Shown here piece by piece: positions 1 through 64,000 of a stretch of 64,000 nt of DNA. The position numbers and the translations under genes are program-made. Under the pieces are notes generated by a model that was not told the DNA's origin, searched no databases, and worked only from the letters and a program-made list of their open reading frames with translations. The stretch's first letter is position 1; each line of letters starts with the position of its first letter. The stretch lies in IMG/VR virus record IMGVR_UViG_3300025154_000056, positions 40,341-104,340 of that record, one strand, 5' to 3'. The stretch comes from a virus. Its lineage: Duplodnaviria > Caudoviricetes.

Positions 1-1
1 C

Positions 2-187
2 CCAGAAAGAGCCCACAAGGCATTCCTTGATAGGGACAGTAAGGAGCATGGCATGAAGGGTAAGAAGACCAAGAAGAAGCACGGCATGACAGGAGCGGTG
101 AAGCCCTCAGGTGTACCAGCTGGTGGAGGTGACCAGGTACATGGCAAAGGAAAAAAGAAGACGATGAAAAAGAAGGGGAAGTGCTAA
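2..187 (+). CDS. 3' end of a Lys-rich protein (partial, truncated by window edge)
   Basis: Open frame from base 2 to TAA at 185-187, ending ...GKGKKKTMKKKGKC*; start lies outside the window. Confidence 0.4.
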   Translation, partial: PERAHKAFLDRDSKEHGMKGKKTKKKHGMTGAVKPSGVPAGGGDQVHGKGKKKTMKKKGKC

Positions 188-205
188 TACAGAAAGAGCA
201 GTCCA

Positions 206-376
206 ATGACAGGTACACTCGACCCGCATATGGAAGAGATTGATATCGGCCCCAAAAGCCCGCTCAAACGTAGAGAAACACCGATGACTCACGCGGACTA
301 TGAGATGGAAGAGATGGAGCGGGAATTTGAAGCTGAACCTGGGTTTACTTGGCAAGAACGGCAAGATGGGGTATAA
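206..376 (+). CDS. small acidic hypothetical protein (56 aa)
   Basis: Read by hand: MTGTLDPHMEEIDIGPKSPLKRRETPMTHADYEMEEMEREFEAEPGFTWQERQDGV*; fills the gap between neighbours. Confidence 0.45.
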   Translation: MTGTLDPHMEEIDIGPKSPLKRRETPMTHADYEMEEMEREFEAEPGFTWQERQDGV

Positions 377-382
377 CGGTAG

Positions 383-721
383 GTGGATATGGATGTACTA
401 TCTTCAAGCGTTATACCTGGAGAGGTAATTGAAGTCTCTCCTGGTGAATTTGTGGAAGTCACTACGTACGACGGCGATCCGATTCATTTCGAAGGTGGGT
501 CAAAAGCTCCAGCCAATTACTCACCTGAACTACCTTCAGATCCAAAGACCATCAAATACCCTGGCAGCTATTCTGGCAGGGTAGTGAACGTAAAGGGACG
601 CGAGAACGGTACAGTCGTGTCGGGTTTCAAGTGTCCGGTTTGTCCGTTCTGCGCAAAGAGCGCTACTGGGTTTCGACGCCACATGCGGGCGAAACACGGC
701 TCACGGTTTTTTGAATACTGA
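383..721 (+). CDS. hypothetical protein with C-terminal C2H2-type zinc finger
   Basis: FKCPVCPFCAKSATGFRRHMRAKH fits F-x-C-x2-C-x12-H-x4-H. Confidence 0.7.
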   Translation: MDMDVLSSSVIPGEVIEVSPGEFVEVTTYDGDPIHFEGGSKAPANYSPELPSDPKTIKYPGSYSGRVVNVKGRENGTVVSGFKCPVCPFCAKSATGFRRHMRAKHGSRFFEY

Positions 722-733
722 AGGAGCAATTGA

Positions 734-1021
734 ATGAATACGAGCAAGGCCGGAAGCGGCAACTACCAGAACCTGGGTGTGGGCAACTCGTCCTCACACT
801 CCCTGAGTGCCACCATCAAGGGCAAGTACCCGACCCCTCCGGGCGGGCACACCAGCCAGGGCGAGACTCCTGGTGCTGGGTCCATCTACTCGGCTCAACT
901 CAATGAGCGTCCGAACATCTCCAACACGCGTAATCGCGGCCCGGAGCGTTCTCCCTCTATCGCAGGGGCGAAGTCGATGCCCATCGTGACCGCGAGTCAG
1001 CGGAACACCGGCAAGATCTAG
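734..1021 (+). CDS. hypothetical Ser/Gly/Asn-rich head-region protein
   Basis: SD AAGGAG upstream; lies in the head gene cluster. Confidence 0.65.
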   Translation: MNTSKAGSGNYQNLGVGNSSSHSLSATIKGKYPTPPGGHTSQGETPGAGSIYSAQLNERPNISNTRNRGPERSPSIAGAKSMPIVTASQRNTGKI

Positions 1022-1059
1022 CTCTCCTATCTTTGGACTCATATCTCTAGGAGACTAAT

Positions 1060-2391
1060 ATGACAATCTCAAATACCAATTCTGAAGGTACTGGCGGCGT
1101 TCCCGCTGGTGCAGACGCAGCGCAAGTCAAATCCAACGACGCGAAACCCGAAGAGTCAATTACTTCCATGATGGAGAAAGTCCGTCAGGAAGAAAAGAAA
1201 AAGCTCTACTCTCAGATTGAGCGAGAGAAGCAGTCGAATCACGACTTGCGTACTCGCACAGCGGCTTTGGAGCAGGAACTGCAGGAGCAGAAGCTCGCGA
1301 AGCTGCCCCCAGACGAGGCATACAAAGAGCGTCTCGCTCAATTGGAAGCACAGAATAGGCGCCTCACTGACGAGGCGAATACCGCACGTATCCAGGCAGA
1401 GCAGCGCGCTCGGGCTGCCCAGGTTCTGGCGTACAGAGAGCGGGCCATTCGTGGTGCTAGAGATAACGGGCGTGGAATTGTGTTGGAGATGGTTGTAGGA
1501 AGTAGCGAAGAGGAGATTGATCGAGCAATCGAACTCTCTGCTGCTGAGTACAGACGTATCGAAGACAGAATTCGGGAACAGCTCGCGGCAGAGATGGCTC
1601 AGAGGCACCAGCAGCAATTCGTTCCCACGCAATATGCTCCTCAGCCTCCGCAGAATCCTGCGTATGTACCACAACAGCAATTCCAACCAGGGGCGGGGAT
1701 GCCACAAGTTGTCAATCCTGCTCCTGTGACCGAGCAAGGACCGCCCACCGCACCTGACATCTCAGCTCTTACGAATGAGCACGCTATCAGGTCCGGTATC
1801 TATGGTGGCGAAACAAGAGCCCATCTATTGGCGCAAATCCAGCGGATGGGTAACCCGCAGTCTACCACTGTGGGGAACTTCCCTCGTTCGTGGTCTCCAG
1901 CGCAACAGGTGCAGCAGCCCATGCCCTACATGCAGCAGCAACAGCTCCCTGGTGGAGCGGTGCAGCCTCATGGGAACCCGATTGCGGCTCCGCAGCACCC
2001 TCGCATGGTTCAGCAACCGATGCAGCCCTGGCCCGCTCAGGCCCCGCAGCATCCGTCGTATCCGCAGCAGCCTCAACAGTACCCCCAACAGGTGCCGCAG
2101 CCTCAATATCCGCAGTACCCACAGTACCCGCAGCAGATGCCCCCGCAGCAGCCCCAGCAGCCCGCTGGTGCCCCTATGGTGGATCCCGCGCGTATGGCGG
2201 CTCAAGAGGCTATCAACCGCACCTTGCAGGGAAACAACCCGGTGATGGGGGATAATCCTGGGGCGGCGCAAGCCCTCCAAGAGGCTCATCAGTATGGGCA
2301 GTACCATGGGGTGACACCGAATACGGCGCACGCACAGAGGTTTGCTGCGAGTCCTCCGATTCCGGTAGGGCCACCAGGATCACAACAGTAG
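1060..2391 (+). CDS. capsid scaffolding protein (coiled coil plus Pro/Gln-rich tail)
   Basis: Directly upstream of the major capsid gene; N-terminal coiled coil (EKVRQEEKKKLYSQIE...); SD AGGAG. Confidence 0.75.
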   Translation: MTISNTNSEGTGGVPAGADAAQVKSNDAKPEESITSMMEKVRQEEKKKLYSQIEREKQSNHDLRTRTAALEQELQEQKLAKLPPDEAYKERLAQLEAQNRRLTDEANTARIQAEQRARAAQVLAYRERAIRGARDNGRGIVLEMVVGSSEEEIDRAIELSAAEYRRIEDRIREQLAAEMAQRHQQQFVPTQYAPQPPQNPAYVPQQQFQPGAGMPQVVNPAPVTEQGPPTAPDISALTNEHAIRSGIYGGETRAHLLAQIQRMGNPQSTTVGNFPRSWSPAQQVQQPMPYMQQQQLPGGAVQPHGNPIAAPQHPRMVQQPMQPWPAQAPQHPSYPQQPQQYPQQVPQPQYPQYPQYPQQMPPQQPQQPAGAPMVDPARMAAQEAINRTLQGNNPVMGDNPGAAQALQEAHQYGQYHGVTPNTAHAQRFAASPPIPVGPPGSQQ

Positions 2392-2448
2392 GAGTTCCCT
2401 GCAGGTGTATTTAGGCTTCAGTATTTGAACCTGTAAGGAGTCAGAGAT

Positions 2449-3438
2449 ATGGGATCCGTTCTAAATAGCGCAGTCCAGACCGGTGCTGGGTTTTCGCAGC
2501 AAGTCAACTCCGTGCGAGACGTCTTCTCGGCGGAGATTTGGTATTCAGCACTTCCTATTCTGAAGTTTGACCAATTCAGTACGAAGAAGACTGAGCTTGG
2601 TGTTCAACCGGGCAGGACGATTCAGCTGCCCAAGTTCGGCAACATCAAGCGTGGTGGTCGGCTCACTGAGGGTGTTCGTCTTCAGACGCGCGGCATGTCG
2701 ATGTCGCAACAGTCCCTGACGGTGTGGGAGAACGGTAACGCCATCGGGTTTACCGAGTACCTGCTCCAGACTGCGTTCTTCGACCAGCTCGCGGCGGCTT
2801 CGCTGCTTCTGGGTCGGGACATGGCAGTCGTGCTTGATCTGCAGCTTCGTGCTGCGATCATGCTCGCAACGAATACCGTCTTCGCAAATGGCAAGGCGTC
2901 TAGGGATCTGCTTGTGGCGGCGGATGTCATGGACACCCGTTCGATCAAGGATGCAGTTGAGATCCTCGAAACGACCAACAGCCCCAAGTGGGCTGGGGAT
3001 CACTACATCTGCTTCCTGCACCCCCACCAGGGTCGAGGACTGCGAGATGACAACGACTGGATCAATGCGTCGTTGTACGCTGGCTCCCAGCAGATCTACA
3101 CTGGAGAAATCGGTCGATACGAAGACGTCCGATTCATCGTCACTACGGTGATGCCCAATGGCGCGAATAACGCTGTTGATACAAGCACTGGTGACTTCGT
3201 GGATCCTGGCTACGATGCGAATCTTCGCGTCGGTGCTGGCGTTCCTGCGAACCAAGTCAACGTCTACCAGTCGGTCATGTTCGGTGAGTACGCGTACGGC
3301 CATGCTACGTCGCTGCCCGTCGAGCTGCGCGACAACGGTACAGAGGACTACGGTCGCGAGCACGGGCTTGCGTGGTACTCCATCTGGGGAGAGGGTCTCC
3401 TGGAGACAGACAACTCGGTCGTCATTGAGACGGCGTAG
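2449..3438 (+). CDS. major capsid protein, N4-gp56-like family
   Basis: Motifs ELGVQPGRTI, LTEGV, YICFLHPHQ...LRDDNDW, GEIGRYEDVRFI, DYGREHGLAWY; SD AAGGAG. Confidence 0.92.
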   Translation: MGSVLNSAVQTGAGFSQQVNSVRDVFSAEIWYSALPILKFDQFSTKKTELGVQPGRTIQLPKFGNIKRGGRLTEGVRLQTRGMSMSQQSLTVWENGNAIGFTEYLLQTAFFDQLAAASLLLGRDMAVVLDLQLRAAIMLATNTVFANGKASRDLLVAADVMDTRSIKDAVEILETTNSPKWAGDHYICFLHPHQGRGLRDDNDWINASLYAGSQQIYTGEIGRYEDVRFIVTTVMPNGANNAVDTSTGDFVDPGYDANLRVGAGVPANQVNVYQSVMFGEYAYGHATSLPVELRDNGTEDYGREHGLAWYSIWGEGLLETDNSVVIETA

Positions 3439-3466
3439 TAGCAAGCGGCAATAGGAGATATCTGTA

Positions 3467-3802
3467 ATGGCAAATCAGACTAAGTCGGGCATCGACCACA
3501 TTGGCCTCAATGCCAGCAACATTCGCTACGTCGCAGCTACTGTGAACGCGGCTGGTATTGCGGCTGGTGAGACTTTCACGATCACGCTTCCTGAGGACCT
3601 GGACGTCAACTACGTCCCTATCATGCTGTCGCATTGGCGCGGCGCTGGTGGTGTGTGGTCCCCCATCGCTGCTGGTTCCATCGTTGTCACCAGCTATACC
3701 CCCGCTACTCGGACCCTCCTCCTCACCGCTGCAGGTGCTGGGTGCAACGCTGCTGACGAACTCATCATGCTGTTCGCTGCTACGGAAGCTGTGATCTCGT
3801 AG
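3467..3802 (+). CDS. putative capsid decoration / minor virion protein
   Basis: Small Ala/Gly/Thr-rich beta protein immediately after the major capsid gene; SD AGGAG. Confidence 0.6.
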   Translation: MANQTKSGIDHIGLNASNIRYVAATVNAAGIAAGETFTITLPEDLDVNYVPIMLSHWRGAGGVWSPIAAGSIVVTSYTPATRTLLLTAAGAGCNAADELIMLFAATEAVIS

Positions 3803-3830
3803 ACGTGGGCAGAATTGAAGGAGCGATATT

Positions 3831-4193
3831 ATGTCGAAGCAACCTCAAAACGTCCCCGGACGTGTTTCAGTGTCCGCTGAACCGATGGAAGAAGTAGTGG
3901 AAAACAAGGGCGCATTCCAGTCAGAGACTGCTCGTAAGGCTGCGGAAGCCGCTGACCTATCAGAGAGAACTGACGTCAGCGAACCGAAGTCCGCACTCGT
4001 TGGCGCAAACGACACCCCCATAGCCATCGATGTGCAGAAGGTGGACGGCAATCGAGAGGTTGTTGTTCGTCCTCTGAAGACGGTCTCTCGCCTGTGGTTC
4101 GGCCGCGAGCAGTACAGTCTCGTTGCTGGAAAGAAGGCGAAGGTTCCTCTGCGTGTGGCAAACATCCTTCGTCAGAAGGGTATTGTCGCGTAG
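3831..4193 (+). CDS. hypothetical head-associated protein
   Basis: SD AAGGAG; small C-terminal beta domain of a kind often found after N4-gp56-like capsid genes. Confidence 0.65.
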   Translation: MSKQPQNVPGRVSVSAEPMEEVVENKGAFQSETARKAAEAADLSERTDVSEPKSALVGANDTPIAIDVQKVDGNREVVVRPLKTVSRLWFGREQYSLVAGKKAKVPLRVANILRQKGIVA

Positions 4194-4217
4194 TCTCTGG
4201 GAGGCACCAGACTGGAT

Positions 4218-4258
4218 GGGCCATTCTCGGGGGACACTCTGAGATGGCCCTTCTGTTT
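4218..4258 (+). terminator. probable intrinsic terminator after the head genes
   Basis: GGGCCATTCTC...GAGATGGCCC stem followed by TTCTGTTT. Confidence 0.55.
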
Positions 4259-4279
4259 ATCGGCTCGCAGGAGAATTAG

Positions 4280-5704
4280 ATGAGTTCGATTATTGACAGC
4301 TTGAGAGAACGAATCAAGGATGAGCAATACGCACAACGTGCGTTCGGACTCGCAATCTCCGATGAGAACGTTCAACGTGCCCTCGCAGAGATCACTAACA
4401 ATCACTTGATTGTTACAATTTCTAGCGGCTCAGGGGCGAAAGCTAGAGGCATCGACTTCGACCTATCGGACGCGAGATACGACACTATTGGTAAGCTGTA
4501 CCAGGCTGTGTCGCGCATGGAGGGGTACCAGGCGAACCTGGACGAAGACGCCTCCATGTCCCACCCATCAATTGACTTGGAGCACTTCGGCCCCATGGAC
4601 ATTGCTGGCGTAGGGCTAGATATGAAACACCACGTCTTCTCCGATGCTGAGTTGGAGAGGTACCTTGGGTTTGCGGTCAAGCGTCACAACCCAGGGCTGA
4701 CCATGGATACCTTACCCGATGGTGAGATAATCTTAGTCATCTATTTGGCATCAGCGGATATATGCAGGATCCAAGCCCACGACGCAACCAAACGTAAGGG
4801 AATGGATTCGGAGATATTCTACCTGCTTGAGATGGCGAACAATTTCGACAGGGCGTACCAGAAGGATGCGAAGCGCCTCAGTCGAGCCATCGTCTCTCCG
4901 AAGGAGTCTCCTCGCAACGACATGCGAGAGGGTGACGTAGTACTAGGTAGTCTGATGCGTAGGAGCATGCGTACCGGGCTCATCTCTCCTATGTCGCAGA
5001 ACCTGCCCCCTAGTCCAGCAGAGTTGTTTGACCCCAATGATGAGGACGTGGAAGACACGTTCGTTCGAGTTAGGTGGATGCGCAATAGAGACCTGGACTA
5101 TTACAGCTTTGAGCTTTGGATGGACTCTAGGCCAGATGTTGCGCGTACTCGGGAAGCGCTGCTGGCGGCTGAGCAAACATACTCAGCGCATGGGGACGCG
5201 CAGATGCTGAGGCAGTCCACGAGCAAGCTGGTGTACAGGTCTATGGGGCCCAACACCCGTGGGTCTGCTCAATTCACACCTACTGCATTCATTGGTGGCA
5301 ACGGCAGCCAGGTAACAAACTACGTTGTTGATAGTCTGGAGCCCGACACTACGTACTATTTTAGGGCGTACATATTCGACCTGAACGATGAGTCTGTGGC
5401 TTCGAACGTAGCGGAGTTCAGGACTAAGTCACTGCGTACTCGATTCACTGAGACTGGTACCGTAGTTCCTGTGCACGGCGTGGCTACTGATTTGGTATTA
5501 GTCAACTTCGATTCGACCTTCGGGCCAATTACTGCTAGCCACCAATTGAAGATGGGAGAAAAGACTCTTGCCTTTACGGTTATTACTCCCACGCAGGCTC
5601 AAATTACTGTACCTTCTTTTTTGAACAAGGGTCTGAAAGACCTTGTCGTCATATCGCCCAACAGCTTGATCAACATCCGTCGTAACATTTTCGAGGTGAG
5701 GTAA
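4280..5704 (+). CDS. head-tail adaptor/neck protein with C-terminal FN3 and Ig-like (IPT/TIG) domains
   Basis: Neck position; FSDAELERYL adaptor-like motif; FN3 signature VRVRW...YVVDSLEPDTTYYFRAY. Confidence 0.65.
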   Translation: MSSIIDSLRERIKDEQYAQRAFGLAISDENVQRALAEITNNHLIVTISSGSGAKARGIDFDLSDARYDTIGKLYQAVSRMEGYQANLDEDASMSHPSIDLEHFGPMDIAGVGLDMKHHVFSDAELERYLGFAVKRHNPGLTMDTLPDGEIILVIYLASADICRIQAHDATKRKGMDSEIFYLLEMANNFDRAYQKDAKRLSRAIVSPKESPRNDMREGDVVLGSLMRRSMRTGLISPMSQNLPPSPAELFDPNDEDVEDTFVRVRWMRNRDLDYYSFELWMDSRPDVARTREALLAAEQTYSAHGDAQMLRQSTSKLVYRSMGPNTRGSAQFTPTAFIGGNGSQVTNYVVDSLEPDTTYYFRAYIFDLNDESVASNVAEFRTKSLRTRFTETGTVVPVHGVATDLVLVNFDSTFGPITASHQLKMGEKTLAFTVITPTQAQITVPSFLNKGLKDLVVISPNSLINIRRNIFEVR

Positions 5705-6147
5705 TGGGCTTCATCCTGAAGTGGACTGAGCGGGCGAAACAGACCATTCGCAAAGTCACGCAGATACCCGATCGTTACGACGATGCTGCGGAGGCGTACG
5801 CTAAGGCGTTGGCTGAGGAGACCGTAAAGCAAGTCCGAGAGCGCATACTGTCTGGGTCGATTACTCCGGGTCTCAAAGCGTCAACGTTACAATCCAAGAG
5901 GAGTAAGGGGCAAGACCCTCGCGTTCTGGTCATGACTAGAGCGTATGTAGATGGTATGGAAGCTGTACCCGCATCTGGGAAGCACTCATGGGGAGTTCGA
6001 GCAGACCCAGACAAATTCAGAATGCTTGAATATGGTACCCCGAAAATGCCCCCTCGTCCCCACATGATTAGTGTGGCTCAAGTAAAGAGGAGGGATGTAC
6101 GACTCAAGGCTAAGTTCTTCAAAGACATGCTAGGGTTTGGTGAATAG
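5704..6147 (+). CDS. HK97-gp10-like / virion morphogenesis neck protein
   Basis: LEYGTPKMPPRPH and PGLKASTLQSK motifs. Confidence 0.75.
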   Translation: MGFILKWTERAKQTIRKVTQIPDRYDDAAEAYAKALAEETVKQVRERILSGSITPGLKASTLQSKRSKGQDPRVLVMTRAYVDGMEAVPASGKHSWGVRADPDKFRMLEYGTPKMPPRPHMISVAQVKRRDVRLKAKFFKDMLGFGE

Positions 6148-6149
6148 AG

Positions 6150-7061
6150 ATGCTCTTTCTAGAGCTAGACCTAGCAATCTTCGAGCGTCTCACAGGGGCT
6201 CCGCTAGATGATAAGGGGCGCCCGAAGATGGGCCCAGATAATCTCCCTGTCAATCGGTGCATCCCTGGGCCACCGAAGATGAACGGGGAACTACAGCCTT
6301 CATGGGGAATAAGAATACCCCAATTGAAGGCACCATTCGATACGTACCACGGTCTGACCTCAAACGACCCAATGGCGTATCGCATGTTCGAGAAGGGCTT
6401 CAGCCCTAGCTCGTTCAGACAAGTACCGGTGTTCGACGAGAACATCGAGAATCGTAAGTGGTCGGACGTGTGGCCCTGCGTGACATTTAGTCTGCAGGAC
6501 TTCTACCATCAAACTGCAACATCATCGTACGGTAGCTACGGCTCCGAGTTTGACCCTAAGTCTGACCCAGCAGAGATCAGGAACAGCAGTGGTGAGGTTG
6601 TAGCCAGCGGCAGACAGAACAAATTGATTTCTCCCCACCCGGAGTCGTGGGACGTTACATACGCTATTCGGGTGTTCTCAAAGAGCAAGATTGAATTGGA
6701 GCTGATTACTTCGCAACTACTTACCAAGATGTTCCCAGGTCGAAGCGCTATTGAGGTGGGATTCATGAACGGCACCAAGCACTGGTGCGACATGTTCTGG
6801 ATCTGGTCACAGAACCTCGACCTTCGAGGGGAGAACGTGAAGAAGAGTCTGGACCCATCTGAGCAGGCACATTATTCAAGGGCATTCTTTTACAAGATCG
6901 AATCGTATATGGACAACACTGGCGACAAGTTTGGGTACGGAGAGCAGTATTCCAAACCTGTTATTTTGGGACGCATAATGGAATTGGCTAAGCTCCGTGA
7001 TGGGAACCTAGTCGATGGAATCGAATACGATATCGAAGACGCAGAACAACCAGCTACCTAG
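6150..7061 (+). CDS. putative tail completion/terminator protein
   Basis: Immediately before the sheath; WPCVTF and YAIRVFSKSKIELELI resemble tail terminators. Confidence 0.55.
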   Translation: MLFLELDLAIFERLTGAPLDDKGRPKMGPDNLPVNRCIPGPPKMNGELQPSWGIRIPQLKAPFDTYHGLTSNDPMAYRMFEKGFSPSSFRQVPVFDENIENRKWSDVWPCVTFSLQDFYHQTATSSYGSYGSEFDPKSDPAEIRNSSGEVVASGRQNKLISPHPESWDVTYAIRVFSKSKIELELITSQLLTKMFPGRSAIEVGFMNGTKHWCDMFWIWSQNLDLRGENVKKSLDPSEQAHYSRAFFYKIESYMDNTGDKFGYGEQYSKPVILGRIMELAKLRDGNLVDGIEYDIEDAEQPAT

Positions 7062-7084
7062 GTTGCTACAGGAGAAAAAGGGCA

Positions 7085-9562
7085 ATGGTCGAATACAAGA
7101 GTCCCAACTTTCGTTGGACGGAGAAAAAGGTTGGAGCGAGCCCGGTGATCTTCACTGGGGCTCAATCTGATGCTGTTTGCGGCTTCAGCGGCTACGCGTA
7201 TCGTGGACCGACTGAGCCGTATGCTGTTGCTAGCATGGGGGAATTCGAGGAAGTCTATGGCGGGCGACCCGATAATTTCACGTACCCAGGTAGTTGCTAC
7301 CTCTTCGATAGCGTCGAAGGGTTCTTCAAGCAGGTTGGCTCTGGCGTCGTGTATGTGCAGCGTTTCGTTGGCGCTGGCGCAGCTGCGGCACAGAGAGTCC
7401 TGGGTGTAAGCGGTGGCCCGGCTACCGTTGGTAGCATCACCAGTGACCCCGCGTCGTTCCCAGTGGCACTGGCGCCTGGGGACACGTTCATCGGTAACGT
7501 GGATAGCGACGCTATGGGCCCTGCGACGCTGACCATCGCTGCTACTCCTGCAGAGTACGTCGGTCCTGGGGTACCTGGAGCTACGTACGCAGCTTGCGTC
7601 GCTACCAATGAGGTGGTTATTGCCATCGCTGGATATGCAAATCAAACTATTCAATGCACGGGTGCTGAGAACACCCAAGCGCTGTGGCACGATCTGCTCA
7701 ACGCCAATTTGATTGGAGCATACGTCATCAACGATGGTGGCGAATCCAAGATCGTCACTGACCAGAAGGGCTCTGGAGCGGCTGGCTCCATTGTGTCTGG
7801 AGACGTAGACGTCCTGGCAGCTTTGGGCTGGGTAGCAGCTGCACCCCTCGTGAACGCTGGCCCCAACAACGTTGCTGACGTGCTCGCTGTAGGTGCCCTG
7901 GAATGGGCAGGAGAATGGGGTGGAGCGCTTGCTGGTCTCGGTGGTGGTACCTCCATCGCCATCAATGCAGACGACTCCATTACCTGGACTTCTTTGGCGA
8001 CAGGCGTCGCTGCGAACGTGCAATTCACTGGTGGCACTGGTCTTGCGAAGATTGCTGGTCTCGCCATCGGTACCTACTCTGGTGCTGCCAGCTCCACTAT
8101 TGGAGCTGTTCAACTGGACGCATCGAGTGTGGGCACTTGGGGCGACGACATGCGCACCTCTGTGAGCCACAACGACATCACAGGTCCCCTGGTTTCTGGG
8201 GCGCTCGCTGCGGGGGCACAGACTCGCATCCCCGTTGCTAGCATCAACAAGATCTCTATTGGTGATCAGATCTCTATCACCAAGGGTGTCGACGTGCAGC
8301 GCGGTGTGGTCAAGTACTTGGAGCGCACCACTCCCCCAGCCATTGTGCTGGAGAGTGCCATCACGGTTCCTGGCGGTGGTTACGCTGGCACCGAGACAGT
8401 GAAAATCGAGACATGGAATTTGTCTATCTACGACAGCAACATGAGTCTCGTCACTACGTATGCAAACATCCGTATGTCTGCGCTTGCTGGCGCCAACTAC
8501 GTGGTGAACAAGATCAACTCCGTCCCGCTTACGTGGGTCGAGGCGACGGTTCTTGGCACCCTCCCGGCGATTCCGGCTGACCAGCGACCGTTGGCTGATG
8601 CCAGCCCTGTGAGCCTCGCAGGGGGCAACGACGGAGCGGCAGTGGCCCAGGCTGATGTCCAGGGTAGCAGCAGTGCAAAGACTGGGCTCTACGCATGGCT
8701 GAAGGTCGACGAGTTGGACATCGCAGCCATCCCAGGTCTCTCTGAGATGGGGCTCTCCAACGCGGCAGTGTCTCAAATCATCTCTGATGCAGAGGCGATT
8801 GCTGAGGCAGTGGGTGAGTGGCAGTGGATTTGGGACCTCAAGGATGGGCTGCTCCCGAACCTCTCTGCTGGTCAAATCGTTGATTGGAAATCGGTCACAA
8901 TGGGCATCGACTCGTCGCACTCGATGTGTTGGTTCCCGTGGTTGGTCAAGGCAGTCAACGGTATTGAAGTGAATGTTCCCAATTCTGGGTACGTCCTCGG
9001 CACTATCTCTCGTACGTGGCGCAGCCGTTCGTTCGGCAAAGCTCCTGCGGGCACTGTCGACGGCAAGATCGAGGGGATCATCAGGCGGGCGTACGACCTG
9101 GATCAAGACTCGTACAACTACCTGTACCCGAATGGCATCAACGGTATTATGTCATTCAAGAACATCGGGGTCGTGGGGTGGGGCAACAACACCGCTGACG
9201 CTCTTGGTGTATTTGCTGCACTCAATGAGCGCTTTGTGTTCAACCGTGCAAAGCGGGCAGTTCGTGAAATCATTCGTGCGTATTCGTTCGAGTACAACGA
9301 CGATGACACTCGAAGCATGCTCAAGATGCTGGTCGATGACCTCATGGCAGAGTGGCAGGGTAAGAAGATCCTCGCTGGGCAAGGCATGGCGGAAGGCTGG
9401 TACTTCCTCTGCGATAGGAACCTCAACACTGCCTCGGTGATCAAGGCGCGTAAGATCAGATTCACGCTTGGCCTTGCTGCGAATCAAGCGGCTGAATTTG
9501 TCGAGGGCACCATCGAGCAAGACTTGCGGGCACTCTCGTCTGAGATGACGGCAACTGTCTGA
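7085..9562 (+). CDS. contractile tail sheath protein with inserted surface domains
   Basis: YKSPNF..EK, GFSGYAYRGP, FEEVYG, LAGGNDG, KAPAG, LYPNGINGI, AAEFV sheath motifs. Confidence 0.93.
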   Translation: MVEYKSPNFRWTEKKVGASPVIFTGAQSDAVCGFSGYAYRGPTEPYAVASMGEFEEVYGGRPDNFTYPGSCYLFDSVEGFFKQVGSGVVYVQRFVGAGAAAAQRVLGVSGGPATVGSITSDPASFPVALAPGDTFIGNVDSDAMGPATLTIAATPAEYVGPGVPGATYAACVATNEVVIAIAGYANQTIQCTGAENTQALWHDLLNANLIGAYVINDGGESKIVTDQKGSGAAGSIVSGDVDVLAALGWVAAAPLVNAGPNNVADVLAVGALEWAGEWGGALAGLGGGTSIAINADDSITWTSLATGVAANVQFTGGTGLAKIAGLAIGTYSGAASSTIGAVQLDASSVGTWGDDMRTSVSHNDITGPLVSGALAAGAQTRIPVASINKISIGDQISITKGVDVQRGVVKYLERTTPPAIVLESAITVPGGGYAGTETVKIETWNLSIYDSNMSLVTTYANIRMSALAGANYVVNKINSVPLTWVEATVLGTLPAIPADQRPLADASPVSLAGGNDGAAVAQADVQGSSSAKTGLYAWLKVDELDIAAIPGLSEMGLSNAAVSQIISDAEAIAEAVGEWQWIWDLKDGLLPNLSAGQIVDWKSVTMGIDSSHSMCWFPWLVKAVNGIEVNVPNSGYVLGTISRTWRSRSFGKAPAGTVDGKIEGIIRRAYDLDQDSYNYLYPNGINGIMSFKNIGVVGWGNNTADALGVFAALNERFVFNRAKRAVREIIRAYSFEYNDDDTRSMLKMLVDDLMAEWQGKKILAGQGMAEGWYFLCDRNLNTASVIKARKIRFTLGLAANQAAEFVEGTIEQDLRALSSEMTATV

Positions 9563-9577
9563 TAGAAGGAGTTCACT

Positions 9578-10066
9578 ATGGCTCGCATTACGTACGAAGA
9601 TCCTATCAAGGTGTTCCGATACCGAGTCCTGGTTCCTGGCTGGGACCAAGGTGCTGGGTTCAGTGAGTGCCTCGGCTTGAACGTGGAGAACGATGTCGTT
9701 GAGTACCGCGAGGGCGGCATGCTGGACACTCCGCAGAAGTCTCCAGGGCTGCAGAAGTTCGGTGACATTACGCTGCGGCGTGGGCAATTCTTCTCTGGGA
9801 AATCACGGGACTCGGAGTTCATCATTTGGTGCCAGAGTGTCAACCGAGTGACCCTCGGCTTGGGCGGTACTGATCTTGTTCTTCGAAAGGAGCTGGTCAT
9901 TCGTCAATACAACAACAGGAATGAGGCTGTTGTTGATTGGTACATCAAAGAGGCGTGGCCCCGTACCTACAAGCCCATGTCGGATATGAACGGCAACTCG
10001 TCTGAGAACAGCATCGAAGAGCTTGTGCTCACTCACGAAGGCTTCACTCAGACACGATTCATGTAA
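9578..10066 (+). CDS. tail tube protein, T4 gp19-like
   Basis: DPIKVFRYRV, GFSECLGL, VVEYREGG, KFGDITLRRG, EAWP, IEELVLTHEG. Confidence 0.93.
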   Translation: MARITYEDPIKVFRYRVLVPGWDQGAGFSECLGLNVENDVVEYREGGMLDTPQKSPGLQKFGDITLRRGQFFSGKSRDSEFIIWCQSVNRVTLGLGGTDLVLRKELVIRQYNNRNEAVVDWYIKEAWPRTYKPMSDMNGNSSENSIEELVLTHEGFTQTRFM

Positions 10067-10098
10067 GACACAATTTGCGTCGACTAGGAGAAAGATAA

Positions 10099-10899
10099 AT
10101 GGCGTCCGTTATTCAGCTACCCTGCGCGATCAAAGACACTTCGGGTAATTGGACCCGAGAAGTAGAGCTGGACGAAATCACAGGCATTGAAGAAGACATT
10201 CTGGCTGACACTCGTATGGCGGCGGATGGCAGTGGGCTACCCGCGAAATCTGGGTCTGCCCGGATTACGGAGATTCTATCCCGCTGCACTATCCGCATTG
10301 GCAATTCTGTGAGGCCCGAGGGAATGGACCGATTCACCTCCCCGAAGTTCTTCGAGGAGTGCTGGTGGAATGCATACCTAGCTGACCGGTCCTACTCTGT
10401 TGTGCAATTGAGAAGGCTCTCATTAGGAGATGACTTCTCTTTCACGGAGAATTGCCCCGCGTGCAAACAGGAGATTCCAAACATCAGTGTGGATTTGTCT
10501 ACGTTGACTATCACCGAGGCAGACCAGGAGGCGGCTCGAAAGGCTGTGCACCCCCTGGAGCTGCCCTCCGGTAACACGTTCTCCTGGAGGATGTTCACGG
10601 GCAGGGATGAAGACAAGATTCACAGCATTCAGCGCAACCATCAGGAAGATATGAGGACAGCTCTATTGTTCTTGAGGTGCGTGCAGCTGAACGATCTGAC
10701 TAGCCCTGTTGAGATTCAAGAGACTATTCGACGTATGGGTATTCGTGATCGCACGACCATTCGTAACGCTATGTCGAAGGTCGAGGGCGGCATTGAGCAG
10801 GACCACAAGATCACGTGTCCTCACGCCATGTGCCACACGCAGTTCACGCTGCGGCTCGACCCAGGCAAACCGTCTTTTTTCTTCCCATCGGAAATCTGA
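10099..10899 (+). CDS. tail assembly chaperone (T4 gp26/baseplate-hub-assembly-like, Zn-ribbon CxxC)
   Basis: Between tube and tape measure; ITGIEEDIL, CPAC, CPHAMC, C-terminal SFFFP. Confidence 0.8.
   Translation: MASVIQLPCAIKDTSGNWTREVELDEITGIEEDILADTRMAADGSGLPAKSGSARITEILSRCTIRIGNSVRPEGMDRFTSPKFFEECWWNAYLADRSYSVVQLRRLSLGDDFSFTENCPACKQEIPNISVDLSTLTITEADQEAARKAVHPLELPSGNTFSWRMFTGRDEDKIHSIQRNHQEDMRTALLFLRCVQLNDLTSPVEIQETIRRMGIRDRTTIRNAMSKVEGGIEQDHKITCPHAMCHTQFTLRLDPGKPSFFFPSEI
10875..10881 (+). other. -1 programmed ribosomal frameshift slippery heptamer T TTT TTC
   Basis: In-frame TCT TTT TTC gives X XXY YYZ; the -1 frame stays open to 11123, just before the tape measure gene. Confidence 0.75.
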
Positions 10900-11123
10900 T
10901 TACACTGGAGTCGGACCTTTTAGCGCACTTGGATATATGGAACCAACCTATGGAAGTGACACGGAGGCTACCATACGGTCGTAGGCGCAGGGCGCTTAGA
11001 TGGAAGACCAAGATCCAGGAATACAAACGAAGTAAGATGCGCAACAAGGACGACTCACCTATCCAGCTAACGGGCGACGACATCAGATTCATTTGGGGCG
11101 ACCCGTCTAAGTACAAGTTCTAG
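10881..11123 (+). CDS. frameshift-extension segment of the tail assembly chaperone (gpGT/gpT equivalent)
   Basis: -1 frame ORF ...FLPIGNLITLESDLLAHLDIWNQPMEVTRRLPYGRRRR...; no SD or start of its own. Confidence 0.7.
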   Translation, partial: LPIGNLITLESDLLAHLDIWNQPMEVTRRLPYGRRRRALRWKTKIQEYKRSKMRNKDDSPIQLTGDDIRFIWGDPSKYKF

Positions 11124-11132
11124 GAGACAGCC

Positions 11133-13919
11133 ATGGACTCACTCGACCTTCCCATCATCTTCTCTGTGACTGGACCTGGGCAGGCCCAGCTTCGAGCCAT
11201 AGGGCAGGGGCTGAACATGATGGCTGCACAGGCTGGCATGGTCGGGTCAGCCACTGGCAAGTCTTCGCAAGTGATGGGTTTGTTTTCGGACAAAACCCAT
11301 TCCTCTGAGCTTCGTATGCTCCAAATGGCGCGTGCTGCGTTGTCCTTTCAGTACGCGTTCCAAGGTATGGCAAACGTAGGGACCGGGCTCATGGACATTG
11401 GTGTTGGCATCATGGAGGGCTTCCAGAACGCAGCCACACTGATGCTCGAAGAAATGGGTGAAGTGGAATTGTCCATCACCCGTATCGCGGCTTTGTCTAA
11501 CACCTCTCAGAAGGAAGCCCGAGTCACAGCTGAGAAGGTGTTGGATATTGCATTCCAGCTTCCTGGCACCATGAGGGACCTCACGAACCTCACTGCGAAC
11601 TTGGCAGAAGCTGGTCTCAATGCGACTACTGTTATTGGCACGTATGCAAGTCTCTCCCAAAAAGGGGCAGTCAATAAGGAGTCCTTGAAACTTGCTGAGG
11701 GGCTTACCAGTGAGGCAGAGAAGCAAGTGACCTTGGCCTCCTCCGTGGTCGACTTGGCTGCGGCTATGGGCGAGACCGGGTCTCGATTCAGTATGTTCCA
11801 ATATCTATTCTCTGATTACCTAAAGACAGGTCTGTCACAGAAGATTCGAGGACGTCTGACATTCGAGGCACGCGACGCCATCAGCAAGGAAGCAAAGAAA
11901 GGCGGCGGGTGGGATCCGAAGGCAGCAGTCGAGGGCTTCCTCAAGTATATGGGTACCAAGGGTTTGTTTGGCTCAGGTCTCATCGCAGCCCGTACATGGG
12001 AAGGTATCAAGGAGAAGTTTGCGGACCTCCCTCGATACTTTGCAAAGCTGATAGGTGGCATGCCCGGTACTGGAGGCATGTTCGATCAGTTGGTCAGTTC
12101 TCTGTATGAGATTCAGCAGCTTCTATTTCAGACGTTCGACGACCCGAAGTTTGCTAAGTCAATTCAAGGAGCCATCATTCCTGCGTTCAGGATAATGGTG
12201 GGAATCACGAAGCAACTGGCTGCAGCCTTAGGTGGTCTGTTCCAATTCATTGCTGAGTTCCCGATCCTAACAAAGCTTGCTGTCGCTCTTACTGGCGTCG
12301 CAGGAGTTGTGCTTACGTTCGTCGGAGCTGTCATAGCTTTGGTGGGGTCACTCGGAGCGTTCGCTGCTCTGATCATGCTTCTGTCTGATGTTATCCTCCC
12401 GGCCCTAGCCATAGCAATAGGAACTGTTGTAATAGGGTTTCAAGTCCTAGTCCCCATACTTGCTGTAGCCACTGCTGCTGGCGCCGCTTTCTACGCTGTG
12501 TGGACCTCCGACTTTGGGGGAATCAGAACCACAATACAGAACCTGTTTGTTCTTGGTTCTGCTCTCATGGAGGTAATTGAGAATCTTGATAAGTTTGGTG
12601 ATGGCTGGTCAGCCATTGAGGAAGACACCTTCAAGGATCTAGAAGACCAAGGTTTGCTAAACACATTCAGCAATATGGTCCAGTGGATTGCGCGAGCCCA
12701 TGAGGCGTACAAGACGTTCATGGGCACGTTCACCATGGGGTGGTCCAAAGCTGGAGGACTCGGGGAGCGATTCTCCAACGTGTGGGTCAGGCTCAGTGAA
12801 GCCATGCTTCGTGTAGGCACTGCTGTGCAGCAAGTACTTGTGGCTTTGAACCTAATCCCGGAGACGGGATCTGACTCAATGGACAACGCTGCTGAAGCAG
12901 GGCACGGGTTCGCTAATGCTCTACTCCGCATCCTGGATTTGGTCGCAAAGGTTTCTGAGGGATTTGCTGACTGGGTCGACGCTACTACAGGTGACGTGCC
13001 CAGGATGATGACCCAAATGAATCAGTTCTACTCATCGGTACTGATGATAAAGAACGCATTCGATATGCTAGTCGACTCTGCATTGATGTTCGGAGGCATG
13101 CTATTGATGGGGCTGGGCCCGGTCTTGGGAATGCTTGTGGCAATTACTGCAACAACTACCAGGTGGCTGTCTTTGATGGCTGCATTTGCTACAGGTGACT
13201 TCAAAGGCATTGGCAAGATCCTGGCAGGACCATCTATGGTGGACGACATGAAGCTAGGTATGGACATAGCTGGTGCGTTCAGCGGCATGGGCATGAAGGC
13301 TCTAGGGTACGGGATGACAGAGCTGCCCAAAGATGCAATGGAATTCAGAGACGCGCAATTGGCTATGGGCACTGGGCAGAATGCTGTTAGAGGGCGGGCA
13401 GACGACCTGGCTAACGACCCATTCTCTGTGGATAACATTGTTAGGCAGAACCGAAAGACAGGGTGGCTGCCTCAGTTCGACAAAAAGAACAAGGTTGTAT
13501 ACGAGGGAGACATGTACTCGTCTGCTGAGGGTAGCGTAGCTAATGCAGACATAGAGATGATGCGACAGTTGGGCCTGGCTCCGACAGCTGACGAAGTACC
13601 ATCGTCTGCGAAGTACGATATGGAGACTGGCGGTCAGATGAGTGCTGATGCTATTGAGAATGCTGTGCGCAACGGCATGACTGACAGTCTCATGAGCTTC
13701 GAGCAAAACAGGCAGTCCGTATATGTAACGTCCCCAGGTGCCGGTCAGCCAGTTGGCAGATCGATTACTAAAAGGGCTATTGAAGTCGTGCTGGAGTTGG
13801 ACGGTAGACAGCTATTGAAGAAGATCATCGATATCGCTGAGAACGAAGACGAGCGCGCTGACTACGCGGGTTATTTCTCAGGTGCAGGTATTCTGAATAA
13901 GCTGGCTGGAGGAGCATAA
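11133..13919 (+). CDS. tail tape measure protein
   Basis: 928 aa, Ala/Gly-rich helical, central hydrophobic block, YAVWTSDFGGIRT motif, C-terminal VVLELDGRQL. Confidence 0.88.
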   Translation: MDSLDLPIIFSVTGPGQAQLRAIGQGLNMMAAQAGMVGSATGKSSQVMGLFSDKTHSSELRMLQMARAALSFQYAFQGMANVGTGLMDIGVGIMEGFQNAATLMLEEMGEVELSITRIAALSNTSQKEARVTAEKVLDIAFQLPGTMRDLTNLTANLAEAGLNATTVIGTYASLSQKGAVNKESLKLAEGLTSEAEKQVTLASSVVDLAAAMGETGSRFSMFQYLFSDYLKTGLSQKIRGRLTFEARDAISKEAKKGGGWDPKAAVEGFLKYMGTKGLFGSGLIAARTWEGIKEKFADLPRYFAKLIGGMPGTGGMFDQLVSSLYEIQQLLFQTFDDPKFAKSIQGAIIPAFRIMVGITKQLAAALGGLFQFIAEFPILTKLAVALTGVAGVVLTFVGAVIALVGSLGAFAALIMLLSDVILPALAIAIGTVVIGFQVLVPILAVATAAGAAFYAVWTSDFGGIRTTIQNLFVLGSALMEVIENLDKFGDGWSAIEEDTFKDLEDQGLLNTFSNMVQWIARAHEAYKTFMGTFTMGWSKAGGLGERFSNVWVRLSEAMLRVGTAVQQVLVALNLIPETGSDSMDNAAEAGHGFANALLRILDLVAKVSEGFADWVDATTGDVPRMMTQMNQFYSSVLMIKNAFDMLVDSALMFGGMLLMGLGPVLGMLVAITATTTRWLSLMAAFATGDFKGIGKILAGPSMVDDMKLGMDIAGAFSGMGMKALGYGMTELPKDAMEFRDAQLAMGTGQNAVRGRADDLANDPFSVDNIVRQNRKTGWLPQFDKKNKVVYEGDMYSSAEGSVANADIEMMRQLGLAPTADEVPSSAKYDMETGGQMSADAIENAVRNGMTDSLMSFEQNRQSVYVTSPGAGQPVGRSITKRAIEVVLELDGRQLLKKIIDIAENEDERADYAGYFSGAGILNKLAGGA

Positions 13920-13921
13920 AG

Positions 13922-14557
13922 ATGACCGTTGTTTATGCAGGTAAGCTAGGTAATACCGGCACGCTGTCAGACCAGTACAAGGCAAGCGGTGTCTCATTCG
14001 GCCATACCAGTACTCCTGTGAAGGGTCGTATTGACGTACCTGACTACATTGGTGTCGGTATGCCCGGCTGGTACGCATTCATGTTCAATCCAGCAGAGGT
14101 AACAGAAAAGAAAGAAGTCAACTACGGAGAGACACCGGTACCAGGTGCGTCCCATCCTGTACACCAGTTTGGCAGCGGTGGGGCCAGAGTCATTTCATTT
14201 GACTTGTTTCTAGACGGAGACAGGGGAAAGTTCGCAGCTAAGAATAAGACGCAGAGTGTATTCACCATCGAGGAGATGGACAAGTACACTAGCGTCAAAC
14301 CTGACGTCTTGTACTGGCAGTCACTGATGCTACCCATGGAATACGGTAGAGACCAGTTTGCTAAAGTAAAACCCCCTCACGTCATATTCAACTTTGGGAA
14401 TCTGTACAAGAATGTGGTGTGCTTGGTGAAGCGAGCAGATCCTAGGTGGACGCATTTCAACCTACGAATGGTTCCTATTAGAGCCACTCTATCTGTTCAA
14501 CTGGACGAAGACATCGACCAAAGCATTACTGGGCCTGAGTTCTACAGGGCAGGGTAA
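13922..14557 (+). CDS. tube initiator / CIS tube-protein N-terminal domain protein (Afp7-like)
   Basis: FMFNPAEV, QFGSGGAR..SFDLFLD, PPHVIFNFG, PIRATLSVQLDE. Confidence 0.8.
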   Translation: MTVVYAGKLGNTGTLSDQYKASGVSFGHTSTPVKGRIDVPDYIGVGMPGWYAFMFNPAEVTEKKEVNYGETPVPGASHPVHQFGSGGARVISFDLFLDGDRGKFAAKNKTQSVFTIEEMDKYTSVKPDVLYWQSLMLPMEYGRDQFAKVKPPHVIFNFGNLYKNVVCLVKRADPRWTHFNLRMVPIRATLSVQLDEDIDQSITGPEFYRAG

Positions 14558-14561
14558 GAGC

Positions 14562-14882
14562 ATGATCTTCAAAGGCAGTAGGTGGGAGTCGGTAGACATG
14601 ATCCTGGTGATTGACCCAGCCACCAGGCAACCACTCACTCACGTCTACCCGGATCTGCGTCAGCGAGTCGTGGCGGGTGACAGTGAGGATAGGTTCATCA
14701 CACCCCAGGGTTTCGAGGCCCAGTGGCCTCAAATGGGTATTCGGTATTTATCTGATGCGAAGTCGTGGTGGGCCATAGCTGACCTATCAGATGTTGTAGA
14801 CCCATTCACTGAGATCAGCACGGAGACAGAGCTGCGTGTACCCAGCCAGCACAGGTTTTACTTCGAGCTTGTGAGTAAGTGA
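14562..14882 (+). CDS. LysM/tail-X-like baseplate protein
   Basis: RYLSDAKSWWAIADLSDVVDPF...LRVPS. Confidence 0.75.
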   Translation: MIFKGSRWESVDMILVIDPATRQPLTHVYPDLRQRVVAGDSEDRFITPQGFEAQWPQMGIRYLSDAKSWWAIADLSDVVDPFTEISTETELRVPSQHRFYFELVSK

Positions 14883-16255
14883 TGGGACGCCCTATCAGAG
14901 TATACAATGATGTCTATCAGCCCAGGCTATTCCTGGATGCTGGTAGCGACAAAGTGGATAAGGACCTAGCTGCGGCCCTAGAGTCTGCTGTGTATCAATT
15001 TGAGTACCTGGAAGGTGATAGCAAAATAGCTGAGGCTAAATTCAGTATCGAGAATAAAGCCATGAGGTTCTTGGAGGGTGAGTTCGCGGACAAGTTGTCG
15101 CAGGCTGGGCTTGTGTTCAACTTCCGGTTCGGCTACCCAGGTAGACTCACTCCTATTCGACGAGCTGTATTGACTAAAGCAAAACCTTCTTTCCCACAAC
15201 AGGGCATGCCCACACTTGAGCTAGTGGCTTACGACCCCAGAGTCACCATGCAGTTGGCTACTCCTAAGACGTGGGGCAAGGTGTCCTCAAGTGAGGTAGC
15301 AGTCAAGCTAGCAGAGGAGTGGGGCCTTCTTACGGAGGTTGAGGATTCTGGGGATAGGGGGGAAGACTCAAAGGTACAGCCCGCGAGTCTTTCTGACATA
15401 GAGTACCTGCGTAAGCTGGCTGTGGGTATCGGGTTCGAGTGCTATGTAGAAGACGGTGTTTTGCATTTTCATTCACCTAGACTAGATGCTGTACCTAGTT
15501 TTGATTTTGACTACTTCTCTGATGCCAGATCTACAGTGCTGACATTCGACCCACAGGTGAAGATGGGCCCACCCTCTACTAACATAGCGAGTGCTAAACC
15601 AAAAGATGGCACCGCTAATGAAGCTGCGGCGGTTAGGAGGGAGATTAGACTTCACGCTGTGCACGTGGAGCGAGGGGCTATTTACGGTGGGGCGGCTGAG
15701 GCTAGGAAATCAGAACGTATGAATTCTGATCCAACTGTGGATGAGAATACCGCTAAGAAAAAGGCGGCGGCTGTTCGTCTGAAGCTAGACATGAAGGCCA
15801 TTGAGGCCAGTGCGACTGTGATTGGGGAACCTGGGCTTAGGGCGTACACTACGATCAACATCTTTGGTGTAGGTACGTACTCTGGTAGGTGGTATGTCAA
15901 AGAAGTGCGCCATGTGATCAAAGCAAAAGGAAATGACATATACGTGTGTCATCTGTCACTCACGCGCACCAACCTATTGGCTGTGAAGAAGCAAAAAGAA
16001 GACGAGAAAAAGAAGAAGGATGCTGAGGCTGAGGCCAGGGCTAAGGGTGAGGCTGTGAATTTAGTCAAGGTGAATACACCTACTGGTAGTGTGTACGTCA
16101 ACAGACCAGGCGTGTCGTCTATGTCGGTTGGTACGGCCACACCTGTTACAGCCACGAACTACAGCACAGGTGATCCTGGCGTACCACCAGGCACTGTATC
16201 GACTGTGATACCGATCATGTCCAGCGAGTACACCGTACCAAAGTCAGGGTTGTGA
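14879..16255 (+). CDS. baseplate hub protein (late control D / gp27-like)
   Basis: FRFGYPG, SDIEYLRKLA..GFECYVEDGVLHF, GEPGLRA, YSGRWYVKEVRH. Confidence 0.85.
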   Translation: MMGRPIRVYNDVYQPRLFLDAGSDKVDKDLAAALESAVYQFEYLEGDSKIAEAKFSIENKAMRFLEGEFADKLSQAGLVFNFRFGYPGRLTPIRRAVLTKAKPSFPQQGMPTLELVAYDPRVTMQLATPKTWGKVSSSEVAVKLAEEWGLLTEVEDSGDRGEDSKVQPASLSDIEYLRKLAVGIGFECYVEDGVLHFHSPRLDAVPSFDFDYFSDARSTVLTFDPQVKMGPPSTNIASAKPKDGTANEAAAVRREIRLHAVHVERGAIYGGAAEARKSERMNSDPTVDENTAKKKAAAVRLKLDMKAIEASATVIGEPGLRAYTTINIFGVGTYSGRWYVKEVRHVIKAKGNDIYVCHLSLTRTNLLAVKKQKEDEKKKKDAEAEARAKGEAVNLVKVNTPTGSVYVNRPGVSSMSVGTATPVTATNYSTGDPGVPPGTVSTVIPIMSSEYTVPKSGL

Positions 16256-16845
16256 TGCCTTACTACGGCAAATACAAAGCGTTCGTTAGAGACAATGACG
16301 ACCCAACTAGTAGGGGTCGTCTTCGTCTTTATTGCCCCCAGGTGATGGGAATGTCCGACAACCCAGATCAGTGGCTACCGTGGGCTGAGCCCATGTTCCC
16401 TTGGATGGGCGGACTATCTACAATTGATTTTGGTGTACCACCGACACCAAATCAAACAGATAGTAAACGAGACGAGTATGTCGTGTGGGTAGAGTTCGAG
16501 GCGGGTGATCCAGCCTACCCTCTATGGGTAGGTGTGACTCCTATTGCTCCGACCACAGCGGCTGAGACCACTCAGATGAAACCTGAGGATGCAGTAGGTA
16601 GGCACGGCGGTACGCTAATCGATGACCCACCAACTGGTGCTTTGGTAGGCCCACTGAACGAGCCAGCCCCTCTGGTTCCAGAAAGAGAGACTCGAATTCT
16701 TGCGAAGAAGGGGCGTGATATCATCATCGGGTCAAAGGGCGGTGGGTATCTCCTGCTAGGGCCCAGCGGAGCACATCTAGTAGGTGTCTTCGTAACTGTG
16801 AACGGCAAGATAATTGAGGCTGACCCCTCCCAACCAGTGGGATAG
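16252..16845 (+). CDS. baseplate spike, gpV/gp5 OB-fold
   Basis: YYGKYKAFVRDNDDP..RGRLRL, WAEP, VWVEFEAGDPAYPLWVG. Confidence 0.88.
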   Translation: MMPYYGKYKAFVRDNDDPTSRGRLRLYCPQVMGMSDNPDQWLPWAEPMFPWMGGLSTIDFGVPPTPNQTDSKRDEYVVWVEFEAGDPAYPLWVGVTPIAPTTAAETTQMKPEDAVGRHGGTLIDDPPTGALVGPLNEPAPLVPERETRILAKKGRDIIIGSKGGGYLLLGPSGAHLVGVFVTVNGKIIEADPSQPVG

Positions 16846-16847
16846 AC

Positions 16848-18644
16848 ATGGCGCGAAACATCTGCATGGGTCCGTGTGATCTTAGCGTCTCTACATATAA
16901 GAGCTTTACGTTTCCTGTTCCAGGATTCCCTCCAGGTTACGGAGTGAAGGCACCAGCGTCGATGTCGTTTGAGGCTGACTGTGAAGGCTGTAGCCTCAGT
17001 GCGAACTTCCTCCTAATGATTCAGCCTCTAATGCTGAGCCTGGGCCTGCCCCTGTGTTTGCTTACCTGCCTCCTCGCTATGGTAGGCGTGGCACAGAAGC
17101 TAGTGGGTCAGGATGGGGCGCACGCTGTACTCAACGCTGACCCGACGCTGAAGATCACCCTGGACCCGAGTCTGCAGATACCTTTCTTCAATTTCGAGGC
17201 CATTGCTAAGGACTATACAGACGACCCGTCCTTGATCAAGCGCATCGTCAAGGTCCTGGTAGATTGTGCATGTCTATTTGACCTGCTTCTTCCATTCAAG
17301 TGGATCTGCATGATCAAAGCGTTGGTTATGGTGGTAATTGCTCTAGTCAATTGTGTCATCAGCTTACTCAACCACCTGATTACGCTGGAGCTGCGACTGT
17401 CTTTGATGCTGTCTGACCCAGACATTAGCATCCAAAAGTCTGCAGTGTGTTTGGCAGGATTCATTCAAGTAGAGACTTCCAATTTGGCAGTCAAGCTGGA
17501 CGTCATCACGCAGCTATTCAAGCTAGTGGACTTGGTGTTCAAGATTCTGACTCCCTTAGGCGTCCCTACACCCCCGGGTCTGGCTGACGTGCAGATAGCA
17601 ATAGATGCCATCGTCAATATGATTGGTAACAACCCAGTCACCGCCACACTACTGACTGCGTTGCAGCAACTCAAAGGCGCATTAGAGGTTCTCTATTGTG
17701 CCTTGAATGCTATGTCGTTTGGGCTATGCCCAATGGAGTTGGATTGTAGTGCTTGTGGTGCGGCTAACACCTCTGGCTTCCAAGCGTCGTGGGATGGGGC
17801 ATTCCCTGTGGCGTTTGCGGACGGAGAGTTCTTCGAGGCTGAGGTAGATGGAGCCCCTGTAGGTACCGTTACCATCCTAGGGCAGAGGGCTACAGCAATC
17901 GGTGCTGGTGCGACGTACGTCATCCCGCCCACCTCAGTGACCGTGGGTCTGCAGCCAGCAGGCAATACATTTGAGGTTGATTCGGTAGTGGGCTGGTCCG
18001 TGGGTGATGCTGTTGTGGTGAAGGACGGCGTCTATGTCCTGCGCACCACCATTGCATCTACCTCCCTGTTGCCTGATACCATCGAGCTGAATGCGGTTAC
18101 TACGCAAGCGCTGTCCAATGGGGCACAGTTTATCAAACCAGCCAGGCTATACATCGACATCAGCACTCCTAGCGGAACCAATACGTACAGCACTACGTTT
18201 GACGTTGAGAGTAATCAGGTCGAGTTCATCAACGCAATCAACAGCAACCTAATTGGTGCTGTGGCTCAGGCAGAGGGGGCAGAGATTCGCATTTCTACAG
18301 AAGGGTACGGCTCTGCCTACGCTGGGCTAGTGCATGGTACGGCTAACCCTGTACCGTCTAGTGCTAATGCTACCATGGCTATTGGATACTTCGGGGCAGG
18401 AGACTTCACGCTGATAAACCCAGGCCCCAATACTGTAGCAGATCTGAACTCTGTGCTGTCGTCAGAAATAAAGGCGTTGTTTGACGCAGCTTTCCCAGGG
18501 TCTACTGTTACAGATAACACTAGCAGCATTGTGTGGGCCTCGGATTCGACTGGGTCAGGATCCTGTGTCCGTATGGTGACTGGCTCTACTGGTACAAATA
18601 AGATTGGTTTTGATTGGGCCTCACATTGTGGCACCCAATGCTAA
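16848..18644 (+). CDS. virion protein: hydrophobic Cys-rich N-terminal half plus domains paralogous to the sheath insert
   Basis: Between spike and gp25; C-terminal half aligns by eye with sheath residues ~123-325. Confidence 0.7.
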   Translation: MARNICMGPCDLSVSTYKSFTFPVPGFPPGYGVKAPASMSFEADCEGCSLSANFLLMIQPLMLSLGLPLCLLTCLLAMVGVAQKLVGQDGAHAVLNADPTLKITLDPSLQIPFFNFEAIAKDYTDDPSLIKRIVKVLVDCACLFDLLLPFKWICMIKALVMVVIALVNCVISLLNHLITLELRLSLMLSDPDISIQKSAVCLAGFIQVETSNLAVKLDVITQLFKLVDLVFKILTPLGVPTPPGLADVQIAIDAIVNMIGNNPVTATLLTALQQLKGALEVLYCALNAMSFGLCPMELDCSACGAANTSGFQASWDGAFPVAFADGEFFEAEVDGAPVGTVTILGQRATAIGAGATYVIPPTSVTVGLQPAGNTFEVDSVVGWSVGDAVVVKDGVYVLRTTIASTSLLPDTIELNAVTTQALSNGAQFIKPARLYIDISTPSGTNTYSTTFDVESNQVEFINAINSNLIGAVAQAEGAEIRISTEGYGSAYAGLVHGTANPVPSSANATMAIGYFGAGDFTLINPGPNTVADLNSVLSSEIKALFDAAFPGSTVTDNTSSIVWASDSTGSGSCVRMVTGSTGTNKIGFDWASHCGTQC

Positions 18645-18653
18645 GGAGGCGGA

Positions 18654-19079
18654 ATGGCTACTTCAATGTTTGGTCGTGGCCCAGCGTACCCGTTCCGAAA
18701 GGATCTAACTGGAGCCCGAGCTTTGGTGGTGAGTGAAGAGGAGAATGTACTCTCTTGTATTCGTCACATCATCAAGACTCCCATGTACTCTCGTCCGTTC
18801 ACTGCAAAGAACGGGGTGCTATTTGGTACTAGAATCCAGAGAGCCTTGTTCGAGCCAGAAGAGACAGCAGAATCTATTGCTGTGTATGACGTGACTAACG
18901 CTCTTGCTGTATGGGAGCCCAGGATCATCGTCACCAGCGTGACCGCTGGGTGGGCCAACTCTGGCATCAAGAACAGGCGTGCTTTGGTAGTCACAGTCTT
19001 TTTTGTATTCAGAAAGACAAATAGACCTGACAATCTTGTGGTCCCTTTCTATCAGGGATCCGGTAGGGAGGCTGCGTAA
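18654..19079 (+). CDS. baseplate wedge protein gp25/GPW
   Basis: GRGPAYPF, FGTRIQRALFEP, WEPRI, NLVVPFY. Confidence 0.9.
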   Translation: MATSMFGRGPAYPFRKDLTGARALVVSEEENVLSCIRHIIKTPMYSRPFTAKNGVLFGTRIQRALFEPEETAESIAVYDVTNALAVWEPRIIVTSVTAGWANSGIKNRRALVVTVFFVFRKTNRPDNLVVPFYQGSGREAA

Positions 19080-21241
19080 TGGCTGCTGGCGATTCCAATT
19101 CACCTGTCTTCGACTTCACTACTGCAGACTACCCATCCTGCTACGCAGACCTGGAGAGGTTTGCTATATCCAGGTTCCCTACTGAGCTGTGGACTGACTT
19201 CAACGCATCGAACACTGGGACGTACCACCTAGAATTGATGTCGTATGTATTCGACCTCGGTACTTATCAACGAAACGCTAGCGTATTGGAATCTGTACCC
19301 ATCCTCATTCGGAGGGAGCAGAACTTCCGTAATGCGACCAAGACGTTCGACTTCAAGATGTCTAGTGCTGCACCTGCAGTTACTAAATTGATGTTCTACA
19401 ATCTGCCCGCAGGCCATGTGTTCACCTCTCACACCCACATCCAAGTTGCAGATAGCAACGGGTACGTATTCCAACCTACTGAAGAGAAGTACGTGGACAC
19501 GGACCTACTTGTTGTCGACCCGACGTACGGTAGGTACTATGAGGTGACAGCTGAGCAAGGAGCTGAGTACTTCCAATCTGCTACAGGTAACGGCTCCGCT
19601 AAGCAGGAGATCCAGCTGACTCAGTTGTGGGTAATAGACGGGAGCATTTTGGTTACCGTAAACGGAACCACCTACACTGAGGTCACCAACATCATCGAAG
19701 CAGGGCCCACCCAGCCTGTGTACATCTGGGAATCAGACGACCAAGGAAATACCACCATCATCTTTGGGGATGGGACTAACGGTAGCGTTCCTAATATCGG
19801 TGCTGATATTCAGATACGGTACAAAGTCGGTGGAGGTATCGAGACCAACGTACCCACTGGCGCGATAACCAGTATCTATGGTTCCAGCTACCCTACGGTT
19901 TACCCGCTTCCTACCGCATTGCAGGATGCCTCTGTTCGTAATTCTGAGGCTGCGGTTGACGGTGGCCCAAGGCAAACATTGGCGCAAGCTAAGGCCATAC
20001 TACCTGGCAGCATTAGAGCTAATCACAGGTGCGTCAATTTGTTGGACTACCCTCCGGTAGCGAAGGAGCTGGTACCTAATATACTGCATTGTATTGCACT
20101 TGACGGTAAGGCAATCGGCGGTACCGTCCCGGTACTGTTGTTCGTTGTCCCGCAAGGTGGTGGCGCCGTTACGTCTGCGCTGCGCAACGTGATTGTGAAC
20201 GCGCTATCCCCGTACAAGATGAGTAGTAAGCGCGTGTACGTTCGAGATGGGTACTATGTCTATCTAGACATCGTTGTGGACGCGTACTGCAAGGACTCTG
20301 CTCTGGCTGCTGAGGTCAAGAGCCGCGTGTCCTCGGTACTGGCTAGCGCATATAGTCTATCTTCTATGGCGTTTGGCAGTCTACTGGATCTGCAGGCTGC
20401 ATACGACAGACTGTCCCCCAGCTTGGTGGCTGGTCTGCGACGTGTGTACTTTGAGAAGTTTTCAATTGTACCAACAGCTGGTACCCACATCAACACAACA
20501 AATACTGGTGATGGTACGATCGGTAATATCGTGATCGATGAAGAGGAAGTTCTTCGGCGCGAGTGGCTGGTTCGAATAGGGCCCACGCCCACGCAATACA
20601 CAGTACTTGAAAGACAGATTGGTAATATCTCTTATCTCACTGATTCAACGGTCACCGACGAGGCGGCAAGCTATGACTCAAATGAACTGGCCGGGTGGGC
20701 GTTTCATCCCGTTCCTGAAATCCAACCTGATACTCGCATTATCACCGACAATACAGCGACGTCTTTTACGACTGTTGGTGGGAACTTCGTTCTGGCTACT
20801 CCAGGCGACCCGTACGTTGTCGAACGTACCGCTGGTACGGGGAAAGCCATACTCTCTACTTCGACAGCTGTCGCAGTGGTTGGTGCAAGTACGATCACAG
20901 TTGATTCTACAGTTGGTTGGGTTGCTGGGGATCGAGTCATACTGACGTCCGGTTCATACACGCTGACCACCACTGTGCAGTCTATTGGGGCCGGTACTGT
21001 CGTTCTCAATGCTGTAGTTACGGAGCTGTGCCCTGTTGGAACCACCCTTCACTACATGTGGCAGGACTCAAATGCAACTGTGTCTTTTGCTGTGGCTCCT
21101 GGACCTACGGCGTTTGCCACCAACGATGAGTTGTACGTAGACACGTTCAGGAAATCGGCAGACATCCAAGTCAGAGGAGAGCAATTCATCCGGTACAGTG
21201 TCAGCAACATCGTGGTCAACACAATCGGTGGGGTGAAGTAA
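19079..21241 (+). CDS. baseplate J/gp6-like wedge protein
   Basis: WTDFNASNTG..LELMSY, IIFGDGTNGSVP, YKVGGG..TNV, RCVNLLDY. Confidence 0.9.
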   Translation: MAAGDSNSPVFDFTTADYPSCYADLERFAISRFPTELWTDFNASNTGTYHLELMSYVFDLGTYQRNASVLESVPILIRREQNFRNATKTFDFKMSSAAPAVTKLMFYNLPAGHVFTSHTHIQVADSNGYVFQPTEEKYVDTDLLVVDPTYGRYYEVTAEQGAEYFQSATGNGSAKQEIQLTQLWVIDGSILVTVNGTTYTEVTNIIEAGPTQPVYIWESDDQGNTTIIFGDGTNGSVPNIGADIQIRYKVGGGIETNVPTGAITSIYGSSYPTVYPLPTALQDASVRNSEAAVDGGPRQTLAQAKAILPGSIRANHRCVNLLDYPPVAKELVPNILHCIALDGKAIGGTVPVLLFVVPQGGGAVTSALRNVIVNALSPYKMSSKRVYVRDGYYVYLDIVVDAYCKDSALAAEVKSRVSSVLASAYSLSSMAFGSLLDLQAAYDRLSPSLVAGLRRVYFEKFSIVPTAGTHINTTNTGDGTIGNIVIDEEEVLRREWLVRIGPTPTQYTVLERQIGNISYLTDSTVTDEAASYDSNELAGWAFHPVPEIQPDTRIITDNTATSFTTVGGNFVLATPGDPYVVERTAGTGKAILSTSTAVAVVGASTITVDSTVGWVAGDRVILTSGSYTLTTTVQSIGAGTVVLNAVVTELCPVGTTLHYMWQDSNATVSFAVAPGPTAFATNDELYVDTFRKSADIQVRGEQFIRYSVSNIVVNTIGGVK

Positions 21242-23727
21242 TGGCTGGCGGCTATGGTGGCGGTGGGTGGGGAGTGCTCCCTTGGGGCGCTCCTATAGTC
21301 CTCACGTTCAATTTGACTGGTGCTTCTGCGGGTACTGTGACCCAAGTAGACTTGACGTTCGATGCTATGGTCATGCCAGACCTCACTGCGCTGAGCCCTG
21401 GTTCTTACGCCATAAATAAGAGCATCGTAGTTCTAGGTGTAGTGTTCGTTGGGCCTAATGTAGTGAGGCTGTACACGTCTCCTATGACGAGTGGTGTGGA
21501 GTACACAGCCACGGTATCTATGACTGTCCAGAGCCTGTTGGGTGGTGCTCTGATCATCAATGAGTCCAACTTTATTGCACCAGCCACCACGGCTGCGTAC
21601 ACGGTCAGTGACCTGGCGGGCTCATCTCTGTGTCAGGGCAATTCAACCAGACTCAATTGGACAAACCCATCTGGCGCAACATGGAACAAGATCGTCCGCA
21701 GGGTCAGGGCATGGCCCTTTGATTTGACGGACGACCACGTTGTTGTTTACAGCGGCTTGCCCATAGAGGAGTTTATTGATACAGGTGTAATGCATCCAGT
21801 GACTCATCTAGCTGCTGACGCCACAGTTGGGGCCACAGCGATCACCGTTGTGGACGATTCGGACATCGCTCCAGGTATGCTACTGAAGCTGGAACAGTTC
21901 ACAGAGCTGAGGCAGACCGAGATAGTGACTGTGGGCTCGCTAGGTGGTGGGGGCGTGGTAAACCTCACGACTGCTCTTCAGCACAGCTGGGTCACCGGAG
22001 ATAGGGCTGCACAGAAGTCCCTGCTCACCGACACTACGTACTACTATTACCTAGTATTGGTTTCGGACTTGCCCCCACCAGTCTCTGATGACACGTACTA
22101 CATCACGGAGGATACCCGGACGTACGCTTTGAGTATTGCCACGTTTGATTCGTTGCAGTGGCTCAGGGATCACGCCCCAGGTAACTACCTAGACGATGAC
22201 GCGCTGCCAACCGAAGAGGGTGGTGGGGATGGCTTCCTAGGAGATTGGCTGGAGATCTACGCGTGTTGGTTGAACCTCATTCGTGGAGAGAATCTCGCCC
22301 TGCTCACTATGGCGGACGACAATAACGCGCCCTATCATATGCTTGAACCCAAGTCGTTGTCCTTAGGTCACGTTCCTGAGGGCGATAGCTATGACTTCGA
22401 CATTATGAGGCGCTCTATTCTAGCGCTGACTTATGTGTATCAGCGTCGAGGCACATGCCCAGGTTCCATTGTAGCTTTGCGCATGCTTACGAAGTGGGAC
22501 TCGTCTTGCCTCAGTCTTGGGTACAGCGAATGCCACACAGGGCCCTCTACCCTGCAGACTTGGGACGATATATCTGAAGTGGAATACGGCACAGGCCCGC
22601 AGTCGGGCCCTAACATCGCACAGAGTACTCCAGATAACACGTTTCAAGACACGACCAAGACATGGGATGATTCGCTGTGGTTGAACGGCGAGCTGTACTC
22701 AAACCTAGGCTTTATTTCCTGCGTCGATGATAACGTAAACAACGTTGTTCAATTGAGGGATAGACCGCAGGAAGCTACCACCACTACTGTGCTGGCTATT
22801 GGTAACAATGTGGTGCAGGTGAGCGACCTATCCATATTCCAGGTTGGTATGTTCATTCAGCTGACTCTAGCGGATGGTTCGGCTGCAGAGGTGCATCAAA
22901 TCAATTCTATTGTCCTACCGGACCAGCTACTGTTCGAAGAGAATGCAACGGTCGGTATGCCCATAGGATCTGTGGTGTCTGTGGCAATCAGTAACCACGA
23001 ATATGAGCGACTCCTTCCTGGTGTCGGGGCGGGCAACGTTATTTCCAACGTAGCTTGGGACTTCGTACCTAATCAATGGGTTGGGTTCCAGGTCATGGAC
23101 ATGAACGACGTCGAGCACTCTGTCGTGTCGAATGACGAGACCTCTATTACAGTGGACGGCGCAGCTCTACCGATCGGTGCTACTACGGTGTCTATGGCGT
23201 ACGACTTCAATGGAGCCACTTGGGTAGCTCGTGATCCCATCATCCGGTACAGACTTAGCACTGGGGGCTCGTCTACTCTGTTTGATCCCATGATGGATTA
23301 CACCCTACGAGGAACTAAATACGATCCGTTCGATTATCTGTACGTGGGCCCAGGTATCAATCTGCTAGGTTCTTGGGGCCCTGCAGATGTTGGGTTCTAC
23401 GTCGAAGGTGACATCCCTGAGCACATTGGCAGGGCGCAAAGCGCAGTAGGTAATGTATTCACACTAGACCCCAGCAGGCCCGCACCAGCTGTAAATGAAT
23501 ACGTTGGGATGTTCCTGAACCCGAACCAAAACCAAGACAACCTATTCGAGGTAGTGGCGAATGATGCTACAACCGTAACAGTTGCTGGTGATTGCAGCCC
23601 ACTGGTAGTAGCTGGGCAGTACTACTTCATTCTCAAGGTGCGGGACGCGCGTAGGTACCAGCGGCTAGCTGCACGTATGCCCGAGTTCATGGATGGGGAC
23701 GCAGTCCCCCATATCTTGTTCGTCTAG
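21241..23727 (+). CDS. baseplate wedge protein (gp7/tail protein I-like) with accessory beta domains
   Basis: Follows baseplate J; YVYQRRGT motif; repeated surface modules. Confidence 0.7.
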   Translation: MAGGYGGGGWGVLPWGAPIVLTFNLTGASAGTVTQVDLTFDAMVMPDLTALSPGSYAINKSIVVLGVVFVGPNVVRLYTSPMTSGVEYTATVSMTVQSLLGGALIINESNFIAPATTAAYTVSDLAGSSLCQGNSTRLNWTNPSGATWNKIVRRVRAWPFDLTDDHVVVYSGLPIEEFIDTGVMHPVTHLAADATVGATAITVVDDSDIAPGMLLKLEQFTELRQTEIVTVGSLGGGGVVNLTTALQHSWVTGDRAAQKSLLTDTTYYYYLVLVSDLPPPVSDDTYYITEDTRTYALSIATFDSLQWLRDHAPGNYLDDDALPTEEGGGDGFLGDWLEIYACWLNLIRGENLALLTMADDNNAPYHMLEPKSLSLGHVPEGDSYDFDIMRRSILALTYVYQRRGTCPGSIVALRMLTKWDSSCLSLGYSECHTGPSTLQTWDDISEVEYGTGPQSGPNIAQSTPDNTFQDTTKTWDDSLWLNGELYSNLGFISCVDDNVNNVVQLRDRPQEATTTTVLAIGNNVVQVSDLSIFQVGMFIQLTLADGSAAEVHQINSIVLPDQLLFEENATVGMPIGSVVSVAISNHEYERLLPGVGAGNVISNVAWDFVPNQWVGFQVMDMNDVEHSVVSNDETSITVDGAALPIGATTVSMAYDFNGATWVARDPIIRYRLSTGGSSTLFDPMMDYTLRGTKYDPFDYLYVGPGINLLGSWGPADVGFYVEGDIPEHIGRAQSAVGNVFTLDPSRPAPAVNEYVGMFLNPNQNQDNLFEVVANDATTVTVAGDCSPLVVAGQYYFILKVRDARRYQRLAARMPEFMDGDAVPHILFV

Positions 23728-23738
23728 GAGAGAGTCAA

Positions 23739-26700
23739 ATGTGCGCGGACATTATCAAGGATAGTTTTTCGGAAGCCCAACAGCACACCGATGTGATCTT
23801 TCAGAAGGGGCGCTTCGTCATTGACTTCGAGCTGAATGAGCCGCAAATCATTCAAAAGGTGGCAACACAGCGCTCCTTGTGGGGTTTGATCCACCATGCT
23901 GAGAGGCTGAGCGGGGTCGATGACTACCAGGTTCTGGCAGCTGAGGACGGCTGGCTGGTTGTCGGTACTGCTGCGGATGATCAGGTCAGTATCACAGGCG
24001 GCACCGCTACAAAACCAAAGTTCCTATTCCTAGATGGCATGCCCATTCCCATTTTTGCGTCTACTACTCTTGCCTGTCCTGCTGCTCCCGGTGCTGGTAG
24101 TAGGGAAGATATTGTGTACGCGGAGATCTACGAGCAGGAGATCACTGACCCCAACCTAGTGATGAAGCTCGGAGAGACAACGAAGCGACATCGATTGGTG
24201 GTGCAGCTTGCTGTGTCTATCATCGGCTCCATCCCTGCGAATGGGGATGGTATGATTTGGACTGGGGCGCACCGTTACTACGAGATTGCTCGTATCACTA
24301 GGTACGCTGGGCAAGCTGCTATCAACCCCAATGACGTGGTGGACTCCAGACGCAAGGCCCCCGGTACGTTGCTGGCGCAGCTGACCAAGCAAAGCAACCA
24401 CGTGACATTTGGTAATTACCTGGTGACCAATAAAATCGCCACACCTGATGGCACGTACAAGGCTGAGTCGGCTACGATGACGATTCACCTTGATGAGGCT
24501 GGTACATACACAGGAGTCATCGATAGATCTCTGGTGCTACAGTCTGGGGTCCTTCCGTACAAGCGGATCCTCAAGGCGACAGAGACGGCTGTCCCCAACC
24601 CGGACGATGCTCCTAGCTTCGTCGAGGCAGGGCAAGGGGCTGCATTCTCTGGTGACTCGATCTCGAACGAGCCACTGCGTCTCACAGACAAAAATTACCG
24701 TGGGGGTCAGGTCGCTGGTGCGAAGCGCTACGTGGAGCTGTCGTCGAGTGTTGGCGCAAACGGAGACCAAACCACCAGACTCAACGATATACCGATCACT
24801 GCTGGATTTGAACAGCCGCTATTGAGGCTGCTCAATTCTCAGGAGAAGATTGTACTAGGCGACGGGATGTTTACATTCGGCCATTTCAATGGGGCCACTG
24901 CTCTGCAAGACGCTCTAGACTGGTTGGTGGCTGAGGGTACGTTTCGCACCAGCTGGCATATCTATTTGAAGGCTGGGATTTACACCCTAGCCAGCGCTGT
25001 GACTGTACCGGTAGGCGTGTCTCTGATTCTGGAGGGGCCCGCGTCTCCTACGGGGCTCACTAGTGCTATTGTCACCTGTGAGGATTCTATTACGCTGTCT
25101 GACGGTTGTGGATTCACAGCAGTGTACGTGAGCTTCTACAACGACCCGGCGAATTCTACGCACTGCGTGGTAGGGTCTAGTAACAATAGAGTAAATCTAA
25201 CTGGGTGCAAGTTTGACAATGCTCCAGTGAAGCTGACTATCCCTAGTCTGTTCACTGCAGAGAATTGCTGGCTTCAAGGTCAAGGTGCGGGTAATCCTGA
25301 CTACCTAGTGCACTTTGATCTAGACCCAGATGGTAGTGACGCGGATGTGCTTGAAGCGTACAAATTCAATAACTGCTTCTTCTACGGAACAGCTGTGGGT
25401 GTTGCTGCTGTAGGTGCAGTAGTTCCAGCAGGAGTAGGGGCGGGGCTTACCGTTACTCTCAAGGGTATTGAGTTTTACGGTTGTACGTACATTCAGGCCG
25501 CAGCCTCTGCTTCTGCTCTTGTCGGCGGCAACCGCGCACATTACGGATTCGCGCACGTGAGTCCTGGCACTAGTGGGTGCGCAGTTACGATTGGTAAGTA
25601 CAAGTTTGTTGATTGTGACGTGATTGTGGGCGCACCAGGGGCTGGCAATGGAACAGCTCTGTTTTTCTTCAGAGGGTTGTGGTCTGGGCCTTCGACGGTG
25701 TCTGTGGGTGAGATGCACATAGTCAGAAGCAAGTTCGTGGCTGACTATGGCGCATGGCCCGTGTCTCCTGTGTACCTAGGGAACGGTACCAAAGCAACTG
25801 ACGACTCGCTTACTGGGTACGTAAACGAGCTGTACATTTCTGATTCTGAGTTCTCGTATAGCTACGACACACCAGCGGGAGCAGTCGTGCACAGCACAGG
25901 CGGGGCCCCTGAGACATTCTATGCTTCTCCGTACGGTGCGGAAGAGTGGTTCTCTTGTGTGTTCTGTGCAGAGAACATACATATCAGAGACACTCTATTC
26001 AACAACTGGTTGTACAGAGGGGGAGTTGGTGTTGTTTGGGTGCGCAGCAACGGCTTGTATTGGTCTGGCAGCACCGTGAAGATGAACAGATTGTCTTGGA
26101 GAGATTCTGGTACGTATGACGGACCCCACAACCTAGTCAGGGTAGACGCGAAGTCTGACACTTCCGGGCTTACTCCTGAGAGGCGAAGGATAGTCATTGG
26201 TCTGTCGCTGGTAGGGTACGAGAGCTTCTCTCATTGGGTGGACAACCCCGCTGCGGACGCTGACGTAGCGTGTCAAATAGGCACACTAGGTTTGGTGCCT
26301 GGCGGTGATTTGGTGGTTGAGAACTGCTCGGTCAGTGGGTTTTCTGAGGTAGGTACATATCCATGCATTTGTAATAGGGTGGCAAAGACACCAGTATCAT
26401 CCACGGAAAACAATGGTCTGACGGTTCGTGGATGCAGAGTGAAGTATGGCAACGACAGCAGTATCGGCTTCTCTGCTGGGTCAGCAGCAGCCACCAGTAG
26501 CCTCAGCATGAATGGACTCTCAGTAGTGAACTGTGAGTTTAGCGATATGGGTATTGGTATCAGCATATCGTCCACGCTGTGGACTACTATGAATGACCTT
26601 GTTGTTACTGGAAACACGACCAGAAGCCCGACAGGAATTCAAATAAGCGCGGCGAACGCCAGCGTCTCTAAGGCGAACATCAGCCATAACTCGGTGTACG

Positions 26701-27035
26701 CTGACGACAATGGGATGCTCCTTGGTTTGTATTCTGGAGACACTGTGATAATCACAGACAACCACGTCGTGTGCGACGGTGCGTATGGGATCGAGTTCAC
26801 AAGTAATACCGAGCCGTCAGGTATATTCCGTGGCAACACAGTGACCAAATCTAATGGTGATATTTGGAAGGTGCACTTCAATTGGCTGATGCCAGGTAGT
26901 GTTTTTGCTAGGCTCCTTAGGGATACGTACGCAGGGGTGGAGGCCCCTGGGGCTGGGGGTTCAGTGGAGTACATATATACTGCGGGCTTGTTTATGGTCC
27001 ATAACTACGCTGTAATAAGCAATTTGGTGGCATAA
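23739..27035 (+). CDS. tail fibre/tailspike with right-handed beta-helix (possible depolymerase)
   Basis: N-terminal VIFQKGR..DFELNE and REDIVYAEIYEQE (DUF6519/DUF4815-like); IYLKAGIY; repeated I-S-x-N beta-helix rungs. Confidence 0.8.
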   Translation: MCADIIKDSFSEAQQHTDVIFQKGRFVIDFELNEPQIIQKVATQRSLWGLIHHAERLSGVDDYQVLAAEDGWLVVGTAADDQVSITGGTATKPKFLFLDGMPIPIFASTTLACPAAPGAGSREDIVYAEIYEQEITDPNLVMKLGETTKRHRLVVQLAVSIIGSIPANGDGMIWTGAHRYYEIARITRYAGQAAINPNDVVDSRRKAPGTLLAQLTKQSNHVTFGNYLVTNKIATPDGTYKAESATMTIHLDEAGTYTGVIDRSLVLQSGVLPYKRILKATETAVPNPDDAPSFVEAGQGAAFSGDSISNEPLRLTDKNYRGGQVAGAKRYVELSSSVGANGDQTTRLNDIPITAGFEQPLLRLLNSQEKIVLGDGMFTFGHFNGATALQDALDWLVAEGTFRTSWHIYLKAGIYTLASAVTVPVGVSLILEGPASPTGLTSAIVTCEDSITLSDGCGFTAVYVSFYNDPANSTHCVVGSSNNRVNLTGCKFDNAPVKLTIPSLFTAENCWLQGQGAGNPDYLVHFDLDPDGSDADVLEAYKFNNCFFYGTAVGVAAVGAVVPAGVGAGLTVTLKGIEFYGCTYIQAAASASALVGGNRAHYGFAHVSPGTSGCAVTIGKYKFVDCDVIVGAPGAGNGTALFFFRGLWSGPSTVSVGEMHIVRSKFVADYGAWPVSPVYLGNGTKATDDSLTGYVNELYISDSEFSYSYDTPAGAVVHSTGGAPETFYASPYGAEEWFSCVFCAENIHIRDTLFNNWLYRGGVGVVWVRSNGLYWSGSTVKMNRLSWRDSGTYDGPHNLVRVDAKSDTSGLTPERRRIVIGLSLVGYESFSHWVDNPAADADVACQIGTLGLVPGGDLVVENCSVSGFSEVGTYPCICNRVAKTPVSSTENNGLTVRGCRVKYGNDSSIGFSAGSAAATSSLSMNGLSVVNCEFSDMGIGISISSTLWTTMNDLVVTGNTTRSPTGIQISAANASVSKANISHNSVYADDNGMLLGLYSGDTVIITDNHVVCDGAYGIEFTSNTEPSGIFRGNTVTKSNGDIWKVHFNWLMPGSVFARLLRDTYAGVEAPGAGGSVEYIYTAGLFMVHNYAVISNLVA

Positions 27036-27637
27036 TGAGTATGGTCCTATTCGATGTTCGAGACCCCGTAGCTGCACCAGTCCATGATGCGTGGGTGACT
27101 GTGTACTCAGGGGATACCCCTGTGGCGCAGGCGAAGACGGGGGTTGGTGGTACAGTGTCCCTGCGCCTCGAAACTGGGGCGTATACGGTCCTGTACTCGA
27201 AGCCTGGCTGGTCCTTCAGCGAGGACGCCGTCACCGTTGTTGAGCCCTCCACAACGGCGCCAGTACAGACCGGGATGCAACTAGTACCAGACGTCGCTGG
27301 GTATGCCCCAGATAAGGTGCGTGTTTACGGGCGGGTTGATGCAGCAGACCACCCCTCTCTCATGGTCCTGGTCCATGTCGAGGTCTACGCTGCACCCAAT
27401 ACATTCTCCCAAACACCAGCAAGTGTTGGCATCATCCAACGGAAGATTACCATACCTGCTGATTTGAACACTGGGTATTTCGAGTTCGATGTTCCACGTG
27501 GGACGCGAGTGATTGTGAAGATACCTATAACCAATTACAAGAAGTCGTTTAGAGTACCTAGTTTGACTTCAGTAACCACCATTGCTATTGAGGACGTACG
27601 AAACGTTCCTGATGGAGAAGAATTCATATGGACCTAG
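27035..27637 (+). CDS. virion protein with carboxypeptidase-regulatory-like (Cna-B-type) beta-sandwich
   Basis: PVHDAWVTV...TGVGG...LETGAYTVLYSKPGW. Confidence 0.6.
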   Translation: MSMVLFDVRDPVAAPVHDAWVTVYSGDTPVAQAKTGVGGTVSLRLETGAYTVLYSKPGWSFSEDAVTVVEPSTTAPVQTGMQLVPDVAGYAPDKVRVYGRVDAADHPSLMVLVHVEVYAAPNTFSQTPASVGIIQRKITIPADLNTGYFEFDVPRGTRVIVKIPITNYKKSFRVPSLTSVTTIAIEDVRNVPDGEEFIWT

Positions 27638-27645
27638 GAGAAAAC

Positions 27646-27876
27646 ATGAGAACACGTATTGGTTGGCTTCTGTTCTGTGCGATGGCTTGCTTGCTTGGCT
27701 GCTCGGCGGCTCAGTACGCGTGCCCCGTAATTGACCTTGCTGACAAGACATGTGAGAATGTGATCATCAAGTACGATGACGTTGATGGAGGCGAGGGCGC
27801 CTCGAAGGTGGTGAAGAAGGAGGACCTCATCGAGGCTCTCCATAACATGGAGCAAGATTCGGGCACCTCGGAGTAG
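27646..27876 (+). CDS. small lipoprotein (possible o-spanin-like lysis accessory)
   Basis: Signal peptide and lipobox LLGC; SD AGGAG; near the holin candidate. Confidence 0.6.
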   Translation: MRTRIGWLLFCAMACLLGCSAAQYACPVIDLADKTCENVIIKYDDVDGGEGASKVVKKEDLIEALHNMEQDSGTSE

Positions 27877-27880
27877 CTCG

Positions 27881-28261
27881 ATGGCGGATGACCAACGCAC
27901 ATGCAGGTACTGCGGAAAGCTAGCCACACACAGTTCCGTAGTACCACTCAAATTCTGGGTGAGCAAAGAGCCCGGCAAGAGGGGTAAGTACACAAATATA
28001 GGTGTTCAATACTGCTGCACTAAATGCAACTTCTCTGGCAGTTGGATGCCCCTAAAGGAAAAGAAGCATGTCAGATTCAGAATCAAAGCTGGAAGAAGTA
28101 GTGGCGTCAACGGAGGGATCCACTTCCGTTATCCTCCTGCAAAAAGAACAGGTGCAAAACGTCGTAATTCGGCTGCTACAGAGCCGCAAGTTTATCGTTT
28201 TGCTCTTGTTGTGCCTCACAGGCGGGGTGCTCGTAGGCATGGGCAAGGTGTCGTGGCCTGA
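27881..28261 (+). CDS. hypothetical Zn-binding protein (CxxC...CxxC)
   Basis: SD GGAG; CRYC and CTKC; C-terminal part overlaps the holin ORF. Confidence 0.5.
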   Translation: MADDQRTCRYCGKLATHSSVVPLKFWVSKEPGKRGKYTNIGVQYCCTKCNFSGSWMPLKEKKHVRFRIKAGRSSGVNGGIHFRYPPAKRTGAKRRNSAATEPQVYRFALVVPHRRGARRHGQGVVA

Positions 28262-28346
28262 GTTCTTGGACGCGCTCAAGTGGATTGGTGGCACGTTCAT
28301 CGCCTCGGTTGCGCTTGAAGATACAGCCCGTTTGCGTTCTGTTTGA
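28068..28346 (+). CDS. putative holin
   Basis: SRKF followed by two hydrophobic helices, ending ALED; last gene of the structural operon. Confidence 0.65.
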   Translation: MSDSESKLEEVVASTEGSTSVILLQKEQVQNVVIRLLQSRKFIVLLLLCLTGGVLVGMGKVSWPEFLDALKWIGGTFIASVALEDTARLRSV

Positions 28347-28372
28347 CAACTTCCTACGACCTGGCGTACACT
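28343..28372 (+). promoter_or_regulatory. sigma70-type promoter (TTGACA-18-TACACT)
   Basis: Perfect -35 hexamer and near-consensus -10 pointing into a noncoding region. Confidence 0.55.
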
Positions 28373-28377
28373 CTACT

Positions 28378-28515
28378 TCGTTGTTAGTTGGGTCGCGGAG
28401 AAGTCGGCATCTTCGCCTCCACCTAACCCTCTCCTCCCTTCTCTGTTGTTGGTCGTGTGTGGTTGGTCATCCCGTTAGAAAACCCCTAGGGCACGCTGTG
28501 GCTCTAGGGGTTTTC
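28378..28515 (+). ncRNA. candidate small regulatory RNA (~135 nt)
   Basis: Bounded by promoter and terminator; 5' stem GUUGGGU/ACCUAAC and GCGGAG/CUUCGC; CU/GU-rich unpaired core complementary to the early-gene RBS. Confidence 0.5.
28478..28515. terminator. bidirectional intrinsic terminator
   Basis: GAAAACCCCTAG...CTAGGGGTTTTC 12-bp perfect inverted repeat with A and T tracts. Confidence 0.8.
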
Positions 28516-28531
28516 GCTATTTGAGCCTCGC

Positions 28532-28581
28532 TTGACACCCAACTCGGACGGACTTACTCTAGACCGACCGGTCCGAGTTGG
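28532..28581 (+). promoter_or_regulatory. sigma70-type promoter of the replication operon with overlapping inverted-repeat operator
   Basis: TTGACA-17-TACTCT; CCAACTCGGAC (28539-28549) and GTCCGAGTTGG (28571-28581) flank the -10 element. Confidence 0.65.
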
Positions 28582-28594
28582 AGGCGGACGACCA

Positions 28595-29959
28595 ATGAAA
28601 TTCAGGCTACTCAAAAAGCGCAGACGTAACCCTGCGTACTTCATCAGGAAAACGCGAGAGGCAGACGCCCTCGTCGCAGAGAAGCTGGTGTTCACGGACC
28701 CCATGTACTTTGCGAAGATGAATCGTGGGTTGCCTATTGGTGACGAAGACGGTGTGATCAAGCTGTACCGCGAGGAGGAAGGTCTGTACGTAATTCCTCG
28801 CAATCTATACGCAGACACCAACTGGTATCAGCCCACAGGTATGTCTCACGAGAGCAAGATTACCTTACGCGACTACCAACAGAAGGCATCAGAGAGCCTC
28901 ATGGCTAACCGAGGAGATAAGATCCTGTGTTTGGCATGCGGTAAAGGCAAAACAGTCGTTGCTATTGATGCAGCTTGCCGTGGTGCTCGGCTACCTATGC
29001 TGGTGGTAGTGCACACCAAAGCTCTGTTGTCACAGTGGGTCGAGCGCATCAAGGAACATGCTGGTGTCTCTGAAGATGACATAGGTATGCTCCACAGAGA
29101 TAGAGCTGATTGGTATGGGAAGAAGTTCGTGGTGGCTATGTTGCACACGCTGGTTCAGCGTCAAGACACATACCCAACTGAGCTGTATGACTATTTCAAC
29201 TTGGTTGTATTTGACGAATGTCACAGATTAGCAGCCCACTGGTTTTCTGATGTGTGCTGGCAGTTTGGGTGCGAGCGTTGGGGACTCACCGCTACTCCAG
29301 AGAGAGATGATAAGCTTGAATTTGTGTTCAAGTATCATCTAGGACCTATCTGCCACACAGACACGGTTCAGGATCTGCGACCTACGATGTACTTCGTGCA
29401 CACAGGCATAGACGACAAGGACGAGCGCGTGGTCCTACGTAAGCAGAGAGATGGTAGAGTATCTCTTCCGCTACTGGTGACTTCTCTAGCTAACCACAGT
29501 GGTCGCAACGCAATCATCAACTCGTTTGTGCGTCGAGCCATCAACAAAGACAGAACTGCTTTAGTGTTGGGCGAACGGGTAGCAAGCCTCCAGTACTTGA
29601 TGGGCACCCTGCAGCACGAATCAAAGTCGTTGTTCTTGGGTGGTATGAAGGAGGCAGAAGCATCAGAAGCCCTGAAGGCGCAAGTGGTGTACGCGACGCA
29701 GCAGATGGCTAAGGAAGGGCTCGACAGGCCCGCATTCGACACGCTCATTATCGCGCACCCATTCACAGGCAAGGGTAGGCTGAAGCAGACTGGCGGGCGC
29801 ATCCTCAGGTCCAGAGAAGGCAAACAACACCCAGTCATTTTGGTACTGCAGGATGACCTAGGAGTCAGTAAGGCCATGTGCAGCATCATGCGTCGGCACG
29901 CAGAGTCGTTCAGGTGGAGAGTCAAGCACGTGGACTCGAACGGTAAGAGGGTTCGATGA
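28595..29959 (+). CDS. SF2 DEAD/DEAH-box helicase (UvsW/XPB-like)
   Basis: LRDYQ, LACGKGKT, VFDECH, GLTATPER, EGLDRP, QTGGRILR; start placed at ATG 28595 after GGAGG. Confidence 0.92.
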   Translation: MKFRLLKKRRRNPAYFIRKTREADALVAEKLVFTDPMYFAKMNRGLPIGDEDGVIKLYREEEGLYVIPRNLYADTNWYQPTGMSHESKITLRDYQQKASESLMANRGDKILCLACGKGKTVVAIDAACRGARLPMLVVVHTKALLSQWVERIKEHAGVSEDDIGMLHRDRADWYGKKFVVAMLHTLVQRQDTYPTELYDYFNLVVFDECHRLAAHWFSDVCWQFGCERWGLTATPERDDKLEFVFKYHLGPICHTDTVQDLRPTMYFVHTGIDDKDERVVLRKQRDGRVSLPLLVTSLANHSGRNAIINSFVRRAINKDRTALVLGERVASLQYLMGTLQHESKSLFLGGMKEAEASEALKAQVVYATQQMAKEGLDRPAFDTLIIAHPFTGKGRLKQTGGRILRSREGKQHPVILVLQDDLGVSKAMCSIMRRHAESFRWRVKHVDSNGKRVR

Positions 29960-30378
29960 TCAAGTTCAAGAAGAAGATTAGGGATGTTGAGGGTTACGAC
30001 CCTAAGAAGCGCACGAAGCCGGTCATGCATACCGTGGAGAGATCCGGTAGAGTGTTCCAGATCGGGAATGAAGACATTGAATTGTTCCCGATAGGTGTGC
30101 TGGCTGAGGCGTTGGATCGTAGTGCTCACACAATCAAGCTTCTGGAATTGAAGGGCGAGTTTCCTAAGCCCATGTTCCGTGTGGCTGGCTCTAGGACCAA
30201 GCGTTGGTATTCAGCAGCTCAGGTTATCAACCTGCATCGTTTGATGTACCTCAAGAATGGCGGCAGGAAGTACTTCCAAGATAGAGAGCTGTATGAACTC
30301 TGGACTAAAGAAGTGAAAGAGTTGTTCTACAAAAGAACTGTGGTGATTGACGAACAAGGCAACAGAACGGAGGGCTAA
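29956..30378 (+). CDS. MerR-like winged-HTH DNA-binding protein
   Basis: IGVLAEALDRSAHTIKLLELKGEFPKP...RWYS. Confidence 0.7.
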   Translation: MIKFKKKIRDVEGYDPKKRTKPVMHTVERSGRVFQIGNEDIELFPIGVLAEALDRSAHTIKLLELKGEFPKPMFRVAGSRTKRWYSAAQVINLHRLMYLKNGGRKYFQDRELYELWTKEVKELFYKRTVVIDEQGNRTEG

Positions 30379-30698
30379 TGCGGACACTGATATTCGCGTA
30401 CACACTCAGGATCGCTGACCAGCGTCTGAAGTACGATGTAGTCCCAGGAATTCCAGGTGTGGAAGACATGACCGTGATGGACCTTACGCTGTGGTTTCAA
30501 CGGGTTGTGCCACGCCTCAAGGAAAGTATTCCCAAGGCAGTTGTTGGGGTAGACTCTAACGACATGAATCTGGTGGAGACTCGATTCGTCGAGTCAGTCA
30601 GTCAGACAATTGATAAGTCCTTCTCTCCGGCTCGTGTAGTGGTTATGCGAGCAGAGGCTGTGGCGAACATGATCAACAACGGAGTTACTGACCCATGA
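30378..30698 (+). CDS. hypothetical protein
   Basis: TAATG coupling; SD GGAGG. Confidence 0.65.
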   Translation: MRTLIFAYTLRIADQRLKYDVVPGIPGVEDMTVMDLTLWFQRVVPRLKESIPKAVVGVDSNDMNLVETRFVESVSQTIDKSFSPARVVVMRAEAVANMINNGVTDP

Positions 30699-31138
30699 CA
30701 CACTCATTCAAGTCCAGCATTATGCAGCAGCTCGGTCGTGCCCGACCCATTCTCCGAAATGACCCAGTGACAATGGGAGACCTCGACGACCTGTCCCTTG
30801 TGATTGAGGAAGTCTACACCAAGAACTTTACTGTGGTGGAGAACACGTTGAACAAGTTCCACGAGGGAATCCTGCGGATGGAGCGTACCACCAATGGTAT
30901 GTGGAATACGATGAATGTCATTGTGTCCCTCATGCTGGATAACGATCAAATCAAAGAGAATGAAATCGTCAACAAGGGTAAGCAGCTGTATGTGGAGGCG
31001 AGGGAGAACTTCGACAAGTTGCGAGAGGCGACACGGAAGGGGGTCAAGCCTCCGCCCCTCAAGCGTACCGCTCTTGAGGCCATCATCGCTACCATCTCCG
31101 AAGTGAACAAGGGAGAGTCCGAAGGGAAGCCATCATGA
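30695..31138 (+). CDS. hypothetical protein
   Basis: ATGA coupling at both ends. Confidence 0.65.
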   Translation: MTHSFKSSIMQQLGRARPILRNDPVTMGDLDDLSLVIEEVYTKNFTVVENTLNKFHEGILRMERTTNGMWNTMNVIVSLMLDNDQIKENEIVNKGKQLYVEARENFDKLREATRKGVKPPPLKRTALEAIIATISEVNKGESEGKPS

Positions 31139-31500
31139 GATTGAAGACCAAGACACCGAAGCGCTCTACCATCGAAGCAGAGAGTACGATCACCGACCGT
31201 CGTTCAAAGGAGGTGGTGCACACGAAGGCCACCAAGAAGCTCGGTAAGCCCATCAAGCCCGTCGAGGGTAAGGTGGTGGGCTACGTGAGGTTCGGGGACA
31301 ACCTCAAGATTACGAAGAAGTACCAGAGCACGGGCACAGAGATCACAGCAGAGGTCCCATTCATGATGACACCAGGGGACCTGAGCGAACTTCCTAGTCA
31401 GATTGAGGAAGTGATGGAAGTCATTGACGACGTACTGGCTGAGCACCTCAAGGACCTGAAGGAGGCGCTATCCCAGCTGGCGAAAGAGGATGGGAGATGA
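31135..31500 (+). CDS. hypothetical protein
   Basis: ATGA coupling; basic N-terminus. Confidence 0.7.
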   Translation: MRLKTKTPKRSTIEAESTITDRRSKEVVHTKATKKLGKPIKPVEGKVVGYVRFGDNLKITKKYQSTGTEITAEVPFMMTPGDLSELPSQIEEVMEVIDDVLAEHLKDLKEALSQLAKEDGR

Positions 31501-31973
31501 TGATATTTCGTCTTCGAATTCACAAGCCTCAAAAAGCATTGCTTATGTCGCAGCGCTTTTTCGGTACTCCGGTTCCTACCAAGAAGATCATGTACGCTAC
31601 CCAAGCATACGAAGACTACAAGACAGGTAGCGAGCCCGTAGGGGCCGTACCTCTGTTGGGTATGTACCTGGCCCTGTACGCCCGTAGGTTTGGCTTCCAG
31701 TGGGTAGGCACGTTGAAGCTTATTGAAGAAGAGCTAAAGGTGTTCATGCAGTTGGTGAGGCAGTTCGAGGCTAGAGCCTTTGACATCGTTCGAATTCTGA
31801 TGCTGCATAAAGACCTAGCGTGGGTGACTACATCTCACACTAGGTTCCTATCCAATACAGACAACGTGATCAAGTACATCGTACCTCTGGTCAAGACTAG
31901 GCGACGCGGAGAGCAGAGCGAGTTCACTGCTGAGCGAGCTGCTGCCCGAAGTTCAAAGAGAGTCACACTATGA
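31497..31973 (+). CDS. hypothetical protein (possible replisome organiser)
   Basis: Directly upstream of the DnaC-like gene; coupled. Confidence 0.6.
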   Translation: MMIFRLRIHKPQKALLMSQRFFGTPVPTKKIMYATQAYEDYKTGSEPVGAVPLLGMYLALYARRFGFQWVGTLKLIEEELKVFMQLVRQFEARAFDIVRILMLHKDLAWVTTSHTRFLSNTDNVIKYIVPLVKTRRRGEQSEFTAERAAARSSKRVTL

Positions 31974-32563
31974 GGATGCGTGTCCCCCAGAGGGTAGGCA
32001 CAGCCCGCATCAAGCAATTGGATGATGACCAATTCGACATGGTGCTCGACTACGCGAAGAACCTCCATGCACGACGCGGCAAGGGCACCGGGTTGCTGTT
32101 GTCCGGCCCCCCAGGTATTGGCAAGAGTTGGGCTCTGGCTGCCCTCACCCGGTATGCTGTAGTGCGGAGCGAGAAGGAAGGCTACAGGCTCGACTACGAG
32201 TACATCAGCGCACCGGAGGTCTTCGAGAACTTCGGCGTCGTTGGTGGGGGCGCCGAGCAGGACGAGTGGCGTGGTCAGTCCTGGCGTAGGACGTTCGACA
32301 CCGTACCCTGGTTGGTGATCGATGACCTCGGCAAGGAGTACCGGGGAGGGAAGCTTGCTGAGCAGGTACCGTACCTGCTGGGTAGGATTGTGCGAAAACG
32401 AACTATGAATATGCTGGTTACCCACATAAGTACAAACCTACCTATTGCCACCGAGACCGATGACAGTGTGAGTAGCATCTACGGAGAATCAATCATCTCT
32501 CTTTTGAAGGACGCCACTGAGATGTTCGAGATTCAGGGGGACGACCGGAGGGGAGATGGTTGA
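31970..32563 (+). CDS. dnaC: DnaC/IstB-like AAA+ helicase loader
   Basis: GLLLSGPPGIGKS Walker A, LVIDDLGKE Walker B, ISTNL. Confidence 0.88.
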   Translation: MRMRVPQRVGTARIKQLDDDQFDMVLDYAKNLHARRGKGTGLLLSGPPGIGKSWALAALTRYAVVRSEKEGYRLDYEYISAPEVFENFGVVGGGAEQDEWRGQSWRRTFDTVPWLVIDDLGKEYRGGKLAEQVPYLLGRIVRKRTMNMLVTHISTNLPIATETDDSVSSIYGESIISLLKDATEMFEIQGDDRRGDG

Positions 32564-33848
32564 TTATCATGAAGAATGGGCGGTACTCAATAAGGTACTG
32601 CTAACCAAGGACCTGAAGTCTGTCGTCAATGCTGGCGTAGACGAAGCTTTCTTCGAGGGAATAGATACTAAAGAAGTCTTTGAATTCATAACAGACAGCT
32701 ACGCTAGGTTCCAGGCTGTGCCATCTAGGGTCACAGTCAAACAAGAGTTCCCGGCGTTTGTGTCAGTACCTACCAAGGAGGACACACTACCCATCCTGAT
32801 AGATAGGCTGCGGGAGAAGGCTATCTACCGTGGCATGCGTGAGGTCCAGAAGAAGGCGGCGAACCGAGCGAAGGTCAAGCCCTCTGCTGGGCTGACTGTC
32901 ATGCAGAGTGGGGTAATCAACCTCAGCAATAGATTCACTAGAGCCACAGCCAGGGATGCGCGCAAAGAGACTGGTAACATTCTAGCGAAGTACGAACGCA
33001 TCAAGGAGTCTGGAGGCATCATTGGAATCCCAACCCCCTGGGACGAGCTGACCAGAGTCACCAAAGGTGCACAGCCTGGCGTAGTGAAGTGCTACTACGG
33101 CCACACCGGCACAATGAAGACGTTTCTTTTGCTGCATGAAGCTAACCACTGCCACAAAGAGTGGGGCCAGATTCCTCTATTCCTCACCAAGGAGATGTCT
33201 GTCGAGCAGATCCTGTGGCGCTACGCTGGTATGCTCGCTAAGGTTGATTACGAGAAGCTCAATTCAGGCGCCCTTAGCGAAGAGGATGAGAAGAAGTTCA
33301 AGGAGCACCTCGAACAGCTGGTCGACGATCCACCATTCTGGATTGACACTATCGTTCAGACAGGGCCTGGTGCTTTGCTTGAGCTGCAAGCGAAGATTGA
33401 CCAGTACGGACCAGACCGCGTGTTTCTGGATGGTATGTACTTCCTCGCTGACAACCCATCCGACTGGGGACAGATGGCTGTCATCAACAACGGAATCAAG
33501 CAGTGTTCATTACGTAACAACATTGCGTTCGATGTCAGTACGCAGCGTAACTACGACAACACCAAAAAGCAATCCACTGATTCGTCAGACGCAGGAGACG
33601 TCGGCTACGGTAAGTCTCTAGCGCAGGCAGTGGACTACCTGATTCGTGTGGTTCGGGAGAAGCAACACATTGAAAACAAGGAGCTGCTATTAGTACTTCC
33701 GAAGGCACGTGAATCCCTCGCGTCAACACTAGTGCTACACGCGAAGCCTTGTGCTGACTTCTCACAAAAAGCTGTCATCTCTATTGGTGGTGAAGACTAC
33801 GGTGACTCCACTGAGGGGGATGGCGACGAAGACGAAGAGATACTGTAG
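32556..33848 (+). CDS. dnaB: replicative DNA helicase, DnaB-like
   Basis: GIPTPW..L..TKG.QPG, variant Walker A GHTGTMKT, EMS..Q, VFLDGMY, LAQAVD, KARE. Confidence 0.88.
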   Translation: MVDYHEEWAVLNKVLLTKDLKSVVNAGVDEAFFEGIDTKEVFEFITDSYARFQAVPSRVTVKQEFPAFVSVPTKEDTLPILIDRLREKAIYRGMREVQKKAANRAKVKPSAGLTVMQSGVINLSNRFTRATARDARKETGNILAKYERIKESGGIIGIPTPWDELTRVTKGAQPGVVKCYYGHTGTMKTFLLLHEANHCHKEWGQIPLFLTKEMSVEQILWRYAGMLAKVDYEKLNSGALSEEDEKKFKEHLEQLVDDPPFWIDTIVQTGPGALLELQAKIDQYGPDRVFLDGMYFLADNPSDWGQMAVINNGIKQCSLRNNIAFDVSTQRNYDNTKKQSTDSSDAGDVGYGKSLAQAVDYLIRVVREKQHIENKELLLVLPKARESLASTLVLHAKPCADFSQKAVISIGGEDYGDSTEGDGDEDEEIL

Positions 33849-33856
33849 GACCAACC

Positions 33857-34081
33857 ATGGCGAGAACAAAGAGCGGTAGGTTGTGGATCAAGGCTGGTAG
33901 GCCCAAGCTGGACCCACTACTAGACCCAGCACATGCATTATCAGCTGACGAATTCAAGGCTATGTGGGTAAGGATGACCCAAGAGCAACAAAACAGAGTG
34001 CAGGACAGAGCCAGTCATGAATGCATGAGTCTGTGGGCAGTGCTCAATAACTGGGCTGACTTGCGCATCCCGGTGAGCTGA
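33857..34081 (+). CDS. hypothetical protein
   Basis: SD AGGA; TGATG coupling to primase. Confidence 0.6.
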   Translation: MARTKSGRLWIKAGRPKLDPLLDPAHALSADEFKAMWVRMTQEQQNRVQDRASHECMSLWAVLNNWADLRIPVS

Positions 34082-35091
34082 TGTCAGTTCGTCAGATTCA
34101 ACGCATCATGGAGGAGGGTGGCTGTGAGAAGATTCGCCACAGCGGCGACGGCAGCAACCTAGTTAGCACGTGTCCGTTCCATGAAGGATCGGTAGGCCAC
34201 AGCGGTAGGAAGCACAACCCATCATTCGCTATGCATATAGAGACTGGTGTATACGTGTGCTACTCAGGCAACTGTGGCGCGACTGGTACCCTCATCGACT
34301 TCATGATGGACACCATTGGGTACGACTTCCAACGCGCTGCGAAGCTGGCGAATAGTATCGTTACTACGGTGGGGGAAGATGAGGAGGATGAGGACCTGTT
34401 CCCCGATTGGGAGAACAGGCACGACAAGAAGTCCAATAGAAGAGTTCTAAAGGACTCCATACTAGGTCTGTACTCGTTCGTTCCTAAGTACATGCTTCGA
34501 CGTGGGTTCTCTCGGACTACCCTCAAGCGTTGGGAGATTGGTTACGACATCCACAGAAAGCAGGTAACGATACCTGTCAGAGACATAGATAATAAACTTA
34601 TAGGTATTAGCAGGAGGCAACGAGATGGTGTGTTGCCCAAGTACCTGCACCTTGGGTTCCCTAAGAGTCAGACGATCTATGGGGCGTTCAAAAAAGGAGA
34701 AGTCAAGACGGCGTGGGTAGGTGAAGGACAGCTCGACGCAGTAGGTCTAGACGTCATGCTGCGGTCCGTACGTGCTCTCCGTGGTGACTTGGGGGTTCCG
34801 GTATCCCCTATGGGATCTAAGGTCAGCAAGAGGCAGGTAGAGCTGCTTGCGGAGAACTTCGATAGGGTCATGCTGGCCCTTGATGACGACGCGGCGGGTA
34901 AGGCGGCTAGAGACTACATCGGCAACAACCTGACTGACAGATGGATGGACCCAAAACGAATAATGACAGTATCTAATTGGAGGGGGTGGCATGACCCAGC
35001 GCAGATAGTAGAAGAAGGTAGCTATAAAGACTACCTTCTATTGATTGATTCCATGCGACCTTGGGTTGACGTGACGTACGGAGAGCGGTAA
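34081..35091 (+). CDS. dnaG: DNA primase (CHC2 zinc finger plus Toprim)
   Basis: CPFH...PSF...CYSGNC; GEGQLDA; LALDDDAAG. Confidence 0.9.
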   Translation: MSVRQIQRIMEEGGCEKIRHSGDGSNLVSTCPFHEGSVGHSGRKHNPSFAMHIETGVYVCYSGNCGATGTLIDFMMDTIGYDFQRAAKLANSIVTTVGEDEEDEDLFPDWENRHDKKSNRRVLKDSILGLYSFVPKYMLRRGFSRTTLKRWEIGYDIHRKQVTIPVRDIDNKLIGISRRQRDGVLPKYLHLGFPKSQTIYGAFKKGEVKTAWVGEGQLDAVGLDVMLRSVRALRGDLGVPVSPMGSKVSKRQVELLAENFDRVMLALDDDAAGKAARDYIGNNLTDRWMDPKRIMTVSNWRGWHDPAQIVEEGSYKDYLLLIDSMRPWVDVTYGER

Positions 35092-35144
35092 ACTCCCCGC
35101 AACCCTAAGAGTCTGCGAATTCAGACTCAACGAACGAAAGGTAA

Positions 35145-36272
35145 TTGAAAATGCGACGCGGACTGGCTGCTGTAAAGCAGGTCAAAGAAGAGATGGATCA
35201 GAATGCTGGGGCGAATAGCTACGTCCCTCATTTCACTCTGGAGGACGGTGAGTCAGCCATCGTTGGACTCACAGGAGACAGGGACCAAGAACCTGTAATC
35301 CTCGAAGAGCACAGTATCAAGCAAGGGAACAACTTCACCACCATCATCTGTAGTGCGGACCGACCCAAGTTCAAGGGGAAGTGCGTTTCTTGCCACACGA
35401 ATGCGAGTGGCAATAGGCAGGTGAACCGGACCAACAATAGAGCCGCGTTCAATGTGTACGATTTCCGACTCGTGCATCCTGTGAAGAACAAGGAGAAGTC
35501 GAAGAAGTACGGGCGTGACATTTTTGACAAGGTTCTTTGCACAGGAGAGGTGAAGTGCAAGCGCTGTCGGAACGGGAAGGAACCAGAGTACTGGGGTGAG
35601 AAGCAGTGGAAGCTGTCTATGACCTGGGCGGCTATCTTGGCTGCTCTCAATGACGATGAGCGTGCTAGGTGCAAGTGTGGCGGCAAGATCACCGTTACTG
35701 GGTACCTGGACCCAGAAAACGACAAGGTCTACAAGCATGTCGATGAGGATATGGACACGGACGGGTTTGAGGAGATCCTCGAATGCTCCAAGTGCGAGGA
35801 GCCTGACCCGTACACCATCTTTGACTTTCCAATCAAGGTGAGGCGTAGCGGTAAAAACAAGTCCACTGCGTATGCAATCAGTATTGTCAAGGACGACCCT
35901 GAGATACAAGAGATCTTCGACGCCCTAAAGGAAGATGGTGAATTGAAGCCCGCTGACTTGGAGAAGATCAACTCTCCCCTGTCTCTGCAAAAACAAGCTG
36001 AGCTTATCGGCGTGGTCAACCCCTACAGCAGCAAGTCCGACCGCTCGGAAGACTATGACGATGACGAGGAGGAGGATGATTACGAAGAGACCGAGGATGA
36101 AGACGACGACATGATGGAGGACGAAGATGAAGATGAAGATGATGAGGATGATGACGATGACGATGACGAAGATGATCCTCCTCGCCGCCCTGCTACTCGT
36201 CGAGGTACGAAGAAGAAGGCTGCTAAGAAGCCCACCAAAGGTGCGAAGCGTAGCCTCAGACTGAAGAAGTGA
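35145..36272 (+). CDS. single-stranded DNA-binding protein (gp32-like) with Zn motifs and acidic tail
   Basis: FTLEDGES, AFNVYD, IKVRRSGKNKSTAY; long D/E tract followed by basic end. Confidence 0.75.
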   Translation: MKMRRGLAAVKQVKEEMDQNAGANSYVPHFTLEDGESAIVGLTGDRDQEPVILEEHSIKQGNNFTTIICSADRPKFKGKCVSCHTNASGNRQVNRTNNRAAFNVYDFRLVHPVKNKEKSKKYGRDIFDKVLCTGEVKCKRCRNGKEPEYWGEKQWKLSMTWAAILAALNDDERARCKCGGKITVTGYLDPENDKVYKHVDEDMDTDGFEEILECSKCEEPDPYTIFDFPIKVRRSGKNKSTAYAISIVKDDPEIQEIFDALKEDGELKPADLEKINSPLSLQKQAELIGVVNPYSSKSDRSEDYDDDEEEDDYEETEDEDDDMMEDEDEDEDDEDDDDDDDEDDPPRRPATRRGTKKKAAKKPTKGAKRSLRLKK

Positions 36273-36631
36273 TGGAACGTCTCCGACCATTTTTCGATGA
36301 CCTGTGGCGCTGGTCTGTTGGCGCTGAGCGACGTCTCAATAGTAGAGTATGGGTGGATCCTGACAAGCAGTGGAGCCACGCCTTTGAGGGTGCTATGCGC
36401 CGTCGCATCCTTGTCGGGGCTTACCGTTACGGTCCGTTGGGGGCGACTGGCAAGCCCAGGTACGACCGAATGGGCAGCATCATTAGCAGAGCTGCTGAGT
36501 ACCAGCGAACAGGCAATCTAGAGCTGCTAGTCGACATCGCGAATCTTTGCCTGCTGGAGTTCGTGGAGGGAAAGCACCCTAAGAGGCACTTCCACGCCCA
36601 GGACGACAGTAAACACGTGGAGGTATTGTAA
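36269..36631 (+). CDS. hypothetical protein, possibly all-alpha NTP pyrophosphatase-like
   Basis: GAYRYG...EYQRTGNLELLVDIANLCLLEF. Confidence 0.55.
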   Translation: MMERLRPFFDDLWRWSVGAERRLNSRVWVDPDKQWSHAFEGAMRRRILVGAYRYGPLGATGKPRYDRMGSIISRAAEYQRTGNLELLVDIANLCLLEFVEGKHPKRHFHAQDDSKHVEVL

Positions 36632-36879
36632 TGAGCGAAGAGAGGGTGATCAGTCTGAGCGCTGCTATGGGTAAGGTACACAAGGAAGTCTGTGAGTGTG
36701 CGCAAGACAATAGCCTCATATACGATTACGGTAGAATCAGACTGTGCTTGATTTGTGGGCAGGCATACTCTGAGATGAAATACCAGGCTGCAAAAAACAG
36801 AATCCCGTCATGCAGTGCAGAGTACTTGGGCGAGAAGTACAAGCTGGCTGACGGGTCCTTCGTTCTGGTTACGAAATGA
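36631..36879 (+). CDS. hypothetical protein
   Basis: TAATG coupling; CxC and CxxC. Confidence 0.6.
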   Translation: MSEERVISLSAAMGKVHKEVCECAQDNSLIYDYGRIRLCLICGQAYSEMKYQAAKNRIPSCSAEYLGEKYKLADGSFVLVTK

Positions 36880-36911
36880 GGCGGTTCAATCTACTGTACG
36901 TGGAGGGGTGA
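36876..36911 (+). pseudogene. orphaned original 5' end of the MT-A70 methyltransferase gene (MRRFNLLYVEG*)
   Basis: Matches MRQFNLLYVD at 37392; ATGA-coupled to the upstream gene. Confidence 0.75.
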
Positions 36912-36912
36912 A

Positions 36913-37395
36913 ATGGGTCGTCCGTTCGGCACACGTAGGAGACTGGCTGACCGTTTCTGGGAAAAGGTAGACGTCCGAGGACCGGACGACTGCTGGGAGT
37001 GGACAGCTAGTCTAAACCCCAAGGGGTACGGACAAATCTCCGTAGGAAGGAAGCCCATATCGGCGCATATACTATCTTACGAAATGAACGTGGACCCAGT
37101 ACCCGAAAACATGCTTGTCTGTCACACGTGTGACAACAGAAAGTGTGTCAATCCCAAGCACCTGTATGTTGGGACACCGAAGAGCAACTCCCAGGATATG
37201 GTGGATAGGGGCCGTAGCGGCCGTAGCACTATAGGTGAAAAGAATCCAGCGGCTAAATTGACTGAACTTGATGTACTAAAAATTCGTAGCTTAGTGGCAG
37301 GTGGGTTGTCTAGGCTTGAAGTAGCTACTGTATTTGGTGTGCAAATAGGCGCAGTAGGTAAGATAGTCAGGCGAGAGAGGTGGAAGCACGTATGA
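36913..37395 (+). mobile_element. free-standing HNH homing endonuclease gene
   Basis: RFWEKV..DCWEW, GYG, AH..SYE, VCHTCDNRKCVNPKHL, N..DM..RGR, AKLTE..V..IR HTH. Confidence 0.92.
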
Positions 37396-37985
37396 GACAA
37401 TTTAATTTATTGTATGTGGATCCACCATGGCAGTACCAAAGTAAGCGCACTGGCGGGTCCATGTCTAGCGGCTCTGACCAGCAGTACGAAACAATATCCA
37501 CAAAGGAATTGTTGACTACGTCCATAGAGCCCCTCTGCATGGACGATGCATACCTGTGTCTGTGGGCTACAGTGCCCATGATGGAGGAAGCTTTCGCCTT
37601 GATGCGTCAATGGGACTTTACTTATAAGACGAAGCTTAGCTGGCGGAAAAAGCAAGCTAGACTAGGTATGGGTTACTACTTTCGAGGAGAGGTGGAAGAC
37701 CTACTGCTAGGAGTGCGCGGCAAGGTGAAGGCCCCCAGGGTCCAGGAACGAAACTGGATAGACCCACCCCCGACCAAGCATTCTCGGAAGCCAGAAGAGA
37801 TGCGTCTGTTGGTGGAGAAGGCAGCCATCAACTCTTTCGGCAAGAGCAAGGTACGTGCGCTGGAGATGTTCGCCACACACAAAGAGGGTAAAGGAGTATT
37901 GGATTGGTCTTATTGGGGTAACACAATAGAGTCAGACATAGTGTTCGATATATTGAAGCGTAAGCGCTTCCTACTGAGGGCGTAA
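37392..37985 (+). CDS. MT-A70 family N6-adenine methyltransferase
   Basis: LYVDPPW, LCLWAT, WDFTYKT, GMGYYFR..E.LL.G, HSRKP, LEMFA, WGN. Confidence 0.92.
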   Translation: MRQFNLLYVDPPWQYQSKRTGGSMSSGSDQQYETISTKELLTTSIEPLCMDDAYLCLWATVPMMEEAFALMRQWDFTYKTKLSWRKKQARLGMGYYFRGEVEDLLLGVRGKVKAPRVQERNWIDPPPTKHSRKPEEMRLLVEKAAINSFGKSKVRALEMFATHKEGKGVLDWSYWGNTIESDIVFDILKRKRFLLRA

Positions 37986-40120
37986 TGCGGCTCAGGCTTA
38001 TCTCTCCTCCGATGACTACCGCCATTGTGAAGTGGCAGCAGGGCGAGCTTGACTTCTCCACGCCCAAAAGCGTGGTGACGTACAGGCTGCGCAAGTCAGC
38101 GAAGTCTACGTTCCTATCCTTTGAGCAGAAGCACCCACACTGCATCGTAGCTGACACACCAAAGAAGGTGGCAAAAGCACTTGCTCTAATGGAGCGAGTA
38201 CCACTCCTCGGGTTCGACGTTGAGACCATTGGCTCAGATGTCGGTGAGGAGCACCCAATTGGTAAGGCTAAGGTGCTGTCACTCCAGTTGGCTGGTCGAG
38301 TCGACGGGGTGATGTGGGCTGTCTTCGTACCCAACTGGGGCAAGTACGCAGGCACTCTGCGGAAATTCAAGGCGCTCCTTGAGGGCGACAAAGACAAAAC
38401 TGCCCACAACGGTAAGTACGACATCCACGCTTTGTTGAACCACGGCGTCTCAGTCGATGGGTTCCTCCACGATACGCTAATTACTGACAAGCTATTCGCA
38501 ACACAAGAGATGCTGCATGGCTTGAAGGAATGCATGCGTAGGTACTTCGGTAGGGATGCAAAGGATTACAAGGAAGTCTTCAAGACTCCGTACATCAAGA
38601 AGAACGGTCAGCCAGGCAAGCGCATGGTGCTCCAGCCGCTTGAAGAAGTCATCAAGACTCAGGCTGGCATCTGGAAGCTGATCGACTACGCCATAAAAGA
38701 CCCAATCTATTCTGTAGAGCTAGCTGAATACCTACAGAAGAAGCTTGAGAAGGTGGAGTGGAGCAAGCGTGGATCCTACTGGGACTACTACGTAGGATTC
38801 GAAGAGCCTTTCATTCGTGTGTTGGTAGATGTCGAGCGCAACGGCATGTACATCGACCAGCCCAAACTAAATGCCATTCGTGTAGAGATAGAGGAGGCGC
38901 TCACCAAAGCTGAGTGGGCGTTTATGAAGGCGTGTGTTTCTGCTGGAGTCCCAGCAGAGTTCATGGAGTCCTTCAACCTCAACTCGCAAAAGCAACTGGC
39001 TGCATTGTTCCAGAAGCTTGGTGCGAAGATTGTTGACCTCACACCCACTGGGCTACCCAAAGTCGATGAGGCGTCTCTCAAGAAGATCAAGGGTGGCAAG
39101 AAGGTCAAGAAGGTCATCAAAGCACTGCTAGAGTGCAGACGACTGCTCAAGAGCCTCACCACCTACGTTGACCCGCTGCTCAAGTACAGCAAAGAGTATG
39201 GCGGGCGAGTACACACTGATCTGAAGCATGCTGGCACAGCCACCTGGCGGCTGTCGTCTGCAAATCCAAACTTCCAAAATGTGCCCACAGGGGCAAAGGA
39301 TACGTACTCCATACGTGGGTGCATCATCGCTGAATTCTCAACCCACGTGATCGCAGACATCGACTTGTCACAGATTGAGATGCGTCTAATGGCGCACTTC
39401 AGTCGAGACAAGCGGATGCTGCAAGCTATCAGAGACGGTTGGGATCTCCACTCCCTCGCGGCGTGGAACCTAGCACAGCACGGACTCTTCCCGGAGATCA
39501 AGGCGCACTTCGGTGCTAGAGAGCTAAGCAAAGAGGTCCTGGCTGAGCTGGCTGAGGTGTTCCCAGACCAGCGTAAGAAAGCAAAGACTATCAATTTCGG
39601 CGTGGGTTACGGTATGGGGCCGACCCGCTACGCAGTGATGACTGGGTCCTCCATGGACGAGGGACGCAGGGCCATTCAAGCGTTCTTCAAGGGCTTCCCA
39701 GGGCTCAAATACAACATCGAGAATGTACGCAAGTACGCTCATGAGCACGGGCACATCCGTACCCTGCTGCGTAAGTACGTTGGTATCCCGTTCATCAATC
39801 ACCCCGATGAAGGGCTGCGCGCTGCTGGTGAGAGGCAGGCATACAACTACCTGATTCAAGGGAGTGCAGCAGAGCTACTCAAGATGAGTATGATTCTAAT
39901 CCACAATGATGAGGTGCTGCGTGGTCTAGGTGTCAAGATGATCATGCAGATTCATGACGAGCTTCTGTTCGAGATGCCTCTGGCATCTATGGCTGAAGCT
40001 ACGCCCATCATCGAGGACTACGTCAGCCACCCATACAGGTACTTCGGGATGAAAGACCTTCTGGTGGATACACCGGCTGACCTCGGCAGTGGCATTTCTT
40101 GGGCAGAAGCGAAGCACTGA
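37985..40120 (+). CDS. polA: family A DNA polymerase with 3'-5' exonuclease
   Basis: FDVET, HNGKYD, YAIKD; RLSSANPNFQN; DLSQIEMR; RKKAKTINFGVGYG; NYLIQGSAA; QIHDEL. Confidence 0.96.
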   Translation: MRLRLISPPMTTAIVKWQQGELDFSTPKSVVTYRLRKSAKSTFLSFEQKHPHCIVADTPKKVAKALALMERVPLLGFDVETIGSDVGEEHPIGKAKVLSLQLAGRVDGVMWAVFVPNWGKYAGTLRKFKALLEGDKDKTAHNGKYDIHALLNHGVSVDGFLHDTLITDKLFATQEMLHGLKECMRRYFGRDAKDYKEVFKTPYIKKNGQPGKRMVLQPLEEVIKTQAGIWKLIDYAIKDPIYSVELAEYLQKKLEKVEWSKRGSYWDYYVGFEEPFIRVLVDVERNGMYIDQPKLNAIRVEIEEALTKAEWAFMKACVSAGVPAEFMESFNLNSQKQLAALFQKLGAKIVDLTPTGLPKVDEASLKKIKGGKKVKKVIKALLECRRLLKSLTTYVDPLLKYSKEYGGRVHTDLKHAGTATWRLSSANPNFQNVPTGAKDTYSIRGCIIAEFSTHVIADIDLSQIEMRLMAHFSRDKRMLQAIRDGWDLHSLAAWNLAQHGLFPEIKAHFGARELSKEVLAELAEVFPDQRKKAKTINFGVGYGMGPTRYAVMTGSSMDEGRRAIQAFFKGFPGLKYNIENVRKYAHEHGHIRTLLRKYVGIPFINHPDEGLRAAGERQAYNYLIQGSAAELLKMSMILIHNDEVLRGLGVKMIMQIHDELLFEMPLASMAEATPIIEDYVSHPYRYFGMKDLLVDTPADLGSGISWAEAKH

Positions 40121-40125
40121 CATAA

Positions 40126-40437
40126 TTGAAAGGAGGAATTCACGTGATTCGAGGATGCATCCCAGCCAGGACCGACGGACCCAGGGCATTCGCTGTGGAC
40201 ATCAACCTGAGGGAGATTCTATCCCTTGTGCGAAAGATGGACATGGTATTCAACAGCAGGACGCAGGTGCTACGTGTCACATGCACGATCCACCACTCGG
40301 AGGGCGAGGAGGGATACGATATCGGCGTATCGTCGATTGTCTCTAACGGAGAGTCAACACTGTCGAAACTTCTACGTGTCGTGTGCATCGGACCACTTTC
40401 ACGCTTACGTCAGGAGCCGCAACGGGATAGTGAGTGA
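40126..40437 (+). CDS. hypothetical protein
   Basis: Fills the gap after polA; strong AGGAGG suggests a start near 40144. Confidence 0.5.
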   Translation: MKGGIHVIRGCIPARTDGPRAFAVDINLREILSLVRKMDMVFNSRTQVLRVTCTIHHSEGEEGYDIGVSSIVSNGESTLSKLLRVVCIGPLSRLRQEPQRDSE

Positions 40438-40554
40438 GGGATACTGGAAGGGCTGGGGCCTGACGATGCTGCTTCGACACCTGCACGCCCGCAAGCATCT
40501 CATCGTCGAGTGCCCCATGCTCACAGTCTTCCGATTACGAGTGAGGAGAGCTAA

Positions 40555-41802
40555 ATGGGTACCCTAGAGATACTAGACGCGATCGAGGAGGCACAAGGAC
40601 GCAAAGAGAAGACAGCTATTCTCAAGGCGAACAGTGGCAACAGCAACCTGACACGTACCCTGTACTACGGAATGAACCCGTACATGACCTACTGGTTCAG
40701 CGACGCACCTACTTGGTCCTCCCTACCAATGTCGCATTCCGGCAGGTTCATTCAGTTCGAGCCATTCTTTGCTTTGCTGGAGGCAATCAACCGCAGGCAG
40801 TACACAGGCAAGGCACTGCATAATAAAGTAGGTTTATTCTTCGATGACCTACACCCCAAGGCCAAGAAGTGGTTCGGTCGTGTGCTGCAGAAGAACATGC
40901 GGCTTGGTATCTCCTACTCCAGCGTCAACAAGGTGATCCCAGGACTTGTTCCTGGGTTTGCTGTGCAGCTAGCCCACCCGCTGAAGGTGCCTCTGGAAGA
41001 CCTACAGTACCCACTAATCATGGACGCGAAGATGGATGGCATCCGATGTGTGGTTAGCAAGACACGCAAGGGTGTAGTGGAGATGCGAACCCGTAAGGGG
41101 TTCCTAATCGATACCCTACCTACCATAAAGAGATTGTTTGAAAGATGCCCATTCAGTGACTTCGTCATCGACGGAGAAGCAAAGGGAGCAGACTGGAACG
41201 AGAGCCAGTCAGTAATCGGGTCGAGTGTCAACAAGAAGCTAGATGAAAAGATTGTATTCTGGGCGTTCGATTACGTGAAGCTCGACACATTCATCAATCA
41301 GACGATTTCTATTCCATACAAGGACCGGCTTGTTATTCTTCGAAAAATCATCGGAGAGATTACGAGCGCTCGCGTCACAGTGGTCCGAGGTAAGGTAGTT
41401 AGGAACGCAGCAGAGGCGGGCGCGCTCTACCAAGAGTTCCTCGATGAGGGGCACGAAGGTGGGATGCTCAAGGACCCAAATGCACCGTATCAATTCACCA
41501 GAACCAAGGCAGTCCAGAAGCTCAAGCCACGCGAGTCGTGGACTGGCATTGTTGTGGGGCTCACAGAGGGTACAGGTAAGCACAAGGGCACTCTCGGGGC
41601 CCTGCTTGTGTCCATCGGTGGAAAGGTCACCAGCGTGGGCTCAGGCTTCTCTGATGAGGTACGCAGACAGGTGTGGTACGACCCTGGTAGCGCCATGCAG
41701 AAGCTTGTCGAAGTGGTCGGGCAGGACATGACAGGAGATGGTAAGATCCGATTCCCAATCTTCAAGGGATGGAGAGCTACACAGGATGTAGAGGTGGACT
41801 AA
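40555..41802 (+). CDS. lig: ATP-dependent DNA ligase
   Basis: KMDGIR, IDGE, FWAFD, HEGGMLK, KLK, VGSGFS, RFPIF. Confidence 0.95.
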   Translation: MGTLEILDAIEEAQGRKEKTAILKANSGNSNLTRTLYYGMNPYMTYWFSDAPTWSSLPMSHSGRFIQFEPFFALLEAINRRQYTGKALHNKVGLFFDDLHPKAKKWFGRVLQKNMRLGISYSSVNKVIPGLVPGFAVQLAHPLKVPLEDLQYPLIMDAKMDGIRCVVSKTRKGVVEMRTRKGFLIDTLPTIKRLFERCPFSDFVIDGEAKGADWNESQSVIGSSVNKKLDEKIVFWAFDYVKLDTFINQTISIPYKDRLVILRKIIGEITSARVTVVRGKVVRNAAEAGALYQEFLDEGHEGGMLKDPNAPYQFTRTKAVQKLKPRESWTGIVVGLTEGTGKHKGTLGALLVSIGGKVTSVGSGFSDEVRRQVWYDPGSAMQKLVEVVGQDMTGDGKIRFPIFKGWRATQDVEVD

Positions 41803-42581
41803 TGCACGTAACCAAATTCAAAGACGGGATTGTGATCTGCGGTAGCTTCCCTAGCGAGGCTGTAGTGGTTCGCATTGCAAAGGAGCTTGCGGAGAAGCAT
41901 GACCACAGGTTGCCTCTTGTTGTTGCGGACCCGCCCTACGGAAATGTCACAAAGAACGACTGGGATAAAGTCAAGCTCACAGACGCAGCTTACGCCATGA
42001 AGTTGGTCGAGGGTATGCAAGAGCTTGAAGGTCTGCAGTCCCACGGAGATGTAGCCTATTGGTGGGGAGGTATTGGTAAGCCCGGCTTCCGACCCTTCTT
42101 CAAGTTTATCTCCTCGACCGAAACCCATACTGCATATCAGATGGTGGACCTGGTCACGTGGAAAAAGAAACGTGGTTATGGTGTACAGAACAAGTACCTG
42201 TTCGTTAGAGAGGAGTTGGCTTACTTCTGTCTCGGTGGAACCAAACCCAATGTATTCAACATACCGCTCCTAGACAAGGAGAGGGGCTACGCGGGCTATA
42301 ACGAAAAATATCCGGCTAAGAGTAAATACCTTAGGAGGACTAATGTGTGGGATGACATCACCGAGATACTACGTGGTAAGACCCACGATGCGGAAAAGCC
42401 TGTGGCGCTTAGTGGCATCCTTATTACTGCGCACACTAAGCCAGGAGACGTCGTGCTCGACCTGTACTCGGCAAGTGGATCGTGCTCTATCGCAGCTAGG
42501 AGTCTAGGTCGTCAGTTCATAGCTGTTGAGAGAGACCCGGCTGAGTACGCAAAGATTGTGGCTAAATTGAGGAGAAACTAA
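41802..42581 (+). CDS. N6-adenine/N4-cytosine DNA methyltransferase (beta class)
   Basis: VADPPYG, TNVWDD, HDAEKP, PGDVVLDLYSASGS, GRQFIAVE. Confidence 0.92.
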   Translation: MHVTKFKDGIVICGSFPSEAVVVRIAKELAEKHDHRLPLVVADPPYGNVTKNDWDKVKLTDAAYAMKLVEGMQELEGLQSHGDVAYWWGGIGKPGFRPFFKFISSTETHTAYQMVDLVTWKKKRGYGVQNKYLFVREELAYFCLGGTKPNVFNIPLLDKERGYAGYNEKYPAKSKYLRRTNVWDDITEILRGKTHDAEKPVALSGILITAHTKPGDVVLDLYSASGSCSIAARSLGRQFIAVERDPAEYAKIVAKLRRN

Positions 42582-42865
42582 TGGATATCGAAACCCCCAA
42601 CCTCGTGATTGAAGACAACACCACAGCAGGACGAGTTGCAAATCAGCAGCGTGGTATTCCATGGCGCGTGGTCAAGCCTGGGAACGTCTTCCCTAGTAGG
42701 CACGACCGGCTGAAGAGTGAAGCTATCGCCCGTAACGCCAGCCACCATGACCTCACCCTCAAGGAGGAGAGTCGAATCAACCGCAACGCTATTCGTAAGT
42801 ATCGACAGGCTCGTAAGGCAGCTCGTCGAGCACTGCGCCTCGCTCACTTCCACGGTGGCGAATGA
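42581..42865 (+). CDS. basic hypothetical protein
   Basis: Coupled at both ends. Confidence 0.6.
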   Translation: MDIETPNLVIEDNTTAGRVANQQRGIPWRVVKPGNVFPSRHDRLKSEAIARNASHHDLTLKEESRINRNAIRKYRQARKAARRALRLAHFHGGE

Positions 42866-43938
42866 AAGTCCGACTCACAGCAGAGCCATCCCCCGAGAAG
42901 AAGAGGGTGGCAGCTCTAAAGAAGCTTACTGTCGACATCAACAAGGCACTTGGGGTCGAAGGCAAGCTAGTATTGGGCAGTGACCATGCTGGTATAATCA
43001 GGGTTCCTATTGGGGTTCTGGGTCTCGACGTGATCACAGGTGGTGGGCTACCACGAGGCAACATGGTCGAGCTGTACGGAGCAGAGTCCTCAGGTAAGAC
43101 CCTGTTCACCATGAATATGGTGAAAGCTATTCAGAAGCTCGGAGAACCAGTCGTGTGGCTCAAGGGTGAGGGATTCGACAAGCCATGGATGGAAAAGAAT
43201 GGCGTTGATTTGAGCCTCTTGTACCTAGCTGAGGCCAAGGCAGGAGACAAGGCACTGGAGGCAGTACTCACTGCCCTGGAGAGCGGCTTGGTTGGTGGTG
43301 TCGTGGTCGACTCTGTACAGAGCCTTGCTACCTCCCGAGAGATGTCCGACTCAGTAGAGCAGGAGAGCTATGGAGGAGGCGGCTCGGGCCAGATGTGGGG
43401 CAGGGTCATGCGCAAAGCCTATGCGTACGCGAACAGCGGCAAGGCAGCGAACACATGCTTCATCACCATTTCACAGGTGCGGGAGGCTATCGGCAGCTTC
43501 GGCAAACACAAGCCCGCCCCCAAGCCCACCGGCATCCGGTCCATTAGGCATTGGAAAGCCATCTCTTTGGAGTGCAAAGCAAGCGAACCGTTCTTCATCA
43601 ATGAAAAGATTGATGAACGCAAGTTGATGTACGCTCGTGAGTTCGTAGTCAGGTGTAGGAAAAACAAGACTTCAATTCCAGAGCGCTCAGCCACCATCCG
43701 GTACTACTTCCGAAAGCATGAAGGAGTACCGTTTGGTGTGGACCACGCAGACCAGATTTTCAGGTACGCAAAAGCGTATGATCTGCTGGAGGTCAGCGGC
43801 TCCTGGTACAACATCGGAGAAGACTTCAAAGCTCAAGGCAAGGAACCCTTCCTGGAGGAGTTGAGGAAGCACCCAGCATATATGAAGAAACTCTACAACC
43901 AGATACTCAAGCTCGTAGACAAGGAGGCAAACGGGTGA
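42862..43938 (+). CDS. recA: RecA/UvsX recombinase
   Basis: GGGLPRG..VELYGAESSGKT, VVVDSV, ISQVRE, KNKT, SGSWY, QGKE. Confidence 0.95.
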   Translation: MKVRLTAEPSPEKKRVAALKKLTVDINKALGVEGKLVLGSDHAGIIRVPIGVLGLDVITGGGLPRGNMVELYGAESSGKTLFTMNMVKAIQKLGEPVVWLKGEGFDKPWMEKNGVDLSLLYLAEAKAGDKALEAVLTALESGLVGGVVVDSVQSLATSREMSDSVEQESYGGGGSGQMWGRVMRKAYAYANSGKAANTCFITISQVREAIGSFGKHKPAPKPTGIRSIRHWKAISLECKASEPFFINEKIDERKLMYAREFVVRCRKNKTSIPERSATIRYYFRKHEGVPFGVDHADQIFRYAKAYDLLEVSGSWYNIGEDFKAQGKEPFLEELRKHPAYMKKLYNQILKLVDKEANG

Positions 43939-44321
43939 TCCAAGAGAAGGAAGACAAGCATCTTTGGCGTCTGAACTACGTCACTCCAGACGCGGCTAGG
44001 GTATTTGTGGGGTATGTGCTGGCTCAGACGTGGTTCCTGGCTAGGCAGGCAGCGGAGCCTCTCTTTCGTCGCAGCTACAAGGAAGCGTGGCCCGTTGTGC
44101 ACGCTGACCATGATGGGAATGAAGCTCCTTTCATTATCAACAGCGTAAAGGTGAAGCAAATTGAGGAAGCCCAAGTTGTTGAGCCCCAAACGCCCCTCCA
44201 CGGAGCGCATACGGAAGTCGAGAAAGCAAGAGCAGGATCTAGCGAGCAGGCTTTCAGGTGGCTCCCGAGTACCAGGCAGTGGGAACCAGTGGCACTCGAA
44301 AGGCGACGTAAAAAGCGATGA
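43935..44321 (+). CDS. hypothetical protein
   Basis: GTGA coupling to recA; SD AAGGAGG; 3' part overlaps the next gene. Confidence 0.55.
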   Translation: MIQEKEDKHLWRLNYVTPDAARVFVGYVLAQTWFLARQAAEPLFRRSYKEAWPVVHADHDGNEAPFIINSVKVKQIEEAQVVEPQTPLHGAHTEVEKARAGSSEQAFRWLPSTRQWEPVALERRRKKR

Positions 44322-44499
44322 ACTATTGGTGGAGTGTAAGACCACCGAAAAGGCTTCGTACAGGCTATCGCTGGATACATTGAAGACCGCCGAGTTAGAC
44401 GCTATAATGGCAGGCAAACTCGGAGTGCTACAGCTGGAGATGCAGGGTAGGAAGTACGCTGTACTGAGCTGGGACGAATTCGAAAGGTTGATAAAGTGA
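44161..44499 (+). CDS. PD-(D/E)XK Holliday junction resolvase-like nuclease
   Basis: SRKQE..LA..GG.RVPGSG..KGDV..LLVECKTT. Confidence 0.8.
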   Translation: MRKPKLLSPKRPSTERIRKSRKQEQDLASRLSGGSRVPGSGNQWHSKGDVKSDELLVECKTTEKASYRLSLDTLKTAELDAIMAGKLGVLQLEMQGRKYAVLSWDEFERLIK

Positions 44500-45290
44500 A
44501 ACGACTTAGCGACTTGATCAGAGGAGAGCGCCCCCGCCTTGGCGCCTCCCGACGAAAGAAGGATGCCCCTGAAGCGGTCGCATCCTTGTTTGATGTTGAG
44601 AAGTTCATTGGGCTGGACCACCAAGAAGAGCCACCGAACCTGATCGAGGTCATGCAAGACTGTCAGACGCAGATGAATGCGGAGTTGAACTTCTTCCGCC
44701 CGTCTGGCTTGTTTAGGTGCGAAAGAGCCGCAGTGTTTTCGTACAGGAATGCAAAGAAGAGTAGGGCCCAGACGGACCCTACTCTCATGCGTATCTTGGA
44801 CGAGGGTACTGCAGTGCACACAGTAGTGCAGAGGTACTTGGGGAATGACAGACACAAGTACTACTTTGTGCCAGAGGCACGGAGCTACACCAAGATTGGT
44901 CCTTATGCATTCAGCGGAAGCTGCGATGGCATTCTCATCCGGCGTAGTGACAATTACCGTTGGGCAATTGAGATCAAAACCATCTCCGAGAAGGGCTTCG
45001 ACAAGCTAGGTCGCAAAGCGAAGCGAGAGCACGAGCGGCAGGCGGTCCTATACGCCCTTGCTCACAAGGTTTGGTGGGTCTCCTTCCTCTACTGGAATAA
45101 GAGCAATGGAACTGTCAAGACCTTCAACTTCAAAGCGGATCAGAAGACGGTACTAGAGTGTACCGCTCGCATGGATCATCTCTACGCTTTCGTCAAGGCA
45201 AACAAGCTGCCTCAATTCGACGCCAGGCAGTGCAACCCAGGCATGTGCCCTCACGTTGAGATCTGCAAAAAGAACGGAGGTAATCCGTGA
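44496..45290 (+). CDS. Cas4-like PD-(D/E)XK exonuclease
   Basis: RPSGLFRCER, GTAVH, GSCDG, IEIKT, QAVLY, C-terminal CxxxxCxxxxxC. Confidence 0.85.
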   Translation: MKRLSDLIRGERPRLGASRRKKDAPEAVASLFDVEKFIGLDHQEEPPNLIEVMQDCQTQMNAELNFFRPSGLFRCERAAVFSYRNAKKSRAQTDPTLMRILDEGTAVHTVVQRYLGNDRHKYYFVPEARSYTKIGPYAFSGSCDGILIRRSDNYRWAIEIKTISEKGFDKLGRKAKREHERQAVLYALAHKVWWVSFLYWNKSNGTVKTFNFKADQKTVLECTARMDHLYAFVKANKLPQFDARQCNPGMCPHVEICKKNGGNP

Positions 45291-45532
45291 AAGTCGTTGA
45301 GTTGCTGAAGCCAGAGCCTGACCAGGCAATCATCGCCATGCTTGAGGACCTGTTGTCGAAGGCAAAGCAAGGTGATGTGACAGCTATAGCTGTCGCAGCA
45401 CAAGTACGCATCGATGGAGACTCGGGTACGCTTGTGGGCTACGACCTAGGGCAGAACGGAGACATTGCTCACCTGGTGTGCGCAATAGAAAGAACCAAAC
45501 TAGCCCTGCTGAGGGCAGGGAATGAGGATTGA
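45287..45532 (+). CDS. hypothetical protein
   Basis: Coupled; SD GGAGG. Confidence 0.6.
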   Translation: MKVVELLKPEPDQAIIAMLEDLLSKAKQGDVTAIAVAAQVRIDGDSGTLVGYDLGQNGDIAHLVCAIERTKLALLRAGNED

Positions 45533-45729
45533 TCATGATGAAGGTTGGAGAGAGGTACGAGACGGAGATCACTAACGCTCATACTGGTGAGAGCCACCGT
45601 GTTTGGGTAACGCTAGAAGCCCTGAGAGAAGATGGCACGATGGTGCTGAAAGTAGATGAAGATTCAATCTACAAGCCAGGTGTTTGTTTTGACATCGCGC
45701 CAGTGGTTGTAGGTAAAGGAGCAAATTGA
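45529..45729 (+). CDS. hypothetical protein
   Basis: Coupled. Confidence 0.55.
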   Translation: MIMMKVGERYETEITNAHTGESHRVWVTLEALREDGTMVLKVDEDSIYKPGVCFDIAPVVVGKGAN

Positions 45730-45923
45730 TGCCTCGTATTGAGAGCTTGTTTGACGAACCTGAAGACCTCGATGAGGATTTCGACAACACCACTCGTTCG
45801 CTGAGAGACCTCATGGACGGAGGTGACTGCCTTGCTTGTGACAGCGTGGATGAGCTGGAGTCAGAGCCTGGTGTGTGCTGGGGTGACGGCGCGCTGTCAG
45901 GTGTTGGAGGTAGGAACTACTGA
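45726..45923 (+). CDS. acidic hypothetical protein
   Basis: Coupled; SD AAGGAG. Confidence 0.55.
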   Translation: MMPRIESLFDEPEDLDEDFDNTTRSLRDLMDGGDCLACDSVDELESEPGVCWGDGALSGVGGRNY

Positions 45924-45995
45924 TCCTGTCATCGAAATTCTGAGCGGACCCAATTTTGGCTTATGGGTCGCCGACAAACTGAAGGACTTGGCGTA

Positions 45996-46391
45996 ATGAA
46001 AGACATTGAGATTGACCACTTCGGCACTCCAGGTAACCCGACAACCCCCCGGTCGGAAACCCCTGATGTAGTTCGGGCACCCTTCACCGAGAACTCCATG
46101 CTCGGTCAAATCACTGTTGGTGAATTCATCACAGTGATGACGCACCTTGAGCAAACCAAGCAGTACGCAAATGCAAAGAAGGAACACGAAATCGCAAGTC
46201 GAGTGTTCCAAGACGTAGTGGGGATCACAGCCACTGCCGCTCACCCTTTCCGAATCAAGACCTTAGACGACGTGGAGAAGCTCCACGAGATGCTCACCAA
46301 GGCCATGAAGGAGGGTGTAGAGGGTGATGAAATTGCTGTGATGCTCGCTATAGTCAGCCCTCCAGCGCAGCCCACGTACAAGGGTGTGTGA
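45996..46391 (+). CDS. hypothetical protein
   Basis: SD AAGGA; codon usage like neighbours. Confidence 0.6.
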   Translation: MKDIEIDHFGTPGNPTTPRSETPDVVRAPFTENSMLGQITVGEFITVMTHLEQTKQYANAKKEHEIASRVFQDVVGITATAAHPFRIKTLDDVEKLHEMLTKAMKEGVEGDEIAVMLAIVSPPAQPTYKGV

Positions 46392-46867
46392 TGGCTCGAA
46401 AGAGCGCTATTTACCAGTGTCCTGTTTGTGGTCGCGGGATTGCGGCTACAACACAGGACCCTGTCGTTTCTAGTAGTCAAACAGGAAGATTCTATTACCA
46501 CAAGAAGTGCTACACAGCACTGTGGAGATACCTCCGTGAAGATCCGTCTTACCGAGAAACAAAACCCATCACAAAAGGTGACCTCTCGAAAGCCCTCAAA
46601 GCTGTCGCGAAAAAGACTCGATTCGATTCGCGAAAAAGCAGCGCAGGCCCATCTAGAGGTCACAAAAGGATTCGCCTCGTTGCAGGTGCGGGTACCCCCC
46701 AGGCCAGCACTCAAAAACGGGCAGCTACTCGAACCTCTGCTACCAGAAGATCTGACGGTGCTAAACGATGTCCTGTTGGGTCGTCTGTTTTCAGAGTTCG
46801 CCTGCATGGCACAGTACGTTCAACTCCATCTAGCAGCGAAGTCCGTCAACACGGCGATAAAGCGTAG
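46388..46867 (+). CDS. Zn-binding hypothetical protein with overprinted tail
   Basis: CPVC...HKKC; coupled to the upstream gene. Confidence 0.5.
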   Translation: MMARKSAIYQCPVCGRGIAATTQDPVVSSSQTGRFYYHKKCYTALWRYLREDPSYRETKPITKGDLSKALKAVAKKTRFDSRKSSAGPSRGHKRIRLVAGAGTPQASTQKRAATRTSATRRSDGAKRCPVGSSVFRVRLHGTVRSTPSSSEVRQHGDKA

Positions 46868-47102
46868 GATTGAGCGACATATCAGAGCGTCTGTCAGGCT
46901 TGAGAAGGATGGGACAGTCGAAGACAAGACAGCACAGGTGGATGTCGACATACGGTCGATTGACATCTCCTTCGATTTGGCTGTCGCAGAAGGCGTCGAA
47001 GTGATGACAAAAGGAGTGATGGATATGTACGTCTCAGGGCGTGATGCCATCTCCAGAGAGATCACTAGGCGTCAGATGATTCTGAAAGAGAGAGCGCTAT
47101 GA
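46536..47102 (+). CDS. UvsY-like recombination mediator (helical)
   Basis: GTG start after GGAG; C-terminal AISREITRR; recombination context. Confidence 0.55.
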   Translation: MKIRLTEKQNPSQKVTSRKPSKLSRKRLDSIREKAAQAHLEVTKGFASLQVRVPPRPALKNGQLLEPLLPEDLTVLNDVLLGRLFSEFACMAQYVQLHLAAKSVNTAIKRRIERHIRASVRLEKDGTVEDKTAQVDVDIRSIDISFDLAVAEGVEVMTKGVMDMYVSGRDAISREITRRQMILKERAL

Positions 47103-47410
47103 CGGATATCAATAGTACCCCTGATATGGAACTCCGTGTCAAGAACACTACCAATGTGCAGCACCTCGCCACTTCGATCGTCAAGAACATCGAAGAGGGG
47201 CGTAAGGTCTTTATGTCTTGTATCGGTGTGCAGTCCATCTCTCAGGCCACCAAGAGCCTCGCCATTGCGAATGGTAAGGTGGCCCCAACTGGTTACATGC
47301 TGTGTTGCATACCTGCTTTTCATCATGAGGTGCTTAGCAGTGAGGATGGAGGCGACGAAAAGAAGACAATCATTCATCTGCGTCTGCGCAAAATCAATCT
47401 AGGTGATTGA
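47099..47410 (+). CDS. spoVS: SpoVS-family (Alba-fold) nucleic-acid-binding protein
   Basis: LRVK...LATSI, IGVQSISQATKSLAIANGKVAPTGYMLCCIPAF. Confidence 0.88.
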   Translation: MTDINSTPDMELRVKNTTNVQHLATSIVKNIEEGRKVFMSCIGVQSISQATKSLAIANGKVAPTGYMLCCIPAFHHEVLSSEDGGDEKKTIIHLRLRKINLGD

Positions 47411-48025
47411 ATGGGACGCTCGCAGAGGCAAAAAGGTGCTCGTGGGGAGCGCAGGGTAGCGAATGAGCTGCGTGAACTGCTTGCGCCTCACTTCCCAGAG
47501 CTGGTGGACCACATACGGCGTGGTGCTCAGTCTCGGGAAGGTGACGACAATGCAGACGTAGAGGGCATTCCTGGCCTTTGGTTCGAGGTGAAGCACGGGA
47601 AGCTACCAAACCCTCGTGCTGCCCTCGACCAAGCCACTACAGCGTCTGCTGGGAGGCGTACGCCCCTAGCAGTCATCATCGACGACCGAAAACCCCCCTT
47701 CGTAGTGATGTGGTGGGACGACATACAGCAATTCATACTGACCTATTTGGAGAAGACCTATGTACGACAGGGATTTGTACATGCCCGGCCCGGACGGGAC
47801 GATGTTTCAGATCACGCGGGATCTGGACGGCACAACGACAGCAACCCCAGTGACCGACCCCGAAGCGAAATTCATCGAGGTAACGGAAAAGGATCTGTCG
47901 GGCAACGTGAAGTCAACGGGGTGGTACCACCTAGCGCAGGACATCGAAGAGGCGAAGAAGCAAGCGGAGGACAACAGTCACAGGTTGTTTTTCGGTATCG
48001 AAGAAAACGAGAAAGACCCTGCTAA
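47411..48025 (+). CDS. Holliday junction resolvase-like nuclease (archaeal Hjc type) with overprinted tail
   Basis: SQRQKGARGERRVA..L, ADV, WFEVK. Confidence 0.8.
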   Translation: MGRSQRQKGARGERRVANELRELLAPHFPELVDHIRRGAQSREGDDNADVEGIPGLWFEVKHGKLPNPRAALDQATTASAGRRTPLAVIIDDRKPPFVVMWWDDIQQFILTYLEKTYVRQGFVHARPGRDDVSDHAGSGRHNDSNPSDRPRSEIHRGNGKGSVGQREVNGVVPPSAGHRRGEEASGGQQSQVVFRYRRKRERPC

Positions 48026-48467
48026 AATCAAGCAGAGGTTTAGGCGTGTCGACCAACTGCAGAGTCTGCTCACCCAAATCACTATGGATAGGATGAGTCC
48101 AGTTGGTATTCCTCAGGTCCGCTACGTCAAAGACGAGATGTTCATGGACTTGATGAATATGTACAAGAAGGCAACGCTTGATGGCAAGCAGAAGGATTGT
48201 GAATTCCAACCTCTCAATACGTACATGCACAAGCTGGTTCTCAAGACCGGTAAGCAGTTGCGCCCTGTCCTGGTTGGTGAAGTCGGGATGATTGGACCTG
48301 AGATTCTGTGCCTCGAACAAGGCTATGGCGGCACTGTGTTCTCGGTCTCCGCTGCCATCTCCAGAGACCAAGAAGAGCAACGTAAGGCTCGGGAGGCTGA
48401 GGCCGCCCCCACTACCCAGCGTAACTCTGGTGAGGATTGGGAGTACGCGGATGAGGAGGAGGAATGA
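47760..48467 (+). CDS. hypothetical protein
   Basis: SD GGAG; 235-aa ORF. Confidence 0.7.
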   Translation: MYDRDLYMPGPDGTMFQITRDLDGTTTATPVTDPEAKFIEVTEKDLSGNVKSTGWYHLAQDIEEAKKQAEDNSHRLFFGIEENEKDPAKIKQRFRRVDQLQSLLTQITMDRMSPVGIPQVRYVKDEMFMDLMNMYKKATLDGKQKDCEFQPLNTYMHKLVLKTGKQLRPVLVGEVGMIGPEILCLEQGYGGTVFSVSAAISRDQEEQRKAREAEAAPTTQRNSGEDWEYADEEEE

Positions 48468-48661
48468 GTCGGCGTACGGTTACTGTGTATACGTGTAGTC
48501 GTTGTGGTATTGAAGACGACGGCGATGATACAATACCTCCAGATGAATGGAACCAACTAACAGATGTGAACGACAAGGTAGTCGACCTGTGCCGCTTGTG
48601 TGCTGTCTCCTATGACCGATGGTTCAGGATGATAGACAGCAATGCAGAGGAGTCGAAATGA
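48464..48661 (+). CDS. small Zn-finger hypothetical protein
   Basis: CSRC...DLCRLC; coupled. Confidence 0.65.
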   Translation: MSRRTVTVYTCSRCGIEDDGDDTIPPDEWNQLTDVNDKVVDLCRLCAVSYDRWFRMIDSNAEESK

Positions 48662-48909
48662 AAACGTACGACCCAGATGCAGACGAGACAAATGCACCCA
48701 AGGCACCTTGTAGTGGGTGTGGCAACGATGCACAAAACATCGCTACAGCATGTCAAATCATGGTAAATGCACACACCATGATTTCATTCATGTACAAGGG
48801 GCTGGCTGACAAGGCGAGGACACCAGACGACAAGCAAAAGTACATGGCTGAATTCCATAAGCACAAGTCCATGGCAGAGATGTCAGGGAAAGTCGTGCTG
48901 CCAGACTGA
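48658..48909 (+). CDS. hypothetical protein
   Basis: ATGA coupling; SD GAGGAG. Confidence 0.6.
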   Translation: MKTYDPDADETNAPKAPCSGCGNDAQNIATACQIMVNAHTMISFMYKGLADKARTPDDKQKYMAEFHKHKSMAEMSGKVVLPD

Positions 48910-48918
48910 GGTACAACA

Positions 48919-49770
48919 ATGAAGCCTCTTACTAAGAGAACTCATACTGACAAGATCATACAGATGGCCCTAGACGGGACTCTTGAAGAGCACGGGGAGG
49001 ATATTGAATACAAGCTAGTTCATTTGTGGGGCGCAAACGGCTGCCCAGACGGACTGACATTCGACCCCAGGATCTACCGAGAGTGTGCAATCAAGCTAGC
49101 TGCTTATGCATGTCGTGATGGTCTGATCATCCATGGTGACCCTCTGTTTGAGGAGGTTACTGAGGGTCGACAGACCGACATGATCAAGTGGAAGAAGCTC
49201 TATTCATCGTGCGGAGACTTACCTCATTGGATGCTGAAGATGCTTGGTTGCAGGAATGAGAAGCTCGTCAATAGGAATGACGATGGTGGTGAGATTCCGT
49301 GGGTGGTTGGGGCAAACCTGTCACGCATCATCTACAGCGCACAAGGTTCATTCATCTGGTCTCGACAGAACAAGCTCAGGTTCCCCAAGAATGGCGACGT
49401 GGTCTACCTGGGGTACCCAGAGCACGTTGGTGTAGTGCTTGGCAGGTCCGGTAGCCTCAACGTCGGCGAAATCCCGGAGGCGGTCATACTCGCTGAGTAC
49501 GGGCAAGTCGATGATATCAAAAAGGGCCGCACACCAACCTTCAAACCGGCTGGCAAGGTCCGAGTCCACCTCGTCAGTCGTCAGTACAATGGTGACATTC
49601 TGATTGGTGAACGCAGTCTCTTTGGCTGGCTCGACATTACCACAGTTGGTAATGACGTACCTGCTACCGTACCCAAGTCGTTCAACATCGGTACCCCCTA
49701 CAGAGATGATAACAACCCCTACATTTACCCTCCTGAGCATGGCTTTGGGGCTGAGGACGATGAGTCATGA
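48919..49770 (+). CDS. CHAP/NlpC-like cysteine amidase (possible peptidoglycan hydrolase)
   Basis: YSSCGDLPHWML...PKNGDVVYL...EHVGVV Cys/His pair. Confidence 0.6.
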   Translation: MKPLTKRTHTDKIIQMALDGTLEEHGEDIEYKLVHLWGANGCPDGLTFDPRIYRECAIKLAAYACRDGLIIHGDPLFEEVTEGRQTDMIKWKKLYSSCGDLPHWMLKMLGCRNEKLVNRNDDGGEIPWVVGANLSRIIYSAQGSFIWSRQNKLRFPKNGDVVYLGYPEHVGVVLGRSGSLNVGEIPEAVILAEYGQVDDIKKGRTPTFKPAGKVRVHLVSRQYNGDILIGERSLFGWLDITTVGNDVPATVPKSFNIGTPYRDDNNPYIYPPEHGFGAEDDES

Positions 49771-50156
49771 AACAGTTCAAGTACACTCTCACCAAGAAGT
49801 TCGAATTCCACGCAGCTCATTCACTCAAGGGAGCTGTACCGGACTCCCACAAGTGTGCTGTGCTTCATGGGCACACATACAAGGGAGAGATGAAGCTGCA
49901 TGCGGTGGACCTAGAAGATCATCTTGTGGTTGATGCTGGCATATTGAGCGCAGTCATATCGCAGCTTGACCACAAGAACCTCAACGATGTCCTGCATCAC
50001 CCGGCGTCAGTAGAGAACATCGCACGATGGATTGCTGAGGCAACCCTCAACACCCTGTTCAAGCTCGGTATTGAGAACTCAGTACAGTTCGATTACGTTG
50101 AATTGTGGGAGACGGATTCTCTCTCGTGCAGAGTCACGTTGGAGGACGTAGAGTGA
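49767..50156 (+). CDS. queD: 6-carboxytetrahydropterin synthase
   Basis: FHAAH.L, C..LHGHTY, LDHKNLND, ENIA, LWET. Confidence 0.93.
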   Translation: MKQFKYTLTKKFEFHAAHSLKGAVPDSHKCAVLHGHTYKGEMKLHAVDLEDHLVVDAGILSAVISQLDHKNLNDVLHHPASVENIARWIAEATLNTLFKLGIENSVQFDYVELWETDSLSCRVTLEDVE

Positions 50157-50926
50157 TGGACCCCAGTCCCATGGTCAAGCTGGCGCAACAGGACCCGTTC
50201 GTCGCCACCATACAGGGCGAAGGGGATTACGTCGGCGAGCCCGCTGTGTTCATACGTCTGTTCGGCTGCACCACCATGTGCTCGTGGTGTGACACCAAGT
50301 ACGCATGGCAAGAAGGCCACGGCTACTTTGAGTTGATGCCTGATGACATAGTCAAGACTGTCAATAGAGATTTCCCCAATATACGTCACATCGTGCTGAC
50401 TGGTGGTAATCCGTACGTACAAGGCGAGAAGATGCCACGTATGGCGTTCATGCTTAGCCAGCCATCTCATCCCAATAGCAGGCTGCGACGCCACGTTAGT
50501 ATCGAAACAGAAGGCAGCATTTATTACGACAAGCTTTCTCACAGCGTGTCGTCGATTACCTTGTCCCCCAAACTTTGGTGCTGGCCCGATAAAGTCATCG
50601 CCATGTTCTATGCCCACCACTACCAGAAGATCACTACCAAGATCGTGGTGGGCTCCAAGGACGACGTGTCGGAGGCCATCGACAAGCTACTTGAAATCCA
50701 CACCCTGTATTCTGTCGGAGACACTGGCGGTATGAATTACATCCTGCAGCCTAAGGCTGTAGTTCCCAGTGAGTTCTCTACTCAAGAGAGCACGGCTGTG
50801 TACATAGAGCAGGTGTCCATGCAAGTGGTGGACTGGGTCTTGGACTACATCAGCATGCTCGACAAGCCACTGCCTTTTAGACTTCGAGTAATTCCACAAG
50901 TGCATCGACTCTTGGGGCTCCCATGA
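50153..50926 (+). CDS. queE: 7-carboxy-7-deazaguanine synthase (radical SAM)
   Basis: TIQGEG, FIRLFGCTTMCSWCDTKY, LTGGNP, IETEG, SPK, PQVH. Confidence 0.93.
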   Translation: MMDPSPMVKLAQQDPFVATIQGEGDYVGEPAVFIRLFGCTTMCSWCDTKYAWQEGHGYFELMPDDIVKTVNRDFPNIRHIVLTGGNPYVQGEKMPRMAFMLSQPSHPNSRLRRHVSIETEGSIYYDKLSHSVSSITLSPKLWCWPDKVIAMFYAHHYQKITTKIVVGSKDDVSEAIDKLLEIHTLYSVGDTGGMNYILQPKAVVPSEFSTQESTAVYIEQVSMQVVDWVLDYISMLDKPLPFRLRVIPQVHRLLGLP

Positions 50927-51192
50927 GCTACAATACCGGGTCAGATGTCATTATCCAGGTGGTCAATAAGTCCACTGGAGAAGTGGAAGAGACCTTCGAC
51001 GTCAATGCGGCTGTTCTGGTTACTGTAGAAGATGACACGGTAGACCAGTCGTACACTGTCGAAGTGCACTCCTTCGGTCTAGAAGAGGAGGAAGTATGTG
51101 TGATTCTGGAGACTGCGCTGGACGCTGCGGGGATCGAGGACCAGGAGGATGTGGACAGTGCTCCTGCGGAGAAGGAAAAATTCATCTGCTGA
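50923..51192 (+). CDS. acidic hypothetical protein
   Basis: ATGA coupling to queE. Confidence 0.6.
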   Translation: MSYNTGSDVIIQVVNKSTGEVEETFDVNAAVLVTVEDDTVDQSYTVEVHSFGLEEEEVCVILETALDAAGIEDQEDVDSAPAEKEKFIC

Positions 51193-51752
51193 AGGACTCG
51201 TACATCAATATCGTGGCTAGTATTGTTCCTGGGGACGAGCTAACTGATCCTGAATTGGATCTGCAGCACACCCCGGATAGAGCAGCTAAAGCCATGGTCG
51301 AGCTGCTTGGAACCTACTCAATAGGTGCTCTACAGGATCTAGATGCACAATGGAAGCAGTTTGATTCTAGGTGGGTACGGGAGGGCACACCAGTAGTTCA
51401 GAATGGAATTAGGTTCTATTCTATGTGTGCTCACCATATGCTACCGTTCTTTGGGTATTTCGATGTCCAGTATGTGGTTGGACCGGGGCGGCAGATCGCA
51501 GGGCTAAGCAAGCTGGCTCGTACCATCAACTACTTCAGCGCGATGCTCCAGACCCAAGAGCGGCTGACTACTATGGTGCATGACTACCTAGCCTCGAAGC
51601 TCAGCCCCACAAGGCTCCAGGTCCATACAATCGCCCGCCACCTGTGCATGGAGATGCGAGGGGTGCACAACGACGCTTGTACCGAGGTCATGATCGCGTC
51701 AGGCGACGGCACAGATCTGGACATGTTTCAGACGACTCTCGACAGACCTTGA
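51186..51752 (+). CDS. folE: GTP cyclohydrolase I (start uncertain)
   Basis: TPDRAAK, SMCAHHMLPFFG, GLSKLAR, QTQERLT, HLCMEMRG. Confidence 0.93.
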   Translation: MLKDSYINIVASIVPGDELTDPELDLQHTPDRAAKAMVELLGTYSIGALQDLDAQWKQFDSRWVREGTPVVQNGIRFYSMCAHHMLPFFGYFDVQYVVGPGRQIAGLSKLARTINYFSAMLQTQERLTTMVHDYLASKLSPTRLQVHTIARHLCMEMRGVHNDACTEVMIASGDGTDLDMFQTTLDRP

Positions 51753-51788
51753 CGACGTCGAATAGACGACGTAGATTTAGCGACGGAG

Positions 51789-52214
51789 GTGAACATGAAA
51801 CGGAGTCGGATGAATGCGAGAAGCAACCCGAACCGCACCAACCCCGACTTCTGGTGGGTGGAAGTCGATGGCAAAAAGACTTGGACAGGGCCCGTGTCGA
51901 ACGCAGAGTGGGCTGCCAAGTTCAGTAAGGTGCAGGGTTACAAACAAGCACCACAATATAACCTGTGCTGGGCCTCGAACGAGATGCGGCATCAGGACGT
52001 GTGCGCCGCGAAGCTCTACGAAGAGTGCGACCGGTGCAATGTCAACAGGTTGTATAAGTACAGATTGCCAGTGAAATCGGAGCTGGTGTTCAGATTCAAC
52101 GCACTCGTTGAAATAATAGCTCTGGAGACACGGCGGAAGGGTGCTAAATTGCGGAGTCCAATATTCCGCTTGACACTGAAAAACATCGGACGTAAATTGG
52201 CTGGACCAAAGTGA
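51789..52214 (+). CDS. hypothetical protein
   Basis: SD GGAGG before ATG 51795. Confidence 0.6.
   Translation: MNMKRSRMNARSNPNRTNPDFWWVEVDGKKTWTGPVSNAEWAAKFSKVQGYKQAPQYNLCWASNEMRHQDVCAAKLYEECDRCNVNRLYKYRLPVKSELVFRFNALVEIIALETRRKGAKLRSPIFRLTLKNIGRKLAGPK
52170..52198 (+). promoter_or_regulatory. sigma70-type promoter (TTGACA-17-TAAATT)
   Basis: Consensus spacing upstream of the H1-like gene. Confidence 0.65.
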
Positions 52215-52250
52215 ACGGACATTTTCCCCCGTCACAAGGAGACGTATATC

Positions 52251-52760
52251 ATGGCAGTGAAGAAGACAGCGAAGAAGAGCACGAAGAAGACGGCCACCAA
52301 GAAGACCACCAAGAAGGCAGCGCCCAAGACGGAGAAGAAGGCGACCAAGAAGGTGGCTGAGCCCAAGAAGGCGACCAAGAAGGCAGCAGCGGAGCCCAAG
52401 AAGGCCACGAAGAAGGCGACCAAGAAGATCACCCCGAAGAAGCCCGCTGAGGTCACCAAGAAGGCAGCAACGAAGAAGGAACCCAAGGAGAAGGCTGCCC
52501 GCAAGGGGCGCCCGAGTGCCATGCTGGCGTGGTCCGACGTCAGCGACAAGGCAAAGAAGCTGATCACCAAGGTGGAAGGCTTCGAGGAGCAGATCGAGCA
52601 GCTCAAGAAGGACATCTCTGACACGCTGACGAACCTCATGGATACAATGGACGCTGCTTCTTTTGACCATCCGAAGCGCGGTCCGCTGTCTATCATGGTG
52701 CGGGGGGATCTGACTTACTGGCGTGCGAAGCCGGTTGGCCGTGCTGGGGGTAAGAAGTAA
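52251..52760 (+). CDS. histone H1-like Lys/Ala/Thr-rich DNA-binding protein
   Basis: Repeats of KKATKK/PKKATKK, then a coiled coil; SD AAGGAG. Confidence 0.85.
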   Translation: MAVKKTAKKSTKKTATKKTTKKAAPKTEKKATKKVAEPKKATKKAAAEPKKATKKATKKITPKKPAEVTKKAATKKEPKEKAARKGRPSAMLAWSDVSDKAKKLITKVEGFEEQIEQLKKDISDTLTNLMDTMDAASFDHPKRGPLSIMVRGDLTYWRAKPVGRAGGKK

Positions 52761-52773
52761 GGGGGCTTGGTGG

Positions 52774-53043
52774 ATGATCTTCCGGCTCAAGATCACAAAG
52801 AGGCTTCCGGGTCACTGGGTAAAAGCCTCTAGCACTTGCCGGTTCGAAAGTATCGCCACCAAGTTTGAGAGGGGGAAAGTCGCATCTCTTTTGTATGAGC
52901 ATGTTGTACAGATAAGAGAGCGGCGACGCGGTGGTATCTGGGTTCGACTAATTGAACCTACTAGTTCGTGGGACAGAGAGTTACTTGATGTCAGCTTTGA
53001 AGATGCTGGTATCACAATAGAAAGGGATGAAGCACATGGCTAA
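52774..53043 (+). CDS. hypothetical protein (starts MIFRLK)
   Basis: ATG after AAGGGGG. Confidence 0.6.
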   Translation: MIFRLKITKRLPGHWVKASSTCRFESIATKFERGKVASLLYEHVVQIRERRRGGIWVRLIEPTSSWDRELLDVSFEDAGITIERDEAHG

Positions 53044-54061
53044 CAACAACGGTAAATACGAAGACATGCCTCTCTCCGAGCTTCGCAAGCTGGCGAAGAG
53101 CCTGAAGGTCAATCCTTCTGGAAAGGGTCGCAACATGCTCATTCGAGCAATTCAGAAGGCTCAATTGGCGAAGGAAGGGAAGTCGACGGCGGCAGACCCC
53201 GGTGCGTCGAAGCGCGCAGCTACCAAGAAGCCCGCAGCGACGAAGGCTACTGCCACCAAGAAGCCCGCTGCCAAGGCAAAGAAGGAAGAGCCCGAAGAGG
53301 AAGAGGACGACCTTGCCACCCTCGTGAAGAAGCTGACGAAGGAGGTCGCCAAGCTCGGCAAGCGGCTGGATGCGCTGGAGGAGGCAGAGCCTGAGACCGA
53401 AGAGGAAGAGGAGGAGCCCGAGGAGGAGGACGCAGAGGAAGCCGCCGAGGACGAAGAGGAAGAGGAAGAAGAGACCGAGGAGGAGGAAGAAGAAGAGACT
53501 GAGGACGAAGAAGAGGAGGAGGAGGAGTCCGAGGAAGAGGCTGAGGAAGAGGAGTCCGAGGAGGAGGAAGAGGACGAGCCCGAAGAGGAGGAGGAAGAAG
53601 AGACGGTTGATATCAGCCTCGCTGAGATTGAATCCGCGAAGCTCGACCGGCTCACCGAAGTCGCGAACTTGATCAACACCAATGGTGGCAAGATCAAGCT
53701 GACAAAGAAGACTGAGGTATTGCGTCAGTCGATCGTCAACTTCCTGCAGGAGAATGCGGAGAAGGTGGTCGAGGATGCCCCCGCGTCGAAGGAAACTCCC
53801 GCTGACAACAGCGGAGAGGTGTACGAGGTGGGCGACAAGGTGGAGGTGATGTTCCTGGACGAAGACGAGGCAGAGGTCTGGGAAGAAGGCACCGTGGTGA
53901 AGATCAAGAAGAACGTCGTGGTCGTCGACATCGGTGACGGGGAAGTCGCCGACGCTCCGTTCGACTCGGTTCGTCGCCCGGCGAAGAAGAAGGCTACCAA
54001 GAAGCCCGCAGCGAAGCCTGCGGCTACGAAGAAGGCCACGAAGAAGACCACCAAGAAGTGA
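53036..54061 (+). CDS. multidomain protein: HEH/Rho-N-like domain, AKK repeats, Glu tract, Tudor/Agenet-like barrel
   Basis: MPLSELRKLAKSLKV...GRNMLIRAI; ~75-residue Glu-rich tract; YEVGDKVEV...WEEGTVVKI...VVVD...SVRRP. Confidence 0.75.
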   Translation: MANNNGKYEDMPLSELRKLAKSLKVNPSGKGRNMLIRAIQKAQLAKEGKSTAADPGASKRAATKKPAATKATATKKPAAKAKKEEPEEEEDDLATLVKKLTKEVAKLGKRLDALEEAEPETEEEEEEPEEEDAEEAAEDEEEEEEETEEEEEEETEDEEEEEEESEEEAEEEESEEEEEDEPEEEEEEETVDISLAEIESAKLDRLTEVANLINTNGGKIKLTKKTEVLRQSIVNFLQENAEKVVEDAPASKETPADNSGEVYEVGDKVEVMFLDEDEAEVWEEGTVVKIKKNVVVVDIGDGEVADAPFDSVRRPAKKKATKKPAAKPAATKKATKKTTKK

Positions 54062-54131
54062 ACTACGCGTGACTCTGACCTAAGCGCTGCGTCCCTCAAC
54101 AGGGGCCAGCGCTTTCGTCTTTTGGAGGGAG

Positions 54132-54548
54132 TTGAGAATGGAGATGACAGTAATGACGAAGTACCGTATTGATGAGTTCGCAGGGTTCAGGTTCGTACTT
54201 TGCCTACGGCAAGGAGGAATACTTGTACAGCATGGTCTGGTTGGTATGAACTGCACGAAGGGGATAGTAAGCCTCACCAAGGGAGTGAGTCTACGTGACA
54301 GTCACTGGAGTCTGTATAATGATTTACAGCTCAATGACACAATGTTTATTGTGCTGTACGACAACCAAAACGTACCAAGAACTAGGTTCGAATTTAGGTA
54401 TGCTGAGGCGTACGCTTGTGGCTTGCAGTGCGATGCCATGAGCGCGGCACCAGCCTTGTTTGTAGTTGAGCTTCGTGGGGCAAAGCTCATAGATCAAAGA
54501 GTGTTGACTGAAGAGGAAACGGAGCAACTGAAGGAGGTTGGGGAATGA
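54132..54548 (+). CDS. divergent T4-gp19-like tail tube paralogue
   Basis: GFRFVL, KGIVSLTKG, IVLYDNQNVPRTRFEFRYA, DAMS...VVEL match the tube at 9578. Confidence 0.55.
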   Translation: MRMEMTVMTKYRIDEFAGFRFVLCLRQGGILVQHGLVGMNCTKGIVSLTKGVSLRDSHWSLYNDLQLNDTMFIVLYDNQNVPRTRFEFRYAEAYACGLQCDAMSAAPALFVVELRGAKLIDQRVLTEEETEQLKEVGE

Positions 54549-54784
54549 AAGCAGCAGCACATACGACACACGAAGTGACGTTGACCTACAAGATAGTAGC
54601 CAACGGTAGGTACTGCTCACGTAAATGCAAGCACTTGAATAGTTATAGTGAGTGTGGGCTATTCAGGCACAATGACAAGTGGTCGTCGGCTCGAAGCCTT
54701 AGGCAATTAGGTGGCAGCAGCATTCGCTGCACACGGTGCCTCTCTGCCACCCTAACTGCTGCGGACAAGGCGGTGGCAAAATGA
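54545..54784 (+). CDS. Cys-rich hypothetical protein
   Basis: Coupled; CSRKC..C..RCTRC. Confidence 0.55.
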   Translation: MKAAAHTTHEVTLTYKIVANGRYCSRKCKHLNSYSECGLFRHNDKWSSARSLRQLGGSSIRCTRCLSATLTAADKAVAK

Positions 54785-55404
54785 AAGCAGAGTTGGCTAG
54801 GCCACATGCCCGTGGCATCGACACAGTGCAGGTACTCAGCACCAGTAACTGTCAGTGGCTCGTGCAGAACCATTATGACTTCGTGATTAGGTACCTGTAC
54901 GGTCGGTACGCCGTATCCGATCACGAGATTGACTGCATCCTGAATGCTGGTCTGGCGTTGATGCTATGCACACCGTCTAGGTCCCCAGGATGGAGGGCCG
55001 ATGGGCTAGGTAACTCCGACGGTTTTCAAGCAGTCGCGTCATTGACGTCACTGACTGTTCCGAAGAGCGTCACCACATGGATTGATCTAGAGGGCTGCAT
55101 AAGCCCAGCTGTTACCACCAGTGATTGGATTGATACATTCAGCCTAGCGATCCGCAATGCAGGCCACGAGGCTGGTCTGTACGTTGGTGCAAATCCTGGT
55201 GGCCTCGATTCTGAGACGTTGTGGAAACGACCGCATGTCACACGCTATTGGCGCTCTGGGTCTCGCGTGCCTGAGCCAGCTAACAGAGGTTGGTGTATGC
55301 AGCAGCTGCGGCCCCTCGACGTCAAGCTCGGCCCGATACACGTGGACCACGACGTAATTGAGACTGACTTCAAAGGCGGTCTACCGACCTGGATAGTGAA
55401 ATGA
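54781..55404 (+). CDS. DUF1906/GH25-like glycoside hydrolase (endolysin candidate)
   Basis: GIDT, YDFVIRYL, E...ILNAGLAL, WIDLE, GLYVG, WCMQQ, VDHD. Confidence 0.8.
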   Translation: MKAELARPHARGIDTVQVLSTSNCQWLVQNHYDFVIRYLYGRYAVSDHEIDCILNAGLALMLCTPSRSPGWRADGLGNSDGFQAVASLTSLTVPKSVTTWIDLEGCISPAVTTSDWIDTFSLAIRNAGHEAGLYVGANPGGLDSETLWKRPHVTRYWRSGSRVPEPANRGWCMQQLRPLDVKLGPIHVDHDVIETDFKGGLPTWIVK

Positions 55405-55405
55405 C

Positions 55406-55477
55406 ATGAAGATTCGTCTGGTACTGAATCCGTATGTAGGCAATGTGGTGAATAAGAAAGTCTGGAGCCACATATGA
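55406..55477 (+). CDS. 23-aa peptide MKIRLVLNPYVGNVVNKKVWSHI
   Basis: Fills the gap exactly; its stop overlaps the dpdA start (ATGA). Confidence 0.45.
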   Translation: MKIRLVLNPYVGNVVNKKVWSHI

Positions 55478-56649
55478 CTACCGTGTTTTTGGCTGGAGGG
55501 GAGATCGAAAAGCTCTCGTTGACACTATTTGAGTGTGGCGTAAAGAACATCTTGTATTCGTACTACTACCTGTACCTGTGGAACAAGAGTGCGTTCGTAG
55601 CCCGAATGATCCGAGAAAACCCAGGTGTTAGGTTCTTCCTAGACAGCGGAGCATTCACTCTCGCCACTTCAGCCAAGGAAAAGCCTGAGAAGTTCCCGTC
55701 TCTTGAGGACTACAAGAAGAGATACTTCCAATATATTGATTTGTATGGTGAGCACTACTGTAGAATAGCAGAGCTTGACTTCGACGCAGCAGAGATGATG
55801 ACTCTTGACGAGGTTGACGAAGTCTTGGACGAGATGCTGGAGCGCTGGCCCACATTGAACGTATGCCCGATTATGCATCCGTGGCGCGGCATCGAGCGTT
55901 GGAAGAGCTACATAGAAGACCCACGCATCAAGGTGCTGGGCATTGGTATGGGGCGCTGGAATGTGGGCGAGCTACGGCGGATGGTGATGATGGCTCATAT
56001 GGCAGGGAAGCCCGTCCATGGCTTCGGCATGACCAAGGTGAATACCATCCTCAAATACGTGCCTCTTGATTCTGCAGACTCCAGTTCGTGGCTGTCTGGG
56101 CAGAAGTTCGGCACTCAGTACATCTTCAATGGACGTAGCTTTATTACACTTACGCAGAAGAACCGAGCTAAGCAGCGCCGCAAGCAGTACAAGAAGTACT
56201 TCGAATCTATTGGTTGTGACTACCACAAGATACTAGAAGACGATGTGCAGGAAGTGCGTAAGTCCAACGCAATAGCTTGGATTCGATTAGCTGCTAGGCT
56301 TGAGTACATGCGAAAGCTACAGAACCGCAACCTCACCGAAGCAGCTGGCGCGGAAGTGGACAACGGGGCGTACAACGTCGACACTATGGGGGATATGTTC
56401 CGTAACCCTCCGTCGCACAGAGACGAAGCCCCTACAACCCGCACTATCGAGAGGAGCGAACCAATTGTTCGGTCGCAAAAAGAAAGATTCCAACCACCCA
56501 GTGGAAACACCCGCCTCAGGAATGACCCTAGCGCAGGCGAAAGAGCTTTGGGCAGAGAAGGATCCCCAGCTCCTGCAGGCATTCCAAGAGTACGAAGCCC
56601 ACGCCCGCAAGTTCAACGACCTGTTCGATCAACTCCAAAAGGTGAATAA
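55474..56649 (+). CDS. dpdA: DNA 7-deazaguanine transglycosylase (TGT-like)
   Basis: LYSYYY, FFLDSGAFT, ELD, PIMH, VHGFGMT, DSADSSSW; near folE/queD/queE. Confidence 0.85.
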   Translation: MTTVFLAGGEIEKLSLTLFECGVKNILYSYYYLYLWNKSAFVARMIRENPGVRFFLDSGAFTLATSAKEKPEKFPSLEDYKKRYFQYIDLYGEHYCRIAELDFDAAEMMTLDEVDEVLDEMLERWPTLNVCPIMHPWRGIERWKSYIEDPRIKVLGIGMGRWNVGELRRMVMMAHMAGKPVHGFGMTKVNTILKYVPLDSADSSSWLSGQKFGTQYIFNGRSFITLTQKNRAKQRRKQYKKYFESIGCDYHKILEDDVQEVRKSNAIAWIRLAARLEYMRKLQNRNLTEAAGAEVDNGAYNVDTMGDMFRNPPSHRDEAPTTRTIERSEPIVRSQKERFQPPSGNTRLRNDPSAGERALGREGSPAPAGIPRVRSPRPQVQRPVRSTPKGE

Positions 56650-56656
56650 GAAATGA
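56465..56656 (+). CDS. small helical protein overprinted on the dpdA tail
   Basis: GAGGAG then TTG start; stop overlaps the next ATG. Confidence 0.5.
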   Translation: MFGRKKKDSNHPVETPASGMTLAQAKELWAEKDPQLLQAFQEYEAHARKFNDLFDQLQKVNKK

Positions 56657-57510
56657 ATCTTATCAAGATACCTAAGCTCAGTCTCTCTGCCCCGAACTTT
56701 GGCTGGGATCCTGACCCGTACTCTCCCTTCGATCTGCGGCACAATGAGCTGTACTCTGATGCTCCTACAACAGGAGACATCGACAATACAAAGTACTTCA
56801 AAGACATCTCACAGCAAAGCTACCTGCCCAGCTGTACGTCACAAGCAGGGACGGACCTCAAGGAGGCTTGGGAAATCTTCCTACTCACACTGGGCGGCTC
56901 GGACCTCCTCACAGCGAAGTCTAGGATCCCTGACCTATCGAGGATGTTTCCGTGGTACTGGGGCCGTAGCTACATGGACCCGCCCAGGCATAAGGACGCC
57001 ACGTCAGGCTGCCACAACCGGCTTATCCTGGAGGCAATCTCCAGGCTCGGCAGCCCACCAGAAAAGTACTGGCCCTACGATTTCAAGCTTGCGACAGTCA
57101 GGCCCAGCATTACAGCTGGAGCTTATGCTGCACAGTACGCAGATGTCCGCACGGCCCCTGATGGGTCAATCATTCGGCGCGCAAGGTTCCAGAAGATCAG
57201 CCACAGTGACTTCCTGAGGCACAAATTCATCGAGCGCATCATTCAGACTCTGCACAACAGTCCTGGCGTGATGTTCGGCACAGACCTCACACTGACGTTC
57301 TACAACGTAATTGACGACAAGGTTATTGGGCCAGAGTCCAAGACCAGGGGGCGTCATGCTATGCTCATCGTCGGGTGGAACGAGATGAAAGGCGCATTCA
57401 AGGTGCGTAACTCGTGGGGGCCTGACTTCGGCTTTGGTGGCTACTGCTGGATGAGTGCAGAATACATCATGTGGAATAAGTCACGCAGCTTCTGGACGTA
57501 CACCAAGTAA
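56653..57510 (+). CDS. papain-like C1 family cysteine peptidase
   Basis: QQSYLPSCTSQA, EKYWPY, GRHAMLIVGW, FKVRNSWG...GYCW. Confidence 0.9.
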   Translation: MNLIKIPKLSLSAPNFGWDPDPYSPFDLRHNELYSDAPTTGDIDNTKYFKDISQQSYLPSCTSQAGTDLKEAWEIFLLTLGGSDLLTAKSRIPDLSRMFPWYWGRSYMDPPRHKDATSGCHNRLILEAISRLGSPPEKYWPYDFKLATVRPSITAGAYAAQYADVRTAPDGSIIRRARFQKISHSDFLRHKFIERIIQTLHNSPGVMFGTDLTLTFYNVIDDKVIGPESKTRGRHAMLIVGWNEMKGAFKVRNSWGPDFGFGGYCWMSAEYIMWNKSRSFWTYTK

Positions 57511-57521
57511 GGAGTCTTCTA

Positions 57522-57728
57522 ATGGGAGTAAAGCATGCATTCTACGTTACCTCGAAGGAGCATCACGAAGACTTCTGGGGCAATAGATCATACGTGAAAT
57601 TGGTTGGTATGGACTGTGACGTAGTCATCTACAGAGAAGGAGGCTCAAATATCCTGAAGGACTTCATCCCTAGTTCTGGGCAGAACAAGAGGTTCAGAAT
57701 CCTTGTGGAGGAGTGCGATGGGGAATAG
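57522..57728 (+). CDS. hypothetical protein
   Basis: SD AAGGAG. Confidence 0.55.
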   Translation: MGVKHAFYVTSKEHHEDFWGNRSYVKLVGMDCDVVIYREGGSNILKDFIPSSGQNKRFRILVEECDGE

Positions 57729-57990
57729 AGACTATTCCAGATACCGTGACGGCCTCCTAGTTGCTGGCTTTAGCACGAAAGAGATGGATGAACTGATTGG
57801 TGATATGCAACGTGAGGACGAACTGCTAGACAAGCTGGTCTGCCCAAAATGTGGTGGTCAATTGACTCGTTCGTGCGATGGACGACAGTCTGGCTGCTCA
57901 CAAGTACCTGGTAACTGGAACAATTACCGGTGTGCTTGTGGCTTCATGCTGGATAGAGTCGATCCCGTTTCGGACCCTAAGGAGCCCTAA
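57718..57990 (+). CDS. Zn-ribbon hypothetical protein
   Basis: CPKCGG...CACGF; SD GGAGG. Confidence 0.6.
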   Translation: MGNRDYSRYRDGLLVAGFSTKEMDELIGDMQREDELLDKLVCPKCGGQLTRSCDGRQSGCSQVPGNWNNYRCACGFMLDRVDPVSDPKEP

Positions 57991-58328
57991 TGAATAGGCT
58001 GACGCACACTTCAATTCTTTTGGTCCTTCTTGCCACTCTCGTAGGCTGTTCGCCCTCCAGTGACCCAGCACCTGTGATCAGACCAGCATCGGGCGCCGAG
58101 CAGTGCGGGGAGGCGTGCAAGAAGATGGAGACGTACCCCAACAACGAAGGCGGTCTAGGGTGTGTACCTCCCATCATGGTGCCAGACGATGACGGAGGAC
58201 TCGTCGAGCTGGAGTGCAAGGATTGGTGTGAGTACCAGCACAGCCAGGGATACGGATGGGATGCAGAGTGCATCATCAATATAGCAGTCACTTGCGATGA
58301 GGTAGAGGAAATCTGCCAAGGACAATAA
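57990..58328 (+). CDS. Cys-rich lipoprotein
   Basis: Signal peptide with lipobox LVGC; CxxxC repeats. Confidence 0.7.
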   Translation: MNRLTHTSILLVLLATLVGCSPSSDPAPVIRPASGAEQCGEACKKMETYPNNEGGLGCVPPIMVPDDDGGLVELECKDWCEYQHSQGYGWDAECIINIAVTCDEVEEICQGQ

Positions 58329-58350
58329 CGACAGACGACAAGAGGAGGAT

Positions 58351-58650
58351 ATGATGCAGACTGTGAATATCAGCGGACTTGATCATGCGGCGGTTCTGGC
58401 TGCTCTCTACAACGCCTCTAAGCCACTGGGGATGGGTATATACCAATTCACACCTGAGGACATGAGTATGGGAGAGGCAGTTGAGTTGCTTGAGAAATAC
58501 AAGTACTTTGACTACCTCAAGGGCCGCGTCATGAAGATCGGGTTCGAGGGGCACAATCTGAGAGATGATATGCTGCGCATCGATCTGTATGATCGCGACA
58601 ACGGCGACGGTGCCGCCCAGCGTGCGATCAACAGCTTGCGAGGTGTGTGA
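58351..58650 (+). CDS. conserved phage hypothetical protein
   Basis: VLAALYNASKP.GMG, YFDYLKGRVMK, YDRDNG.GAA motifs seen in phage proteins. Confidence 0.75.
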   Translation: MMQTVNISGLDHAAVLAALYNASKPLGMGIYQFTPEDMSMGEAVELLEKYKYFDYLKGRVMKIGFEGHNLRDDMLRIDLYDRDNGDGAAQRAINSLRGV

Positions 58651-59093
58651 CAATGTACAGAGACAATCTGTTCTATAACGCACTCAGCCGCTTTATGAAG
58701 CTACCCAAGGTAAAGGCGGCTGATGAAACACTGTCCGAAGTTCTCGGCGACATTGGGTTCGTTACTTGGCGGGTTCGAGCTTACCTTGCTATCTGGAAGC
58801 TGCATGGGTATCGAGTGTCTCCTCTGGAAGTCCGTAGGCAATATGGAAAGAGGTTTTCCGAGTCAGCGGTACACGGGCTATCGGTGCTGAAAGGCCCAAG
58901 AGCTGATGTCAGCTTGACCGAGCTAGAGGAGGAGATACAGCGAGCCATCGACAGAACAGAGAAGCGGAACGCTATAGTACGAAAGAACCAAGCGTTGTGT
59001 GCAGAGCACGGCCACATTCGGACCACGAGCATCTTCTGCGATAGATGTAGCGAGTTTCTGGGGGAAAGACGAAGAAGAGGAGGCTATGTATGA
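58647..59093 (+). CDS. hypothetical protein
   Basis: Coupled; C-terminal C...GH...CDRC. Confidence 0.6.
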   Translation: MTMYRDNLFYNALSRFMKLPKVKAADETLSEVLGDIGFVTWRVRAYLAIWKLHGYRVSPLEVRRQYGKRFSESAVHGLSVLKGPRADVSLTELEEEIQRAIDRTEKRNAIVRKNQALCAEHGHIRTTSIFCDRCSEFLGERRRRGGYV

Positions 59094-59428
59094 ATAGCAA
59101 GTTTACAAAAACAGTCATTGCTGTAGGAGCTGAGGATCTACAGTCGCTGCTGGAGGAGCGGGCGACATTGATTCAGTCTCTTACTGAGACTCAGAAGCAC
59201 AACACAGACTTGGTGCTGCAAAACAGAAGTCTCAATGAGACAATCAACAAACTGCAGGCAGAGATAGAAAGGCTTCGAAATCAGACCATTACAATGCCTT
59301 CACAGCAAGAGGCGATGTACAACAAGCTGGCACAAGACTTCAAGACTGTAGTGCATCCGAGTTTCAGCGACATCATTCACCAGGATCAATTGACAAGGAC
59401 GAGTAATGAAGACTCAAGAAACCGCTGA
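59090..59428 (+). CDS. coiled-coil hypothetical protein
   Basis: Heptad-rich; coupled. Confidence 0.6.
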   Translation: MNSKFTKTVIAVGAEDLQSLLEERATLIQSLTETQKHNTDLVLQNRSLNETINKLQAEIERLRNQTITMPSQQEAMYNKLAQDFKTVVHPSFSDIIHQDQLTRTSNEDSRNR

Positions 59429-59951
59429 AGCCTATCAGAAGATCCAGGACGAGCAGGTACCGTGGGTGAAGCACAACTTCCCCGGTCGACCGCCTCATCA
59501 GCCTCTCATGGGCATTACAGAAGAGCTTGGTGAATTCGTGGATGCGTTGGAGGTATATGCGCACCAAGACATGATGGACGCGCTAGCAGATATCATGATC
59601 TACTTCTGCGACTATGCTTCGGCGTGCGAAATCAAAGTATCTGACTTGTACATAGAGTCTCTCAATTACTTTGAGAACCGGCTCCAGTCCATCAGCATCC
59701 TAGGTAAGCTGCACCACCATAGGCTCAAGCTCGACCAAGGCATTCGCAAGAATGAAGACCACGCAGCCATGACGTTTGAGTACATGGCAAAGCTATTTGC
59801 GTGGTGCCACGTAACCTGCCTACGGAAGACCGGAAAGCCATTGGTCCTAGTCACTACCGACGTGTGGGAAAACATCGTCAAGAAGCGCGACTGGCAGGCA
59901 AACAAGGATAGTGGAGGTGCTGCGGCTGATGTACCCGCTGAGAGAACCTAG
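59406..59951 (+). CDS. MazG-like nucleotide pyrophosphohydrolase
   Basis: W..HNF, GITEELGE, DALADIMIY, VWENIVKKRDW. Confidence 0.8.
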   Translation: MKTQETAEAYQKIQDEQVPWVKHNFPGRPPHQPLMGITEELGEFVDALEVYAHQDMMDALADIMIYFCDYASACEIKVSDLYIESLNYFENRLQSISILGKLHHHRLKLDQGIRKNEDHAAMTFEYMAKLFAWCHVTCLRKTGKPLVLVTTDVWENIVKKRDWQANKDSGGAAADVPAERT

Positions 59952-60062
59952 ATCAAACGAACCGCTAGACCTAGCTGTCTTCTCAATAATGATTGCTTTA
60001 TTGTGTCTAGTGCTGGCGATTCGAGGATGCGTAGTAGACCACACAGCAACGGAGGATAAACA

Positions 60063-60344
60063 GTGCCACCAAAACCATTGATAGTAAGCAATGCAGAGAT
60101 GTACACAGAAGTACTCGGGCAGTCTCCCAACTTCTCTCCAGGTAGGTCTTCTGTGTACCTCACTCTTCAGGGCGACAACGGGTTCAGTCTACGTGTGGAG
60201 CTTGTACACCACCACGACTACAATAGAATCATTAGGTATATGGATTCAGGACGGCGAGAGCAAGAGGTGGTGTGTACCAACCCATGCACCTGCAGGAGTG
60301 GAATCTTCTTTGATAAGTGCGATGATCCTAGGTGGCGACGATGA
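60063..60344 (+). CDS. hypothetical early protein
   Basis: Preceded by the CAGCAACGGAGGA RBS. Confidence 0.55.
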   Translation: MPPKPLIVSNAEMYTEVLGQSPNFSPGRSSVYLTLQGDNGFSLRVELVHHHDYNRIIRYMDSGRREQEVVCTNPCTCRSGIFFDKCDDPRWRR

Positions 60345-60553
60345 GCGCTGTGCACCGTGAGTTGTGGGATAGGGCGAGAGCACACCATCAGCTGAAGCAC
60401 AACTTGCAGGAGGTACACAACCCTGAGACATGCGAGAACCCAGAGTGTGAGATCTGCGGCATCATCTGCTGCCCATACGACTGCCCAGAGCACTTCTGGC
60501 ATGATGGGTGTCCTTGTTGCTGCGGAACAGCTGTAGACCCTCATGGAGAATAA
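60341..60553 (+). CDS. small Cys/His-rich protein
   Basis: CEICGIICCP...HFWHDGCPCC. Confidence 0.6.
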   Translation: MSAVHRELWDRARAHHQLKHNLQEVHNPETCENPECEICGIICCPYDCPEHFWHDGCPCCCGTAVDPHGE

Positions 60554-61166
60554 GACGCATAAGTTCTGGGTACGAGATCCGAAACCTTACCACCCGCACC
60601 CACGGATCCTTGTGGGCTTCCAGGTGGAAGACACTGATGAAGGTCTGCTTATCAGATGGGCTAGCGCCACCCTGGCACCCCAAGACAGGTTTGACCGGAA
60701 GGAGGCACACCGGCAGGTTGATGCATTGCTCGGAACTCCCTTTGCAAAGACGAAGCGGCTTCCTGAAGTCACTGTCGAGAGCATGCGGGACCCTGTTATG
60801 TACAGGAGGGTAAGAGTACTGATCTTGGAAGCAGAATGGGCTGGGGCTATTTGGGCTTCGCTCAAGAGAATGACATGTGCTTGTGCGGTAATTGGTAGAC
60901 CGCTAACCAGCCTGGAACGAAGGCACTGGTGTGAGGCAATGCGCAAGCCAGCCCTCAACCTGTACCTGGTGCGTGACTTCTCACACCAGGATCAGAGGCG
61001 ACCTAGTGTGCTGATAGCTGCTAGGAATGCGGAAGCAGCCAGACTTACTGGTCACATGTGGTTGCGTGGCCCCGACCTGACTGTAGTGTCGATAGGGAAG
61101 GCGGATCAATCTGTGAAGCCTGGTGTTCTGCTGGACAGCATAGTGGGTGATTCCTCTCGCCCTTGA
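60543..61166 (+). CDS. hypothetical protein
   Basis: 207-aa ORF; PQDRFDRKEA motif. Confidence 0.6.
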   Translation: MENKTHKFWVRDPKPYHPHPRILVGFQVEDTDEGLLIRWASATLAPQDRFDRKEAHRQVDALLGTPFAKTKRLPEVTVESMRDPVMYRRVRVLILEAEWAGAIWASLKRMTCACAVIGRPLTSLERRHWCEAMRKPALNLYLVRDFSHQDQRRPSVLIAARNAEAARLTGHMWLRGPDLTVVSIGKADQSVKPGVLLDSIVGDSSRP

Positions 61167-61191
61167 CTCTCGCAAAAACAACACTTACAAT
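61163..61191 (+). promoter_or_regulatory. sigma70-type promoter (TTGACT-17-TACAAT)
   Basis: Near-consensus hexamers with 17-bp spacing. Confidence 0.7.
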
Positions 61192-61204
61192 TGAAGTTAC
61201 CAGT

Positions 61205-61225
61205 AGCCCCTTCACGGGGCTTTTT
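61205..61225 (+). terminator. intrinsic terminator
   Basis: AGCCCC-TTCAC-GGGGCT followed by a T run. Confidence 0.75.
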
Positions 61226-61344
61226 GGGTGTCTACCATGTGGAGACTAACTAGGAGGTGCATCATGCGCCGTACCAGCTAAAACCTGGTGCAAGCCACGT
61301 AGCCTTAGCGGTTCGTGGCTTGTGGGCGTAGGAGGACCAAAGAC

Positions 61345-61668
61345 ATGGGAGACGTCATCAGCATCTACGTGGCTCGAAAGCCATCAGTGTACGTAATGCA
61401 AAGAATCTATAAGCTACTTCGTGCTGGTGGCTGCGAGCCTTCCGAGAAGTACAACATCAGATACGCTACAGGTGAGGAACATGTCCGTTACGCTACTCGA
61501 CGTATTCACCTCGTTGACCCAGAAGCGACGGTGAAGCGTAACATCTGCTCTACCAAGCATGTGTCGAGAAAGAACCTCACCACTGACCCGCAGAGGGTTA
61601 CGTGCGCGCTGTGTAAGCGTAAGCTCCGACAAGCTGCTGCTATCCAATGGAAAGGTGATGTACTGTAA
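61345..61668 (+). CDS. hypothetical protein with C-terminal Zn-binding motif
   Basis: SD AGGAGG; IHL..C..VTCALC. Confidence 0.6.
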   Translation: MGDVISIYVARKPSVYVMQRIYKLLRAGGCEPSEKYNIRYATGEEHVRYATRRIHLVDPEATVKRNICSTKHVSRKNLTTDPQRVTCALCKRKLRQAAAIQWKGDVL

Positions 61669-61669
61669 G

Positions 61670-61861
61670 CTACTTTCCTATTCGAATTGTTTCAAGTGGT
61701 CCGAATAGGCCGAAGGCACTTAGTAACCAGAGGATGACCGCGATGATCACCACGACATTTAGAATGCGCTTGATCCTCACCTCCATAGGAATGTAGCTAT
61801 TTACTACCCACAACAGGAGACCTACTACAACCAGCACCAGGATTAGATGAATGAGTGTCAT
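61670..61861 (-). CDS. small two-TM membrane protein (Thivi_2564-like family)
   Basis: LIHLILVLVVVGLLLWVVNSYIPM...KRILNVVVIIAVILWLLSAFG. Confidence 0.75.
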   Translation of the reverse strand: MTLIHLILVLVVVGLLLWVVNSYIPMEVRIKRILNVVVIIAVILWLLSAFGLFGPLETIRIGK

Positions 61862-61924
61862 GGCTGGTGCATGGTGCTTTTTGGGCGAGTACACCACCCC
61901 TCTCACCAATGAAAGCCTCTAAAC

Positions 61925-62350
61925 ATGCGTAATAAATGCCATCCATACCGTAGTAGGTTGGAAAACTTCATCCGAAAGGTTGAAAAACTTCGTTCGCCGA
62001 CTTTCGAGGTGCGCGGTAGCTCGCCGTGGGGGATGCCTCTCATGAGGTCAGACCAACCGTGCTCTCGATGCGGATACAAAGGACACGGCTTGTTTTGGTA
62101 CAATTACGTGGCTCACTACCGCAATGCTAATGGAGAGTACCTAGAAGCATTGTGTGGAGATGGGAACGGATACTGGGGCTGTCTTCAAGCCACGGTACCG
62201 TTCGTGTGGAGTCCCTTCGCAAATCAATTGGTTGTCCTTGCCTCTTCAGCAGACATAGTAGGCAACTTCATTACGTGGCATAGCCACTGGTCCACCGAAC
62301 CTCGTCATTGGTTTGGTGGGCTATTGACTTGGCTTCATTACCCAAACTAG
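61925..62350 (+). CDS. hypothetical protein
   Basis: 141-aa ORF with weak start context. Confidence 0.35.
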   Translation: MRNKCHPYRSRLENFIRKVEKLRSPTFEVRGSSPWGMPLMRSDQPCSRCGYKGHGLFWYNYVAHYRNANGEYLEALCGDGNGYWGCLQATVPFVWSPFANQLVVLASSADIVGNFITWHSHWSTEPRHWFGGLLTWLHYPN

Positions 62351-62605
62351 GCCAGTCGAAATTTGGGCGCGCCGAAAAATTCAGCAAATGCATCGGCAGA
62401 CTGGCCGTAACGGTTGCCGATTTAGGGCAGCCGGTATTCGGCCTTCGGCGTTTCCACCATCTTCTTATTCCTCCCCTAAGAGATAAGATCACATTATCAA
62501 TCGGTTATCATTGATATTTGTTGATAATCAATCTCTATTAGTAGTCGGCCTATTCACGCGCGCACGCGCTCTCACCTGCATATGTAGCAGCGGTATTGAC
62601 GGCAC

Positions 62606-62634
62606 TTGACGGGCGGTCCGTTCGTTGACATATT
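62606..62634 (+). promoter_or_regulatory. putative early promoter (TTGACG-17-CATATT, extended TG)
   Basis: Upstream of the early-gene RBS. Confidence 0.45.
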
Positions 62635-62665
62635 CAATGAACAGCAATTCAACACGGAGGATTTC

Positions 62666-62881
62666 ATGCGGAACATCACTATTACTGAGCAACCCTATGC
62701 GTGGTTGATTGAGTGGCCCGACGGTACTACTTCCAGAGTGATAACTGCTGCATCTGCTCTGCGCGCGGTCAAACAGTCCGGTGAGTGGATTGCCAAAGGA
62801 GGATCCTCGGATGCTGCGGTCATCACATGGTGCCCCTGCACTAAAGTTGGCCGTATTGTAGTCAAGGCGCTACAGGGGTAG
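62666..62881 (+). CDS. hypothetical early protein
   Basis: RBS CAACACGGAGGA. Confidence 0.6.
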   Translation: MRNITITEQPYAWLIEWPDGTTSRVITAASALRAVKQSGEWIAKGGSSDAAVITWCPCTKVGRIVVKALQG

Positions 62882-62884
62882 AAC

Positions 62885-63145
62885 ATGTCAATACTGTACA
62901 AACTACTATCCAGCTTGCCTAGCTCATGGAGGCCCGTTCGCGCTCCAGAGCCCGTTAGCGTTCCCAGAACAAGTTCGCCGAACTATGAGGAGATTGCCGA
63001 ACGAATCATCAACATCGTGAAAACAACGACGATCAACGTGCAACCCAGTAGGGGAAGAGGAGTGCCGTCTGACTCCAGGCGCAGGTTGAGGCGAAAGATT
63101 CGCCGAGCAGTGGTGAGGGAATTGCGCAGGCTTGACAATAGATAG
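62885..63145 (+). CDS. basic hypothetical protein
   Basis: Follows the previous gene; Arg-rich C-terminus. Confidence 0.5.
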   Translation: MSILYKLLSSLPSSWRPVRAPEPVSVPRTSSPNYEEIAERIINIVKTTTINVQPSRGRGVPSDSRRRLRRKIRRAVVRELRRLDNR

Positions 63146-63183
63146 AATAGACTTAGGTTCTATTCACCAACAACGGAGGAACA
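63132..63183 (+). promoter_or_regulatory. early promoter plus shared RBS cassette (TTGACA...CAACAACGGAGGAACA)
   Basis: Same architecture repeated at 63620-63670. Confidence 0.6.
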
Positions 63184-63187
63184 TACC

Positions 63188-63613
63188 ATGGGAACACGCC
63201 GATACTGCGGAAGCATCACCATCTACGTCGACTACAATGATGTGTCTGGAGGCTATCTATGCCGAGTCGTGTTGAAGGACGGCAACGGTAAGAAGCATGC
63301 CGAGCCCATCTTCGTGAGGCAACCTCAAGCTCTTACCAATGCTGTGGATTCGCCTATCGAGTACACGTCTGCGGCAAGTGCTGCGCTATCATTCTTGGGC
63401 AGCCCTATCAGTAGCGAATTTGACACAGCTGCCGAGTTCGAGGATGCCAAAGACTTCGCTTCTATGATCGATGATTGTGCGTTGTTCGGCGATACGGGCT
63501 GGAGTATCAGGACGCGTGCCGAAAAGAACGCGGTTCCCGTCTATCAGGATCCACGCCGTGGTCCTGGTATGGGTCACATCGCTAGCCGATCCTACAGCGG
63601 GGTTGTTAGGTAA
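63188..63613 (+). CDS. hypothetical early protein
   Basis: Strong RBS. Confidence 0.7.
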   Translation: MGTRRYCGSITIYVDYNDVSGGYLCRVVLKDGNGKKHAEPIFVRQPQALTNAVDSPIEYTSAASAALSFLGSPISSEFDTAAEFEDAKDFASMIDDCALFGDTGWSIRTRAEKNAVPVYQDPRRGPGMGHIASRSYSGVVR

Positions 63614-63619
63614 GCAGTC

Positions 63620-63670
63620 TTGACAATTCAAACTGCGTAATTAGACTTGCAACACAACAACGGAGGAACA
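63620..63670 (+). promoter_or_regulatory. early promoter plus shared RBS cassette (TTGACA-16-TAGACT...CAACAACGGAGGAACA)
   Basis: 16-nt RBS block identical to 63168-63183. Confidence 0.6.
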
Positions 63671-63671
63671 C

Positions 63672-63864
63672 ATGGATGCAAACACGATCGAAATCAACGG
63701 CGAGACCTACATCAAGAAAAGTAGCGCGCCGACCGGCAGTAGGATTGTCCTTGTCGTCGACAAGGGGTGGATCTTCGCAGGTGACGTGACTGAGGAGAAT
63801 GGCCGAATCTACTTGGCATTCTGAGGTCTACCGAGTACCGGTCGCCGACGATTGGGGGCTGTGA
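63672..63864 (+). pseudogene. frameshifted, internally deleted small phage gene (DUF6948-like partner of GDGY-repeat genes)
   Basis: MDANTIEINGETY...IVLVVDKGWIFAGDVTEENGRIYLAF* stops at 63824; the expected C-terminus HSEVYRVPVADDWGL* is in the +1 frame and couples to the next ATG. Confidence 0.55.
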
Positions 63865-64000
63865 TGAAAGCCGTGGGCGACGGCTACGGCGACGGCTACG
63901 GCAACGGCGACGGCTACGGCGACGGCAACGGCGACGGCTACGGCGACGGCTACGGCAACGGCGACGGCTACGGCGACGGCAACGGCTACGGCTACGGCTA
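63864..64000 (+). CDS. Gly-rich G[DN]GYG repeat protein (partial)
   Basis: MKAVGDGYGDGYGNGDGYGDGNG...; tandem GGCGAC/GGCTAC/GGCAAC hexamers running off the window. Confidence 0.7.
   Translation, partial: MKAVGDGYGDGYGNGDGYGDGNGDGYGDGYGNGDGYGDGNGYGYG

Follow-up and report, generated by a model that had tools for sequence, protein, structure and literature searches.

The stretch of DNA analysed here, hereafter the window, comprises 64,000 nucleotides and corresponds to bases 40341-104340 of a 104,340-bp phage record. Genes for a major head protein, a tail sheath, a DNA polymerase, DnaB and a ligase found in the record identify the phage as a myovirus. Its plus strand carries the long ORFs and all 20 TTGAC-type (consensus) promoter matches of the genome. 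The start and end of the record (genome 1-80 and window 63880-64000) lie in the same Gly-Tyr/Asp/Asn codon repeat, so the record is probably a circle opened within this repeat. Throughout, 'early' designates promoter-headed, short-leader cassettes grouped around the record ends, a class defined by sequence layout. Several early promoters (genome 734, 1820, 2867 and 6522; window 63132 and 63620) contain or adjoin a TAGACT box at their -10 element. At window 61163-61226, a consensus promoter is followed ∼15 nt later by a terminator-like hairpin and U run, an arrangement that may yield a very short transcript or act as an attenuator.

The feature of interest lies within a 248-bp gap. Upstream is a small hydrophobic ORF (28068-28346), which we read as holin-like and for which a family search returned no match. 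Downstream is an SF2 helicase (28595-29959, plus strand, phrog_16, E 1.5e-46), the first gene of the replication module. The nearest homologues of this helicase are only 41-49% identical, which marks the phage as one without a close relative; searches with the single protein sequence found no match. In genome_contigs the helicase had no match either, which leaves no clue to the host.

A preliminary description of this DNA had placed a noncoding unit with its own promoter in the gap, and the sequence signals bear this out; every coordinate and sequence it gave agrees with the genome on direct inspection. The predicted sigma70-type promoter (TTGACA-18-TACACT, 28343-28372, plus strand) overlaps the stop codon of the holin-like ORF with its -35 element, and it is one of five promoter matches in the genome that use an upstream TGA stop within the -35. 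A scoring matrix built from 15 further promoters of the genome gives it 17.8 bits, which is rank 11 in the whole genome; the best of the other sites not used for training reaches 13.8, 4 bits less. This places the predicted promoter in the class of the phage's real promoters. The candidate sRNA that would follow spans ∼140 nt (28378-28522, plus strand, ends predicted) and contains no ORF. Its predicted fold (MFE -48.6, z -2.05) is matched by 3 of 200 shuffles. This fold comprises a 5' stem-loop of 7 bp including one G-U pair (28395-28416, plus strand), a partly unpaired anti-Shine-Dalgarno CUCCUCC (28431-28437, plus strand), a second, partly hidden CCUCC (28416-28420) and a GU/CU-rich pairing region (28439-28463, plus strand) delimited by fold and duplex predictions, whose seed, 28439-28453, is predicted to be mostly unpaired, as had been proposed. 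The unit ends in an intrinsic-terminator-like hairpin (28478-28522, plus strand), predicted to be steadier on the plus than on the minus strand (-28.4 vs -22.9 kcal/mol, a difference of 5.5). The hairpin, described earlier as a strong terminator, has 15-nt arms (28478-28492/28501-28515), but its U tract is short, and a simple scanner made no call.

No Rfam family matched the unit by E-value and gathering score. A hit to NsiR1 (E 0.43) was rejected as weak and confined to the terminator. An origin of replication at the unit was likewise rejected, as the sequence is not AT-rich and iterons are absent. Cuckoo/CcsR sRNAs consist of repeated hairpins with CCUCCUCCC in each loop; membership in this group was rejected, since the unit has a single near-motif outside any repeated hairpin loop and Rfam is without a match.

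All four duplexes originally proposed between the core and early mRNAs are present as described. On the predicted mRNA 5' ends, predicted duplex energies range from -7.5 to -17 kcal/mol. The strongest of the four covers the first ∼15 nt of the early mRNA of ORF 63188, including its Shine-Dalgarno (SD) sequence (63166-63180, plus strand); this duplex has 13 Watson-Crick and 2 G-U pairs, begins at about the predicted +1 and is predicted at -16.0 to -16.5 kcal/mol. At ORF 63672, the leader and SD (63655-63667, plus strand) would form 11 Watson-Crick and 2 G-U pairs (-13.0), and at ORF 60063 the predicted target (leader and SD, 60038-60056, plus strand, -10.6) offers either 10 Watson-Crick and 3 G-U pairs from 60044 or an alternative pairing at 60038 with 8 Watson-Crick and no G-U pairs. 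The leader of ORF 62666 (62650-62661, plus strand) is a weak predicted target, with one bulge, -7.8 and rank 27 of 145 starts. Pairing extends to starts of other kinds: the longest helix, 18 bp (15 Watson-Crick and 3 G-U), falls at the non-early ORF 30695 (30667-30684, plus strand), and the top score among the 145 starts, -19.6, at the non-cassette ORF 58354 (58328-58349, plus strand). In its 3' part, the candidate sRNA also holds an 11-bp perfect complement (28462-28472) to 27886-27896, 565 nt away, the first codons of a cysteine-rich ORF (27881-28261) upstream of the unit. A cis-antisense RNA of the sar or OOP type was rejected, the targets being on the same strand and 32-35 kb or more away.

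The strength of this complementarity was assessed on eight promoter-headed, CA-rich early leaders that lie outside the window and were unseen when the preliminary description was made. These held-out leaders are paralogues of the ones already seen, and a match to them reflects a family motif, not independent targets. Interactions were predicted with a model built along the lines of IntaRNA, which takes its energies from ViennaRNA, requires a 7-bp seed, allows no more than 25 nt and charges the opening energy of both partners. The expectation that early ribosome-binding sites (RBSs) outrank controls holds at the group level when accessibility is counted, with held-out early starts at a mean of -11.0 kcal/mol vs -4.3 elsewhere (p=6e-5). 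It does not hold for raw duplex energy without accessibility, for which the eight held-out starts resemble other starts (p=0.21), for the longest helix, which is not longer at early than at other starts (p=0.31), or for the best 30 sites genome-wide. Many of these 30 sites lie in coding DNA and just two are early starts (1.0 in shuffles; 18 of 100 shuffles reach two), which leaves unsupported the proposal that targets are limited to early genes.

Because open leaders favour any query, nulls were also run on the query side. Against the held-out leaders, the core ranks 2nd among 1,014 non-redundant plus-strand sequence windows (-10.2 kcal/mol) and 2nd among the 101 intergenic ones, where the top two reach -13.1 and -10.2 and the third only -5.1. 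The observed value is attained by 2 of 300 dinucleotide and 0 of 300 mononucleotide shuffles of the core, and by 0 of 200 shuffles in which the SD was kept and only the leader bases ahead of it were permuted; the order of bases therefore counts on both sides. Complementarity of the core to the early RBS family thus goes beyond composition and includes the eight unseen leaders, but several non-early sites pair equally well. Taken as a sequence, the unit is a real-looking sRNA gene with predicted family-level complementarity above chance.

The claim that a single RNA performs this function is not supported, because a closer mirror of the early leaders lies elsewhere in the genome. Genome 5091-5205 (L092, G000), which the window does not include, belongs to the 3' UTR of an orphan early gene (4377-5090) and is the rank 1 binder of the early leaders among the same 1,014 plus-strand windows. 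It consists of two tandem 9-nt perfect leader complements within an unpaired stretch, followed by a 22-bp hairpin (z -4.85) whose G-U pairs favour the plus strand (-45.7 vs -29.5). It beats 300 of 300 shuffles and has eight early starts in its top 30, a number reached by 1 of 100 shuffles. By predicted pairing, it is a better anti-leader than the 28378-28522 unit. All three seeds in the genome place a U opposite one SD position, where seven leaders have G and five have A. Such a U would suit RNA pairing, since a pairing RNA can read either base; it is weak evidence, because C-to-U differences are also the commonest mutations. A third, short core match (11 nt identical) occurs upstream of an early promoter (L092:8985-9005); it is predicted to be folded and reaches only about -5.

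The best explanation of the unit, which we hold with slightly less than even confidence, is a GcvB-like multi-target sRNA that would act against the RBSs of the phage's own early cassette mRNAs and damp their expression. Host RNA polymerase would transcribe an RNA of ∼140 nt from 28378 to the terminator, and the flanking stems are predicted to keep the GU/CU-rich core single-stranded. The core would then pair with the short, unstructured CA-rich leader and GGAG SD common to ∼12 early cassette mRNAs, each with its own promoter, and to a few middle genes. Such pairing in vivo may mask the SD and the ACA enhancer and stop 30S loading as GcvB does, so that the early set would be damped and early gene output limited; the closer mirror at genome 5091-5205 probably acts alongside. 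The 28343 promoter belongs to the host-polymerase class that also serves the early and middle genes, so late action of the RNA is unsupported. A late-operon read-through RNA would also include the candidate sRNA.

Three known systems provide points of comparison. In enterobacteria, an unstructured GU-rich region of GcvB pairs with CA-rich, ACA-containing elements in or beside many RBSs (PMC3879156). The candidate shares with GcvB an unstructured GU-rich region set against CA-rich RBS elements and a 3' terminator. Unlike GcvB, it is phage-encoded, would be aimed at the phage's own leaders, and matches GcvB neither in sequence nor by the Rfam covariance model. The c4 antisense RNA of phages P1 and P7, likewise encoded by a phage, is trans-acting and targets the RBS region of a phage mRNA (PMC12197685). 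However, c4 has one target operon, loop-borne seeds and a place in a temperate immunity circuit, whereas around a dozen unlinked transcripts are proposed here, and the Rfam C4 covariance model did not match the unit. The proposed outcome is most similar to that of the T4 endoribonuclease RegB, which silences early mRNAs as a class via their common GGAG SD (PMC3014915), but RegB is a protein nuclease that needs S1, whereas here the reader would be an RNA. A literature search, incomplete in coverage, found no phage sRNA that targets the phage's own early leaders as a family.

A rather unlikely alternative accepts a real base-pairing sRNA but places its main targets elsewhere, in host mRNAs with CA-rich leaders or in middle or lysis-region genes of the phage (ORF 27881, the helicase, ORF 30695 or ORF 58354). 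Non-early starts hold ranks 1, 2, 4 and 5 among the 145 starts, the generic anti-SD motifs would suit any host message, and in addition to the 11-bp match at the start of ORF 27881, two segments of the sRNA match the helicase start region. Yet, taken class by class, it is the early leaders that stand out, an 11-mer match is expected by chance about once per 104 kb, and the helicase matches are in the wrong order for a single duplex.

An unlikely origin as a neutral spacer or scar would make the unit the degenerate remnant of an early leader copied in inverse orientation, lodged between the late-operon stop and its terminator and without a regulatory role. Among the sampled relatives, the unit is found only in this genome: in most of the distant ones, the gap holds only a terminator and the helicase promoter, with no such insert, and the cassette array itself is absent from G001-G005, the genomes with the closest helicases. 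When the viral and metagenome contigs of IMG/VR and JGI were scanned for exact 20-mers, no homologue of the unit was detected; this lack of a homologue, and with it of covariation, counts against the sRNA reading. The reverse complement of the unit can be loosely aligned to the leaders of genome genes 9078 and 4377, ordinary sense-strand CA-rich sequence in phage G006 includes 13 nt that match the core, and several phages with repeated AACGGAGG have no inverted copy. A scar nevertheless leaves unexplained why a single unit should combine an unpaired core with a 5' stem and a promoter that is still intact. Inverted promoter parts did not accompany the copy, and a second, independent mirror exists, with a hairpin z of -4.85.

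It is quite improbable that the RNA works in another mode, either as a protein sponge (S1-, Hfq- or CsrA-type) or as a cis element tuning late-operon read-through into the helicase operon. Consistent with such modes, the single strand is pyrimidine-rich and the unit sits at the junction of the late and replication modules, where read-through RNA would hide the helicase SD. The helicase operon has a separate promoter (28532-28581, plus strand) with an 11-bp inverted repeat (28539-28549/28571-28581) that spans the promoter spacer and the SD. This repeat would hide the SD on read-through RNA only, not on RNA from the operon's own promoter. T4 leader stem-loops work comparably, and a similar repeat is also present in L003. 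A distant relative has a tiny unit of promoter, unpaired anti-SD seed and terminator in the same place, after its last late gene and ahead of its helicase promoter (L258:9816-9912 = L001:2816-2912). The predicted fold, however, includes no antiterminator pairing, the plus strand has no GGA loops, and the order-specific complementarity would be left unexplained. Finally, a minus-strand leader and SD for a peptide of 8-12 codons is exceedingly unlikely: the minus strand does read CA-rich and then GGAGG 5 nt ahead of an ATG, but its best nearby promoter scores 5.4 bits, against 17.8 for the one at 28343, the genome has its 20 consensus promoters exclusively on the plus strand, and the hairpin has plus polarity and would stop minus-strand read-in too.

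Returning to the anti-RBS sRNA, we surveyed inverted leader copies in comparison phages that were found through their leader motif and are unrelated to this phage. Same-strand, terminator-linked copies occur in three unrelated phages (G006:C1:46085-46140; L329:9880-9930; G029 reversed 17800-17905). In G006, which has ∼20 cassettes, one 11-nt same-strand inverted copy lies between an early stop codon and a terminator (0.006 expected per strand). In G029, with five cassettes, an intergenic 8-nt inverted copy lies ∼20 nt ahead of a terminator (0.78 expected anywhere), and in G066, with eight, the terminator that follows the final cassette has the inverted copy as its loop. No exact inverted copy was found in G060, G062, G065 and G067, and opposite-strand copies in G064, G063, G068 and G061 were rejected as RBSs of other genes or coding DNA. 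The pooled terminator-zone count is 6 vs a permutation mean of 1.5 (0 of 139), with the zone set post hoc after two cases and the 6 including three discovery hits and one stem-arm false positive; the enrichment is suggestive only.

These cases raise the tentative idea, less probable in our view than the reading of the unit itself, that unrelated phages with promoter-plus-shared-leader cassettes may repeatedly have evolved mirror RNAs, with their own promoter, in a 3' UTR or in a terminator loop, that would pair with all members of the set and so silence them. Such RNAs would be the equivalent of T4 RegB at the RNA level, and this phage would have two. Little is known of what sRNAs do in lytic phages (PMC8244752), and the class-wide early shut-off that we found described is the protein-based one of T4 RegB. 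A multi-target RNA acting on its own leader family would add a new layer to infection timing and would account for the strong likeness among the early leaders.

The same idea, if true, would account for a lone inverted motif in mycobacteriophages. In cluster K, the Start-Associated Sequence (SAS) is a repeated, RBS-overlapping motif ahead of non-structural genes, with one inverted copy in K1 (PMC3203893); whether an RNA or a protein binds it was left open in 2011 and was still unverified in 2025 (PMC3203893; PMC12699233). Both the motif and the host differ from those considered here. The mirror-RNA idea bears on whether an RNA reads the SAS motifs, and cultured phages on M. smegmatis allow a direct test. 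A conserved, structured intergenic unit (L248:31683-32067, Anaya 59682-60066; z -4.0) is present in 182 mycobacteriophage records, and in phage Anaya the inverted SAS is the 10-nt loop of one of its hairpins. This loop has changed in Ekdilam and Krueger and is gone from Yuna, Nibb and Pharb; in Mdavu and Curiosium, as in Anaya, the inverted SAS is again a loop.

Follow-up and report, generated by a model that had tools for sequence, protein, structure and literature searches.

A short N-terminal peptide shared by eight otherwise unrelated DNA-handling genes in an uncultured phage from groundwater

Introduction

In T4, the C-terminal (A) domain of gp32 recruits gp59, UvsX, UvsY, and Dda (PMC11551737). 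Related acidic-tail hubs are T7 gp2.5 and bacterial SSB; in such a system, polymerase, helicase, recombinase, and mediator proteins are brought together by a single hub. In these known SSB systems, the client supplies a folded pocket and not a terminal peptide; in T4, it is the SSB that carries the short peptide, and folded clients receive it. Short terminal peptides are found on many DNA-metabolism proteins that bind the sliding clamp, namely, the bacterial QL[SD]LF and QLxLxh (of which Hda has an N-terminal copy) and the gp45-binding tails of T4, all with hydrophobic residues at alternate positions of a flexible end. Another short N-terminal peptide common to several phage proteins is the T4 capsid targeting sequence, whose carriers are packaged virion proteins that are cut at L/I-x-E by the prohead protease. 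N-motif classes have also been described for ClpX, and so has the lambda O degron at the N terminus (N-motif-1), a hydrophobic-basic-hydrophobic core on the unstructured N terminus of a phage replication protein (PMC12723719).

Here, we analyzed the 104-kb contig of an uncultured groundwater phage, in which eight otherwise unrelated DNA-handling genes open with M-x-[FILV]-R-L. Seven of them lie in the window, a stretch of 64,000 nucleotides, and an eighth exact copy, MKFRLS, opens a gene of 421 aa that starts at genome position 7624, 33 kb upstream of it.

Results

When we re-read the start sequences, all seven M-x-[FILV]-R-L starts of the original prediction were confirmed, and its two near matches, MRMRV and MRLKT, also read as claimed (Table 1). 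The peptide consists of Met, followed by Lys, Arg, or Ile, a hydrophobic residue, and Arg-Leu; among the eight copies, position 4 is always Arg, never Lys, and position 5 is always Leu. A Pro follows 3 to 8 residues past the motif in every copy, and residues 6 to 13 contain a Pro in 8/8 copies versus 37% of the other genes (p ~4e-4, post hoc). Beyond the Pro lies a basic, flexible linker with a net charge of up to +5 per ten residues, the ten residues that follow the PolA, RecA, and 23-codon-ORF copies having a net charge of only 0 to +1.

Table 1. Coordinates of motif-bearing genes, near matches, and candidate partners in the window
Coordinates	Strand	Feature	N terminus	Evidence or context
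28595..29959	+	SF2 (ResIII/DEAD) helicase, 454 aa	MKFRLL	Pfam ResIII 1.5e-21 from residue 88
31135..31500	+	121-aa protein, near match	MRLKT + Lys/Thr/Pro-rich linker	sequence
31500..31973	+	157-aa protein	MIFRLR (or MMIFRL from 31497)	upstream of DnaC-like loader
31970..32563	+	DnaC-like helicase loader, near match	MRMRV	phrog_50, 3e-19
35151..36272	+	gp32-like SSB, candidate partner		~50-residue Asp/Glu tract, basic tail ending L-R-L-K-K
37985..40120	+	family A DNA polymerase + 3'-5' exonuclease (PolA), 711 aa	MRLRLI	Pfam DNA_pol_A 4e-85
42862..43938	+	RecA-family recombinase, 358 aa	MKVRLT	Pfam RecA 1.9e-31 from residue 19
46536..47102	+	188-aa protein, weak UvsY lead	GTG codon, then KIRLT	GTG start, GGAG eight bases upstream
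52774..53043	+	89-aa protein	MIFRLK	between genes for Lys-rich H1-like and acidic SAP-domain proteins
53036..54061	+	SAP/HeH-domain protein, 341 aa, candidate partner		weak Pfam SAP hit, sequence
55406..55477	+	23-codon ORF, putative product	MKIRLV	carries little besides the motif
55474..56649	+	DpdA-like DNA transglycosylase body		phrog_887, 3.5e-32, profile positions 10-286 of 509

The start codons of PolA, RecA, and the gene at genome position 7624 are the earliest behind an upstream stop, and the former two overlap that stop codon (PolA by one base, TAATG; RecA as ATGA). The helicase start is the first ATG of its frame and has the best Shine-Dalgarno match (GGAGG upstream), and that of the 89-aa protein is a first ATG with a Shine-Dalgarno match and no overlap with the upstream gene. 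Two starts are uncertain: for the 157-aa protein, the upstream stop is overlapped by another ATG, at 31497, and 46536 is the third start codon in its frame, with a public gene call at 46428. Overall, Shine-Dalgarno strength is ordinary at the motif-bearing starts.

Codon choice is as diverse as had been claimed. Four Arg and four Leu codons are used, matching genome usage, and nearly every synonymous site differs within the pairs MKFRL/MKFRL, MIFRL/MIFRL, and MK(V/I)RLT. Since the Arg and Leu codons vary like the remainder of the genome, selection acts on the protein and not on the mRNA, again in line with the original prediction.

The peptide is real and enriched at gene starts. Based on the internal frequency of [FILV]RL, 0.23 hits were predicted at 161 starts, versus 7 to 8 observed with hand-checked starts and 5 with an automatic gene caller that is blind to the motif. 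In distant phage loci, the motif opens 2 of 2,446 genes (Fisher p = 1.6e-5 versus the automatic calls). A count free of gene calls gave 8 occurrences of ATG-x-hydrophobic-R-L on the + strand versus 2 to 3.3 expected (p about 0.001 to 0.02), and 7 of the 8 are gene starts. In an unbiased dipeptide scan, R-L at positions 4 and 5 ranked first and, taken alone, failed correction; with a register-tolerant pattern, the enrichment across the clade was only 2- to 3-fold. Because the motif was defined post hoc, after very many windows had been scanned, the case is weaker than the raw p-values suggest.

According to Pfam and PHROG, the carriers are DNA-metabolism genes or non-virion genes without known function, and none of the virion genes opens with the motif, as predicted. 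In the helicase, MKFRL leads into a run of Lys and Arg, residue 13 is a Pro, and the AF2 model has a mean pLDDT of 49 for residues 1 to 10 versus 88 for the whole protein. In PolA, MRLRL tips an extension of ~45 residues that harbors a second copy-like element, YRLRK, at residues 33 to 37; pLDDT is <50 for residues 1 to 41 and >90 for the remainder, and the exonuclease fold begins at ~residue 46. In RecA, MKVRL and a Pro/Lys linker precede the N-terminal helix. The 46536 protein continues from KIRL into a Lys/Ser/Pro-rich linker of ~25 residues, with a conserved body from near residue 26; Pfam and PHROG searches gave no family for it, and its atlas lead to UvsY comes from 15% of one cluster. 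The same searches gave no family for the 157-aa protein, and its atlas leads (Phg_2220_C, gp59) are weak. The genome-7624 protein has a low-complexity Lys/Ser/Pro linker after the motif and matches phrog_887 profile positions 357 to 481 (DpdA family). Judged from the models and from residue composition, the protein ends that bear the motif are of low confidence or low complexity, and the claim that it forms an extension ahead of conserved folds holds for the PolA, RecA, 46536, and genome-7624 proteins.

The 23-codon ORF begins one base past the upstream stop codon, and its own end overlaps the first codon of the DpdA-like gene (ATGA). In the DpdA frame, a stop codon lies at 55453 to 55455, and a slippery site sought at this junction was not found. 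Contigs from three groundwater samples and two studies are identical in sequence at the ORF, which indicates that misassembly does not account for the frame break. From its sequence, this is a true separate ORF with a putative product; its conservation was looked for in the relatives and not found.

The DnaC near match was rejected as a copy of the tag: it corresponds to (R)VPxRF, a conserved element that belongs to the loader family itself, and R-V-P-x-R-F/V occurs in all loader orthologues at a variable distance from the start. Orthologues of the 121-aa protein have basic N termini without the motif. The similar strings pointed out near C termini do exist but are at chance level (8 proteins with [FILV]RL in the last 20 residues versus 4 expected), and the SpoVS copy falls within the Pfam fold.

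Orthologues with 40 to 84% identity keep a looser basic/hydrophobic N terminus but mostly not the exact motif. The element is sometimes shifted by two residues, linker length and sequence vary, and hydrophobic-R-L is spelled in only 2 to 4 of the ~25 same-family N termini inspected. A 70% identical RecA relative (P0122) starts M-A-A-K-L-R-L-K, and relatives of the 46536 protein start M-R-L-I-E-K (P0134, 84% identity) or M-V-K-I-R-A (P0136). The genome-7624 orthologue starts MKFVL, a weak orthologue of the 89-aa protein in G003 starts MRWKL and again precedes an acidic SAP-domain protein, and orthologues of the 157-aa protein have alternating basic and hydrophobic residues at the N terminus. 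PolA relatives start MRVRV, MRWRL, MLYRL, or MRIKY, and their N termini align with residues 32 to 37 of PolA from this phage. In this phage and in G002, PolA has gained an extra N-terminal extension, the new end of which has the motif, with the ancestral copy now internal.

Helicase relatives, distant phages included, have the N terminus M-x-R-hydrophobic-R-hydrophobic, and PolA in distant phages invariably opens M-P-R-L-R-L-L-P-P. Since these N termini are alike far outside this phage, the pattern is partly inherited with the families, and the idea of a phage-wide tag is weakened. Among the relatives, with this genome left out, within-genome tag similarity was not significant (permutation test, p = 0.20), and the test showed no co-evolving tag dialect.

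As for candidate partners, every relative has an SSB orthologue located between primase and PolA, and these orthologues have acidic C-terminal tails. The SAP/HeH protein combines a Glu tract of ~75 residues with a small barrel-like segment at its C terminus; among the relatives, only G003 has a full-length orthologue. A search of the phage for a clamp gene or other motif reader found none.

Discussion

We tentatively read the peptide as a docking tag for one shared partner, possibly the gp32-like SSB. This reading draws on the enrichment, the protein-level selection, the Pro in all copies, and the flexible ends, as well as on the looser N termini of the orthologues, the renewal of the motif on the extended PolA, and the unusually long acidic tract of the SSB. 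Furthermore, the non-virion, DNA-metabolism carriers resemble the known gp32 clients (PMC11551737). It is weakened by the inherited family N termini, the permutation result, the modest register-tolerant enrichment, and the uncertain starts. The likeness to T4 lies in a gp32-like SSB whose C-terminal region is acidic; unlike in T4, the basic peptide would here be on the N termini of the clients. We know of no direct precedent for such a geometry. Compared to clamp-binding peptides, the motif has no Gln, has Arg at the usual Ser/Asp position, and in the clamp register has a hydrophobic fifth residue in just 3/8 copies.

Only slightly less likely than docking is that there is no common reader: each family would have its own basic/hydrophobic N-terminal arm or strand (be it a hairpin, an edge strand, or some family-specific contact), and the uniform spelling as hydrophobic-Arg-Leu in this one genome would be due to drift, chance, and the post hoc choice of a striking window. 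The helicase family alignment indeed has a conserved N-terminal M-x-R-hydrophobic strand and then a conserved second strand ending VPK, N-terminal strands are family-intrinsic in the 29956 and QueD families too, and the 31500, 52774, and 23-codon-ORF copies resemble strand-turn-strand hairpins. The uniform opening of distant PolA, the permutation and dipeptide tests, and the chance-level C-terminal strings point the same way. However, given how rarely the relatives spell hydrophobic-R-L, all seven in one genome are unlikely under drift, and the Pro that follows each copy is left unaccounted for. The PolA and helicase copies are not packed against their own folds in the AF2 models, and three copies precede long disordered linkers and so cannot be edge strands of an adjacent domain.

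An N-degron recognized by ClpXP or another AAA+ protease of the host is unlikely, although the peptide lies, as in lambda O, at the extreme N terminus of unstructured ends; such a degron would keep the lifetime of the replication, recombination, and DNA-modification proteins short and regulated. Lys, Arg, or Ile at position 2 blocks Met removal, and the core is akin to the ClpX N-motif classes, whose consensus strings reportedly come from Flynn et al. (2003). Nevertheless, the spelling fits only partly, as N-motif-2 calls for hydrophobic residues at the position of the Arg and only the two MIFRL copies fully match the N-motif-1 core. Moreover, eight proteins are tagged here, versus one in lambda O, and in the close RecA relative the element is shifted, so that it does not depend on a free alpha-amino group in a fixed register. 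Destabilizing polymerase, recombinase, and helicase together brings no evident gain. We consider it still less probable that motif and linker form a non-specific arm for nucleic acids or polyanions, without a dedicated receptor pocket, which would raise the local enzyme concentration on DNA or in a DNA/protein condensate. The first 15 residues have a mean charge of +1.3 in replication-module proteins versus +0.1 in virion proteins (p = 0.03), the linkers can be strongly basic, and the genome encodes, besides the H1-like Lys-rich protein, two proteins whose acidic tracts are very long; yet charge alone leaves the invariant Arg4 and Leu5 unexplained, and three copies are followed by nearly neutral residues. 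Very improbable is an effect of the first codons or of the nascent pentapeptide on initiation or early elongation: the motif is locked to codons 2 to 5 in this genome, often has an A-rich second codon, and occurs on a 23-codon ORF that may serve solely translational coupling, but synonymous sites are free to vary, the presumably most highly expressed virion genes never have it, relatives have it in a shifted register, and Shine-Dalgarno strength is ordinary. Nothing favors the suggested packaging signal, since the carriers are replication enzymes and, unlike in T4 capsid targeting, a T4-type L-x-E follows one copy only.

For the docking reading, we infer one partner for all copies, as well as its identity. 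The peptide would be a short linear element at the free N terminus of at least seven DNA-acting proteins, namely, the SF2 helicase, the loader-adjacent protein, PolA, RecA, a possible recombination mediator, a chromatin-like-operon protein, and a DpdA-related protein. The likeliest partner would be the phage's own gp32-like SSB through its acidic tract, with the acidic SAP-domain protein or the host sliding clamp as alternatives. An amphipathic basic strand and a basic linker may thereby anchor these enzymes to a shared partner at the site of replication and recombination.

An N-terminal motif at eight gene starts

The seven gene starts originally noted to open with the peptide M-x-[FILV]-R-L, as well as two near matches, all read as described when they were checked on the sequence, and a scan of the whole contig revealed an eighth exact copy (MKFRLS) outside the window. 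Five starts are the best candidates independently of the motif: each either is the earliest start codon past the upstream stop or combines the first ATG with the strongest ribosome-binding site. The start at 31500 is less certain because an ATG at 31497, overlapping the upstream stop, precedes it. That at 46536 is also less certain: two other start codons precede this GTG in its frame, although it alone has a GGAG in place.

The motif lies on a linear IMG/VR phage contig of 104,340 bp (estimated completeness, 82%), of which the window is the final 64 kb; the same DNA was recovered in groundwater metagenomes of two studies. Nearly all genes are on the + strand, and the virion genes are followed by the replication and recombination module and then by a 7-deazaguanine DNA modification set. 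The latter pathway is complete on the contig, with QueD (PTPS), radical-SAM QueE, GTP cyclohydrolase I, and two QueC paralogues, one of which matched the QueC profile in its C-terminal third only. Taken with the DpdA-like genes, the pathway suggests that the phage DNA carries a 7-deazaguanine modification. The coordinates of these and other features are collected in the table.

Coordinates of the motif copies and of other features (window positions, unless marked as genome positions in the full contig)
Feature	Position	Remarks
Virion genes	1-27,600	Capsid, tail tube, tape measure, others
Replication and recombination module	From 28,595 onward	SF2 helicase, DnaC-like loader, DnaB, primase, gp32-like SSB, PolA, ligase, methylases, RecA, PD-(D/E)XK nuclease, RusA, SpoVS
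Helicase	28595	Motif
Near match	31135	MRLKT
157-aa protein	31500	Motif
DnaC	31970	Near match, MRMRV
SSB (gp32-like)	35151-36272
HNH endonuclease gene	36913-37395	Directly upstream of the next gene
MT-A70 DNA methyltransferase gene	37392-37985
PolA	37985	Motif
Two basic/hydrophobic elements of PolA	37985-38110	Residues 1-5 and 33-37
RecA	42862	Motif
Weak UvsY lead	46536	Motif
ORF with RusA match	47411-48025	Match confined to the first 109 residues
ORF without family	47760-48467	Different frame; overlaps the preceding ORF by ~265 bases
7-Deazaguanine pathway	49767-51752; L040:5738-7148	QueD, QueE, and FolE in window, with the DpdA-like gene further on; 2 QueC genes upstream of the window
Three-gene group	52251-54061	H1-like protein, MIFRL protein, SAP-domain protein
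MIFRL protein	52774	Motif; 89 aa
SAP-domain protein	53036-54061	341 aa
23-codon ORF	55406	Motif
DpdA-like gene	55474-56649	phrog_887 positions 10-286
Protein with weak Peptidase_C1 (papain-family) match at C terminus	56653-57510	285 aa; just downstream of the DpdA-like gene
Eighth copy	Genome 7624-8889 (L039:7624-8889)	421 aa; C-terminal 135 residues cover phrog_887 positions 357-481

The protein with the weak papain-family match would be an unusual protease for a phage nonstructural module.

Enrichment and level of selection

From the internal frequency of [FILV]-R-L, 0.23 motif starts were expected at 161 starts, while a motif-blind automatic caller yielded 5 and hand-checked starts yielded 7 to 8. 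In distant phage loci processed with the same caller, the motif opened only 2 of 2,446 genes (Fisher p = 1.6e-5, automatic count). A count made without gene calls gave ATG-x-hydrophobic-Arg-Leu eight times on the + strand versus 2 to 3.3 expected, and seven of the eight were gene starts. R-L at positions 4 and 5 ranked first in an unbiased dipeptide scan of positions 2 to 7, a signal that, taken alone, was lost after correction. Since the motif was defined post hoc from a scan of very many windows, statistics alone are insufficient for the claim. Four independent features help to back it, namely, a downstream proline, synonymous divergence, absence from virion genes, and related N termini in relatives.

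A proline was found 3 to 8 residues past the motif in every copy, versus 37% of other genes. Within the pairs MKFRL/MKFRL, MIFRL/MIFRL, and MK(V/I)RLT, nearly all synonymous sites differ. The codon diversity that had been noted at the motif was borne out, with Arg and Leu codons chosen as in the rest of the genome, and an mRNA-level motif was rejected on this basis. All genes of the virion module lacked the motif, as claimed. The similar strings pointed out near C termini proved to be no more frequent than by chance, and the one in SpoVS sits within the SpoVS fold; because of the chance-level frequency, we did not retain C-terminal copies as members of the system. We conclude that the motif is a real feature under selection at the protein level. 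It is inherited in part within the individual families, and this one genome spells it with unusual uniformity.

Position of the motif within the proteins

The motif forms residues 1 to 5. In an AlphaFold2 model of PolA residues 1 to 350, built from 14 orthologues (mean pLDDT, 85), residues 1 to 41 all scored below 50 and were without secondary structure, the exonuclease fold beginning at about residue 46. In the helicase model (mean pLDDT, 88), residues 1 to 10 scored 49. With pLDDT values of 32 to 49 at the ends of both proteins, the motif is thus placed at an extreme, unstructured N terminus. The Pfam match of RecA starts at residue 19, and the 46536 and genome-7624 proteins carry long Lys/Ser/Pro-rich stretches behind the motif, the first ~250 residues of the latter being of low complexity and rich in Lys, Ser, and Thr. 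Taken together, these data indicate that at least five copies sit on floppy ends. The copies at 31500, at 52774, and in the 23-codon ORF resemble, judging from their sequences, strand-turn-strand hairpins and could lie within small folds.

N termini of related phages

The collections contain no close genome; among syntenic phages, the nearest show 40 to 50% identity (helicase, PolA, and loader). The PolA DNA had no match in the phage collection, the helicase used as the only protein in a locus search gave none either, and relatives were found only by way of an alignment. Retention of the motif in orthologues turned out to be partial: in every family, a basic/hydrophobic element is present within the first eight residues, but its register is not fixed in relatives. 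PolA starts with MRVRV, MRWRL, MLYRL, MRIKY, or M-T-R-L-I-I-R, two orthologues being without such a start, and the helicase starts with MLIRL, MRIRY, or MRIIY. In the 31500 family, Lys/Arg alternates with hydrophobic residues; the 52774 orthologue starts with MRWKL and the genome-7624 orthologue with MKFVL, followed by a low-complexity linker. Fragments of closer relatives provided a RecA of 70% identity (P0122), which starts with M-A-A-K-L-R-L-K (a start confirmed at the DNA level and overlapping the upstream stop), and 46536 homologues starting with M-R-L-I-E-K (P0134, 84% identity) and M-V-K-I-R-A. These N termini indicate that the basic/hydrophobic element is kept while the linker behind it varies freely.

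The PolA of this phage has acquired about 30 residues, and the new end spells the motif again; the same layout was found in the relative G002. Because the inner copy lines up with the N termini of the relatives (residues 32 to 37 in the alignment), the outer 30 residues seem to have been added later, perhaps by duplication. In another relative (L038/L143, a Logan contig of 91.7 kb), three unrelated replication-module proteins including PolA start with M-T-(R/I)-(L/V)-x-I-(R/K) and continue with a run of Lys, perhaps a local version of the N-terminal element.

The 23-codon ORF and the DpdA-like genes

The 23-codon ORF begins 1 base past the upstream stop, overlaps the start of the DpdA-like gene by ATGA, and has no counterpart among the relatives. 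It was rejected as a frameshifted N-terminal extension of DpdA: a stop at 55453-55455, 19 bases before the ATG of DpdA, closes the DpdA frame; a slippery heptamer is lacking; contigs of three samples from two studies are base identical; and the ORF does not resemble the N-terminal extensions found on DpdA in the relatives. Among the data sets containing this stretch, none of RNA was listed. Two distant genes share the DpdA-like family phrog_887 between them, and both are also present in the relatives G002 to G004. The C-terminal part of the genome-7624 protein matches the last third of this family, behind a Lys/Ser-rich linker of about 250 residues.

Candidate partners and alternative readings

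By analogy with known replication hubs, our best, though tentative, reading of the motif is a docking peptide, which would tether replication and recombination enzymes to one shared partner; this is a possibility rather than a likelihood. The candidate partners would be, in order, the SSB, the acidic SAP-domain protein, and the host clamp. The C-terminal domain of T4 gp32 recruits the helicase, a loader-associated protein, the recombinase, and the mediator (PMC11551737). The carriers of the motif likewise include a helicase, a protein encoded next to the loader, a recombinase, and a possible mediator. In T4, the polymerase is a further gp32 contact. As in the gp32 A-domain hub, the phage SSB has an acidic tract (Asp/Glu, about 50 residues), and the putative clients are annotated as replication and recombination enzymes. 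Unlike in known hubs, where an acidic tail is carried by the hub, the tag here would be client borne, N terminal, and basic. The SSB also has several Cys pairs and, unlike most relatives, a Lys/Arg-rich tail ending in L-R-L-K-K after the acidic tract; the SSB of the L038/L143 relative has a basic tail at this place too.

As to the SAP-domain protein, its gene and the 52774 gene are kept as a pair in the relative G003. Its start is SAP/HeH-like, its Glu tract spans about 75 residues, and its C terminus has a small barrel-like segment; the H1-like protein of the same three-gene group has about 90 residues of Lys/Ala/Thr repeats. Sliding clamps bind the motif QL[SD]LF or QLxLxh, in which Gln comes first and positions 2, 4, and 5 are hydrophobic. 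Unlike this motif, none of the eight copies has the Gln, while hydrophobic residues are found at positions 2 and 4 in 8/8 copies and at position 5 in 3/8. PHROG and PDB sequence searches found no clamp family among the unknown proteins of the phage.

The same starts could instead be separate N-terminal elements intrinsic to each family, plus chance, which we consider somewhat doubtful. Several results weaken the idea of a phage-wide tag. Across 120 homologues, the helicase family shows two conserved strands in succession, the first of them N terminal and with a central Arg, and in quite distant phages PolA always opens with M-P-R-L-R-L-L-P-P. The DnaC near match was discarded as a copy, being the loader family's own conserved R-V-P-x-R-F element. 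A register-tolerant pattern is only 2- to 3-fold enriched in the clade. A permutation test for spelling shared by unrelated proteins of one genome was highly significant with this genome and not significant without it (p = 0.20); it therefore does not establish a dialect coevolving across relatives, which would argue most strongly for a single reader. What this explanation has to accommodate is the uniform spelling in the present phage.

ClpX degron classes, including the lambda O type, have been described (PMC12723719), and the motif resembles ClpX N-terminal degrons in its extreme, unstructured position; we nevertheless regard an N-terminal degron of this type as improbable. N-motif-1 of Flynn et al. 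(2003) is said to be polar-T/hydrophobic-hydrophobic-basic-hydrophobic, and N-motif-2 is said to be Met-basic-hydrophobic-hydrophobic-hydrophobic. On these reported consensuses, the motif has Arg where N-motif-2 needs a hydrophobic residue, and the hydrophobic-hydrophobic-basic-hydrophobic core of N-motif-1 is given by the two MIFRL copies only. An arm binding polyanions nonspecifically seems less probable still, and a translational effect very improbable. The suggestion of a packaging signal was not supported, since the carriers are replication enzymes (helicase, PolA, RecA, and similar) and the virion genes are motif free, which speaks against a T4-type capsid targeting signal; the prohead protease site L/I-x-E is represented by L-x-E behind the 46536 copy only. 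A Sec/Tat signal peptide, which has a basic n-region, a hydrophobic core of 10 to 20 residues, and a cleavage site, was dismissed because the hydrophobic core is absent, basic/polar linkers and Pro following the motif instead.

Implications

The literature search turned up no relevant account of phage replication proteins with an N-terminal tag. Although we think it unlikely in full, the motif might be a lineage-wide N-terminal address tag with one receptor, gathering replication, recombination, and 7-deazaguanine enzymes in one factory; the tag would have been re-created at the new end when an N terminus was extended, as in PolA, and the 23-residue peptide would act as a docking competitor or regulator. 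Without a common reader, the case would be a useful warning that family-intrinsic N-terminal strands can look like a shared tag. If the docking reading is true, it would reverse the known arrangement of an acidic tail borne by the hub, add to the phage-private address tags, and offer a short peptide with which the hub could be pulled down. Should one partner read the peptide, it would provide a handle on how an uncultured phage colocates its polymerase, helicase, recombinase, and DNA-modifying enzymes.
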